The notes: a model not told the origin generated them from the sequence alone. A DNA stretch of 64,000 bases from Dipteris shenzhenensis (GCA_047967505.1 CM106538.1), one strand, 5' to 3'; counted from the stretch's first letter, positions 1-64,000 are shown. Numbers and translations are program-made.

Positions 1-892
1 CCAAGTCATAAGCTGTAATACTGATTCCATCATAACATGCCACACGCCATGGTTATTCCCATCCAGTTGACGATCGACAGGGAATGTGGGTAACACGGGG
101 ATCTTCACCTTATTTTCTGCTAGTTCCTGCAGAGAAGCCATGGGGAGAGAAATAGAAAGAACGGGGAAGATCGGGGAATGAGGGAAGAAAGAGAGGACGA
201 AGGATAGAAGACAAGGCTGAGAGGATGGAAGAGGATGCTTCTTTCGACCTCCAAAGTGACTGACCTTCACACAATCCGCTCCTTCGATCTGAAAACACCC
301 TTCAAAGTAAAGTCCCTTCTTTGTACTCCCAAAGACAGCCCGTAACGAACAGCTTCAAAAGTCTCCGTAGCTTGCTGGTTCTAGGTCCTCTCCACAGCTC
401 AGGTCTTCTTAGCCAACCTTTGGCTCTGATACCATGTGAGAAGTGCAGCGGTGCTGAGCAACAATGGAGAGAAAACAGCAAACACTCCTAGAGGAAGAAC
501 TGAAAACAAGAGAGCCAGGACAGACTTGCACAAGGATCTCAGGGAAAACTCCTCAACTGCTGGAGAAAACCTCAACCAATCCGAGGGAACTGAAGACTAC
601 TGAGATGAGAATATGGGGGGGAGAGGGGCCCTATATATAGGCTCCCCCCCAGCCCTAGATAGCCGACTAGGAGGGTAGGGGGCAGCCGACCAGCCTGGTT
701 GGTGCAGCCGACTGGGCTAGGTGGGGGCAGCTGACTAGGGCTAGGGGCTATAAAAGGCCCCCAGCCAGGGCGCATACTAGGGGCCATGATGACAGCCCAG
801 TGGCAGCACTAGGTGGCCCTGGCACAAGCCCAAAACAGGCCCCAAGTCTGCCCCATACCTCCTCCAATGTGTCATGGGCTGGACAGCATACA
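1..892 (-). mobile_element. 5' part of a Ty1/copia LTR retrotransposon (LTR 435 to ~892, PBS 423-434, gag start running off the window)
   Basis: Reverse-complement tRNA-iMet PBS TGGTATCAGAGC abuts the LTR end; TATA-like tatatatag near 632-640; minus-strand LDGNNHGVWHVMMESVL gag motif at ~15-80. Outer LTR end is 892 or 899. Confidence 0.85.
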
Positions 893-1714
893 TCTCGCAT
901 AGACTTCATATCGAGAGTGGTAGAGCAGAGCGCCTACCCAGGGAGAGGTGCATATGCACATTATGTGACATGCAGGAGGTTGAGACAGAGGAGCACTTCA
1001 TCTTCAGGTGTCCTGTTTACTATGAGATCCAAGGGCGTTTCTACTGCCTCTTCAGAGATAGCTATGGGGTTTTGGCCCGATTCCTCTCCTACCCAGACCA
1101 AAGGTGTTTGGCAGGCTTTGTTCATGAGGTACTCAGGCACCGCAAGAGGATACTTCGAGCATGGAGATAGGAGCAGACTTCTTCCTTGGCTGATCCCTAT
1201 CGGAGCTTTATCATGGAGTTTTTTCAGCCAGATCACATGGACCCCCATGAGACGAGGCCTAGACATGACCTGACCCAGAGCCAGTGACCCGACAGCTCAG
1301 ACAGAGGGTTGACAGGCAGATTACACTTGGGGATATCCCCTCCGTATTTAGAGTATGAGTCCGACCGACAGGGGTTACTGTAGCCCTTGTTAGGCGTAGA
1401 GCTATGACCAAGATACGTGCCAGGGCCGCACCCGTGAGTGGCCGACAGCACTCTATCGCCGATTTCATGCCTCCATTGCCTCATCCACCCTGATGTCCTG
1501 GTGATGATGATGATGAGATTGATATATAGTCGATCACTCACATGACTATGTTGTACTTAGTACTTAGTACTACCATTCTGCATTTTCTGCATTTTGCATT
1601 GGTGTGGATGCTCGTTTAGAAGCTCCACCACCACAGCTCGTTTGTACTAGGAATTTCACAGTCTCATAGACCCATCGGTCTTCCGAAGACTTTAATAAAC
1701 TTTCTTTCTTGCTT

Positions 1715-1749
<35 letters not shown>
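893..1749 (+). mobile_element. 3' fragment of RTEX-like LINE (C-terminal CCHC domain, 3' UTR, (CT)n tail)
   Basis: SHRLHIESGR..CTLCD..ETEEHFIFRCP; aataaa then (CT)17 at 1716-1749; homologous copy at 44959-45700. Confidence 0.85.
1716..1749. repeat. (CT)17 microsatellite, LINE tail
   Basis: Direct reading. Confidence 0.95.
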
Positions 1750-1753
<4 letters not shown>

Positions 1754-2974
1754 CTCTCCGCAAACCCACAACTGTGGCCCTCACTCAACCTCACATGGGC
1801 AGGCAGACCCACAACCAAGGCCCTTGCTCTATGATACATGAGAGGACCTATAACAACCCCCCCCTCTCCCCCCCCCCCCGCCTCCCCACCTTACCTCAAA
1901 AATGAAATGTGAAGCTGAGAGTAGATTCAAAAGGAGGCTTGTGAGGGGTGTCAATATGCTAGGAGAGCAAAAGAAAGACAAATCAAAAGTGGAAGGTGCA
2001 AGTTATGCCTTCGTTTTGGTTTAGAAAGTTCAAAAATCTAACGCTTGGACTTCGTGATGCCTGTGTATGCTGTCAAGGTTGTGTGTGAGAGAAAGAGAAG
2101 TACAATAGAGGAGATTTGTGGGGTTCAAGGAGGATCTCACCATCAGTTGGAGAAGCTTCTTCATCAAAAGCCCCATCAAATCTAGACATGGTCTGCCACT
2201 GTTATCATTATCGCTCATCAAGCTCATACAATACTCGGAGTGCCATGGCTACCTAGAGGGTAAAAAGAGGTGGTTTCTATAGACCAATTTTCACAGACAG
2301 TGACAGTCCAGTTCATGGCTCCTTAATCAATTAATTGCATGGATTGGAAGCTAGCCTTCACAAGTTGTTTCTTTTATGTTATTGAAAAAAGAATGAGGAT
2401 GTTGCAGGATGCCTGTAACTGGATCAATACTTCTATGGATTGGATTGAGACTTTGATGTTCATGTCCAGCTTGTCTAGAGTAGACCTCGTTCTCACTATA
2501 GCATTGGATCGAGAGCTGATAATGCATCTCATTTTAGACCCAGCACAAGCTACATTGTTTGATGGTTTCCACCCTTTTATTCTGGATTTTCTTTTTTATT
2601 AAACCATGAGACCTGGTTTGGAGGCCAAATATAGGAGGGGCTAATGTCTTGGCTGCAATCACTTACCTTGTGCATTGAAGCACAAAGAGGCTAATTGTGC
2701 CACTGCAACTATCCAGCCTAAGCACTTTTAATCATTAAGGCTGTGACTAACTCTTGATGTGTCCTGATGTTTTCCTGTCCGTGCACACACTTTCACATTT
2801 CTTGGTTTCATACTGCATGGAGGCATTATCGTGTTTGGTTCTTCTATGAGCTTGTTTTCTGTGCGTGTCTGCTTGTGTGCCATGCCACAGTAATCCTCTG
2901 AAATTCAGAAATCACCTGCTTGTGATTAACGTATTGCATGTAGAGTTAACTTTGTGTTTGTTTATTTTCTTTAG

Positions 2975-3040
2975 GTTGCCCTGGAAGTGGAACGAGAAGA
3001 GGATGAAGGAGGAACGGTGGGGGAGACATTTATAGAATAT
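2975..3040 (+). CDS. FGT1: FGT1 exon a (VALEVEREEDEGGTVGETFIEY)
   Basis: tttctttag| ... TAT|gtgagt, 66 bp, phase 0/0. Confidence 0.93.
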
Positions 3041-3152
3041 GTGAGTATTTGTGTCGGAGTGTAGTATATGTGATATGGCTAACCTGTGTGTTGGGTCTTT
3101 ATTTCAATTTGTATACAATGATTACCTCTTTGTGAATATCTTGTTTCTGCAG

Positions 3153-3326
3153 CTCCCATCAAAGCTGTCTATCGGCCCCTTGCATCCAGACCCTGTGGTT
3201 GAAACAGCTTCCCTATCCGCAGTACAGCCCCCTGAGCCTACCTATGACTTGAAAATTGCTAAAGAGATGGAACAGTCAAAGTCTCTTTCATGCTTGCAAC
3301 TTGAAACCATTGTATATGCTTCCCAG
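3153..3326 (+). CDS. FGT1: FGT1 exon b (LPSKLSIGPLHPDPVVETASLSAVQPP...ETIVYASQ)
   Basis: ctgcag| ... CAG|gtgaga, 174 bp; HPDPVVE motif of SBNO proteins. Confidence 0.96.
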
Positions 3327-3494
3327 GTGAGATATCATGATTGGGCCATTCTTGAGGAAGTGGGCATGTTTCTTGAAGTAGGCAATAATGGAATGCTTTC
3401 GTCCAAGGGGAACGTGGAGTGACATTCAGTGTGCTTGTGTGTCTTTAATGAGCCAAAGAACCTCACATTTATATAATTATTCTTTATACTGCAG

Positions 3495-3625
3495 AGGCAT
3501 AATCAACACCTCCCAGATGGTTCACGGGCAGGATTTTTTGTTGGTGATGGAGCAGGTGTGGGTAAAGGTCGCACAATTGCAGGCCTCGTTTGGGAAAGCT
3601 GGCAACATGGGAGACACAAAGCATT
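3495..3625 (+). CDS. FGT1: FGT1 exon c, P-loop ([19 protein letters not shown])
   Basis: ctgcag| ... TT|gtgagt, 131 bp. Confidence 0.96.
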
Positions 3626-3726
3626 GTGAGTAAACTTGTAGAAGCTGTCCCATTTCCTTTCAGCTTTCAGTAAACAGGTGTGCTTAAATCGTTAGCTTGA
3701 TTTGCAATTGACCCGACTACTGGTAG

Positions 3727-3803
3727 GTGGTTGTCAGTTGCATCTGACCTGAAATATGATGCACGGCGAGATCTTGATGATGTAGGGGCAGCTTCTATAG
3801 AAG
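3727..3803 (+). CDS. FGT1: FGT1 exon d (WLSVASDLKYDARRDLDDVGA)
   Basis: tggtag| ... GAAG|gtacat, 77 bp, phases 2/1 fit neighbours. Confidence 0.94.
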
Positions 3804-3959
3804 GTACATGCTTTCATATTTTTTGTAACGTCAAAATGGCCTCTGCTATAACACAAGGTCTGATGGGTGATGAATTCTGCAATTGATTTGAGCATTGGTT
3901 GTATTAATTCAGTATTATCTAGTTTATATATTTTTAGTAATTAGTATCTGCAATCTTTA

Positions 3960-4410
3960 AGCACTAGAGCAGGAGGGAGGGACCTAGATAGACTGATCCA
4001 GTTGAGCACTAGCAATGTTGCATAGCTGATTTTCTTTCTCAACGGTGTCAGCCCTGAGCAGATCCAGGGCCACTGCCAGCCGAGATCATCTCGTCTATCC
4101 TCAGCCAATCTGTGGTGTTGGTCCCATAGACAACATACACATGTCCCATCACACGGTTGGATGGCCTGATTAGATGGCCGATCACCGGGGACCTTTCCCC
4201 TATTGTCCTTTGCATTTGAGGATTCTCCCATAGCAACAACTCGGTGTATTTATTTTCTGTCTCAGATACTAGCCTTAGGCGTGGATGCCCGTTTTAGTGG
4301 CCGCACCCCTTAGCTTTCATTGTATTTGGTTTTTTTCAGCCTCATAGACCCTTTGGTGTTTTGAAAACGGTGATTTTTCTTGCTCTTTCTCTCTCTGTCT
4401 CTCTCTCTCG
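3960..4410 (+). mobile_element. Degenerate 3' UTR of the same LINE family
   Basis: Shares gatgcycgttt and ctcatagaccc blocks and a CT-rich tail with 1600-1749 and 45580-45700. Confidence 0.55.
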
Positions 4411-5433
4411 CTTTGTTTTTTCAACATGGTATTAGAGCCACTGGTGCTCTTGTAGCTTCTCCACTCTTGCATAGTTCAAGGAGTGAGTGTGTGTCTTCAG
4501 CCATAGTGCGGAGGGTTGTTCCAGCCATAGATGGTGTTTTTTCTCGACCTACATTGTATGTGAGATAGATCAGCGGCAGCATGATACAATGAGTTGCTGT
4601 ACAACATGTTCAAGATGCCTCTATGATCCTCTCTCTATGAGTGAACCGAAAGTGGGTATATACAAGTAAGAGGATAAGGATCCCATGGATGCCATATGCA
4701 CACCAATGGTGGAATTTACATTCTTGACGGTTAGCGATAACAAAAACCATGAAGAGAGCTTCAAATTGGGCTTGCAAGATTTTGAAGTAGAGAAAGATTT
4801 TTTAAAAAATAAATTTTTTAGGGTAGAGAAGATGGTCTTTGGCAGTCCTTTCTTTGTTTCCTTTGTTGTGGGGATTTTGAAGGTGTGGCCATTTTCCCAG
4901 AGATATTGGATGTCACAGTAGCCCTTTCTTAGGATTTTGTCTGTTTTGTTATGGCTTAGCAATTAAAAAATACATAAGCCCAAATTTAAGTTAACAGGTA
5001 GCAGCTTTTTTCTTAATGTGACAAATCTCATTTTTCCTTTTAAACGATTCACACTACCAGAGGTCAAGGTAAGAGGGACCGCTTTTTTTCGAGGGGAGGG
5101 AGGAAAAATCTATCTTTAAACTTGTCAGCAATGATCAATTCCTGTTCTTTTCCAAATCTTCAGATATTCTATTATCCAGAAATCATATTACCATTTATGT
5201 ATTCCTGATCAATCACCAAGCTTTCTTCGCGAATCTTACGAAGCTTGTGAGTTACTTAAGTAGGATCATGTGACGGCTGACAACGTTTTTTCATATGCTT
5301 CTGCAGAAAGTGCTTTAACTATTGTGTCTGAGTGATTGTCTGTCAGTCAGGTTGAAATGCTTCAATTATCTGTTTCAGCGCATGTCTTATTTTAAGACGA
5401 TAGCCTACCTTATGGACTTTTCTGTTGTTGCAG

Positions 5434-5615
5434 TGCATGCGCTTAATAAACTGCCATATGGAAAGCTTGGGTCTAAGACCGTAGGTGTCAAAGATGGTGT
5501 GATCTTTTTAACTTACAGCAGCCTCATTGCATCTTCTGATAAGGGCAGGTCTCGATTGCAGCAGCTGGTGCAGTGGTGTGGATCAGAATTTGATGGTCTT
5601 CTTGTGTTTGACGAG
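5434..5615 (+). CDS. FGT1: FGT1 exon e ([11 protein letters not shown]...[12 protein letters not shown]...VFDE)
   Basis: ttgcag| ... GAG|gttttt, 182 bp; first half of DECH motif. Confidence 0.96.
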
Positions 5616-5846
5616 GTTTTTAGACGAACCTAGAAAATTTTAATTTGAATGACCAATTCCAATGCTGATGATTTGTGCTCTAGAATGTCCGTTTCTCAAT
5701 TAGGTTTAGATCACATTTGAAAGGAATTGCATGCTTTGTTACTCATCACAAGTGAATAAGATGTGGCTTTGCTTGGGTCAGAGCTGTTCCAAGGCCTTGT
5801 CATTGCCATTGAGTCTGATTCTCAAATATCTGTAAATGCATTTCAG

Positions 5847-5924
5847 TGCCATAAGGCCAAAAACTTGGTTCCTGAAGCGGGAGGCCAAGCTACCCGAACT
5901 GGTGAAGGTGTTCTAGAGATTCAG
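5847..5924 (+). CDS. FGT1: FGT1 exon f (CHKAKNLVPEAGGQATRTGEGVLEIQ)
   Basis: tttcag| ... CAG|gtgagc, 78 bp. Confidence 0.96.
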
Positions 5925-6399
5925 GTGAGCAAACTGTTTCAGAGGTCAATTGGAGAGGCTTTCATGCCTCTTTGATATTTCCTTGTTTCTTCTTCCTCTT
6001 CTCTTTTGTGCACATTATGTTTATTGTAACATAGGCTCGTTGTACTGAGCTGGTAAGTGTGAATATTGTAGGTTTATCTTGCAGGTCAGGGTGTGCCAAG
6101 GATCACATGTTGTAAATGGTACCATTGCTTGTGTGGCATTAGAAGTCGCTCTTTATCAAATTGAATTGTGAGCCATTATAGAGCACGATTTGCACTTTTA
6201 AGAGTCCCAAACAAATTATGGAGCCAGCTAACAAGCCCACTAGGGGAAAGCCAGATGGCATCCGAAGAGACATCAAGTGGCAGCCAAGAGCTCACCAAAA
6301 AGGCACCCAAGTAGGATTGCCCGTAATCTTTATTACATCGGCCGCAGCCTTAGAGATTGATATTTTTAACAGAAGTATACAAAGGAAGATAGGAAGTAC

Positions 6400-6900
6400 T
6401 TGAAATTTAAAAAAGGGGATTTTGGACACCTAAATGGCTCCACAAAAATAGATATGCCTCCTTGAAGGGTGACATCAACTTCAAGCTGGCCCACATATTT
6501 TATGGCACCTAGGGGATTATTTGCAAAGTTGGGGAAGTAACATATTAATTGGAGCTACCGCCCACCCGCATAATCCATTTTTCTGTTTCAGGTCTCATCG
6601 CATGTAGATTAGAGTGTACAAGTCTTCTCTGAGCTGCGACAAATGGATGAGGAAGGTTGTATCCTCTATATCTCAGAGCAGTTCATGGGCTTTAGACATC
6701 CAGTCGTTGGAAACGAGGTCTACACAGACTATTGCATGAAAATAGGAGGTGAGAGATTTTGGCAGTGAGAGCATTGTGCAAGAGTACCCAACCTTTTGGG
6801 ACAGTGATGGGAAGCAGCTGCTAAGACCTCTCCTTGTAGGGCAGACACCATATGGAATTCCAGGGCCAAAATATTGGCTGTATTGAAAGAGAAACTTAAG
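6400..6900 (-). mobile_element. Degenerate L1-type LINE remnant (zf-RVT region)
   Basis: Minus-strand WVLLHNALTAKNL at ~6750-6795. Confidence 0.5.
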
Positions 6901-7039
6901 CTTAAGTTAGCACAAGCAGTACTTAAGCCTCACTCCCACCTAGTTTATGACAAGATTTTACTTGACATTATTTCCTTTTAATCTACTTTGACCCCCAACC
7001 TTTCAAGCATTTCACCCTCCTTTCTTCTCTCAAGAAGAA

Positions 7040-10000
7040 TGGAACTTGACAAAGTAAAGGAAGCAACAAACAAAGCCATGATAGCATACTTGAAGAATGG
7101 AAAGCACTCGTGGGAGAAAAGCAAAAATCAAGACAAGAAAAAGGCAAATGGATTCGGAAAAACAAGTAGGATGGGAGACCCCAAGGATATGGATATGAAT
7201 ATGGTTGCAATTTCAGAACTAAAAGAGATAGACATTCTTATGGCACTTGAAACTTGGGAACACCAGGGTTATAAGGTACCGATGATTAAACTTTGAAAGT
7301 TTCACAAATCTCTCCATCTAGAAGTAAAGACGAGTACACACATAATGGGGACATGCACACATAATGGAGTGAAAGTGGGTGACTCGAGAAACCATAAATA
7401 TGATCTAAGATGGACTCAACTTGTACTATGTCTCTCTACTAGATATGGTCCATAATGTTGACTCAGAGGCTAAGTGTGAGCATGACTCAAAGGCCCAACT
7501 AGGCATACAAGCCCTATGAATGAGCATGGTCAGAGGCTCCAAGTCTTAGCATGGACACATGAGAACTCAGAGGTTTAGGGGACCAAGGCACCCAGATCCT
7601 GAAGCTTCCCTTCCAGGCTTGATAAGAGTCCCATCCCTAGCAACATACATCAGTCTATCTAGGGAATACCCCCTTTCATTCTAACATAGGAAACGATGAA
7701 ACCTCTTAACATTTATTACAATCAGTTTTGGGGGACTACTGAGGCAGAGAACCCCTCACCCCAAGAACATGCCTTTCATTGCCAGATTTTGGATTGAACA
7801 GTTTGGTTTCAATTGGAATAGTTTCAATCTTGAGACGCCTAGTCACTCTTGTAGCAGCAGCAACAGCTTCATCTTGCACCTTCCTTGAGACAATGTACCG
7901 ATACAGTGACATTTTCTGAAGTGATTCTCATTGGGAGAAGGCAACCTTGCACCTTTGCATAGTCTCAACCTTTGAATTGACAGAGCCTTCCTGGGCCATG
8001 GGATTTGCAGTGATGCACGCCAAACCAGCACCAATACCTTTAATAGCAGTAACAACATCAGCTAGAGCTTGAAGGTCTGAAGAACATTGCTACATACTCC
8101 TCCAATGGCCACCAATATGTGTACCAGACAAATGTGTCGGCAGGGTGGTCTGTGAACAATCCAAAGCCTCTATACATGTGGATCTCCAAATATGGCACGC
8201 TGAGATGCTTGCCAATATCTCCCATGAATTGTCCAAAGTGGCATGTACAGGTCTATATGGAGACCAAGGAAATGTGACCTGGGTCAGGGTCTAGGTACCA
8301 TTCTAAAGCCAAAAAACACTGCTCCACATACTTGCAACCTTGACAGGCTGAAAAGCAATATGCATAAGAACATCATCCATAGATCTGAATAACTGCCCCC
8401 AGAAGGAACATAAAAGCCCAAGGCATCCCCGTCTGATCTTTGTAGTCCTACAACTTGAAGTGGGATCCCAGATCTCGCGAAGGCTCCTAGCCAAGTACCC
8501 CGAGAATGAAACCGGTCACCTGGAAAAGCCCAATCCAAGGGTATAGCTTTGCATCAATCTACTGGATTCTCCTTGCAGTTTCTCTGAGGTGACTTACTAA
8601 CTGGAGCCTCCAATCATCTAGAAGGTTTTTGAAAACCTTCCAAGAACCCACAAAGGAAGCAAGACCTCTCGACTAACTAGACCCCTTAAGTTGTGGAGTG
8701 GTTCCCCATTCTTCTTGGAGTCTCCTAGAGTTTTAAGGTGGCATTTTCAGGGATTTTTTCTAGCTCTCTTTCAGGAGTTTGATTTTGCCTTATTAGGGTA
8801 TTTGTTTTCTCATGCCTGGCATGATATGCTTTTCCAGTGAGTTGTTCTGTCGGAGTTTCTTTCATACTCAATAGAAGTATTTTCTTTGAAAAAAAAGAAA
8901 TCTTTCCCAGACCAATGATGGAGCAGCTTGTAATTGGAGACCTCAAATAGCCTCAACAAGATTTTTGTTCAACCAAAGAGTTTCAAAAGGCATGAATGGA
9001 AAAGCAAAAGATCCATATGAACTTATAGCCGAGATAATTAGATGGGGAGGGGATAATCTCCACCAAAAGATCCAAGAATTCTTGAATAAGGCTATACCTA
9101 AGGGTTTCCCACAAAGTGGCAAGTAAATACTTTGGTCCCAATTCTTGAACGTGGAAACAAGGAGGCAGCAAAGAGCTACAGGACAACTATGGTAAGCAGT
9201 CTCATCATCCATGGCAAGACTGTTCGAACAGTTATTGGAGAAATAATTAGTACATGGGTGGAATTCTCAAATGTTAGAGCTCCTTTTGGAAGCTGGTTGT
9301 ATGGTTTTAAAGCATTAATAGAATTTACCTTTTTCTGGAAAAAAATATGTCAGAGCCCCCTCTTAGGCTGGCTTTAGACCCAAACTTTCCACGAGTGAAT
9401 CATTTGATTACTCTAAACACTATAACGGCAGGATCACAGGGCAAATACAAATCAGTGTACTATTGCTTTGTAGTGTGGTATTATTGCTTATCTACGCAGA
9501 TGATGTGGTCCTTTTTGCCGAAAATGCAGCTCAAAGTATGATTGTAAATATTGACAAGACCATGTTGATGATCATTGGAGAAAAGATAAGTCTGATTCTA
9601 TTTTTTTTCATGGAAGCAAGCAAGAAGTGGTGAAATCTCACAGTATCCAGGACTGAAATTTGAGGACAACCACAAATGGAATCTGTGTAGAAACGAGGAC
9701 ACTTGGATCCCTAAAAGCTTTGTCGAGCTTACAAAACAAATGCAGGAAATCAAATATCCAGTGATGAGCAAATTCCTTTTCAGACTCTAGTGCGGCCAGT
9801 GGTCTCGTGTCAAATATGGGGCGCGAATCTAGCAAAACAAACATGGAAAAGAATAGAGAGAATTCAGAAAGGTTCCTAATAAGCTAGGGCTAAGGGTGCA
9901 AACTCGCTATCCCATGATTTTGGCAGAAACCAGAGTGGTACCTCTTGAGGGTGAAGCAATACGTCTCTTTATCTCTTATAGGGTCGAACTGAACTGAAAA

Positions 10001-10452
10001 AAATGGACACCCCACAAAGTGATGGAAGCCACAAGAGAAAAAGGATGGTTCAAAGAGGCACATAACTGGTTGGAAAGCTGGGATATCTCAAGCCAAGAAC
10101 TTCATGAAAAGAAAGGAGCCATAAGGGACTCCGTGAAGCAGAAAGTGGTGGACACTTTGTGGGGAGGATGCAAGGGGAAAATGGAGTCAGAAGAAAGAGA
10201 TCAACCCCATGTTAGCATACAATGAGCAACAGTTACCTCAAGGACAATGTTTCCATATACAAGAGACAGGCTATTTGCAGATTTAGAGTTAACTCCCATG
10301 ACCTGGAGGTAGAGACTGGTAGATCAACAGACATCCCCAGGCAAGAGAGGCTATGTATCTCAGGGACTATGTCTCAACATAAAATGAGCAACAGTACCTC
10401 AAGGACAACGTGTCCATGTACAAGAGACAGGGTATTTGCAGATCTAGAGTCA
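7040..10452 (+). mobile_element. Highly degenerate RTEX-like LINE, interrupted by other remnants
   Basis: APE start IDILMALETWEH (~7230), SYRTTMVSS (~9175), LLLIYADDVV (~9481-9510), [15 protein letters not shown] (~10280); ~70-bp internal duplication 10222-10290 / 10384-10452. Confidence 0.75.
7850..8700 (-). mobile_element. Degenerate L1-like LINE remnant
   Basis: 8580-8685 aligns by eye with 45900-46005 (ctctgaggtgacttactaa...); Trp-rich post-RT peptides on the minus strand. Confidence 0.5.
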
Positions 10453-10536
10453 TATTTCATGAATTTGATGTGCATTCGCTGGGTGTTACTGAATGTTCAT
10501 ATGTTTTATGCTTCTCAACTTTTATGTCTAATGCAG

Positions 10537-10669
10537 GCAAGGTTGCCAGAAGCTCGGGTTGTTTACTGTTCAGCAACTGGAGCATCGGAGCCTCGCAACA
10601 TGGGATATATGACTCGGCTTGGACTGTGGGGCATTGGGACCGATTTTCCAAACTTTCAAGCTTTCCTTG
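10537..10669 (+). CDS. FGT1: FGT1 exon g ([27 protein letters not shown])
   Basis: atgcag| ... CTTG|gtatac, 133 bp; SAT motif. Confidence 0.96.
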
Positions 10670-12329
10670 GTATACCATGTTCCCCATGCTACACTATTTG
10701 TTAAAGGATTCAGGACTCAGAAGACTTTTAATCAAGGTTCTCTTAGGATGAAGCATCTGGACTTTCCCTGTGCCTGTATAGCTGATGCTGTCCTTAGAAC
10801 CTAAACAATATATATACATACCTTTCAAATATTAACTAGTCAATAACCGCCACAAAGTTTTCCAGGGAAAACATCAATGACCAGGAGGATTGCCTGACAC
10901 TTTTTGCAGCTCAGCATTGCTACCGCTCATTTATAGCTATGCTAACCATGAGCAATTGTGTTCCCACTTGCCTGAGGAGCAGATCTCCCCATCTGCATAG
11001 CATATCACAGCTTTGAAAAAAAAAACAGATTCCTCTCTCTCATGATGTGAGACTTGCTCATGCTAAACTCTTCAGTTGTTATGTATTGCTCAATGGTTGT
11101 ATCAAAGGAATAGTAGAGTCTCCTAAATGTTTGGAATGGGCATGACTGTTGCCCATCCATGCTGTTCGTCAAAGTGTCTCTTCTTCTCAGAGAGCATGTG
11201 TGTTTCTAAATGATACCTTTTCTTTGTCCACGGAAACAGATGCACCTCGTCGAGTGCATGTTCTCTTTTCTTTATATGATGGGATTCCCTTTTAACCTGA
11301 AACTGTACAGAATTACAACATAAACCAGCAAGCTTAGACCAAAACCGTGCTAGAAAGGAGTTCTGATAAATGACATCGAATTAATATTTCTAATCTTGCA
11401 GCTACTCAAGTGTGTTTTTATCCTGAAGCAGACCTCTACGGCCCCGGATTATTCACTCATGATTATTCCTGTACAAAGATGCTTGCATTGGAACCGGATA
11501 TTCCATAGCAAGAAGACAGACTGACAAGCCCAAGCCTAAATATTTATATTTGACCCAGAGATTGAACTTTATCATTCAAGCAAGCAAGTGATTTGGCCAT
11601 GCATGGATCTCAACCTCTGATTAGAGAGAAAGGATGGTCAAGATACCCTCTATTTTGATCTATTTTAAACCTCACAGTGTTTCATTGAAAATTCACACAA
11701 TCGGTCACCTTTTTTAATAATGTTTTGAATCTTTCTCCCTCGAGAGAAAAGAATGGTCTATTAGGAAACTTTAAAAAAGGTACAGGTCATCAGTCCATGG
11801 GACACTTGATCAATCAAAAAAGACAGCTGGCTGCTCTGCGGCCTGCTTCACAAAGTCCTAGTTCACTGCCTTGCGTAATACTAGAATCAGGTGCCAACAA
11901 CTAGGGTGGAGGGCTATACAGTTAGTGGATTCCTCAATCTATGAGAATGTATGCCTGTAGGCCATGCCTTGCAGAAATGCTCCCACCTTTTGCAGTCTTC
12001 GTATACCCCTCTGTAGCCCGCTTCCAAGTGGCTCACAAGGTATCTATGGTATCATGCAATGTGTTGACGAGGGTGGTCGCAGGCTGAGTCTTCTGCCCCC
12101 ATATCACTAAACTGCAGCATGATACCTAGATATTTCAGGCAATGATGCTGGCACCTTTCTCCAAGACTGTGTCCTTAGGAGAGAACTCAAGTCTCTTGCG
12201 AGAGTGATGCGCCAAGTCCTGAATGTTGAGGCGGGTGATGCTTAGTCCATCTATCTTGTAGGCTAGAGAGACCATCTCCCTCGGGAAAGCATGTCGTCCC
12301 TTTGTCAAGCAAGCTACCATGCCCGCCTC

Positions 12330-15300
12330 TGTTGGGGTAAAGGCACATTGCCACCCCTTTTATTAAAGATATGACACCTATGACTGTCTTAAGACAGTCA
12401 TAGGGGGGAAAACCTAATCCTAATAAAACTTAAGAGTTTGTGGTGTGGCTCATCACTTCACACCCGCACATTTTGGAGTCTTCTCTCTCTCACTCTCTCC
12501 CTCTTGTACTTCTCCCACTCACCTTCTCCCTTCAACTGGTATCAAAGCCAGCCTCACTCCCTAGTGATAACGCAGGGCTGCAGCGAGGCAGCGCAACAGC
12601 AACGCAGGGCAGCGCGGGTCAGCGGGACAGCAGGGCAGCAGCCAGCGTGCATCGCGGGCCAGCGGGACAGCAGGGCGGCAGCGCGGGCTGCAGCGGGCAG
12701 CGCATCGCGCAGGCGTAGGCGCCATTTCGCGCGCCGTACAACAGTACGGACGTACGTCGTCCGTACATCCGTATGAACAGACGTCGGCCGTACAGCCGTA
12801 CGGACAGCCTTCTACCGTACAGTACGGATCGCCGTACGGACTGTGACAGGGAGTTGCTTCCGGATTTTTTTTTTTCGACAGGGAGGTGCATTTTCTGGTT
12901 TGGATCTGCGTCTATTCTTCTTCGTCAAGATCTGCAGCAAGGGAAGTACATTTTTCGGAAATCTTCTTTTCTGAACCTTGCAGAAGTACAGCAGGTACAC
13001 AGGTACTCTGCACGAGTACACTGGTACAAAAGTACAGCAGGTACATCAGCTTTTTTTTTGGGAGAAAAAGCGAGGAGATTTGGATTTTTCCCGAGGTGCA
13101 CTGAATTGCGTGAAGTACAGCAAGTACTTTTCCCGAGGTGCATTGTATTGCGTGAAGTACAGCAAGTACTTTTCTTTTATTTCCCTCCTGCTTGGAGGAG
13201 GACTTGTGCACAGATATCGTGATTTATGCATCTGACAGAGGATATATGCTTTTACTGGGTTTGAATCTCAGTTTACGGGTGAGCAGATCATAGGGCTTTT
13301 GCCCAGCAGTTGATGCTTTGTATGCCTTGAGGTAGTGTGGTGCCAGTGTGCACACTTTTGTCTCGATTTCCGCAGTGTGGAGGTGACATTTTCTTGCAGG
13401 TCACATTTCTTGTGCAACACTCAGAGAACCTCAGTTGAGCCACGCTTGGCCAGGGCGCATCGAGTTTACTCGGTCCCTAACTGTCCATCGTTGACAGTGC
13501 TCAAAAGGTTCCTCATTGAGTGTTTGTACGTTGGGATCTGTGTATGTCATTTCTACACAGGGCAGTATTTGCATTACACTGTTAGTTGATTTTGTCAGAG
13601 AGATTTGCACATTGTATGCCTTATCCCTCATTGTTGAGGTTGTTTTCACTTGGTACAAGTGTCAGATCAAGGGGCTTTTGCCCAAATTTTGCTTGAGATC
13701 ACTTGGGTTACTGTCAGAGATCTTCAGATGCATTTTATTCCCTTGGCAGAAGGGTAATTTCTTGGGATTTATCCCATTTTCTGTTGCAGGTTTTGTGACA
13801 GGCTGAAGTGTCTGGAGCTCTTTTTTTTTCGGTAAACAAAACAGTATATGCCAAGTGGTTTATGCATATTAAATCAGTGCAATACCTCATCTGAGGTGGG
13901 AGAAGTGATCAGGACAGCAGTGCAGCAGTGTTTACAGCAGTGTTTTGTGCTTTGTCAGCTGTTGATGCACTGTTAAAGCACTTGTGGAGCAGCTACTCAT
14001 TCTGAAATTACTGTTTTTTTATGCCTATTTGAGCACGGTACAGTGTGTCAGAAGGTACAGTAACTGGAGAGAAATTTTCTGTTGTGCTGCAGATTTTCTG
14101 ACAGTAAAAAACAGCACTATTGTGAGTGCTCCTGGCTCTTGATAGAGCAGGTTTTTTCTGAGAAATCAGAATTTTATTCAGTCTTTCTTGACTTACAGGA
14201 AGTCAGGTACTTTCCTTATCTGATATGGCATCAGGGGGAAGTGAACCATCAATTCTGAACATAAAGAAGTTGGAAGGGGCACACAATTATGCATTATGGG
14301 CAGAACAGTGTTTGAATGTACTTCTGCTTAAGAAGATTTCTAAGCCCATAAGGGTGAAGAGTGTCAAGCCATCTGACATGACAAATGATGACTGGGAAGA
14401 GCTTGATTTGTCCACAAGGGCAGCTATCATGCTTACTATTTCCGATACTCTTGTGTTCAATGTTCAGGCTGAAAAGACCTCTTATGGCCTATGGCAGAGG
14501 CTAGCAGAGTTATATGCCCAAAAGAGTTCAGCCAGTAAGGTTTATTGGTTGAAGAAGCTGGTTGATCTTCGCATGAAGGAAGGTACAGCTATGACCTCAC
14601 ACTTGAGTGAGTTCAATGCCATCTTTACACAGCTTATTGCATAGGGATTGAACCTTGATGAGGAGTTCAAGGCTACTTTCTTGTTGTGTACCCTCCCTGT
14701 CAAATTCGAATGTCACTCTTATGTATGCTGATGTAGAGAGCTCTCTCCTTATGGAGGAGATGAGCAGGAAGAATAATGCGAGCAGCAAGTCTTCAAATGC
14801 CTTGCAGGTACAGGATAGAGGCAGGACTCAGCAGAAGGGCAGATCTGCTAGTAAGTCCAAATCCCGCAGTCAGTCCCGTGGTAAAAAGGATATTGAATGC
14901 TTTTATTGTGGCAAGAAGGGACATGTGAAGTCTAAGTGCTTCAAGTTTATACGGGATCAGAAAGCCAAAAAGGCTGAAATAAAGGATGCAGGCAGTGGAA
15001 GCAAAGGCAAAGGCAAGGCGAAGGTAGATGACTTGGATGCAGTGAATGTTGCAGCAGAGGACAGTGACAGTGACAGACATGAGGTATTATGTTCTTCTGC
15101 TGTAATTGCACATACCTTGGTTATTGATGGCCATGACATGCACACCTGGCTCTTGGATTCAGGTGCTTCTTTTCATGTTACTCCTCATAGGGAGTGGTTT
15201 ACTTCCTACACACGTACTCATGGAGTTGTTCACCTTGGGAACAACTATGCATGTCAGATTGCAGGGATTGGTAGTATACAGATAGTGTTGCCTGATGGAT

Positions 15301-18300
15301 GCACATTTATGCTTGATGGTGTTCGCCATGTGCCGCAAATCAAGAAAAATCTGATTAGCACTGGCTTATTGGATGACAGTGGTTTCCACACCACATTTGG
15401 GGATTCCAAATGGGTGATTACTGATGGCCAGGTTGTAGTGGCTGAGGGTTTTAAGAGTGATACCTTGTACCCTCTTTATGTTTCCAGTGTGGGTAATCAT
15501 GTTGTTGTCATAACCGAGCTGCCAAAGGTTTCATTGTGGCATAGCCGGTTGGGACACATGTCTGTTAAAGGAATGCAAGAACTTTCACGTTTGGGTTATC
15601 TGCCGTCTCTTTCTTTTTTTAAAATTTGCCTACTTGTGATCATTGCATATTTGGCAAGCATTCTGTGACTCCTCATAAGAGGAGAACTCCCCAGAATAGA
15701 GCACCGCTTGATCTAGTGCACACTGATTTGTGTGAGATGCCACAGTTATCACTAGGGGGTGCAAAGTATTTCATTACTTTTATTATGATGCCACACGCAG
15801 AGTGTGGGTCTATTTCTTGAAGCATAAAAGCGATGCCTTAGATGCTTTCAAGAAGTTTGTCGCTCAGGTTGAGAATCGGACAGGTCGCAGGCTGAAATGC
15901 CTCAGATCCGATAATGGGGGTGAGTATGTGTTAATGCTTTTGTGCAGTTTTGCGAAGCTAAGGGCATCAAACAGGAACTCACAGCCCCTCATAATGCATC
16001 TCAAAATGGTGTAAGTGAGCGAATGAATCGAACTATTCAGGAGAAGGTTCGATGTATGTTGTCTTATGCTGCATTGCCCCATGGCTTTTGGGCAGAAGCC
16101 GTGCAAACAGCAGTTTACATTATTAACAGGTCGCGAAACAAGGCTTTGGAGTTGAAAGTGCCAGAGGAAGTGTGGTCTGGCAAGCCACCCTCATATAAGC
16201 ATTTACGTGTATTTGGCTGCGAGTGCTTTGCTCATATACGCAAAGAACTGCGCACCAAACTGGAGCCAAAGTCTATCAAATGCATCTTTATGGGTTATGG
16301 TGACGAAGGTGAAATGGGGTACAGGTTATGGGATCCCGTTAAACGGAAGATTATACGCAGCAATGATGTCATCTTTAAAGAGGATAGTGTACACAAGGAA
16401 CCCGTGCAACCTGTGGAATACAGGAGGGTTATTTATGATGATGTTGGACAGCAAAGATTGCCCTTTTATATGCAGCAGCAGGCTGCTGCAGATAACCCTG
16501 TTCAAGAGGGTATACAGGCTGAAAATCAGCCAGATAATTTTGCCAATGATGCACCACTGGATATGCCAGCAGATGGGGCTGTAGAACAGCCAGATATGGT
16601 GGTACAGCCACCCGTCATGCATGATGAACAGGCTGGACAGCAGCCTAATCCGGAACATTTTGTTAGGAGGAGCACCCGTGTACAACGGCCTCCTGCCAGG
16701 TTTGTTCCAGGAGCCAATAATGTGGCTGATTTTATCATGCTGACAGATTGTGGTGAGCCTTCCAGCTTCAAGGAAGCTATGGGAAGAACAGAGAAAAGGA
16801 AGTGGGAGAAAGCCATGTAGTCAGAAATGGACTCCCTACTTCAAAATGATACATGGGACTTGGTGCAGCTACCTGCAGGCAGAAAGGTTTTGCCATGCAA
16901 GTGGGTTTACAAAGTCAAAGTAGATTCAAATGCTTTACCGAGATATAAGGCCAGATTGGTTGCCAAGGGATTTAAGCAGGAGAAGGGCATTGACTTTGAT
17001 GAGATCTTTTCCCCTGTAGTCAAGATGACTACTTTGAGAGCAGTGTTAGCTCTTGTTGCTCATGAGGACATGGATTTATGTCAGATGGATGTGAAGACTG
17101 CTTTTCTTCACGGAGATCTACATGATGAGATCTATATGAGTCAGCCAGAGGGATATGCTTTTAAAGGGAAAGAGCAGCTTGTGTGTAAGCTCAAGAGGAG
17201 CTTGTATGGACTCAAGCAGGCACCAAGAGAATGGTACAAGAAGTTTGATGCCTTTATGCAGTCCCAAGGGTATCATAGGTGTGAGACCGATCATTGCTTG
17301 TACACTAAACGGGCAAAGGATGGCAGTTGGATGCTACTCATTCTATATGTGGATGACATGCTGATTGCCAGTAAATCTCAGCTTGAGATTAGTGCTTTTA
17401 AAGAAACAACTGCATAAGTCTTTTGACATGAAAGACTTGGGTGATGCAAACCATATTCTTGGCATGCGGATTACTCGTGACAGGTCCAAGGGACTTTTGT
17501 TTCTGTCACAAAAGGAGTACATTGACAAAGTACTGCAGAGGTTTAAAATGGAGGGGGGGAAGTCTATTAGTACCCCGTTGCCTCCACATTTAAAACTCAG
17601 CAGTAAGGACAGCCCCAGATCAGATGATGATAAGGCTGAGATGGCCAAGGTTCCGTATGCATCTGCAGTTGGTTCTTTGATGTATGCCATGGTTGCCACT
17701 CGTCCGGATATTGCTTTTGCGGTGGGAGTCATCAGCAGGTATATGGCAAATCCAGGCAAGCGGCACTGGGAAGCAGTGAAAGGTGTCTTGAGGTATCTCA
17801 AAGGTACCAAAGACTTGTGCATATGCTATGGTAGGCAGGATGCATTGGTGCATGGTTTTACAGACTCAGACTATGCAGGGAATGCAGATAACCGGAAGTC
17901 TACTACCGGTTATATTTTCACATTTGCAGGAGGTGCTATATCATGGGTGTCTCGGTTGTAGAAATGCGTTGCACTGTCAACTACTGAAGCTGAATATGTT
18001 GCAGCCACTGAGGCTTGCAAGGAAGCAATATGGCTTACTCGGCTGGTGGGAGATTTGGGCATTACAGGAGATATGCGAGTTTTGCATTGTGATAGTCAGA
18101 GTGCTATCATGTTGCCAAAGAATCCGGTCTTTCATCAGAAGACCAAGCACATAGATGTGAAATATCATTTCATCAGGGAGGTACTGGAAGACAAGCAACT
18201 TGAGCTTGTGAAGGTGCATACTGATGATAATCCTGCAGATCTGCTCACTAAGAGCTTGGCTACAGAGCGGTTTGCACATTGCCGCCACATCATGGGATTA

Positions 18301-18609
18301 GGATGAGACCATTCTTATTTTATGGTCTTGTATACAGTAACTGTATATTGCTGTAATTTTTATTCTTTTCTCCCTTTAGGCATATTGGCCTTTAGGTGGG
18401 AGGTTGTTGGGGTAAAGGCACATTGCCACCCCTTTTATTAAAGATATGACACCTATGACTGTCTTAAGACAGTCATAGGGGGAAAAACCTAATCCTAATA
18501 AAACTTAAGAGTTTGTGGTGTGGCTCATCACTTCACACCCGCACATTTTGGAGTCTTCTCTCTCTCACTCTCTCCCTCTTGTACTTCTCCCACTCACCTT
18601 CTCCCTTCA
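12330..18609 (+). mobile_element. Full-length Ty1/copia LTR retrotransposon 'A' (6280 bp)
   Basis: 205-bp LTRs TG..CA at 12330-12534 and 18405-18609 with 1 mismatch; TSD GCCTC on both sides; PBS TGGTATCAAAGC 12537-12548; PPT aggtgggagg; gag-PR-INT-RT-RH order. Confidence 0.98.
14225..18306 (+). pseudogene. Disrupted gag-pol of element A
   Basis: CFYCGKKGHVKSKC, WLLDSGAS, LRSDNGGEY, YVDD, TKHIDVKYHFIR; broken by three TAG stops and about five frameshifts/deletions. Confidence 0.95.
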
Positions 18610-18799
18610 GCCTCAAGTCAAGTGCTGCAGGATCCGTTGCATCCTGGCCTCAATCCTGAGACAGCAGTGCCAGATCCTGTAAGCTATCATCTCAAGGGCC
18701 CCGTTATCACAGCAATGACAGACCCCATCTACCCTCATCTCCTCCAACCATGAACATTTTGAAATCCTTCCAAGCTGAGCTTACACTTGGCTGTTGTTG

Positions 18800-19560
18800 T
18801 GTCTTGCAAATAGGAGAAAAACCCATGTTATCCTCTTCTATCAATAACTTTCCTCTATCATTTATACAATCTCAAAAATATTAAGAGTTTCGAATCTAAA
18901 AGAGTTGGAGGAATTAGGTGAGATCGTTCTTCATAACCATGAGGTTGACCTTGACCTTTTTCAAGACCGTTGAGAAAGCACATTTCCAATAGTCAGTGCC
19001 ATCCAACATCTTTCCAAAATAAAGCAATGAGATTTCCTACACCTAAGCAGTACAGATCCCTGAGGAGGGTATTCACAGAAGATCCAGACCACGAGCCTCA
19101 AAACAAATTCAAACACATAATTCTGCTTGCACTACTCTAAGACATTCCCTGAATGGAAGCACTATAACCAAATTCAGGTTCATTGCAAGGACATCATGAG
19201 TTATCATGACTAACTGAAAACAGCCAAAGGAATTAGTCCAGATCCTCCTTGATGACTGGGATGTTAACATGTTCCAAGGGCCTTGAGAAAATGTCTTCCC
19301 AATAGTTCTTACCTTTCAACGTCCTTATCAAGGTCTTTTGAAACCATGTGTTGAAGTGGAGCTCTTTGCCATGCACCTTTGCCTTGCAAGTCTTCATGAA
19401 TTCCTGGTATACTTGCAGTTGGACTGGACATGCCTTTAGATGCGTGAATGAAGCTAGTGCTTCAAAGCCATGTTGCCTAGTGTCCATGAACTTTGGAGGG
19501 ACTTCTTAAAGGAGGCATATGTCCCCTCACATTCAAGCTAAATGACTCCGTAGGAGTGAT
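18800..19560 (-). mobile_element. Degenerate L1 ORF2 remnant (APE-RT linker)
   Basis: Minus-strand ARGLD (KAPGxDG-like) near 19085-19100 and ORF 19233-19487. Confidence 0.4.
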
Positions 19561-19629
19561 TCCTATTGTAAAATTTTGTAATTCCTCTTGAAGCATTCAA
19601 TAAAAGAGTCTCCTATTCCCCTTTAAACC

Positions 19630-20160
19630 TATGATTTTACTACGCTTTATACCAAGATCGAGCTGGAAGATCTGAAGTTTAGAATCAAAAAGCTAATGGC
19701 TGAAGTTTTTAAGCTGAGATTTGACAAAAATAGATGCAAACCTAAAAGTTGAGAAAACAGATTTATGTTTTGACATTTTGTGGCTAAATAATAAAGATCA
19801 TGACATTGATTCTAAAAAGAAAAGATACACAAAGGTCGTAAGTGTTGAAGACGTTTGCTCTTGGATAGATTTTCTTTTAGATAATCTTTACATCACAATA
19901 GGTGATTCTTTGTTTCAACAAATTATAGGAATCCCTATGAGCACTAATTGTGCTGTCTTTTTAGCAGACTTTTATATTTTCAGTTATGAATTTGAGTTTA
20001 TGCAACGTCTTATTTCTATCAATACCTGCCCTATCATTTTACATAAGATTAGCCAAGTTGGGCGTTTTATAGATGATTTATTTGTACCAATTGTTCTTGA
20101 CTTTCAAGACTTTATGTACAAAGACGCTTGTGCTTTTGGAAAAGGAATCTATCCTCGTGT
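19630..20160 (+). mobile_element. Penelope-like element RT core fragment, Chlamys/Naiad-type
   Basis: YDFTTLYTKI (from 19630), one frameshift near 19740, then FLLDNLYI..FQQIIGIPMSTNCAVFLAD..YEFEFM..RFIDD..GIYP. Confidence 0.85.
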
Positions 20161-21144
20161 TCCCTTGAGGATGACATTGGGAGACACCATAGGGAGCATC
20201 ACTGCTTGACGTATTTGGGTTGCCCACTGCATCACGGTGATGGGTGGTCAACTTGTGGCCACCATGGTGCCCATCTGGCCTTGCATTTTCTACACCTCCA
20301 GACACCAGACAAGGAGGGTTCTTGCAAGACTTCAAGCTGTGTGTCCCAAGACCTGGCCTTCGAGCATCTTTCATTTTAGCATGGATAGTAGCGTCCAATG
20401 GTCGTGTATAGTCCTCCAAATTAGCTCCTTGCGGGTACTCACACATTCTTATCGGCAGTAAGCCTAGAACCTTGGGAAGCAGCCTGAAGGGGCTGGTCTG
20501 CACAGCATCCTAGTTGGATAGCTTTGTGCTGTTCTACCCTTTTTAAAGCTTAATCAGAAGTTTTTTTTGTGCAAAAGAAGAGAAAACAGAGCCCCTTCTC
20601 GAGGGTATTCAAGAGTGGGTAGGGACCTGTAAGAGAAGGGGAAAGTGAGGACTGAGCTTCCTGTTGTACTGGTCACGAGCCAGTACATACTTTGCAGCCT
20701 TTCCAGAAGGGTGCTCCAGCATTGCTTGTGGCCATTCGTGGAATGGTGTTTCATTTGGCATGGAATGCCTTCTTTGTTGAGTACGATTGAGCAATCTTGG
20801 ATTTTGTTTTGTTGTTTGGGGGGGCAGGGGGGAGTGGTTGGTGTGCCCTATATGTTACCTTGTGAATGCTTGAGTATACCTTGAGTGTGTCTTCATATGT
20901 TTATGTCAAATGATGTTAACCAGTATGCCATAAATGCTGTGCATGGAGAAATAACAGGGAGTTGAAGACCACATGTATATTGTTCTAGCACTTCATCTTG
21001 GCATTGGTATCTAATATGCCATGATCCGGAAGTTACTTCTTGGATAGTGCTATTGTAATATTGAAAACATCTTAAGGACATGTTCAAGAGGATAAATGCT
21101 GGAGCTCATGTGGTCTCATAGAGCGGTGGGAATATTCTTCACAG

Positions 21145-21205
21145 GTGCATTGGAAAAACGAGGTGTAGGAGCTCTTGAACTCGTGGCTATGGACATGAAG
21201 GCAAG
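21145..21205 (+). CDS. FGT1: FGT1 exon h (GALEKRGVGALELVAMDMKAR)
   Basis: tcacag| ... AG|gtattt, 61 bp, phases 1/2. Confidence 0.95.
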
Positions 21206-21339
21206 GTATTTAGCTGAGTGACCATAATCCTCATAGATCTTATGCCTGCTGATTTTTCAAGAGGCTCATGCAGTACTATGGGTTAAAAAAAAATATCTCT
21301 GTAAAATATGTTTTGATTCTAGTTCTGTTTTCTGGACAG

Positions 21340-21421
21340 GGGCATGTATGTTTGTCGCACACTTAGTTTCAAAGGTGCAGAGTTTGAGGTGGTTGAAGTT
21401 CCACTAGAGAAAAAAATGAAG
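21340..21421 (+). CDS. FGT1: FGT1 exon i (GMYVCRTLSFKGAEFEVVEVPLEKKMK)
   Basis: ggacag| ... AAG|gtaatg, 82 bp. Confidence 0.95.
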
Positions 21422-21512
21422 GTAATGTTTGGAATACAATTGGTCATGCTTGCGGTTGCAGTTGCTTGCTTTGATCTCAGAAACTCAGGCAGCAAGGGGG
21501 AACTATGGACAG

Positions 21513-21644
21513 GACATGTACAACAAAGCAGCAAGGATGTGGGCAGATGTGCGGAAGGAATTTCTGCTGGTGATAACAACATTGCATGATTATGAAAAAC
21601 CCAGCTTAAGCCAGTTGTGGCGTCTTTATTGGGCAAGCCATCAG
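21513..21644 (+). CDS. FGT1: FGT1 exon j ([10 protein letters not shown]...[11 protein letters not shown]); acceptor could alternatively be 21489
   Basis: ggacag| ... CAG|gtagtt, 132 bp; start chosen by homology. Confidence 0.88.
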
Positions 21645-21760
21645 GTAGTTTTGAAAAAAGCTTAGTAAAATACTTTTCCAAGGTTGATTGGGCAGTGCAG
21701 AATGTGATCTACACATGGAAAACCAACCATCTTTTTAAATGTCTTTTGGCTTCAATTCAG

Positions 21761-21904
21761 CGTTTTTTCCGACACATGTGCATGGCAGCAAAAGTTCCTG
21801 CAGCTGTAAGATTGGCAAAGCAGGCGCTGGAAGAAGGAAAATGTGTTGTGATTGGTCTCCAAAGTACGGGGGAAGCAAGGACTGAAGAGGCTGTTTCTAA
21901 ATAT
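21761..21904 (+). CDS. FGT1: FGT1 exon k ([12 protein letters not shown]...[22 protein letters not shown])
   Basis: attcag| ... TAT|gtaaat, 144 bp. Confidence 0.96.
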
Positions 21905-22032
21905 GTAAATAATAGCTCTTGTGAAATGCCGGCATCAAGCTTTTTGTTTTTGGGCAAAGGTTTGGGTTGTAATACAAATTAGATTACTTGATTATATGAT
22001 TGCACCCCTAATTGGTGCTCTTTTATGCACAG

Positions 22033-22132
22033 GGCATAGAGTTGGATGACTTTGTTTCGGGGCCAAGAGAGCTATTGATAAAACTAGTGGAAGAAAATTA
22101 TCCTCTTCCTCAAGCAGCTAGAACCCAACAAG
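22033..22132 (+). CDS. FGT1: FGT1 exon l (GIELDDFVSGPRELLIKLVEENYPLP)
   Basis: gcacag| ... CAAG|gtttta, 100 bp. Confidence 0.93.
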
Positions 22133-22227
22133 GTTTTAAGCATGCCCTGCAGCCTTATACTGGTAATCTCTTTTCATCATTGTTTTTTTGGAAGGCTGTA
22201 TATTACATTGCCATTCTTACGTGGCAG

Positions 22228-22353
22228 ATGAGGAGGGAGGAAAGGAAATTCGGACGAAACAACATTCAAAAATTGCTGCTTTGCCAGGAAGGAAAAGAGC
22301 AAAGAAAGCAAAGCGGCCCGGTGATGAAGATGATAGTGGTGGAGATTGGGAAA
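22228..22353 (+). CDS. FGT1: FGT1 exon m, basic/acidic linker with NLS-like RKRAKKAKR
   Basis: tggcag| ... GAAA|gtaatt, 126 bp; phase 1 matches the acceptor at 48059. Confidence 0.85.
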
Positions 22354-22779
22354 GTAATTCTGCTGTCTGAAACACATTTTCTTTTTTGACTCATATTCTA
22401 GCAGCTGTACGGTGCGTTTCAGCATGTAACTGTTTTATGAAATCAGTGTCACATTGTGCTAGGTTTCTTTGTGGGAGCTTGTCATACATGAATGCCAGAT
22501 TAATTTTTTTGTATTATTTATTGCTCTTGGCGGTTCTCCTCTATCTTGGGGGAGCTTTTCTCCCGTTCCTACTAGGAACGGGCACCAGCGATTCCTATCC
22601 AGGGCCTTCTTCTCTTCTTTGTTTTCTAGTTCCCTCTCTTCCTCAGTGGGCAGTGCAGTTTTTGCTTTCTTTGGTGATTGGACTTTTGGTGGCGACCCTT
22701 GGTTTGGCCAATGGGGCTCCATGGCAGCACCCTCGACTCCCTCAGCCGTCAAAGTTCTCCTATCGCCTGCTGATAAGCA

Positions 22780-25700
22780 ACAGGTACAGCATGCAGTGAA
22801 TCTATTATAGGACAAGGAAGTTATTGGCAGGATAGTTGGCCTTACTCCCTCGAGGAGACAGATTAGGGGTTGGATCCAAGCTGGCTTGGCATTCGATGGC
22901 GACCACATCGAGGAGGTCACCATCTATGGACGAGGTGTATTTCTCCTCCAACTTGGCTCCTCGGATACTGCTCTGGCTCTCGTGGATAGGAGCCCTATTC
23001 TCCTGGGCCCTCATTTGGTGTATCTTATCCCTTGGTATCATGGATTTACTGTGGAGGACATGGACTCGACTCACCATGTTCCCCGCTTTCCAGTGGCGCT
23101 CCGCTTCTCGGGCTTCCGAGGGAGTATAGAGCCATCCTTCCTTTTATCAGGCGGGCATTTGGCACAGTTCTAGAGTACCCTTCGGAGTCAGAGACGTCTG
23201 ATGTGACAGATGACGGGGTTCCTCGTCTCCAGTTGGTTGTAGAGAGCCCAGATGCCAAATGCCTTCCTAGAGGTGATCCTCTTGGAGACTCTTGAGGAAG
23301 GTACTCTTCAGCAGAGACGGGACGTCTCCGGTTTACTAGGTCAGTGTCTGAGTTGTAGGCAGAAGGGGCACCTTGTTAAGGATTGCACAAGAGGCTTGAG
23401 CAAGGCCCATCCCTCCCCGTGGGAGACGCAGGGACAACATAGTGACATGTGGGAGGTTGGGACCTAACGACCACCCAGATAGACACAACATTAGTCTCAG
23501 CGACAACAGCCAGAGTCCCAAACCCTCTGGGTTGAGCCTTTTGAGGGAAGGTGGACCAAGGTAGGGAATAAGAAGCGGAGTAAGTAGGCTAGAAAGAACC
23601 AACAACAGCGTGCCAATTGTAAGAGGCGAGCACAGGAGGCTGCGGAGTCACAGGGAGATCAGGACTAGATAGGAGTATCACGAGACTTGGAGAGATGGCC
23701 CTTGACCTCATGACATTCTTCAGGCCCCTCCGGAGGTGAGACTTCTTTCCCACAGGATCCTCTACAACAGTAGGATCAGGCACCAGAGGATTTTAGAGCA
23801 TCAGGGCCCGGACCCCCTCCTACTCACCCTCCCTCAAGTTCAGAGAAGGAGCCTTAGAGGCCTCAGGTGCCACCATTGTAGAGTGACCTTCGACTTCAAC
23901 ATCGACAGATAACACTCTGCCTCACCCCACCCCCACTGGACCCTTCACCCTCGGCCTCCTAAAACCGCTTGTCCCCCCGTGCCGCCTCCTACAATGATTA
24001 CCCTCACCACCCCCCATTCTATATCCTTAGCCAGTAGCAGCCTCGTCTGGAGTCTCTTCCTTGCGCACCCCCTGGATCTGCAGTGGGCCCCACGTTTGTC
24101 AGCAAGGGCAAGGCAAAAGCCACTCCGTTGACCTCTGGCTCCGCAGGCACACATGATTTATCTACTTCCTCTCATACCTCGGGGGGGGGGGGGGGGTTGC
24201 AAATGCTCAGTCCTCAAGCCTCTGCATGCTTGTTGGGAGGCCTTTGTCAAGACGGTTCTGGTGATTGGAACCACAGAACTACTTGGAGATTTCAAATACG
24301 TATCCCATGCCCTTGGAACTGAGCATTTTGATCTTGCAGCCCTGGAAAGGGGCCATTAGCGCGGTAGGATCCCACACCCACGTGGTTGGCTCGCTCATAG
24401 TACTCTGCCCGTGAAGGGCCCTGCATGCTAGCCCATATGGCTATCAAAGTGTGAACCGTGTCACTCCAAATACCTGTGAACACCTGTGATGGGTGCATCT
24501 GGGTGTATTGGGCATGGAGGGTAGGGATTGAGCCAATGGCGACCCCTGTCTATGTACTTCCAGGCCATGCAGTCCTTGTACTCTGAAAGGAGGGCAATTA
24601 AAGCACACTCCTCGTTGGGGGTGAGGTCATCTGCTATGTATACTGGTTGTGGGTTCCCCCTTCCGATGCTAGGCTTACTTCCTTAACCTTAGTTGGGTCG
24701 TCGTATCCTTGGAATCACCCTTCTTCCTTGGTTCTCTTGGCCTGCTCGTCCTTGTAATGGGAAGGTACCTAGCGTAGGTCCTCCTTTTCTTCATCCTCCT
24801 CCTCCACTCCTGTTTGGGTGGTTTCCCTCTTGGTCCTAGTGGTAGTGGACAGCCAGCTTTTTGCAGTGATAGCCTTGAGGCTTTTGGGTTTTCAGGTCTC
24901 TTTCAGGGTATCACATTCGCTATGGCTGGGAACAATTAGGATGGTGTTCTTCGTGAAGATGATAAGTTGGATGGCACCAACTATCCGATGTGGTCTTATC
25001 TCATGAAACATATTCTTGTTGCAAAGCATTTGTGGAATATTGTTTCTCGGGTTGATCTGAGGCGAGCCAATGCTACAGTGGTTGCCTCTACTATTGGTCC
25101 CTCTGCAGAGGGTACTCCTCCTGATGCCTCATCCTCTAGCACTCCTGCTGCTGCTCTTCCAACTCAAGAACAGTCAAGATGGGATGCAAGAGATGCAAAT
25201 GCACATTCATGTATTGCTTTATTATGCAAGAGAATCATTATTCCACACATCCGGTCTTGTAGGACAGCAAAGGATGCTTGGGATAAATTGGCTTCTCTCT
25301 ATCAGATTCGCATCAGATTCGCAATGAAGCTCGTGTTGCATATTTGAGAAGGCAATTACAGGAAGTCAGTATGAATGAAGGTGACTCTATGGATGCATAC
25401 CTGACAAAGGTCAAGGACCTCATGGAACAACTTGCCAACATTGATGAGGTGGTGCCAAATTCACAGCTTGTCAGTACCACATTGAATGGACTGCCAGATA
25501 CATATCAAGGGTTTGCTACAACCCTTTGATTAGTGGCCATGGGTAATCCAGACCACTATTCTTTTGATCAGCTAGTTACTTTGCTTTTGCAGGAAGAGCA
25601 AAGTCGAGCTAATAGACAAGTCATTATTCGTGATCATGCATTTGCTTCACAGCAGACAGGAAGAGGCAAGGCTTCCAAGCCTTTGGGCAAGCCTCAATCT

Positions 25701-28700
25701 GCGCATAGCAGCTGTAATTCCTCCCATGCATCTAAAAATACAGCAGATAAGTCAAAGAAGAAAAGATGCAACTATTGTCGCAAGCCTGGACATGACATTT
25801 CAGAATGCAGGAAGCGCATTGCTTCGGAGAAAAAGAAAGCAGGATTGACAGTTAATGCCTCACATGCTATTGAATCCCATGAGCCAGCAGATGCTTCACA
25901 TGCACATGCTCTTTAGGATGATTGGGCATGGGCTGTCCATTGCTCATTTGATCCCTCCAAAGCTGATGCACTCTTTACTGCTAATGATGCTCAGTCCTGG
26001 TACTTTGATAGTGGTGCTTCCAAGCATGTCACATCTTGCAGACAGTTGTTTCACTCTTTAGCTGATGCACCTCGAGGGGGGACTGTCACATGTGCTAATA
26101 ATGCTTCATATGCTGTAAAAGACTCATACATTCACCACATTGATGGCTTTGAAACTTCACATGAAGCTTGGGATCATCTTCTCTCAGTATTTGGTGCACA
26201 AGGAAAATGCTTCAAATATATCTTGCTCCTTTACCTACAATTGGAATTATTGCATGAAGAACAACAAAGAGAATCAAGCATTTCTTGTGAAGAAGGACTA
26301 CTTCAACAACAAAGCAAATCTAGTTGAAGGAAGAACTCCATCAGCAAATGACGAATCAAACTTTGAAAATAAAGACTATGCTTTTTAAGCACTTTGTCTT
26401 TTGAATTTTTGTTTATCATCACTTGGTCAAATTTTGAGGTTCTTTGCCTGGAGTAGTACTCCAAAAAGAATATCATATGTTATGTCTTTTGTAAATCACT
26501 TCAAATGTTCTCTTTGTGCCTGGAATTGAAGTCAACTTGATCTCAATTTCAGCAATTGCTACTTCAGGTTTCAGAGTGATTTTTGATGGCTACAGATGCC
26601 TGGTTTATGATCTTCGTGATGACAATGCCATAGTTCTCACTGGTACTTTGCAAAAGGGGCTTTATCACCTTGATCATCACTCAGCTGCACTTTCTATTGA
26701 AGCATTTGCTATTTCAGATTCACAGCTTGCTGAAACTCATCTTTGGCATGAGAGAATGGGTCATCTCAATTATAGAGCTCTTGCAAAGCTACATTCATAG
26801 CAGATGGCAAATGATGTACCTCAAACTCACACAGTTTCCAAACATCTGTGTGAGGGTTGTCTTTTGGGTAAGATGCATTGGTTTCCTCTTCAAAAGAACT
26901 GTCCAAAACTCTCACAAAGGAAATTGCAGCTAGTCCATATCGATGTCTGTGGCCCAATGAGGACAAATGCCATTGGAGGGTACAAGTATCTCATGACTCT
27001 CATTGATGATTTCACAAGATATTGCTGGGTATATCCTTTAAAAGCCAAATCTGAAGTTTTCTCATGCTTTCAGAGGTGGCTGAACATGGTTGAGAATGGA
27101 ACAGGATGCAAGCTTGTCATCCTCAACACAGATAGGGGGGGGGAGTATATGTCAAAGGAGTTTGATGCATTTCTGTCTACACGGGGCATTGTTCATTCAT
27201 GCACTACTCCTTACACTCCTCAGCAGAATCCTGTTTCTGAAAGGAAGAACAGGTCCACAATGGAGATGGCCAGATGCATGCTTAAGGCCAAGTCTTTGCC
27301 CAATAAATTTTGGCTTGATGCAGTATTGTGTGCTAACTACGTGCTGAATAGATCACCTACACGGGCATTGAAGACTGTTACACCTTATGAAGCATGGAAA
27401 GGCAGGAAGCCTTCACTTTCACACATGAGAGTTTTTGGGTCTCTTGCATATGTTCATGTACCATCTCAGCTGAGACATAAGCTTGATGACAAGGCAATCA
27501 AATGCATATTTATTGGTTACAGCCAGGAGAGCAGAGGGTATTGGTTATACCAACCAAATACTGGGAAGATTATTGTCAGTAGAGATGTAATCTTTGCTGA
27601 ACATTCAGCTTCTCCTAGCTAAGCCTGATGTTGACATGTTTGATGCCTTTGAATCATGGTTACCTCTGCCATCCTCAGAAGAGGACATTGACCAGCAACA
27701 TGAGATCCCACTATTCATGATGCAGTCATTGAAGAAAGAGCTGTCAATAGACAGCAAAGGCAAGTTCCCAGATGGCTTCTTGATACATTGAGGGACAGCA
27801 AACAAGATCAGCTTTTTGCTGCCCGGAGAAGATCAGGGAATAGACAAATGCATGGTCACTTTCTTGAGTTTGCACTCCTTGCTACAGCTTGCAATGGAGA
27901 GCCTTTGTGCCATAAAGATGCTTTTGATAGCAAAGAGTGGATGGATGCAATGAGAGCTGATTTACAATCCATTGCCAAAAATGACATATGGGAATTAGTA
28001 GATCTCCCTCCCGGCAAGCATGCCATTGGTACCCGGTGGGTCTACAAAATAGAAAGGAAATTTGATGGCAGCATAGATCGATACAAAGCCCGTCTTGTTG
28101 CAAAAGGGTATGCCCAACAACAAGGCATTGACTTTGAGGAGACATTTGCTCCCACATCCAGGATTACTACCATTAGATGTGTCATTGCCATTGCAGCCCA
28201 TCATCATTGGCAAGTGCACCAACTTGACATCAAGACTGCTTTTCTTCATGGGGATCTGCAGGAAGAAGTATATGTCACACAATTGCCTGGCTTTGAGGTT
28301 GTTAATTCTGAAAATAAGGTATGCCGGCTTAGAAAAGCCCTTTATGGTTTGAAGCAGGCACCCAGGGCATGGTATGGTTTTCAGAATAGTCCCATAGAAC
28401 CCACTCTTTATGTCGGTGGGAGTGGATCTGATTTTTTAGTGCTGATTTTATATGTGGATGATATGCTCATCATGGGCCGAGATACTCAGCAAATTGCGGC
28501 TTTCAAGGCTGATTTGCAGCAGATTTTTGACATGTTAGACATGGGACAGATCCATTATTATTTGGGCATTCAGTTTGCTCATGTTGAGGGGGGTATCATG
28601 ATGTCTCAGTCCAAGTATATTGGACAGCTCCTTGATCGTTTTCAGTTTGAGGATTGCAAGCCAATCTCTACTCCAGTGGACACTGGCTTCAAATTCTCAG

Positions 28701-31025
28701 CTCATGATGGGAGCCCACCATGTAATATCACTCTTTATCAGTAGGCTGTTGGATGCCTTATTTATTTATGTCACACGAGACCTGACTTGCAGTATGCAGT
28801 ATCTCAGCTCAGCAGATTCATGCACATGCCCAGTTCACAGCATTGGCAGGGCATTGAAGAGAGTCTTCAGATATCTCAGAGGCACTCAGGATTTAGCCCT
28901 CTTCTATGGTGATCAGGGTTCACTTACCATGCATGCTTACACGGATAGTGACTGGGCAGGATGTTCCGACACCAGAGTGTCACATACTGGCAATTGTTTT
29001 TTGCTTGGGAATTCATGTATCTCTTGGCTCAGCAAGAAGCAACCAACAGTTGCCACATCTAGTTGTGAGGCTGAGTACAGGGCAGCTTTCACCGCTACAG
29101 TAGAGTGTGTTTGGCTTCGACAGTTACTTACAGATCTTGGTATTCGCCAGACATCCTCCACTATTGTCTACACTGACAACCAGAGTGCTTTGGCCATTGC
29201 GCGTAACCTAGTGTTTCATGCGCGTACCAAGCATATTGAAGTTCACTATCATTATGTTTGGGAGCGGTTGTCAGCACGAGACATAGAGTTGTCCTATCTT
29301 CCCACAGAGGACAACTTAGCAGATATGTTTACAAAGGCACTTCCTCGTCCCAAGTTCGATGTCTTCTGACAAGCTTTACACTTGGTTCCCTTTGTTACAT
29401 GATTTGACATCCCTTGTACATTCATAGGTGGCTATATCCTTTTGGATGAACATGTGCCACCATGACCAGAAAATACCAGGTATTCTGAGACGTTTCCAGA
29501 GTACTTCAGCCCATCCCATGGAGGGGAGTTTGTAGGCCATCTCCTGGTGGTTCTAGTGATGCCCTATAGGCCATGGTATGTGCCTTGTAGGAATAAATAT
29601 AGGCACTTGTAGTGTTAGTGCCTTTTAGGCCACATAGGACACTTAGTCCTATGTTTCACCTAGGACACTTAGTCCTAGGTCTAGGTACAAGTACCTTGTA
29701 CTCTCTATTTTCATTATCCTAGTTGACGTGACGGCAGACTCTATCGACTCTGTGCAGCCTGCACTCTCTCTTTCTATTCATTGATCCTACAAGGTGGAGG
29801 CACAATAGGCGATAGTAGAGCTCCGGAGACAGCCTGAGGACAGACGCTATGAGGGGTGGGTGGCATGGGTGGTTGAGAGGATCCAGTGGAGCAGTCAGGA
29901 GCTCCAGTGTCAGGCTCTTAGACGGAGAGCTACCCTTTAGGAGAGAGAGAGTACTTCGTCGAGACCTTGCGTCTATTGAGAGACTCAGGGGCAGGATCGA
30001 GGGTCGCAGTGGCTCAGGGACCGACTGGAGTGTGCACGATTTGAGCTACAGATTTGGAGGTTTGTAGAGTAGAGTTCTCCTACCACTCTTCTAGGGCTAG
30101 ATGGGTCCAGCAGGGTAACATGATGACCAGACAGTATTTTCAGACGACAAGACCACGGTCGGCAGGGATTTAGCTCCAGCGACTCTGAGACTCACAGGGA
30201 CGTATGCACACAATCTCTCAGGAGATCTTCGAGATGACCATGGTCTTCTACCGTTAGCTCTTTTAGTCGGAGGAGGCTTCGCCCACCACTCTTCTAGCTA
30301 GGCAGGTAGTATGGGAGCAGATTCCGGCAATTGTTACATAGAGTCTTAGCAGACGTTTACTTATGAGGAGCTTTGGGAGGCCTTACAGGCTCTTCCAGCC
30401 CAGAAGTGCCTTGGAGAGGACGGCTTGACTTCGAGCTTCTTTCAATACTTCTGGGAGTATATCGCCACCCCATTCAGGTTAGCCTGCCAAGAGATCTTGG
30501 ACCTTGGATCCCTTCCACATTCCTTGAGGAGAGGCTAGATATGCCTGATTCCGAAGGGGGGGAGATAGGTTAGATATTTGTTAGTGAAGGCTGATCAGCC
30601 TTCTTGACATGGCTTACAAGATCTTGGCCAAGGTCTTGAGCTTGTGTCTACCCCACTTAACAGACATCATTCACGAGACGTAGACCAGTTTTGTCCAGGA
30701 GCATAGCATCCTGGATAATATCTTCACTTCTGGGAGGCAATGGATTGGTCTAGGGAGGAGTTAGAGCCTCTTGCCATTCTTCTCTGGATTTCAAGAAGGC
30801 ATATGATAGAGTGGAGTTGCAGAGACTTGGGTTCTCAGAGGGATGGATTAGAGGGGTTTTAGCTCTTTATGCGGGCAGCTCCAGCCAGGTGATTATTAGG
30901 GGGCATACAAGAGAGGCCTTTTCACTTTTTCGTTCAGTGAGACAGGGCAGTCCTTTGGTCCCCTACCTTTTCCTCTTTGTAGCGGAGGCCCTAGGTTATT
31001 TTCTGCGCTCTCAGGCACTTGGCCT
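22780..31025 (+). mobile_element. Degenerate L1 LINE (ORF1 ~22780-23400, APE ~24200-24860, RT 29792-31025) interrupted by copia element B
   Basis: DUF4283-like GRGVFLLQL..PWYHGF, knuckle CLSCRQKGHLVKDC, LDFKKAYDRVE, SVRQGSPLVPYLF. Confidence 0.85.
24870..29791 (+). mobile_element. Ty1/copia element 'B', 5' LTR missing, 3' LTR 29531-29791
   Basis: KLDGTNYPMW gag, CNYCRKPGHDISEC, WYFDSGAS, INT, YVDD, RNase H to 29369; PPT gaggggag then TGTAGG...CCTACA. Confidence 0.95.
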
Positions 31026-31859
31026 TAACGAGGATGTGGCTTCTGATCCAGTTACAACTGAGCTGAAATCTTCTAGCATCACTGACGGTGTTACGAAAGA
31101 AGAGGAGGCTCTTCTCTCGATGCCCTATATCAATCCACTCCCACTTTGGAGGATCCTATTGCAAAAAATGTATTGGGACTCCTCCATAGAGCTAAATCCT
31201 TTATGAGTCCAAGTGAGATAAGAAGCGGATCTGGGTTAAGGTACCAGTCTGAATCCGAGCTGTGTTCCACATAACCTATGATTCTGACAAGCTGAAAAGC
31301 AACACCCAACAGAACATCATCTGTAGATTTGTTAGAATTATTATTATATTCTAGGCAGTGGCCAAAGTAATGTAATAAGCGGGTTAGGGGCACTTTTTCC
31401 TATTAGAGGTTTTTCCCCCTAACCACAATCTAATCTCTAACTACAGTTAGTGATTACATAGGGTTTTGTCTAAGTACATAGGGTTTTGTCACTTAGACAA
31501 AACCCTCATCTCTTTCATTGTACTACACTTCATTTTAGTACACTTTCGGGAGTGACCTATGTTCAGCTCACTCTCCATCTTGCTCACTCTTGCTCTCTTC
31601 CATTTTTCTCACATTTGGTATCAGAGCAGCTTAAGCTCTTGGACCTGCCCCCAGCTCTCAGATCTGCTACCAGCTCCTAGCTCCCTCGCGTGCAACTCTC
31701 GTCCGTATAGCGCATTCCGTACAACCTCGCACTCACAGTCTGCACGCAGCCCAAGTTGCACATTCCGCACCAGGTCCGTACTGCTGCCTCCTCCTGAAAC
31801 CTTTCGCTCGTAAAAGACAGCCAATACACTTTCACTTGCTCTCCCTCTCTCCCTCTTTC

Positions 31860-34800
31860 AACAGAGAAACTAGGGCCCAGAACAACAGTCGGGCTGGACC
31901 CCCCCGAAGGATTTTATTGCTTGAGAGAAGATGGAGTACATAGTTCAGCATAGTAGCTGTTCATACCAAAAATCCAAACGTGAATAATGAATCATTACAT
32001 GAGCTCTTAGGCTCCCTTTCTTGGCAACAAGCCACTTGTCAATTTCTACATTACTTTCCTAATTACATGCCACTAAGGGCAACTTTGGAGTCTTCGAAGC
32101 ACTTGGTCCTGCGAACCGCCTCCTAGACTCTTGTTAGGCTCCGGTAGTACTTAGGAAAATCACTCTTCCTAGTACCTGCAACAATTAATTAAAGCGCACC
32201 ACCATGGCATCCATTAATTGTGTTAGATATCAATGCTCCACTCTCGTGTAACTACGCGGGAACCAGCTAAACTCTACTTGTAAGCCCCCCATATGAGGAG
32301 AAGGCATTTGAGTAGCTCGGTTATCCGGTAGGTCCTGGTTTGGACACTAGATGGGGGCCATGTGTGGCCTGATGGTTGGACGGAGTTGGCACACTGCCAA
32401 CTAGGCTACATGCAAGTGCGGGAAGGCATCCCATGACAGACCGCACTGAGGGTAGACAGAGCATTTTCTGGGGCAACCCACTCTCGGGTTGCGGGACCCG
32501 TTTGGAGTCCCAGATGATCTTGGATGGCTGTGGGCCGAACGGCGACCATAGGTCAGTTGCTCTATTTTACGCCACGGTTCTATCATGTGGTCGGTGGCCT
32601 ATTTCGAGACCGACCCCTAGTCGACCGTTTTGGGCGGACTTGGTCGGTCACCCAATTGGGTCCAACTGACTACGACTAGTGGCTATATAAGAGCGAGCCC
32701 GTGAAGCCCATTTCATCACTGGCTACAGCAGCCCTGATTCCTTGCATCCAGCCTCCGTCCTCTACTGTTTCCAGCTTGCCATCGAAGCTTCTTTCACAGG
32801 AGCGCACGGTTGGGAGGCAGCGCCATCTATTGTATCAGTTCTACAGTAATCAAATTTTTGATTCTCCATACTATCTGGTTTTCTCCCTTGCGTACGAGAT
32901 CCTGTTATCTGTTGAGCACAGGCGTATTATTATTTTCTTACATGGTATCAGAGCCTGGACTCTAGCAAGAAGATTTGGTAGTGTGTTTCTGTTTGCGAGC
33001 AGATTGTGAGAGATGGCCCAGCCCGCAAGACTGCGAATCCCACCGTTCGGCGAAAGCGAAAGTTGGATGGCTCTAACTATCCTCTCTGAAAGTTCAAGAT
33101 GAAGACCATCCTAAGTGCATATGAGCTTTGGGACACTGCTACTGGGGTGGACGTGAGGCCGGTGCCGAGACCAGATCCAGCCAATGCAGGACAACAGATA
33201 GTACCAACTGCGGATGAGATTCTCGCATGGACAAGAAGAAATGCAAATGCACTGTGTTCTATTGTGTGCAGTGTTAGTGATTCCGTCATGGCGTTAATTC
33301 AACATGTCACCACAGCGGAGAAGACATGGACGGTCTTGAAAAATCAGTACGAGACCACGAATCAGACACGGATTCAGAATCTGGAGACTCAACTTGCGAA
33401 CGAGAAACTTTCTGAGTCTGAAGCGACAGAGAAGTTCATCACCAGGGTGAAGAATCTGCGCGATTAGATGATTGCGATTGGCATCACCATCACCAGCGAG
33501 AACCTAGCACGAAGGTGCATACGGATTCTCCCACCAAAGCACGACGGTCTGGTTATGGCGTTGAATACGCAGAACAAAAATCCGCTCAACTTTGAGGATT
33601 TCAGCGCGATGCTTTTGGAGGAGGAGATGCGTCAAAAGACGAGGACTGAAGAAGATTCGGCTTTCTGGACTGGATTAAAGAAAGGTAAGGATAAGGACTC
33701 AGGTAACCCATGTTCTTCTGATGATAAAAAGAGAAAGAAGAAGATCAAGTGCTTCTATTGCAACAAGGCAGGGCGCAAGTAGAATGAGTGCCGAAAGAAG
33801 ATTGCAGATGAGAAGAACGGAGGAAAGAGTCCAGCAACAGCGCGCAGGCAATACCAGTAGAGCTGTTCGTAGTAATTGAGGAGATTTGCACGGAGGCAGT
33901 TCATGTACCTGCGGATGAACCTTGGATCATTGACAGTGGTGCATCGCGCCACATGACTAGTCGGAAGGATTGGTATACCTCTCTACAACCTGTAGGGAAT
34001 GACATCCTGATAGCAATCGGCAATGATGTAAAATGTCCAGCAAAAAGAAAAGTTACGATTGCTCTCAAGTCAGATGGAGTTGTAAAACAGTTGTCCGATG
34101 TTCTTTATGTGCCAGATATCCAGAGGAACTTGTTGTCCATTTCTGCGATCACGGATCGGAACCTCAAAGTTCAATTCGATAAGAATGGTGCACATATTTT
34201 GGATCTTCAAGGGAAGGTCGTTGGTAAAGGTACACGGCGCAACAACATCTACGAACTCTCAGCTTTCAGTGCTCGACTCGATGTGAAGAACACTAAGCTG
34301 TGACATGAGAGGTTTGGTCATCTAAACCTTAGTTCTTTGAAGGAGATGCATAAAAGTGGAATGATTGTAGTCCTATCAGAAATTTCAGATCTGCCCGATG
34401 TATGTGAAGCTTGCATGATGGGCAAGCAACATCGGTAGCCCTTTCCTAAAGAGGCAAGTAGGGCAAAGGCTCCTCTAGAGCTCGTTCACACGGACCTCTG
34501 CGGAAAGATGGAGACGGAAGCTTTGGGTGGTTCCTACTACTTCATGACGCTGATCAACGACTGCAGTAGAAGGATATGGATATACTTCCTGAAGACTAAA
34601 GACGAGACTTTTAGCAAGTTCAAAGAATGGCATGTAACGGTCGAGAAAGAATCGGGGAGGAAGGTGAAGAAATTAAGATCAGACAGAGGTGGAGAGTTTA
34701 CATCAACTGAATTCGAAAGTTACTGCAAAAGTCATGGGATCAAGAGGCAGAAATCCCCGCCACATACATCACAGCAAAATGGAGTAGCAGAGCGCAAGAT

Positions 34801-37800
34801 GCGCGTCATCTGCGAAATGGACCGGAGTATGATGAAAGGGAAAGATTTACCAAAGACTTTTCGGGCTGAAGCATGTAACACGGCAATTTACATTCTCAAT
34901 CGTAGCTACACGAAGGCTGTGAACAGGATGACTCCACTGCAGGCCTTTTCTGGTAAGAAACCTTCAGCTGCATACTTCAGAGTTTTTGGATGTGACTGTT
35001 TTGTGCATGTCCCTGATGCTAACAGCACCAAATGGGAATCGAAGAGCCGGAAGTGTATTTTCTTGGGCTACAGTGAAGAGGCGAAGGGTTACCGTCTCTA
35101 TAATCCTGTTACCAAGAAGGTAATAGTAAGTCGCGATGTGGTCTTCTCAGAACAACCGCATCAATTGAAGAAGGATGCTTCTTTCCCAGACAACTAGGAC
35201 CATGATATCCATCCAGTACCACCACCAACAGCAGACCGAACTCCCCCAACGGTGCTTGGGAGGATTCAAGATAAAGAAGATGAAGAAGAGCCTGCAGAAC
35301 CACAACGGCAACGGTCATTCTCGAAGTGGGTAAAGCAGCTTTTGGACGGCAGAGAACCTTCAGCCATTGAGGAGGAACCATCCGAACACTGTCGGTCCAA
35401 GAGATTAGAGGAGCAAAGAAGGGCGCATGAACACTTGGTCAACTATGCTTTGCTGACAGAGGTGATCCGTGCCTTGAAGAGGCACAGGGTGATGACAGGT
35501 GGATGGAGGCTATGCAGTCGGAGTATGGCTCCATAATGAAGAACAACACTTGGGACCTTGTGGATCGTCCACCAAAATGCAAGGTAATCGGCACCAAGTG
35601 GGTGTACAAGACCAAGTACAAGTCCGACGGCACGTTGGATAAGTACAAGGCTCGGCTCGTGGCAAAAGGATTCGCACAGGTACATGGTTTTGATTATTAG
35701 GATACTTTTGCTCCCACAGCTCGACTAACCACAATTCGCAGTGTTTTGGCTTTAGTAGCCCAGGAAAGTTGGTCCGTGTTTCAGATGGATGTAAAATCCG
35801 CCTTTCTGAATGGAGATCTCAAGGAGGAGGTATACGTGGAACAACCACCAGGTTTTGTGATCCCGGTTCAAAAGGTAAAGTTTGTAAACTGAAGAAGGCA
35901 CTTTACGGGCTGAAACAGGTCCCACAAGCGGGGTACCAGCGAATTGATGCCTACTTTCTGCAAAACAGGTTCAGGAGGAGCCCATCTGATGTAAATTTGT
36001 ATATCTTCAGAGAAGGAGGCAGGTGTATGATCGTGGTCCTTTATGTGGACGATCTTGTCATAACAGGGAACCATGAAGAGAAGATCTCGCAGACAAAGCA
36101 TTTGCTAGGAAGAGAGTTTGAAATGACAGACCTTGGACTGATGCATTTCTGTTTGGGGATTGAAGTTTGGCAAGATCCGAAACAGATCTTCATTTCACAG
36201 TTGAAGTATGCTGGAGAGATACTGAAGGCATTTGGCATGGTTGAGTACAAGACAGTTGGTACCCCTATGGAGGTTGACGTGAAGCTCTCAAACGAGGATT
36301 CATCACCATTGGTGGACGAAGCGAAGTATAGAAGACTTGTGGGTAGTTTGATTTACTTGTGCAACACGCGGTCGAACATCAGCTTTGCGACTGGTGTAGT
36401 AAGCAGGCTTTCCAATAAGTCTCGGGAGAACCATTGGAGGACAGGGATGTGAGTGCTGAAATACATCGAAGGCACACTTGATTATGGCATCACCATACCA
36501 AGGGCAACATCTTGACCGGATTTTGTGACTCGGATTAGGCAGGAGACGTGGACAGCAGGAGATCAGTCACATGTTACTGTTTCTCACTTGGATCTGGAGC
36601 TGTGTCATGGGTCAGCAAGAAGCAACCCATAGTTACTCTTTCTTCTACCGAGGCTGAGTACAAATCAGCTTGCTTTGCTTCTTGCGAGGCAATGTGGTTG
36701 AGGAGGATTTTAGGGGACATGGGTGCAGTGCAGAACAAGCCAACGCAGTTATCATGTGACAATCAGAGTTGCATGGCGATTGCAAAGAACCATGTGTTCC
36801 AGGCTCGCACAAAACACATTGAGATTCAATATCACTTTGTACGCGAGCTCATCATGGATGGAGAGGTCGACTTGGTGTACTATCCGACTACACAGAATGC
36901 TGCGGACATCTTCACGAAGGCTCTTGGAAGAGACTTGTTGGAGAGGCATCTTCATCGACTTGGCATTGGGCCAAAAAAGTAAGTTCACTTGCGGGTGGAC
37001 ATTGAGGGGGGTTGTTAGATATCAATGCTCCACTCTCGTGTAACTACGCGGGAACCAGCTACACTGTACTTGTAAGCCCTCCATATGAGGAGAAGGCATT
37101 TGAGTAGCTCGGTTATCCGGTAGGTCCTGGTTTAGACACCAGATGGGGGCCATGTGTGGCCTGATGGTTGGACGGAGTTGGCACTACCAACTAGGCTACA
37201 TGCAAGTGCGGGAAGGCATCCCATGATTGACCGCACTAAGGGTAGACAGAGCATTTCCCGGGGCAATCCACTCTCGGGTTGCGGGGCCCATTTGGAGTCC
37301 CAGATGATCCCGGATGGCTGTGGGCCGAACGATAACCGTAGGTTTGTTGCTCTATTTTACGCCACGGTTCTATCGTGTGGTCAGTGGCCTATTTCGGGAC
37401 CGACCCCAGTCGACCATTTTGGGCGGACTGGGTCGGTCACCCAATTGGGTCCAATCGACTACGACTAGTGGCTATATAAGAGCGAGCCCGTGAAGCCCAT
37501 TTCATCACTGGCTACAGCAACCCTGATTCCTTAGCATCCAGCCTCCGTTCTCTACTGTTTTCAGCTTGCCATCGAAGCTTCTTTCACAAGAGCGCACGGT
37601 TGGGAGGCAGCGCCATCTATTGTATCAGTTCTACAGTAATCAAATTTTTGATTCTCCATACTATCTGGTTTTCTCTCTTGCGTACGAGATCCTGTTATCT
37701 GTTGAGCACAAACGTTGTATTATTTTCTTACAAATTGTTAGCGCTTTGCATGCAAATAATACATTGTGGACTAATTCTAGTCACGGTTGGCGTCCCCACT

Positions 37801-38265
37801 GAACACATGTGCACACATAACAAATATATAAATATACATTTATTCTCGGGTTGACCGAAGTCAACGCTCGTGATCATAATTAAGGGCTTTGACCAAGGGT
37901 TGGGGCGCCTTAATTATAGTCAAGTCTCTCCAACCGAAGTTGGCACAACTCTCCAACCGAAGTTGGCTCAACTTGGTTAACTGTAGTTAACCCTCTTGGC
38001 GCATGCCAAATCTCGTTGACCAAAGTCAACACTCTTTGACCGTAGTCAGCTCTGTGGTTCTTTGGTTAACCGCAGTTAACTCTCTTGGTAATATACCAAG
38101 TCTCCCCGACCGAAGTCAGGTTTACTTGACCAGAGTCAAGTATCTTTGACCGTAGTCAATTCTCTGACCATTAAAAGAACTCTTTGACCATAATTAACCT
38201 AGATGGAAACTCTTTAATTATGATCAAATAAATGGTCAACTGTACTTTGACTTAGGACATTTACA
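31860..38265 (-). mobile_element. Solo or partial LTR in reverse orientation, split by element D
   Basis: Minus-strand start TGTAAATGTCC at 38265, repeat array next to it, minus-strand aataaa near 31913-31918; left boundary uncertain. Confidence 0.5.
32221..37732 (+). mobile_element. Full-length Ty1/copia element 'D' (5512 bp)
   Basis: LTRs 32221-32942 and 37013-37732 (about 40 differences counted by eye); TSD AATTG on both sides; PBS 32943-32954; PPT gagggggg; disrupted gag-pol 33013-36982. Confidence 0.98.
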
Positions 38266-41200
38266 TTATGGTGACACCTCCCATCCGTACACTTCTGTCC
38301 ATACACAGGCGTTGATCACCGTCCGTACAAGCGTACGGCGCCGTATAGCCTGTTGTACTGCCGTACTACAGTACGGTTGTCCATACCATACTGCAGGCTC
38401 CTGTGGATATTCTGTACTGTCAGCTCCCCGCACGTGTGACGCCTGTCATCGTTGTAGCTTTGTACGATTTCGTCGGTTCCGTCGTACAGTCATCCGTACA
38501 CTATAGGGATTTCGTCGTATAGTCATCCGCACATTGACCGTACACTGACAGTTCTGTAGTGTCAGCTCGGTGCAGGCTGAATGTGTCCGTACAGTTCCGT
38601 TGCAGGGCTTTTTGGGCAGACATTGGAGCTGGTTTGTAGGTGTTGAAAACAGTTAGGGCATTTGCAATTACACTGCAATTTTTGCAGTGAAATTTGGGGC
38701 TTCTGCAAGCAGAGTGCAAATTGTGCAACATTTGGGGCTTTTAGACCATTTGTCCTCTTTTGTATGCAATTTCCCACAAGAAATTGGGGCTTTTGCATTT
38801 GGGTTGCAATTTTGCAGGTAAAAGAGCATTTTGGAAGTTTGCAAGCATTTTTGGACTTAGTACAAGTCAATTTGCAGAATTTTGCCACTTTTTGCAGATT
38901 CTATTTGCAGATTTTGGGGCATTCAGCAGAGCATTGTGGTGCATTTTGAGCCTTTGATAGGCTATGATAGTATTTGTCACTGCGGGCAGATTTTCTTTGC
39001 AGATTTTACTTGTGCATTTTGCATCCTGGGAAGGGATTTTACTTGTTCAGTTTGCTGTTTTTTCTGAGTTTATCTGGCAACAATGGCTCAGAACAACCCC
39101 AATGAGGTGTTCGGAGTCCTCACACAGGAGGATAAGTTGGATGGCACCAACTACTCCTTGTGGAGCTTTATGGTTTGCAATATCTTGGTTGGCAGACATC
39201 TTTGGGACTATGTCAATGGAGATGAAGCGAGACCAGATACAGTGGCCACACCTGTCACTCCTACCGCTGGAGGCAGGGGTAGAGGTCAAAATGCAGCACA
39301 AGTAGTTGGAGCTGCCGCTCCAGGAGCTCCCACAGCAGAGCAGAAAAGATGGGATTCTAGAGATGCACAAGCTCTATCAGTGATTTCTCTCTCTGTCAAG
39401 GGGTTCATTATACCTCACATTCAGTCATGCGAGACATCAAAGGCAGCTTGGGAGATACTAGAGAGTATGTTTGCAGCAAGAAATGATGCCAGAGTTTCCT
39501 TTATGAAGTGAGAGCTTTCTCATACGCATATGGATGAGGGAGATTCCACGAATTCTCACGTCACAAAGCTTTAGGATTTGAGGGAGCAACTGTTGAATAT
39601 TGATGAAGTCATTTAGAGATGATTACCACCACTCTGAATTCTCTTCCTGAGTCCTATATCGGTTTCCACACTTCGCTGAATTTGTCATTGAGGAGGGACA
39701 GCAATCCTCTCTCTTTTCACGAGTTGGTAGAACTTCTGTTGCGGGAGGAGCAGACATGAAGAAATATGGCAACCCGGGCTGGCGAGCATGGCATGCTTTC
39801 CAAGTTCAAGCCTAAGGGAAAAGGGCAGCAAAAGCAACATGCCAATCAGCCCTCACATCAACATAAAGATTCAAGACAGCCCTCTTATAAGGCTAAGGGT
39901 GATGCAAATAAGCAGAAAAAGAAGGGCATTTGTCACTAATGCAAGATGCCAGGTCATTATATTGGAGAATGCAAGAAGCGCATAGCTAAAGAGAAGAAAA
40001 GGGATTCAGGTGTGGTTGTCTCAGATGCATCAGCTTCTCATTCACATGATGGGGGAGATGTTGCAGCCAACTTTGTGGAAGAGCACTATGCTATTCTGTC
40101 TTGCACTTTAGATTTTACAGTGGGTAGTTCAGTTGCTACAACCACTAATGATGATGATCCTTATGCTTTCTTGACTTGCAGTTATGATCCTTCAAAAGAT
40201 GCATGCTCTCTCAGTGTCAATGAGACACTGAATACTTGGTATTTTGACAGTGGTGCTTCAAAGCACATCACTTTCAAGAAGAGTCTTTTTTCATCTTTGC
40301 ATTCTCCACCTACCAAAAAGGTGACTTGTGCAAATAATTCTTCTTATTCAGTGTGTGGAGTGGGGGACATTATTCTCACATTCACTAATGGCACATATTT
40401 CAGAATTTCAGATGTTCTCTATGTTCCAGGCATAAAGAAGAATTTGATTTCAGTGTCCTCTCTTAATAGAGGAGGATTTCAGGTTGTATTTGATGATGCT
40501 AAGTGTGCAATCAGAGACAAAGAGAATGACTATGCTTTGATGTTGTCTGGCACTTTGTATCGGGGTCTTTTTCAGCTTGATTTATATCCGATCATGCATT
40601 TTCAGTAAGCACTCCTACTGTTGTGACGCAAAATGCGGAGTTATGGCATGCTAGGTATGGGCACATGAGCTATGGCAGCTTAATGACACTACAGAAGCAT
40701 GATATGGTTGATGCATTGCCTCCGTTAGAGTCATTTCCTCCTCATTCATGTAAGGGTTGCATCCTTGGCAAGATGCATAGATTTCCTTTCAAGAAGGATG
40801 GTGCAGTGAAAGTTACATGCAAATTACAGCTTATTCACAATGATGTCTGCGGTCCCATGAGGACACCTGCTTTTGGGGGTTATCTTTATTATGTTACATT
40901 CATAGATGACTTCATCAACTACACTTGGGTCTATGGTCTTAAGGCAAAATCATAAGTGTTTATGCATTTCAAACACTTTGTGGCTATGGTTGAGAATGAG
41001 ACAAGACTCAAGGTGCAGACACTTCGCACAGATCGAGGGGGGGAGTATATGTCTCATGAGTTTGAGGCATTTTTGGAGGAGGAAGGCATCACGCATCAGC
41101 TTACAGTGAGGCTTACATCTCAACAGAATGGCAAAGATGAGCGGAAGAATCACATTCTTATGGAGATGGATAGATGCATGCTTACTAGTAAAAAGTTGCC

Positions 41201-43402
41201 TCACAGGTTTTGGCTTGAAGGCCTCATGTGTGCCAACTATGTTTTGAATCGGGCTCCCACAAAGGCTTTCAAGACAATTACTCCCTATGAGGCTTGGCAT
41301 GGGAGAAAGCCTTGTGTGGACCATTTCAGAGTTTTTTGTTGTGTTGCATATGCCCACGTGGCTGTGGAGTTTCGACACAAGTTGTCAGATAAGGCACTTT
41401 AATGCATTTTTGTGGGGTATATAGTTCACAAAGCAAAGGCTATTGTCTCTACAATCCTGCTTCACGCAAGATTTTTGTTAGTAGAGACGTTATATTCTCT
41501 GAAAATTCAGCACATACACATGCTGAATTTCAGATTCCAGCTTCTTCAGATGATGTTTTTGAGGGGATGCTTCCTATAGCATTTGGTTCCCCAGTTGAGG
41601 TTCATGCTGAAAATCAGAACTTACAGCAACCTCCTCTTGATCCATATGCCCCGATTCAACCACCGGTTGATTTTGTATCTCCACAGGGTGTGCATGAAGT
41701 TGTCAGGCAAGAGATTCAAGAGATACACTCAGCCAAAATAGTCCCGAATTGGTTGCTACAGACTCTCAGGGAGAGTAGGCTTGAGGCCCGATTGCCTGGT
41801 AGGACTCGTAGTGCGGTAAGGCACGCAGGGGGGGCTCTTTCAGTTGAGACAGCTTATGCAGGGACTCTTCTTGATGAAGAGGAGCCTGACTCTTTTTAAG
41901 AAGCAAAGGATAATGTGCATGCATAATGAGTTGCAGTCCATTGAGAAAAATCAAACTTGGGATGTTGTGGATTTGCCACCAGGTAAGCATGCCATTGGTA
42001 CCAAGTGGGTTTTCAAGGTAAAAAGAAGCCAGATGGGTCTATTGACAAGTACAAGGCAAGGCTGGTTGCCAAAGGCTATGCATAGAAGACTTTTGCTCCT
42101 ACATCCTGAATGACCACCATGCGGTCAGTTATTGTAATGGCTGCAAATTTTGTATGGAATGTCCATCAGTTGGACATAAAAACAGCTTCCCTTAATGGGG
42201 ACTTGCAGGAAGAGTTTTATGTCAAACAACCTCCTGGATTTGAACTTTCTGGCAATGCACTTCAGGTTTGCAAGCTTAACAAAGCTTTATATGGGCTGAA
42301 ACAAGCCCCACGTGCATGGTATGCCAAGATAGATGCATTCCTGGCAAGTAAAGGATTACATAATAGTCCCACGGAAAGCACTCTCTACATCAAGAAGGAT
42401 GGGGGGGATATTTTGGTCATCATTCTTTATGTAGATGACATGCTGCTCACAGGGTCAAATGAGGATATAATTGCAGATTTTAAGGCTGAGTTGAAAGCTG
42501 AATTTGACATGATAGATTTGGGCATGCCAAATTTTTATTTGGGGATCCAGTTTATACAAGACAAGCGTGGCATCGTTATGTCTCAATCCAAGTATGTGTT
42601 CCACATGCATGATTGTAAGCCTATAGCCACTCCCGTGGAGCCAGGGCTGAAGCTTACTATGTATGATGCAGTTGAATCAGTGGATGTCACACTTTACAGC
42701 CAGGCTGTTGGATGCCTCATCTACTTATGCAATACATGGCCCGATATTTAGTATGCAATATCTCAGGTGAGCAGATATATGCACAGCCCAAAGACAACAC
42801 ATTGGCAGGCAGTAAAATGCATCTTTCGTAAGGCATAAAGTCTTATGGCTTGATGTTTCCCGGGGGGTGACTTATAGATGCATGATTACAGTGATTCAGA
42901 TTGGGCTGGAGACTATGATACCAGGCAGTTCACTAGTGGTAATTGTTTGTTTTTGGGAAAAGCTTGCATTTCTTGGCTAAGCAAGAAGCAATCTACAGTG
43001 GCTACTTTCTCATGTGAAGCTGAGTACATGGTAGCTTTCACAGCGACAGTTGAGTGTGTTTGGCTATGACGTTTGTTCGCTTATCTTCATCTCTTATCGG
43101 AGGGTCCATCTCCAATTCTCACTGATAGTCAGAGTGCTATAGCAGTGGCAAAGAATCCTGTGTTTCATGCTCGCACGAAGCACATTGAGGTTCATTATCA
43201 GTATGTCAGAGAAAAGTGTAGGCTATCTCATGGGCTATCCATAGATGCCACTTATACCTTGGTATGAGCCTTGTAGGCCTAGTTATAGTCAATTAGGACT
43301 ATATCCATTCCTTCAGCCATTGACAGCTTTCTCAAGCTGTTTGTCAGCCTTTTGAGCTCTCATTCTTACTGATTTGCTTAGTTTTTCGAGGTTTTCTATA
43401 CA
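38266..43402 (+). mobile_element. Copia element 'E': leader, disrupted gag-pol 39083-43267, LTR-like 3' remnant
   Basis: KLDGTNYSLW, WYFDSGAS, LRTDRGGEY, YVDD, TKHIEVHY; related to B; no intact LTR pair. Confidence 0.9.
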
Positions 43403-44958
43403 TCTGTGAGGACTTGTGACCTCCTAGAGTATTTCTGTCGCGGGAACGCCACGTAAAACTAATCAGGGGGCAAGTTCCAGGCAAAACCAGAAACGGCCGC
43501 ACCTGGGCTCGTGTAGATGTTCAACGAGGCACCCCGATTCTGAAAAGAATACATGAAACCCTATTTTGGCGCGGAAAATCGGTGCACTTACTGCACATTT
43601 ATTGCTCGCAGCATCTGTACAGAATTCCGTACACGCTGAATTCCATACTCCTGGATGTCAGTAAGCATTTACTGCAGTACGGAGCTGCCTTGGGGTACAT
43701 GTCAGTTACATTGAAGGTTTCTCAGCATTTCGGAGCTGCCTCGAGCTGCGTGCCGGCGTTTGGAGCCATTTGGAGCTGCTGAATTGATCCGGAGAGTGCT
43801 CTCTGAGCCTTTCGCTCCTCATTTGGCATCCCTTTGCCTCAGGTTGCGAGCTTCTCTCCATTGGATCCCTTTCTCTCCATATCTACGTGCTCTCCTCCTC
43901 ATGGGAGCACTTCCTTTGCTGTAATTCTCATTTCCAGCCCTCATTTGCTCGCTTTCAGAGCCTGTCAGTGCTGTACATCATTGGGTAAGTCGTTGTTGCA
44001 TTGGCTTTTTCCAATTTTTGCTTCATTTGCATTTTGGAAAGGCCTCGTGTTGCCTTGGAAGGCCTCGTGTTGCCCTTGGGGATTTTTCTTGCAATAGGTA
44101 CACCTTGGGACAGCAGAGTCTTTTGCAGACATAAGCTTTGAAGCTTGGGCAGATTTTTAGCACTTGATTCTAAGAGGTTGCCTTTCTCTCATTTGCTTTG
44201 CCAGTTGGTGCATTTGCCTTGTATTTCAGCACCATGTCTGGTGGCAAAAATGATTTGTTTGGGCAGATTGGGGCCGATGACAAGCTTGATGGCACCAATT
44301 ATCCCATGTGGTCGTACATGATGGGACATGTTTTGGTTGCCAAGAATCTATGACATATTGTTTCAGGTTTTGAGGCTAGGCCTACATGCACTGTTACTGG
44401 TGCTACACCTACAGCCTCTGCTTCTTCAGGTGATGGTTCTACTGCTATAGCCAGGACTCCTACACCTCCTGCTCCAAGTGCTTTGCCTCCTTCACAGGAG
44501 AAAATTCAGTGGGATGGTCGTGATGCCAAAGCACGTGCCTTGATTGCTCTTTCAGTGAAACGGGTTATTATTCCTCATATTCGGTCTTGCAAGATAGCTA
44601 AGCAAGCATGGGATTAGCTTGCATCTTTGTGTCAGGTGCGGAATGAGGTGAGGGTTGCCTATTTCCGTAGGCAGTTGAAAAATTTAAAGCTTGATGAGGG
44701 TGGTAACATGGATATATTCTAAGCAGTGGCCAATGTAATGTAACAAGCGGGTTAGGGGCACTTTTCCCTCTTAGAGGTTTTTCCTCCTAACCACAGTCTA
44801 ATCTCTAACTACGGTTAGTGATTAGATAGGGTTTTGTCACTTAGACAAAACCCTCATCTTTGTCATTGTACTACACTTCATTTTGGTACACTTTCGGGAG
44901 TGACCTACGTTCAGCCCACTCTCCATTTTGCTCACTCGTGCTCTCTTCCATTTCTACG

Positions 44959-45700
44959 AGATCGAGAGGTTGAGTCGGAGGAGCATTTTATTTTCAGGTG
45001 TCTAGTGTACTACGAGATCTGAGGTCGCTACCATTGCCTCTTCAGAGACAGCTCCGGGCTCCTTTCTAGATTCCTCGCCTACCCAGATCAGAGATGCCTC
45101 GCGGCCTTCATTCATGAGGGGGTCCGACACAGAGAGTACTTACTCAGGCGACAGGGCTTGGCCACATCATCAGACACCTCTCAGAGCAAGATCACAGAGT
45201 TCTTCCCATTGAGTGACATTGATCGTCGAGTCTCTAGCCGCAGACGTGACAGAGACCTTGACCCGACGACTGTAGCACGACACACGAGACATTGAGGGGA
45301 CACATAGATCACTCTGGGGGACCTCCCGTCATTGTTTAGACCCGGGATACGTCCCACGGGAGTCATGGTGGCTCTGGTCTTGCGTCGAGCCTCGTCCAGG
45401 AGACCGAGACGTACAGCACCCCTTGACGGGCACCAGCGTCCCATCACCGGCTATGCACCAGCTAGGGCGACATGACATATGGAGGATTTTGCTCCACTCC
45501 AGTCCTTTTCTTTTCATTGTTACATCCAGATGTATTTGATTTGATTATGTATGATCAGACTTAGGATCCAGCATGGGTGATGATGCTCGTTTCAGTAGCT
45601 CCATCCTTACTGTGATTTGTATCAGGTTTTCTTTCAGTCTCATAGACCCATCGGTCTTCTGAAGACTCTAATAAAATTTCTTTCTTTTCTTTTCTTTCTC
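44959..45700 (+). mobile_element. 3' fragment of RTEX-like LINE, same family as 893-1749
   Basis: EVESEEHFIFRCLVYYEI; ctcatagacccatcggtcttctgaagac, aataaa, CT-rich tail. Confidence 0.85.
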
Positions 45701-46370
45701 ACAAGATTTAGATAGCTTGCCTCCAGACTGAACATAAAAGACCAAGGCATCCTCATTTGATTGTTGTATTGTTGACCTAAAATGGAATACCTGACCTCAT
45801 GAAAGCCCCTCTTCAAGTAGAGCAAGAAATAGGCCTGCATGTGAATCATCTCAATCCATGGGTATGGCTGCATCAATCTGCTGAATTCTCCCTATAATTC
45901 CTCTGAGGTGACTTACTAATTGTAATTTATGGTCCTTTGGAAGTTTTCTGAAAGCCTTCCAGGATCCCACAAAAGAGGCAAGGCTTCCCTCCCATCTAGA
46001 CCACTGCAATGGCCTGCCATGCTCATCAAGGATGCTATCATTCCACATGACAGTACGCTGTCTATCAATCTTTTCCAAAGAGCAACGGGGGATTCTATGA
46101 AGAGTACTTCTGAAGCTGTCCCAAGCTTTCAGGATAGCAGCCATAAGAATGGTCTGACTCAAGTTGGAGCACCAACAATTCTCAAAACAATATGGTGGCA
46201 GGAATGTTGCTATGGTTGGATACCAAGGGCAAGGAAACATCTTCTCGGCCACACTAGAAAAAAAAGGCCAAAGAAAATTTTAAGGGCAAAAATATCCGAG
46301 TAGGAGGACCACTAGATGCACATCTCCTTAGGAAGCAGTGACCATTTTTGTTTTCTCCACTTTTGAGATC
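45700..46370 (-). mobile_element. Degenerate L1-like remnant
   Basis: ORF 45851-46252 with Trp-rich post-RT character; homologous to 8540-8700. Confidence 0.5.
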
Positions 46371-46473
46371 CCAGCCACAATGTGGAGAAGACTTGGAAAT
46401 TAAGTGAAGTAGACAAAGTTAAAACTTAATAGTTTGTTTCCACACCATTGAAAGTAGACATGCAACCTTCAGG

Positions 46474-47019
46474 AAAAAGGCAATGTTAAAAGCCACTGCT
46501 TTTTAATGGATGAATACCGCACCAAAGTGCAAACCAAGTACAAAATGAAGGTGCGAAACTATTTGCGGATGCCAAGGGAAAACATAAATAGGTGTTTGCT
46601 AAGAGGGCAAGGTACACTCAGGGACTTGACAATCTAGTGGATATACGTAGAAGTGTGGAATTGCAATGGCACTCTTATGTCAGATTTTGGGAACCTTTCT
46701 GATAAAAACAAAGGGTCACAGGCCAACAGTAGATATCCTTTGAAGTAAAAGGGCAATAGTAAAAGGCATTTAATTTTTAATGGGTGAAGACTGCACCAAA
46801 ATGCAGCCAGTACAAAATGAAGGTGCGAAACAATCAATGGATGCCAAGGGAAAAGATAAATGGGCTCTTTGCTAAGAGAGCAAGGTACACATCAGGGACT
46901 TGACAAATTAGTGGAATATATGTACCAGTGTGGAATTGCAATGGCACTCTTCTGTCAGATTTTGGGAACCTTTTTTATAAAACTAAGGGTCATATGCCAA
47001 CAGTAGATATCCTTTGAAG
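46474..47019. repeat. Diverged tandem duplication, 2 x ~272 bp
   Basis: 46474-46745 and 46746-47019 share gtacaaaatgaaggtgcgaaac, gtgtggaattgcaatggcactctt and gccaacagtagatatcctttgaag. Confidence 0.92.
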
Positions 47020-48059
47020 ACATAGGTAAGGCAAGGCCTTTCTTACTCAGTAGGCAGCATTACATTGCCTGATCCTTAGCTTCGATAGGAGATCATCTAT
47101 AGGTAGATCAGTTGGATACTCTATGTTCATTGTCTCAGAAGACGCGGGCAACTCGGCAGCCTACTTGAGAGGATGGCACACTTCAGCCTATTTGAGTCAC
47201 GTTGCACTACTGTTGTGCTTATTTTTGATTTGTTGGTTTTAGTGAGTGGGAGAAGTGCACAGGCTTTCCCTGTGATATTTTTATAACTGTACTCTACTTC
47301 GTCTTATAGGCTGTTTTGGTGTTCTGAAGGCATTAATGAACTTTTCTTTCTCAAGTTGATTACGGCACGTTTGAATTGTTCACATATTGTTGGTAAATAT
47401 GCCAGAACTGTTTCCTTGCCATCTTTTTGTAACTATTGTCTCGTAGGTTATATTGTCAGACGAATTCTTTAGGCCATTGCTGAAACTTAACTTTTTGGTT
47501 GCAGCTTGCAATGCTATTTTCCGCTGAGTATAAGAAGTCATGGTCATCGTGTTTTGTCCTATAGGACAAACAACTTCTGGAATGAGATCTTGCTTGGTTA
47601 TTCGTGTGTATTTCCTCTGGGGATAATGAAAGCATATGGGGCTATAAGTAGTGTTTATTTACATGTCTGCTGATTATGGAGATGTCACTGACTGTGACTG
47701 TTCGTGACTCTTGTCCATGGAATTTTTTTTTGAGCTGGTGTCATAAAAAGGCACAGCAGAGTTTGTTTTGGATATTTCTTCATCTATGAATACGACACTG
47801 AATGATTCAATTACTCTTTTCTCTTAAGACTTGGAATGTGCAAACTAAGTGTGGTTGGTCAAATAAGGACTTCAACTGAGGGTCCAGGCCACAACGTTTA
47901 AGAGACCTCTATTTTCCTGCAAGCAGGAATTTTCTTCTTTCATTAAGAATTTGCAAGGAAAGATTCTAATTCACCTAAGAATTTGCAGGGAGGCTTAAGT
48001 ATTTATTTTGTTAAGTATTCTAATTTACCTAAGAATTCTTGTCTGTACACGTTTTGCAG

Positions 48060-48130
48060 CTGAATCTGATGGGGAGTCAGCAGAGAGTAGTGAAGATTTG
48101 AAGATTTGCATAGTTTGTGGCTCTGATGAT
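48060..48130 (+). CDS. FGT1: FGT1 exon n (ESDGESAESSEDLKICIVCGSDD), start of PHD finger
   Basis: ttttgcag| ... GAT|gtaagg, 71 bp; first CxxC. Confidence 0.9.
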
Positions 48131-48241
48131 GTAAGGTTATTAGCTTGTTTTTCTGTGATACAAATTTGAAGTGTCCATCTTTGTTCAATTTGCGTGCGGG
48201 CATATTTGGTATTGAGGCCTGATCAATTGTGGTGCTAACAG

Positions 48242-48411
48242 GTCACAAAGCTTGTCATAGACTGTATTGATTGTGGATCATCAGTGCATCATGGATGTCT
48301 CCCGTCGCCAATGTCAATTCCAGTCAATGATTGGAGGTGTCCTTCTTGCGAAGCAGCTCAAAGCAATTATCTGAAAGCCCAGCGTGCATACATGTCTGAG
48401 CTTCAACTAAG
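48242..48411 (+). CDS. FGT1: FGT1 exon o, PHD finger (CIDC..HHGC..WRCPSC)
   Basis: ctaacag| ... AG|gtaaag, 170 bp; completes the C4-H-C3 pattern. Confidence 0.92.
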
Positions 48412-48518
48412 GTAAAGATAGTTGTTTCCATGTATGCTACCTCCAAAGTAAAATCTAATGAGTTGGGGCTTGCTATATGTTGTTGGGCTTGAATCAATAC
48501 AATTGGTATTTTAATCAG

Positions 48519-48612
48519 GTACGAAAAGGCACAAGACAGGAAAGCCAAGTGCTTGGATGCCATCAGGTCTTTAGATCTACCAAACAATCCACTTGATGAC
48601 ATTATTGATCAG
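48519..48612 (+). CDS. FGT1: FGT1 exon p (YEKAQDRK...SLDLPNNPLDDIIDQ)
   Basis: aatcag| ... CAG|gtatgc, 94 bp. Confidence 0.95.
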
Positions 48613-50151
48613 GTATGCTGCAATCATCCTGTAAAGTTGATCTAAGAGACGGTTGTAAAATGCACAGAGTGGTGTGAAGTACATACCATGCTACTGTTCA
48701 ACATAGTCTGAGGTATTTCAGCTTACAAGAGCCTGTGAGATACAAAAGTTGGATAATTGACTTGAGTGTCCATGGAGGAGGTCTTGGTCAAGACAGAGAA
48801 CCCACAGTATGCTCTTTCAGTGTTACCAGAATCGTTTCAATAAACATTTCATGAATGCTTTCATAGATTTCAACAGAAGCGTTTCGAAATTTTGATAGGA
48901 GCTTTACCTAGAAACACACTTTATTTATCAATGTAAAATACATAGTATATATAGCATATAGAGTATTGTATACATAATTATTCATATATAATGTTGTCAA
49001 AGAAATCTCAGCAGCAGTGCACAATAAAATCAATAAAATCACCAGGGCTGCCAATACTTGGGTTCTACGTATAGGAGGACTGCCTGAGGGCTAGCATGAT
49101 AGGAGCATAAAAGAAAAGATTCATTACATCAAGGAAAAAGTCCCCCACATTGAGTCCCACGAGTGGGACTTAGAAGCTATAGCTTGTGTCGTCCAGTAAT
49201 TTTCAATGGTCAGGTTGAGCCAATGGTCAGTCTTGATTACATACAGTTGACTGCTGGGACCATGTACACATGGAGATACACCACCTACACACATGAGAGG
49301 CAGAGCAGGATCGTCTCATCCATAGTCTGAGCTAGGAGATATCACAGTTTCGTAAGGAGGTGGTAGCCGTGGTGACAGCCCTTTGCAGTGGGCCAGCAGT
49401 TAAGGCAATTGAGGCATAGATAGCCACCATGTAGTCAGCCATTGCAGAGACTTCTAGGTGGGTGGATGTCGCGAAAGGGGAGCTTGCGAAGACCACCGTT
49501 TCAGCCACCATTTTGGAGCAGCAGCAGAGAGCTAGTAAGACTCTCAATATCAGAGTACGTGGCATTCATCGCATAGCTACTACTCCCATGGATGACACGA
49601 TTTGCTTCGTGAATTCCACCTTGGGAGTTCTGGAGCACGGGATCGAGGGAGCCTGGCGCATAGAATGGGACCCCAAACAAGAGCAACCTTTCATCATTTG
49701 CTTCAGAGACACCTAGGCCCGTCGCCTTGCGGCACTGCGTAGACGATCAACCTTCTGTGCCCACCCAAAGATCTACTTAGATGAGGACCTTACACCCCTT
49801 CAGGTGGAGGAAAGGGATACACTCATAGAGCAACGGGATGTCGCTTCTAAGGAGGGGAAGTGGGCAGTAGTCCGAGAGTTGTGGGATGTCACCCGTAAGG
49901 AGGGGAAGTGGGTAGTAGTTCGAGAGGTGCGGCTCTTGGTAGGTCCCCTACAGGCATCCAGTGGCCCCCCTACATAGAAGGGCAAGGTCTTTGAGATTCA
50001 GAGAACTAAGACCCTGACGTATAGTGTCTGGAACTGCAACGGTATTTTATGGTTAGGTCCAAGGAATTTCTCAGAGTCTTGCACAGGTCGAGAGATGGAT
50101 TTTTACATAGAGACACATCAGAGTCCAGAGCGCCCTTTGCTGATAGTTAGT

Positions 50152-53100
50152 AGAAGTAGAAGTAGAAATTATTATCGTCCACGGGGGGCCGAAAACGACC
50201 CATGGGACCCGAACGGTGTACAAGAAAAGTCTCCTCCGGTGTGGAGGGGTCAAGAATTTTCAAGTTCTTGACGGTACAAAAAGAGGCGGGTAACAAAAGA
50301 TCCTAATGCTGCCGGCGAGGCAGTGGAAAGGACTGATGTTAAGTGTGTGGAGTCTCCCAGTAACTTCCGGTAGTCCTCCCTAATGTGTGCATAACTGGGA
50401 CACTGCAGAGCTATATGTGCCTCTGTCTCCACTGTTTGAGAGTCACAAAATCTGAGGCATGTCGCGGAAGATTCAACCACGCTCCCTTCTCAATTGCAAG
50501 CATGTGAGATCTAGTCCGGAATCTAGCAATATTTCTGCGATAGAGCAAGGGGATGGAAGTGCTGATGTATGCCTGAGCAGGGGCCTCTTTTGTCATATAT
50601 GTGGACCAACATGTGGGGTTGATGTGATCTTGGTAATACTCCAGCTTCACCCTCTTCTTTGTTGTTAGCCATTGAGTTTGTAGAGTGCTTAGTAGGGACA
50701 TCTGAAACTCTTGGATATCAATTCTTGCGGGTGGCATAGTCAGGTATGAGTCTACATTCCATCTCCTGAACCACTTCCTTATATCTGTCCCCCATCCTGT
50801 GCAAATGATCTTGCTCTTATGGTTCTTTTGAAGTTTCATGCTGGCCATCCATGCCCTGTGAGGTAATCTTTCCGTTTGCATTTGTTGTACCTCCACTAAG
50901 TATTGCAGTACTCTAACCATAGCATGGAACTCGATAGGTCTCCTGCCTGTTTCTAATAGTAGCACCTATGGAGTAGTTGCCTTTACACCTAAGTGGCGGC
51001 GTAAGAAAGCCTTCTGCATTTTTTCGATCTCATTCCATGTCGATGGGGGAATGCTGCCTCCCCATACTTCCCCCACTCCATAGAGTATTGTTTGAACCAC
51101 ATATGCATCAAACAAAATGTTCCGAATCTTCCAATTGCGAGTGTTGGTGTGCCTGCAGTCATTTTCAAAGTGATAGTATTTGCCCCAGCCTGCGTCTAGT
51201 CTTCTTTGGACACATTGCCACCATCTATGATCTGCTGGAATATCAATTCCTAGGTATTTAAAAGTATTGACATATTCGAGGGGCTGTCCATCGAATATAA
51301 TGTCTGGGGGATGTAAAGGCTGAATGGTGCACACTGCCATCATTTTGGTTTTGTTGACATTTACCTGCAGCCCGCTCTCTAGACAAAAGGTCTTCAATAT
51401 CTGTAATAGTTTGTGCATGTGGTCGGGATCATATGCAAAAAGAACTATATCATCTGCATATAGCAGTAACAATATTACCCACACTCCTATTTTGGGGCCT
51501 TGTATGTCTTCTGTTGACATAGCTTCTTTTACAAGTTCTTCTAGCCTGTCAATGCATATCCCAAATAAAGTGGGTGAGAGTGGGCAGCCTTGCTTGACTC
51601 CCATGTTGCTTTGAAATGCAGTCAATAGTCCCTGAGATTGCTTCAATCGGCATAGAACTTTTTCATATATCCGGGAGATGCCCACTCTGAGTGTCAGAGG
51701 GACCTCCAGGATGTGCATTCTATCCCATAAACCTCCTCGTGGTACTGTATCAAATGCTTTTCTGAAATCAACAAAGCAACAGAGTAGAGTGTTTCTGTGT
51801 AATCTGCTTTCATCCATGAGGACCCTCAGTGTAACGAGGTGGTCTGCAGTTCTGTGTTCTTTGCGGAAGCCTGCTTGCCCAATAGCCCTTTTCTTGGCTT
51901 CTTCTGCCCAGCTGCTGATTTTTGCTTCAAGTATTGTACTAAAAAGTTTGGCTGGGGTGGAGCTGACCATTATAGTTCGATAATTGGTAACTGAATTTCT
52001 GTCGCCTCCCTTGAAAAGGGGCTGAACCCAATTTTCCTGCCAATCAAGCGGGAAACCATGTTGTAAAGCGTGTGTTAACACCTGTGATAGCCACTCTCTT
52101 GCTTTGTCTCCTGTCCATTTTAGAAATTCAGCGCACATAGACATGTGGTCAGATGCTTTTCCATTGGCCATCTTTTTCAGCCCTGTTTCTATGTCTTCAA
52201 ATGCAAAAGGATTGGGAGAAGCAAGTGGTATCTCTTCAGTCCCCATTTCTGTCGCATTGACATGATTGTAGAGTTTAATGACGTATTCCATCATATCTTC
52301 ATTTGATATATTCCCCATGATCTTTTTCTTCGGACTCTTGACATGCCTCCAACCTTTCTTGGGATTTTTAATGAATGTAAGTAAATCAGATTTTTCCTTT
52401 TCTAGAATGTAATGCCTCTTCTTTTTCCGTGTGAGAGCATTATATTGTTTCTCCTTCTGTCTGTACAAGTTTGTGTTTGGAATGTGTTTCAATGCTTTGC
52501 GCATTTGCTTGCACTCTTCATCGTACCATTTCTTACATGGTAGACCTTTGACCAATTTCTGTCTTGCTTGGGGGGCTACTCCAAACACCTTTGTGGCGGT
52601 GTCCAAGATAGCCTCTTTGAGGGCTCCCCATGTGGGTGTAACTGCCATTGCATTCAGCTTTGCATCTAGTGTGATGGCATATTCTTTCTGTTTCTCTTGA
52701 TCCACCCGGAAGCCTCTTGGATGTGCTGTAATTTTCTGTGTGGGGATTTCAGCCTGCACACTAAGGGTGAGCCACAGGGAGAGATGGTCTGACTCTGGCT
52801 GTTTTGCTCCTATTTTGAGGCTCTGAACGTTAGGTAATGCATCTACATGTGCCAAAGTGCCCTCCACTAGCCGAAAAACATGTAGTCCCATTGGTCCCGG
52901 GAAATAGTTGCATTCCATTTAGTATTGGCATATGTAGACCATTCATCATGCTTCTGAGTGCTCTGCCTTGTGCATTAATGGTGTTATCGTCTGAGATCCT
53001 GTACCATCCGTCATCCACTTCGATTGCATCCTCTTTATCCATTTCATCATGCATGATCGGCTGAAATTGCATTTGTCCAGTTCTTGCATTGAGATCACCC

Positions 53101-53867
53101 AGTATTATGACTTTACCTACTTCCTTCAACTCAGCAATGTCTAGGCATAAGGCTACAAATGCATCACTGGTGTCTATTCCATTCCTGCCATAAAAGGGAG
53201 AGTCATGATGTGGTATATAGCAACCTGCAATGAAGAGAGGGCATGCGCCTTCGACTTTCAGCCATATAAACCTCTTGTATTTGTCGGCTCTGTAGAAACT
53301 GATCTTTTCTGCCAAATGTTCCTGATACATGCATGCTACACCACCTTGACCTCTTTTCCCTATCTGTTTCTCATACACGGTATGCACCATGTATCCTGGT
53401 ACGTCTGGAATCCCGCAAATTTCGCTCTCCCATGTTTCTCCAAGGAAAATGATGTCTGCATCTTGTATGAAAGCATTGATACTAATTCCCTTGTTCCAGG
53501 GGAATCCTCTGCAATTCCAAAACATTACTTGTAAGGACTTGTGAGTCCCATGGGTCTCGCATCCCTATTTGATAGTCTCCTCCATTGGAGGGATTTTCCC
53601 CTGTCGCTTGAGCCTCTCATTGTATTGCTTCCTTCTTATTTCTTGCTGTTTTGGGGTGCGGTCCTCACTGACATAGAAAGGGGAGCCCTTGAGGTATACT
53701 CTACTGCTGTCCAAAATGATGTCACGTTTTGTTGTGTCCATCACTGTGCATACAATGGCTCTTTTACCAGTCGTACCTTCTTCTATTCTACCCACACGAT
53801 GTGCTCCATACACTGCCACATCTGGCATCGTGAAGTGCTCTGCAAAGAACTCTGTCACCTCTTTTGC
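50152..53867 (-). mobile_element. Near-complete 5'-truncated RTEX-like LINE
   Basis: ORF1 C-terminus 53565-53867; ORF2 APE (WNCRG, ETW, GDLNARTG, SDH), RT (VDFRKAFDTV, QGCPLSP, YADD, KYLG), CCHC; (TTCTAC)3 tail; TAGT duplicated at both ends. Confidence 0.95.
50250..53525 (-). pseudogene. LINE ORF2 (APE-RT-CCHC) with three lesions
   Basis: ORF track pieces 52830-53525, 50966-52918, 50411-50965, 50250-50480; frameshift ~52860, TAG 50966-50968, frameshift ~50460. Confidence 0.93.
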
Positions 53868-54476
53868 TAGTGAATACACATGGGAGGCAGATTACCGGGA
53901 TGAATCCCGGGAGACAAGAGGAGTCCGAGGATTGGTAGGAGTGGAAATACTGTATCGATCATCCCTTATGAGGCGATCTCCATTGAGAGATGAGATACAC
54001 ACGTAGGGCTTCTATGGGTTTGTATCGAGGACCTCTTCGTCGCAGTATGCTTTTTCTGCCCAGGACTTCAGAGGCTGAGACCTCACCACATGCAGCCCTC
54101 TATCCAAACATCATGAATTTCTTGAGCCACAGGGAAGTTCTCCTTGTTGGGCACTTCAAGGTGAGGATAGGTACACACCAGGTATCACTCCTATATTTTT
54201 CGTGATGATTCTATCTTATTACCAGATGTTTGATATAGGCAAGGTTGGGATGTCTCGAGTCTCCGCAGATAGATGGGCCTCAAGTCACATCCTATGGACG
54301 TGAATTACTAGACATGGGCGAGATGCATGATCTTATCATCTATGATGGCCTGGATTGTTGGCCCTGCTCAAGCGGGTTCACTTGTTTCTTGCATGGGGAT
54401 ACTCCACCATAGTTGACTATCTCATGGGAACTCCTGCCTTCACTTTACATGATTGACTTTTCCGTCTTACCAACAC

Positions 54477-56688
54477 TGTTGGGATATCTCAAGGTGTATG
54501 CCTCAGGCACACCTTATGTTTCTATGTGTGAGTGCTAGAGGCACAGTTAGGTGCCCACAAGCACAGTTAGGTGGTGGAAAAGCCACATAGGATGATTGAG
54601 TGAATCTAGGAGCAGATTGAGGAGATGATTGTGGAGCTTTGAGGTCATCAGTGATGTCAGTGACCTTGTATGAGGTGCCTACTTAAGGACCTCTTTCTTC
54701 TTCATTCTATAAGCAAGTATTCTGATTTTGTGTCAACTCTACTCTTTCCTTTCAGTATTCCAACATGGTATGAGAGCCATTTGATCCCCCTTGAGCCCAT
54801 TTCTGCCACATCATCATCTTCTTCTTCATCTTCTTCTTCTCCATTTTTCTCTTTCTTCCCAAAATCTTTGAGAGCTTGGTTCTCCACCTACAAACGACCA
54901 TTGCCCAAACCCTCTGAGCTGGAAACTCCTCTAGTATGGGCGAACTTCCACCTGCAAGCAATTGAAGAAAAAACGTCCGTGGTGGCTGCCATTCTCCAAA
55001 CAGCGAATTTCTTCTGTTGCTCAATACTCCCTGCCTGCTCCGCCATTGCCTGAGCCCTCTTAGGAGTAGATGGGCGACCTCAAGACGAAGATTTTGAGCC
55101 ATTTTTCAAGTCATTTGGTTCAGTAACGAGGGAGAAATCGTCAAAACTCAGTTTCAGCCTGTAGTAACTCTCCCGGGCAAAAGTGCGCACCATTTCGTCC
55201 AACCTCTGTGCTGGACCTTCTCTGGTATATGAGCTTTCTTTTGCTTCAAAAAGCCCTCTTTTCCTTGCTTTGAAGAGTGAGCTACAAGCCCTCCAAGTTC
55301 AGCTTTTCATTTTTGACAGTTTTGGACAAGTTTTGAAGATGATGCTACATAAAATGCTACTCTAGCATTTCTGGTCTTTTGAAGTTTTCAATAACTTCAT
55401 TACAAGTGTTGCTTCAGTTTTTCTTTGATTTGCTAGACCTGGTTGTGATTGGAAAGTGTTCATTTCATCCACTTCTATGAAGCATGTAAAAGGAAGCATC
55501 ATTGTTTGAAATCTAGTCACTACTATTTGCTACATTAAATGCTTATATTTTGAAGCATTTCAATTGTTATTCTAAGCCCTGTAAGAGAGAAGACACTACC
55601 CAATACTTGGGTTAGAGCCTCTCATGGCTTGCTTATGCAAAATATGTGAAAAGCCAAAACATAAAGCAATGTCTTGTTATGCTACAAAGGATGAAAATGC
55701 CAAACTGACTTCCTTGTTGAAGATTGCCAAAACAATGGTTGCCAAAAAGGAAGCAACTACAGAGATCTACCCTCTCATGGCACTTTTATTTGACTCCAAG
55801 TACAAGAAAAAGATGAAGCTCAGATACTTAAGATATGCTTCTCTACACAACTATGGAGATGACAAGATAATTGTTCTCTTGAAGGATATGACTTTCAGAT
55901 CCACTTGTTCTATCATAGTACCATCTTATAAGGCACTAGACACTGCCCATGTGGTAAGACCTTGCCTTGACATGGATATTTTGCCTCCACAAGATGAGGC
56001 ATCCCATGAAGATTATGCATTTTAAACTCATCTCTATGTATGCTCCAGATCTCTCTTTTTATGTCAAGGTACTCAGCCTGGATAGTCCTCCAAAATGAAT
56101 GAAAATAAATTATTGTGTTGTGTGTGTTTGTAAACACCTCTGGTCACCTTATGATGTAGGCCATGTGTATGTTTGTTCCATGGTACCTCCTACAGACATT
56201 GTGTGCATGTACATGTAGGAGAGATAACCATTGGAAGGTCTGTTTGTATCCCTTTCTGTTTACCTTACACCCAAGGAAACCCTTGCTAGCATGAGAACCT
56301 AGCCATAGATTTATCCTTGACCACCATGAGATGGCATGAGAAACTATGAGACTAGATGTATCCTTGACATAGCTTGAGGCATTCCCTTGAGGGGGGGTTT
56401 GTTGGGATATCTCAAGGTGTATGCCTCAGGCACACCTTATGTTTCTATGTGTGAGTGCTAGAGGCACAGTTAGGTGCCCACAAGCACAGTTAGGTGGTGG
56501 AAAAGCCACATAGGATGATTGAGTGAATCTAGGAGCAGATTGAGGAGATGATTGTGGAGCTTTGAGGTCATCAGTGATGTCAGTGACCTTGTATGAGGTG
56601 CCTACTTAAGGACCTCTTTCTTCTTCATTCTATAAGCAAGTATTCTGATTTTGTGTCAACTCTACTCTTTCCTTTCAGTGTTCCAACA
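54477..56688 (+). mobile_element. Non-autonomous mini LTR retrotransposon 'F' (2212 bp)
   Basis: 289-bp LTRs 54477-54765 and 56400-56688 with 1 mismatch; TSD AACAC; PBS TGGTATGAGAGC; PPT gaggggggg; no INT/RT/RH. Confidence 0.97.
55624..56025 (+). CDS. 133-aa ORF of element F with N-terminal CCHC zinc knuckle
   Basis: ATG-initiated, uninterrupted; CKICEKPKHKAMSC = CX2CX4HX4C; expression unknown. Confidence 0.5.
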   Translation: MACLCKICEKPKHKAMSCYATKDENAKLTSLLKIAKTMVAKKEATTEIYPLMALLFDSKYKKKMKLRYLRYASLHNYGDDKIIVLLKDMTFRSTCSIIVPSYKALDTAHVVRPCLDMDILPPQDEASHEDYAF

Positions 56689-58198
56689 AACACTACTAGG
56701 AGCAGACCACACCTATCTGTTTTTTGGTATATCCACACCATTGCCAACATTGCACACTACTATGCCACTCACACACACTACATACCATGACGTACACTTT
56801 GATCACAAATTAAACCAAGTACTCCACATGCCTCTTGACTTACTCATAGACATTGACCACATACCGTTCTTAGAGGATAAAGCCGACCTGATTACATGCT
56901 CTTTATATGAGACCGTCCTACACACTTTCCTACACACCACTTGATCCACACGTCTCCCACCTCTTGAGTTAGTACCCTGCAATAGTTGGTATGATGACGA
57001 GTATAAGGCTTTACGTCAACGACTCTTACTCGAAACTAAAGCATCATCTTCCGATTAAGGCAGAGACGATACATGAGTATTGTCGTCTAGTTCGTCGAAA
57101 GTAGCAAACTTTCGTTCGCCTGAACGAGGAGTTAATAAACATTTTGTTTAGTAACAACTCTCAAGACTTCTGGTGGAGGTTCCTAGAACGACATGCCCCA
57201 TCCCATCTGACGGACAACAAAACATATGGAAAAATGTATCACTAGAGGATCAGGTTTGCAGCTTATGCTCATCACGGGATATAGAGGACGAACGCCACAC
57301 ACTTCTCACCTATTGAGCCTATCAAGATATCAAAGAGCAATACAAATGAAAGATGTCCACACATGCAACGCCAACATCATGTTAATAGGTTAGACTTTTT
57401 ATACTTTGTGATCAACCTAAGTTTGCAAATGGAAAAGACTTGGAAATACCTGATGAAAGAAACTCAAGTTTGGAGAGTAAATTAAAAACCTGCTTTAAAA
57501 GTTGCTCATCCTCTTTGACCAGCCGCCGAAGAGGATAGGCGCTTACATCAAGGAGGTATTAGCACATTGCAGTAAAGTCTTGGACGGAGTATACATACAC
57601 GCAAGAATGCTCGGGGATGCAAACATATGAACCATTCTTGTTGACAGCTATTTTTAGAGCTGCAACATGTTTTTTTTCAATGGATTCTCCTTTGTGCTAT
57701 AGTCCTGTTGGTCTCCAATGGACATTAATAATATCATATCACATCATTTCACACACATGCACACACTTATAGTCACACACACATACAATGTGCAGTGCAC
57801 GCGTGCTTGCGCGTGCACACACATTATAAATGATTATTTCAAGATAGGGAAGAGACTGAGAGAGGAATGGTCCACAATGGAAAAGGTACGAGGCAGCACT
57901 AGTTGGCTGTCCAAAACAGCCAACCTGGGCTTCCAAAATCCCCAAACTATCCAATGGGGCACAAGACATGCAATGTCCACAAAGGACAGCACAATAGTGG
58001 CTGGACAGGAAGGGAAGGAGAGGTTAGCGGAGATGACTCAAGAGCAGGCTGCATCTGAAACAGCCTGTGAAAAGAGCTGCTTGTTTCCCATGCTATCCAT
58101 GATGTATTTGTGCCTTGAGTGCTTTGCTCTTGGCCGTTTCTTTCTTGCTTAAAAGAAGTTTTTTTGGGGAGGAAAAAATAAGAAGAGGGGGGAGGGAG

Positions 58199-61100
58199 AG
58201 TTAGAAAGCCCAACAGAGGGTACCCGCAGTGGAAGACTGATAGATGTCCCAGAAATTCACACAGAAGTGTTTATACAATGGAATCCGAAACTTCTTTACT
58301 AATGTGTACTCAAACATACATGTGTGCAAGCTAGTGCTCCAGAGATATAGAACCAACAAAATATATTTCCGTCCAAAAGGACACAATACAAAAGGAGGCC
58401 AGAATCCCACCAAATGGTGGTCCTCTATCCTTACCAAAAGGTTTTGTAATACCTCCATGGTACTTCTAATCCCCAATCTTGCGTGCTCCTCGTCGAGCTT
58501 CTGTAGAATTTAGTCACCGTGCCTTGATCCCTGCACCTTGCTGCCCTGGAAGACAGCCTAGGTGTGCAGGCCCTTCCAAGCTGGTCTGCTGCTCCAGTCT
58601 GCTCCTAATCTGCTGCTGTAGTGATCGCAAAATGAGCCCCAAGGGCTCCCCTTTTATAGGGGCTGGGGAACCCCCAAATCAGCTGACCCAGTAGGAGAAA
58701 TAGGCCGATCAAACAGCCCCCCACTGGCTGGCTTTACTGATCTGTCCAGCTGACCCTGGTTAGCTGGCTTTGACCAGACCAACCAGGTCTATATCCAGAT
58801 GGTGGCACACAGCCAGTTGTCCAGGCCCTGCCCTAAATTAGGGGCTGTGCAGGGCCAAGACCTGCCCATACAGGTGCCTCTTAGCTCTGCCATTCTTTCC
58901 TTTGTATAGGCCATGTCCAGGCCTAAACACCCTGTCAATGCTCCGCCCATGGTCCTGCAGACTGCCGTACAGATCCGCCATGTTCCTGCAGTGTTCTCGC
59001 CTCTATTGCAGACCCATTTCTGCTCCAGATCCATCGCCTCAGTTCCGTACAACCTCCTCCATCCAGCCGTACTGCTTACATGGCATCTTCAAGCTGTTGC
59101 AGTGCATTAAGGTTCCACTAACCTGCCAGGTAAGTTCATCTTTGTGCTCCCACGTGGCAAGCTCATGTGCTGTCCATGTGGTAGCCCTATGTCATCTCTT
59201 TTGATTGCTAGTATGCTGCTCACACGGCCGCCAAAGTGCTGCCCATGCGGCAGCCACATCACTTCTTGGCTCACCCTCCCATTCTCTCCTCATATGGGGG
59301 CTTATAGATGGGGAGGTTACCTGACACATCTTGGCGCGATGCCAACTTGTCGATGAAGATGCTCCAGGAGCTCCCATGTCGTAGCCCTTTGGAATACTCT
59401 AGTGCCAATGCCGATTATTGGATTTTCATTGAGTGGCTCCTATTCCACCAAGTCCAATCCTGCACAAGCACCCTAGTACGCAGTTCCATCTTTGGTAGCA
59501 CTAGATGGCACCACCTCCTATAGTCACGTTCCCGCCTTTGAACTCCAGCAATCTAGGTGCTAGCATCCTCCAACTATCCCTCTGATGGTGGGTGAACAGC
59601 CCGGCCATGCTCTCAGGTATGTTTCAACCCGTCATTCATTTGGCAAGGTCTGTAACAAAACAACATACTCTAGGACTCAAATCCCAAGCATTAATCCAGA
59701 TTACGTGGACCATCAGCTTCCATGTGTAGTTTTGTGATGTCCCTCTCTAAGTCATAGCATGCATCTGACTCTAAATCCATAGGTCCTACCGAAGAATCCT
59801 CCTCGGTGTCGGCAATATGAGTAGAGCACATGGATGACTCCAAGCACTCGTCACTGTCCTTCACCTTCACAAAGGTTTCCGACTCCTCATCTGACCATCT
59901 CTCAATGCTAGACATTCTCACCGTAACACCGTGGTCTATATATCTTATCTCAGCAACACCTGGAAATGTGACCTAGAAAAGCGCTCCTGTAACCACCCCA
60001 TTAGCTACATTCTCTGACTCTAAATCTGACTGATCCCCTTCTTTTGATCTGCTTCTTCTTTTATCAATTCTTCGCAAAATGACCTGACTCGTCACAATAG
60101 GAGCACTTTTTCTTGTGCTTCCTCTTCTTCTTGTTTTTTTCATCTGAAGAGTCTGCTCCATCATTAGACTTGTCTTTCTTGGGGTTGCCTTTACCAGGCT
60201 TATCCTTTCCCTTGCCTTTGCTTTCGTCCTGAGCTATAGGGGCTTTGTTATCGAATGCGTCGTATTTCTTCGCTCGAGCCTCTTGTTGTAGAAGCAATGG
60301 TACCAGCTCCTCGAATATGCCCTTTGCTCTGCAATAAACGTAGTCATGAAATTGTTGTAGCTCCTCGTAGGCATGCCAAGCAATAGCCTAGCCATGTTGG
60401 TCATATCGACGAACTGTTGACAACCGATCACTCACCACCTTCATCTTAGTGATGTGATCCTATACTGGATCCCTCTCAGCCATGTTGATGCCATAGAGCT
60501 CCGTCTCTAGGTCTAGAATCCTCACCTCGTTGTTCAGCTCGTACATGTCCCTCAAAGTGGTCTAGGCCTCGAAGGAAGAGGAACTACTGCATCTGCTGTG
60601 GTGCCAATGCCTCCACATCACGAAGTTACCAGGCTTTCACTAACACGGCATCTGCCAGTACAATCAATTCCGGGGTAGTCGCTATAGCTGGAGTCACTGT
60701 GGGTTGAGGCATTACCTCTCCACCTGTTGCAATCTCCCACATCTCTCTCAATACTACATGGCTTTGGACTTTCATCTTCCACAATGGGTAATTAGTCCCA
60801 TCCAACTTACCTGTGTTCCCAAAATTAGGAATAGGATATCTCTGGGCCATGGCAATGAACTGAGAAGAGAGAGAGTTAAACAAGCCTCCCATCCAACTTA
60901 CTTGTGTTCCCAAAATTAGTCCCATCCAACTTACCTGTTTTCCCAAAATTAGGAATAGGATATCTCTGGGCCATGGCAATGAACTGAGAAGAGAGAGAGT
61001 TAAACAAGCCTCCCTTGAAAAGGTACTGTCCTTCAGACGTCGAAGTTGATTTCCCCCTGCTGAACTTCTGATCAGAGCGCTGATACCATATTAGAAATCC

Positions 61101-62358
61101 CAATAGAGGGTACCTGAAGCGGAAGACTGATTGATAACCCAGGAATTCACACAGAAGTGTTAGTACAATGAAATTCAAAACTCCTTTACTTATGTGTACT
61201 TTAAAGATACATGTGTGCAAGCCAGTGAATAGACAATGCTCCAGATATAGAACCAACAAAATATATTTCTGTCCAAAAGGACACAATAAAAAAGGAGTCG
61301 AGAGTCCCACCAAATTGTGGTCCTCTGTCCTCACCAAAAGGTGTTGTCCTACTACCTCTATGGCACTTCTAGATCCCTAAGCATGCGTGCTCCTCGTCGA
61401 GATTTTGTAGACTTTAGTCACCGTGCCTTGATCCCTGCACCTTGCTGTCCTGCAAGACAGCCTAGATGTGCAGCCCCTTCCAAGCTATGTCTGCAGTTCC
61501 TCAGCCCCTTTGTCCTTCTGGATGTAGGCCCAAAGACTACTGGTATACTGCTCCAGTCTGCTGCTGATCTGCTGCTCTAGTGGATGCCAAAATGAGCCCC
61601 AAGGACTCTCCTTTTGTAGGGGCTAGGAGCCCCCAAATCAGCCAATCCAGTAGGGGAAATAGGCCGACCAAACAGCCCCTGGCCAACCTTGCTGCTCTGT
61701 CCAGCCGACCCTGGTTGGCCAGCTTTGACCAGCCCAACCAGGTCTATACCCAGCCGCCAGGCCATGTGGCACACAGCCAGTGGTCCAGGCCCATTTCTGC
61801 CCCAAATCGGGGGCTGCTGCAGGCCCAAGACCTGCCCAATACAGGCACCTTTCAGTCCTCCCATTCTCACCTTTGTTTAGGCCATGTCCAGGCCCTAAAC
61901 ACCCTGTCAATGCTCTGTCCAGGGTCCTGCGGACTGCCGTACAGATCCGCCATGTTCCTGCAATGTTCTCACCTCTATCACAGACCTGCTTCTGCTCCAG
62001 AGCCACTGCCTCAGTTCTGTACAGCGTCCTCCATCCAGCCATACTGCTTGCATGGCATCTTCGAGCTGTTGCAGTCCACCAATGCTCCACTAACCTACCA
62101 GGTAAGTTCACCTTTGTGCTGCCCACATGGCAGCTCGTGCTGTCCATGTGGCAGCCCCATGTGATCTCTTTTGATTGCTTGTATGCTGCCCACATGGCAA
62201 CCAAAGTGCTGCCCATGTGGCAGCCACATTGCTTCATCCTGCCCCCGCCCCTTCCGCCCCCCCCCCCCCCCCCCCCCCCCGCCGCCCCCCTTTTCTCTCC
62301 CAAAAAACTAGAAAACTCTCCTCATATGGGAGGTCACAGATGGGGAGGTGACCATACA
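58199..62358 (-). mobile_element. Gag-only copia-related LTR element 'G' with long diverged LTRs (61089-62358 and 58199-59326)
   Basis: LTR copies align by eye; minus-strand PBS TGGTATCAGCGC 61077-61088; KLDGTNYPLW and CSYCDESGHFAKN; no pol, TSD or clear PPT. Confidence 0.85.
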
Positions 62359-63159
62359 ATCTCCAAGGAGGGGGGGGAACAAGAGCCACACCAAACAAAC
62401 TCAAAAAAAAAAAGGGGAGAAAAAAAGGAACTAAAAAAAATTGTTTGGAAGTGGGCCGTTTTTGTTTGACACCTTTCAACCCTTGGGAAACATGTTTTGT
62501 GGTCACTATGTGCGTATTGCTCTCGCAGCATCATTTTATTAACTTTGTTTGCCAACAAACTATCCCTTTGGCATACTCTTTTGATTTGTTTGTTTACTAT
62601 GGATTACAATCCTTGATGTGAGTGAATTTTCCGAGTATTTGAGAATAAACTTATAAATCAAAGGGTTTCAATTAGTCAATTGTTTTAGAGAATGTAAATG
62701 CTTTATTGTAGGAGGATGATAAAATAAGAAATAAATCTCACCATCTCAAAGTGGAAGTCGTATTCTATCCGTTGCTTTGTGAGATCAATGTTGCAAGTTT
62801 TAAACCAACCATGTGAGACCCCTATTGGACTTGTTGGGCCCTCTTCTTTCTTTCTTGTGCTAGTAGGCAGCGCTTTTGTTTGACAAAGGGGTAGAGATTT
62901 AGAAGCTAACCTTTTGGTGTCGCCAAGAGGGGTTCATATGCTAGCATCCTTGATACCCTCAACCATCTGGATCTCTTTGTCCCCAGAGGACAAACAATAG
63001 GTATAGAAAGCTTCTCTCTTCCTTCAAGATTGAGAAAGAGGCATGGTGGTGGAGCACATTTGTGTGCCTTACCCCCACGCAACCACAGGTTTGAGATTGG
63101 GTCTAGTCGTCTTGGTGAATCAGAGCCTAGTTTACCTTGGACCTCATTAGGTTTTTTCA

Positions 63160-63560
63160 TCCCACCTTTTCATACTGGATGATATTAGATGATGCATCAT
63201 CACACACTAAGCCTTAAGGTATCCCCATTATGTTGTGCTTCCTAGGCCTCCCCAAGGAGTATAGAGCCATTTTGTCTTTCATGGGGCCGCGCTCGAGACA
63301 TTGACATCAGCCTCGGTGACGTCAGACAGTGGAGTCCCGAAGGTGTGGTTTACTGTAGACAACTTGGATATCCTACGAGAGTAGGTACTTCTAGAGACCT
63401 TGGGAGATGTCTTCAGACACCAGGCTGAGGTTTCAAGTCTACCAGGGTAGTTTATACGTTATAGATGGATGAGCCACCTGTGCCCATGCTTCGTGAGCGG
63501 TCTGTCTTGTTTGCCTAGGGTCCCGTGCATAATCAACAACAGGACATGGGACACAGGACC
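63160..63560 (+). mobile_element. L1 ORF1 remnant, same family as 23030-23400
   Basis: Shared ggagtatagagccat block and flanking similarity. Confidence 0.65.
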
Positions 63561-64000
63561 CTGTCCCCACCTAGTTGAGAGCCAAAGACGTCTTGGTTTA
63601 AACCCCCTGGGTCATCCTGTGGGAGGGGGTTTGGAGTCTGGACTAGAAAGAAAAAGTTTATTAAAATTATTCGAAAAACCAAGGGGTCAATGAGACTAAA
63701 AGAACGTAGTGAGCTGAGGGGTGGAGCCACTAAGCCAAAACCAACACCCATGAAGAAGGCCAAAGGGTCTATGAGACTAAAGGAACTGATACAATGAATT
63801 CTAGTCTTGTTCTCTACCATCTCGGACAAAGTCGCCATGTCGGAATGAAGAGGACGATGAACTGAAAGAGAAAATGGATGGGATAGAAGGGAACCAAGGG
63901 TTGAAGAAAGGAGAAGGCGGAAGAAGAGGATGAAGGAGCTGAGAGCCCAATGTACCTTCACACCTCACTTTCCGACCCTTGGAAACACCTCCTCTCTGAT

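Follow-up and report, generated by a model that had tools for sequence, protein, structure and literature searches.

The window, the whole stretch of 64,000 nucleotides that was analyzed, contains a host FGT1-like gene, a LINE and seven LTR elements that were examined (A, B, D, E, F, G and X). Four of these, A, E, X and G, carried clusters of the hexamer CCGTAC, and paired LTRs beginning TG and ending CA, 5-bp TSDs, PBS and domain order identified the carriers as Ty1/copia LTR retrotransposons. No CCGTAC cluster was found in B, D or F, the 5′ end of B being undefined. The Pfam order Retrotran_gag_2, Pol_BBD, rve, SH3_retrovirus, RVT_2 was recovered in A, B, D and E, and words resembling the PBS, which we take to be complementary to initiator tRNA-Met, occurred with 0–1 mismatch at 12537, 31616, 32943, 54766 and, on the minus strand, 61077. 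The Copia-type protein clusters matched in a protein atlas were mostly from Streptophyta, and the E and A gag proteins had no relatives among the viral contigs with which they were compared.

Element A (12330–18609, plus strand) is a young, intact-looking Copia located inside a host-gene intron. Its 205-bp LTRs are 99.5% identical, its TSD is GCCTC and its PBS lies at 12537. Its leader contained ten CCGTAC at 12734–12839, a cluster made up of 3.3 tandem copies of a 27-bp unit (77% matches), followed at 12946–13170 by a second array, of GTACA, that is devoid of CpG. In contigs from four sequencing runs, none of the listed runs being recorded as RNA, coverage of the interval 12300–12966 around the CCGTAC cluster was slight or absent, an outcome that carries no weight in either direction. 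A contig of another species carried six letters in place of 162 bp of this GTACA array. Element F was delimited by the TSD AACAC.

A compound Copia, C (31330–44958, plus strand; TSD AGATT / AGATC), encloses the nested Copia D, the coding region of E, and the leader plus gag of X. Its 5′ LTR (31330–31613) and 3′ LTR (about 44701–44958, terminus reading CG) are 86.6% identical over 261 bp, and its PBS lies at 31616–31627. A small cluster was present 76–165 bp past this PBS (31703–31781, plus strand), with all sites in the sense orientation. Of the three sites that the sequence-only reading had reported here, 31717 and 31776 are exact CCGTAC, and 31703 is CCGTAT, a match at five of six positions. 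The leader of C type is interrupted by the insertion of D (32221–37732, plus strand; 720-bp LTRs 94% identical, PBS 32943, TSD AATTG), within which no CCGTAC occurs. The empty site of D was recovered in four contigs of one run (X6), which join 32220 to sequence located at 37738 onward.

The main E cluster (38285–38592, plus strand) comprises eight CCGTAC, six sense and two antisense, includes two CCGTAC-N4-GTACGG units, and precedes the start of E gag by 480–780 bp; internal duplications are present in E. The E coding region (39068–43217, plus strand) is degenerate, with gag, protease, integrase, RT and RNase H identified by Pfam and tblastn. Because homology to the B pol ended at about 43217 in tblastn, the 3′ part of E, namely the last ~33 residues, the PPT and the 3′ LTR, is missing. 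The smaller X leader cluster (43615–43682, plus strand) consists of CTGTAC at 43615, CCGTAC at 43627, CCATAC at 43643 and GTACGG at 43677, and precedes a second gag by 540–600 bp. This N-terminal gag fragment (44219–44668, plus strand; tblastn, Pfam Retrotran_gag_2 / DUF4219) contains two stop codons and reaches to within ~30 bp of the C 3′ LTR; its identity is 42% with E gag and 52% with B gag. E and X each lack an LTR pair of their own. Either E owns the LTRs of C and X is nested, or the LTRs are those of X and E is the nested element; both histories require deletions. A single insertion of C was also probed by comparing the LINE flanks, which yielded no usable similarity. The proposal that at least four elements share the motif was borne out by A, E, X and G, but C is not a separate carrier and forms one compound element with E or X.

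Element G (58201–62290) lies on the minus strand and is a Copia with an internal deletion, recognized by an LTR pair, a PBS (61077–61088) and a gag fragment (60626–61090, minus strand). The 5′ LTR extends from 61091 to about 62290 and the 3′ LTR from 58201 to about 59290, with about 85% identity between them. The 3′ LTR contains three CCGTAC (58965, 59045 and 59067; cluster 58965–59072, plus strand). The sequence-only reading had correctly assigned these sites to a G LTR, but their orientation required correction: G lies on the minus strand, and the sites are antisense to the element and in U3, about 330–430 alignment columns upstream of a TATAAAA box. As had been claimed for the sister LTR, the counterpart sites (61937–62044, plus strand) retain CCGTAC at 61937 and read CTGTAC at 62017 and CCATAC at 62039, so that two of the three have decayed by CpG transitions and one is intact.

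Counted on both strands, CCGTAC occurred 28 times in the window; the expectation was 5.55 ± 2.31, and none of 100 shuffles reached 28. The exact matches outside the A and main E clusters were 31717, 31776, 43627, 58965, 59045, 59067 and 61937 on the plus strand and 43677 on the minus strand. All matches fell in non-coding control regions of Ty1/copia elements except two isolated single sites in host exons, 21864 and 22407, both on the minus strand; the exon containing the former (21757–21904) was supported by GT..AG joints in contigs from three runs. When forms produced by CpG decay were admitted (C[CT][GA]TAC), 109 matches were obtained in the window, and groups of at least three were confined to the A leader (two groups), 31705–31776, 38240–38589, 43615–43677, 58866–59067 and 61937–62039. 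The LINE at 50411–53564 contained no such group. These results agree with the sequence-only reading, in which no comparable clusters were noticed in exons or LINEs.

Local dinucleotide shuffles, 5000 per interval in intervals picked after the sites had been seen, gave two CCGTAC against 0.031 expected at 31620–31870 (P=0.0004), two against 0.047 at 43520–43780 (P=0.0016), three against 0.045 at 58860–59160 (matched in 0 of 5000) and one against 0.028 at 61830–62130 (P=0.027); at the main E cluster eight were observed against 0.54. The presence of CCGTAC clusters in further LTR elements was thereby confirmed, all three smaller clusters exceeding their local shuffles. The counts are partly non-independent, owing to the tandem repeat of A and the internal duplications of E. 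Twenty-five CCGTAC were located in the 5,617 bp of four control regions, compared with three in the remaining 58,383 bp. With these regions chosen after the motif was known, CCGTAC was the sole hexamer among 2,077 to combine at least two copies in all four with a large enrichment (74-fold), and the next hexamer that does not overlap it, CAGCAG, was enriched only 3.1-fold. As a negative control, 16 unrelated metagenome Copia loci (91,308 bp, several of them near-duplicates) were retrieved with the A gag-protease ORF, to which all were distant, 14 being 25–44% identical and two 76% identical over 21 residues. They contained seven single CCGTAC and no pair, and dense CCGTAC is therefore not a general property of Copia elements.

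In a sensitive blastn search the leaders could be aligned only over a 14-mer and a 17-mer, both containing the motif, and RT, integrase and gag were 41–57% identical between carriers. Descent from one recent leader is accordingly not supported. The A RT was 43–54% identical to those of the other elements, and its gag matched no other element in the window; the gag N-termini of E, X, G and B were related to one another (41–52% identical). The RT of D was as close to that of A as any other, yet D is without the motif. A genome-wide strategy is not supported by the seven elements of this one window, three of which have no motif, nor are timing through miR156 or a link to the host FGT1-like gene. 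A coding explanation for the clusters was rejected. Open frames do cross the clusters of A, X and G, where the motif is often read CCG-TAC (Pro-Tyr), but the translations are dissimilar except in the LTR pair of G, and the clusters of E and of the start of C are not covered by an open frame.

CCGTAC is the reverse complement of GTACGG. The SBP domain is described as binding TNCGTACAA, with a GTAC core (PMC10796333), and ten Arabidopsis ‘class B’ SPLs are reported to favor GTACGG in DAP-seq (bioRxiv 10.1101/2024.09.13.612952). By both this hexamer preference and the GTAC core, CCGTAC is a textbook site of SBP/SPL type. The flanks of the 28 matches fit TNCGTACAA in part: T was found at position −1 in 14 and A at +1 in 15, with C never at +1, but +2 was G in 16 and A in five, such that the second A of the consensus was not favored. 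A match of 6–8 bp to the consensus of a factor is easily obtained. The GTAC core is also arrayed alone, in the CpG-free GTACA array of A, and GTAC-N4-GTAC occurred nine times against 0.33 expected, all within the A and E leaders. For three of the four carriers, transcription is expected to start ahead of the sites, which places them within the RNA.

Strand symmetry had been proposed to favor DNA binding and strand bias an RNA signal. Relative to the elements, 15 CCGTAC were sense and ten antisense, so both orientations are used, but all 11 leader copies of the 7-mer CCGTACA were sense, which looks more like RNA-level constraint or tandem duplication than like factor sites of free orientation. 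The observed/expected ratio of CpG was 1.08 in the A cluster and 1.02 in the E cluster, compared with 0.0–0.4 in the rest of the elements and the E coding part. CpGs are kept across the whole leader island, beyond the motif itself. Since A is a recent insertion, its CpG island reflects an active lineage.

Many of the CCGTAC sites are arms of palindromes. Perfect CCGTAC-N4-GTACGG units numbered four with 0 expected, and the MFE fold of 12720–12850 pairs such units as hairpins. The main E cluster is immediately preceded by an array of short palindromes (37850–38160, plus strand) with arms of 5–8 bp, among them TTGAC, CCAAC and GTTAAC, and a 4-nt spacer; the interval 37840–38400 contained 11 perfect units against 0.56 expected and at most four in 1000 shuffles. 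Relative to shuffled sequences, the fold z-scores were −5.5 / −4.6 for this array and −4.7 for the GTACA array of A, the strongest values (−4.7 and −5.5) thus falling in arrays that neighbor CCGTAC clusters. The clusters themselves gave −1.6 in A and −1.9 in the E segment 280–420, and no excess of RNA structure over shuffles was predicted in the E segment 440–610 (−1.0), at the start of C (−0.2 / −0.6) or in the 3′ LTR of G (0.1 / −0.1). The X cluster scored −3.4 on the plus strand versus −1.1 on the minus strand. With G-U pairs allowed, 19 hairpins could form on either strand, indicating no asymmetry between RNA strands. Searches for Rfam families and tRNA genes returned no matches.

The explanation that we tentatively prefer, as a possibility only somewhat short of an even one, is that the clusters are arrays of candidate SBP/SPL sites that act as a portable enhancer module and are carried by several Copia families. 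An SBP protein of the host would bind the arrays on DNA and make the LTR promoter more active. With a very short LTR (205 bp in A, 284 bp in C), the sites are placed immediately after it, in the leader; with a long one (about 1.1 kb in G), they are in U3, upstream of the TATA box. Sites may have been gained independently in each family or exchanged as very short modules, and after insertion they would decay by CpG deamination as in any methylated sequence. The variation in position and orientation, with the motif in the leader of A, C, E and X and antisense in U3 of G, is commonly seen with factor sites and does not sit easily with a single RNA signal. The broader proposal, that several deeply diverged Copia families of one streptophyte genome independently evolved SBP/SPL site arrays and thereby wired their transcription to the SPL network, appears doubtful on present evidence. 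Under that proposal the wiring would be to developmental phase change, or to copper status via SPL7/CRR1-type factors, and SPL-responsive modules would be scattered through introns of host genes.

In retroviruses and Ty1, dimerization and packaging signals are located between the PBS and gag, which is where the motif is found in A, C, E and X. A signal in RNA or single-strand cDNA, in which the palindromes GUAC, CGUACG and CCGUACGG and the CCGUAC-N4-GUACGG hairpins serve dimerization, Gag packaging or translational control, would account for the four perfect units and their predicted hairpins at 12720–12850, the uniform sense orientation of CCGTACA, the strong folding of the E palindrome array and the A GTACA array, and the strand difference at X; in the internally deleted G and X, the signal might mimic that of an autonomous partner. 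We regard this as a live rival, though a rather unlikely one. The G sites are antisense and in U3, the CCGTAC clusters of A, the C start, E and G are no more structured than shuffles (−1.9 to 0.1), the G-U hairpins are equal on both strands and no Rfam family matched. Moreover, the same word would have to be recognized by Gags that are 31–52% identical, with that of A unalignable.

Unlikely, too, is the proposal that the clusters have no dedicated function and are by-products of tandem repetition in leaders resembling CpG islands, shared through an old ancestral module or through template switching between co-packaged RNAs, with all but short repeats lost since. The 27-bp repeat of A and the duplications in E are of this kind, the related gag N-termini of E, X, G and B indicate that three of the carriers may share a deep lineage, the replacement of 162 bp of the GTACA array in another species demonstrates array instability, and decay after insertion by CpG transitions proceeds as in neutral sequence. 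Against these points, four otherwise unalignable regions share one hexamer and no second word; the densest array belongs to A despite a gag without match and an RT 43–54% identical to the others; young A maintains a CpG-rich array in a CpG-poor element; and D, with an RT as near to that of A as any, is free of the motif. It is quite improbable that the sites bind a different protein with a preference for a CCGTAC-like word, be it another host factor, possibly sensitive to CpG methylation, or an anti-silencing or integration protein encoded by the element. The match to the SBP consensus spans only 6–8 bases, cytosine methylation could gate binding at sites in CpG islands, and the adjoining palindrome array, in which the half-sites are different, points to several DNA-binding activities. 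However, the CpG-free GTAC arrays of A point to GTAC itself as the recognized unit, a hallmark of SBP proteins, and we know of no candidate for such a protein.

Judged from sequence, an SPL-type site is the only feature that the four elements have in common, and they may borrow that host factor. Documented borrowing of factors by retrotransposons mostly concerns one family and one factor; if binding is real, the present elements would clearly exemplify convergent cis-regulatory evolution of mobile DNA. Element activity would then be predicted at developmental phases controlled by SPL or under copper limitation, and, as A sits in an intron of a host gene, nearby genes may be provided with ready-made SPL-responsive modules.

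The arrays resemble known SBP/SPL sites (TNCGTACAA, class-B GTACGG and copper-response elements) in the hexamer, in T at −1 and A at +1, and in the multiplicity of GTAC cores. Known sites are described in gene promoters; these putative ones are packed densely into the leader or U3 of retrotransposons, are often palindromic with 8-bp phasing and depart from the consensus at +2. Stem-loops in the leaders of retroviruses and Ty1 resemble the present elements in their palindromic words and short hairpins between PBS and gag. They differ in that prediction here places the palindromes in the stems, not in the loops, and in that unpaired copies of the motif occur as well, as do antisense copies in U3.

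Clusters of SBP/SPL sites in LTR-retrotransposon leaders were not found in the literature searched, which covered few subscription journals; the nearest precedent, a row of a table, lists an SBP-box word as enriched in Arabidopsis Pogo elements. The 5′ UTR of gypsy is described as carrying 12 Su(Hw) sites (PMC2374998), and, as proposed for the present arrays, the sites of one host zinc-finger protein are placed in the leader of an LTR element just past the LTR. The gypsy array differs in belonging to a Ty3/gypsy element of another kingdom, in its factor, in its enhancer-blocking activity and in its restriction to a single family. The LTR of ONSEN (ATCOPIA78) carries sites for heat-shock factors (PMC8725346), and this plant Copia, as proposed for the present ones, recruits a host factor family through its own control region and is tied to a host program. 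The HSF sites of ONSEN are in U3 and experimentally supported, whereas the putative SBP/SPL sites described here lie mostly in the leader and are predicted.

Counted on both strands, CCGTAC occurred 28 times in the 64-kb window, against 5.55 +/- 2.31 in dinucleotide-preserving shuffles, and 0/100 shuffles reached 28. The smaller clusters lie at the start of the compound element C (31717, 31776), in the leader of X, the second leader and gag inside C (43627 on the plus strand and 43677 on the minus strand, with the near-motif words CTGTAC at 43615 and CCATAC at 43643), and in one LTR of element G (58965, 59045, 59067), whose sister LTR retains 61937. All eight had been named in the sequence-only reading and were found in place; a ninth, at 31703, reads CCGTAT (5/6 match). 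The sister LTR of G has, as had also been noticed, CTGTAC at 62017 and CCATAC at 62039 opposite CCGTAC in the other LTR, both being CpG transitions from the motif. Each small cluster is unlikely given the composition around it. Compared with 5000 dinucleotide shuffles of each local window, the windows being selected post hoc around sites already seen, 31620-31870 held 2 copies against 0.031 expected (P=0.0004), 43520-43780 held 2 against 0.047 (P=0.0016) and 58860-59160 held 3 against 0.045, which 0/5000 shuffles reached. When 109 matches to the motif and its CpG-decay forms were examined in the window, groups of at least three were confined to the leader of element A and to 31705-31776, 38240-38589, 43615-43677, 58866-59067 and 61937-62039. 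The impression that exons and LINEs lack clusters held for the LINE (50411-53564), with zero such groups, and the remaining two exact copies, 21864 (-) and 22407 (-), are each isolated; the former is a single site within a host exon bounded by GT..AG joints in contigs from three runs.

Pfam scans and self-comparison of the window resolved a nest of Ty1/copia elements, and four of the seven Copia-type elements (A, E, X and G) carry the motif. The proposed minimum of four elements thus stands, but five labels do not equal five elements, the 31.7-kb cluster being part of one of these carriers. No CCGTAC cluster was present in B (5′ end undefined), D or F. The control regions of the carriers, leaders between PBS and gag or U3, contained 25 copies in 5,617 bp; the rest of the window (58,383 bp) had 3, which makes the word 74-fold enriched. 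Among 2,077 six-letter words, CCGTAC alone had at least 2 copies in all four regions together with large enrichment, in a census whose regions were picked knowing the motif; the runners-up were overlapping variants of it, and the best non-overlapping word, CAGCAG, reached 3.1-fold. Sixteen unrelated metagenome Copia loci (91,308 bp, several of them near-duplicates) held 7 single copies and zero pairs.

Sensitive blastn among the four control regions plus two more returned just two matches, both containing the motif: a 14-mer common to the C start and the G LTR, and the 17-mer GCCGTACnACAGTACGG common to A and E. The reverse transcriptase of A was 43-54% identical per segment to those of B, D and E; B and E were the closest pair (RT 55%, integrase 57%). 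The gag N-termini of E, X, G and B shared 41-52% identity, and A gag had zero matches within the window. D is as near to A in RT as any other element, yet is motif-free. Given unalignable leaders, low protein identities and the motif-free D, descent of all carriers from one recent leader, the case opposed to convergence, is not supported. A deep common origin of E, X and G is possible.

Element A (12330-18609; 205-bp LTRs 99.5% identical, perfect TSD GCCTC, PBS at 12537) lies in an intron of the FGT1-like host gene, in the same orientation. The gene, on the plus strand, has an AAA_34 domain (Strawberry-notch/FGT1-type) in an upstream exon (10216-10704), and contigs from three runs span five GT..AG introns within 21203-22226 (exons e.g. 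21511-21640, 21757-21904). Contigs of sequencing runs X3, X4, X6 and X7, which are labelled as three different organisms and 'algae metagenome', matched A and B internally at 90-99% (window 12300-32299); some runs contain spliced host-gene contigs and are therefore probably RNA. Both families appear common to related species and are possibly transcribed. PBS-type words of the initiator tRNA at 423-434 (-) and 4427-4438 (+), with 0 and 1 mismatch, point to additional Copia-type fragments close to the start of the window; the leader of the former would extend beyond the window edge, and no CCGTAC cluster was present near the latter.

AGATT and AGATC flank the C LTRs (31330-31613 and ~44701-44958, 86.6% identical), which therefore bound one old insertion containing nested D, the E coding region, the second leader and the X gag fragment. 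E runs from gag at 39068 to ~43217, where homology to B pol stops, and is without pol end, PPT and 3′ LTR. The X gag fragment (44219-44668), which shares 42% identity with E gag and 52% with B gag, abuts the C 3′ LTR; the C LTR and PBS are native to either E or X. Four run X6 contigs pass from 32220 straight to sequence of 37738 onward, so that D (32221-37732; 720-bp LTRs 94% identical, TSD AATTG) inserted later into a continuous C-type leader. CpG o/e stayed high along the whole of D (0.56-0.86), and CpG was strongly depleted in the coding sequence of A, B and E (0.0-0.6, mostly <0.4); it seems that neighbouring Copia families have had different methylation histories over the long term. At 46500-47019 lies a tandem duplication of 274 bp (1.9 copies, 87% matches). 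F (54477-56688), a young, 2.2-kb non-autonomous Copia-type element (289-bp LTRs 99.7% identical, perfect TSD AACAC, PBS TGGTATGAGAGC), had no recognisable gag/pol and zero CCGTAC. G is a minus-strand element (PBS 61077-61088, gag fragment 60626-61090, 5′ LTR 61091 to ~62290, 3′ LTR 58201 to ~59290), and its sites therefore read GTACGG in the element sense; they are in U3, and a TATAAAA box lies ~330-430 alignment columns downstream of them. G also has a 124-bp tandem repeat (60790-61014, 99% matches) in its internal region and a 49-base C-rich tract (62242-62290) at the outer end of its 5′ LTR.

Read on the opposite strand, CCGTAC is GTACGG, and the likeliest, though tentative, reading of the clusters is as arrays of candidate sites for SBP/SPL-type factors. 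The SBP domain binds TNCGTACAA with the essential core GTAC (PMC10796333), and in Arabidopsis DAP-seq GTACGG was preferred by ten 'class B' SPLs (bioRxiv 10.1101/2024.09.13.612952). SPL genes are present in streptophyte algae as well as in all land plants (PMC10796333), and the idea is therefore not limited to one taxon; its miR156 part applies only where miR156/529 exists. A protein atlas search pointed only as far as Streptophyta-like Copia proteins. The GTAC core also forms arrays by itself. A second array in the A leader (12946-13170) has 12 GTAC cores, mostly GTACA, without CpG, and includes a 42-bp tandem repeat; its sense strand folds with z -4.7. A run X7 contig from another organism has 6 letters in place of 162 bp of this array (12907-13068), whose length therefore varies between copies or species. 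GTAC-N4-GTAC occurred 9 times against 0.33 expected, always in the A and E leaders.

A role of the clusters in RNA dimerisation or packaging, somewhat unlikely overall, would suit the position of the motif between PBS and gag in three carriers, four perfect CCGTAC-N4-GTACGG units against 0 expected, and the X cluster, which alone reaches fold z -3.4. The other clusters fold no better than shuffles (z: A -1.6, C start -0.2, E -1.9/-1.0, G 0.1), and hairpin counts were equal on both strands when G-U pairs were allowed. Strand symmetry had been proposed as the mark of DNA binding: both orientations do occur over all sites (leaders 15 sense, 7 antisense; G 3 antisense, in U3), but the 7-mer CCGTACA is sense in 11/11 leader copies, as an RNA signal would have it. 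The E cluster also follows the densest palindrome region of the window (37850-38160, extending to 38400), some twelve short palindromes at a period of ~20-23 bp, whose arms differ (GTTGAC, CCAAC, GGTTAAC, TACTTGAC, TTGGC and others) but whose spacer is constant at 4 nt, often CGAA, CGTA or CGCA (11 perfect units against 0.56 expected, fold z -5.5). From unit to unit the arms co-vary, suggestive of either selection for pairing or a mechanism that generates palindromes; the word TTGAC is also the W-box core. About 40 bp upstream of the X-leader cluster, TTTTGGCGCGGAAAA (43565-43578) holds two E2F-like words (consensus TTTSSCGC) that overlap as a palindromic pair. Rfam families and tRNA genes had zero matches. 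A coding explanation for the clusters was rejected.

Tandem duplication inflates part of the counts, the A cluster being a 27-bp tandem repeat of 3.3 copies. That the clusters are functionless products of repeat expansion and old shared ancestry or recombination is unlikely, and that they are sites for another protein is quite improbable. The flanks agree in part with the SBP consensus (-1 T in 14/28; +1 A in 15/28, C in 0/28), but +2 is G in 16/28 sites and A in only 5/28. Around the clusters the elements, otherwise CpG-poor, have CpG-rich islands (o/e 1.08 and 1.02). In young A this reflects the active lineage, but it is the entire island that retains its CpGs, the motif not being singled out.

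The position of the array relative to LTR length favours the enhancer reading of the candidate SBP/SPL sites: in short-LTR carriers (205, 284 bp) it lies just downstream, in the leader, and in the 1.1-kb-LTR carrier upstream of the TATA box. Such arrays would give several Copia families a portable enhancer module. No description of SBP/SPL site clusters in the leaders of LTR retrotransposons was found in the literature searched, which covers few subscription journals. The clusters are a solid lead, cheap to test, rather than a demonstrated mechanism. The candidate arrays may be likened to the Su(Hw) site array of the gypsy 5′ UTR (PMC2374998) and to the HSF sites of ONSEN (PMC8725346).
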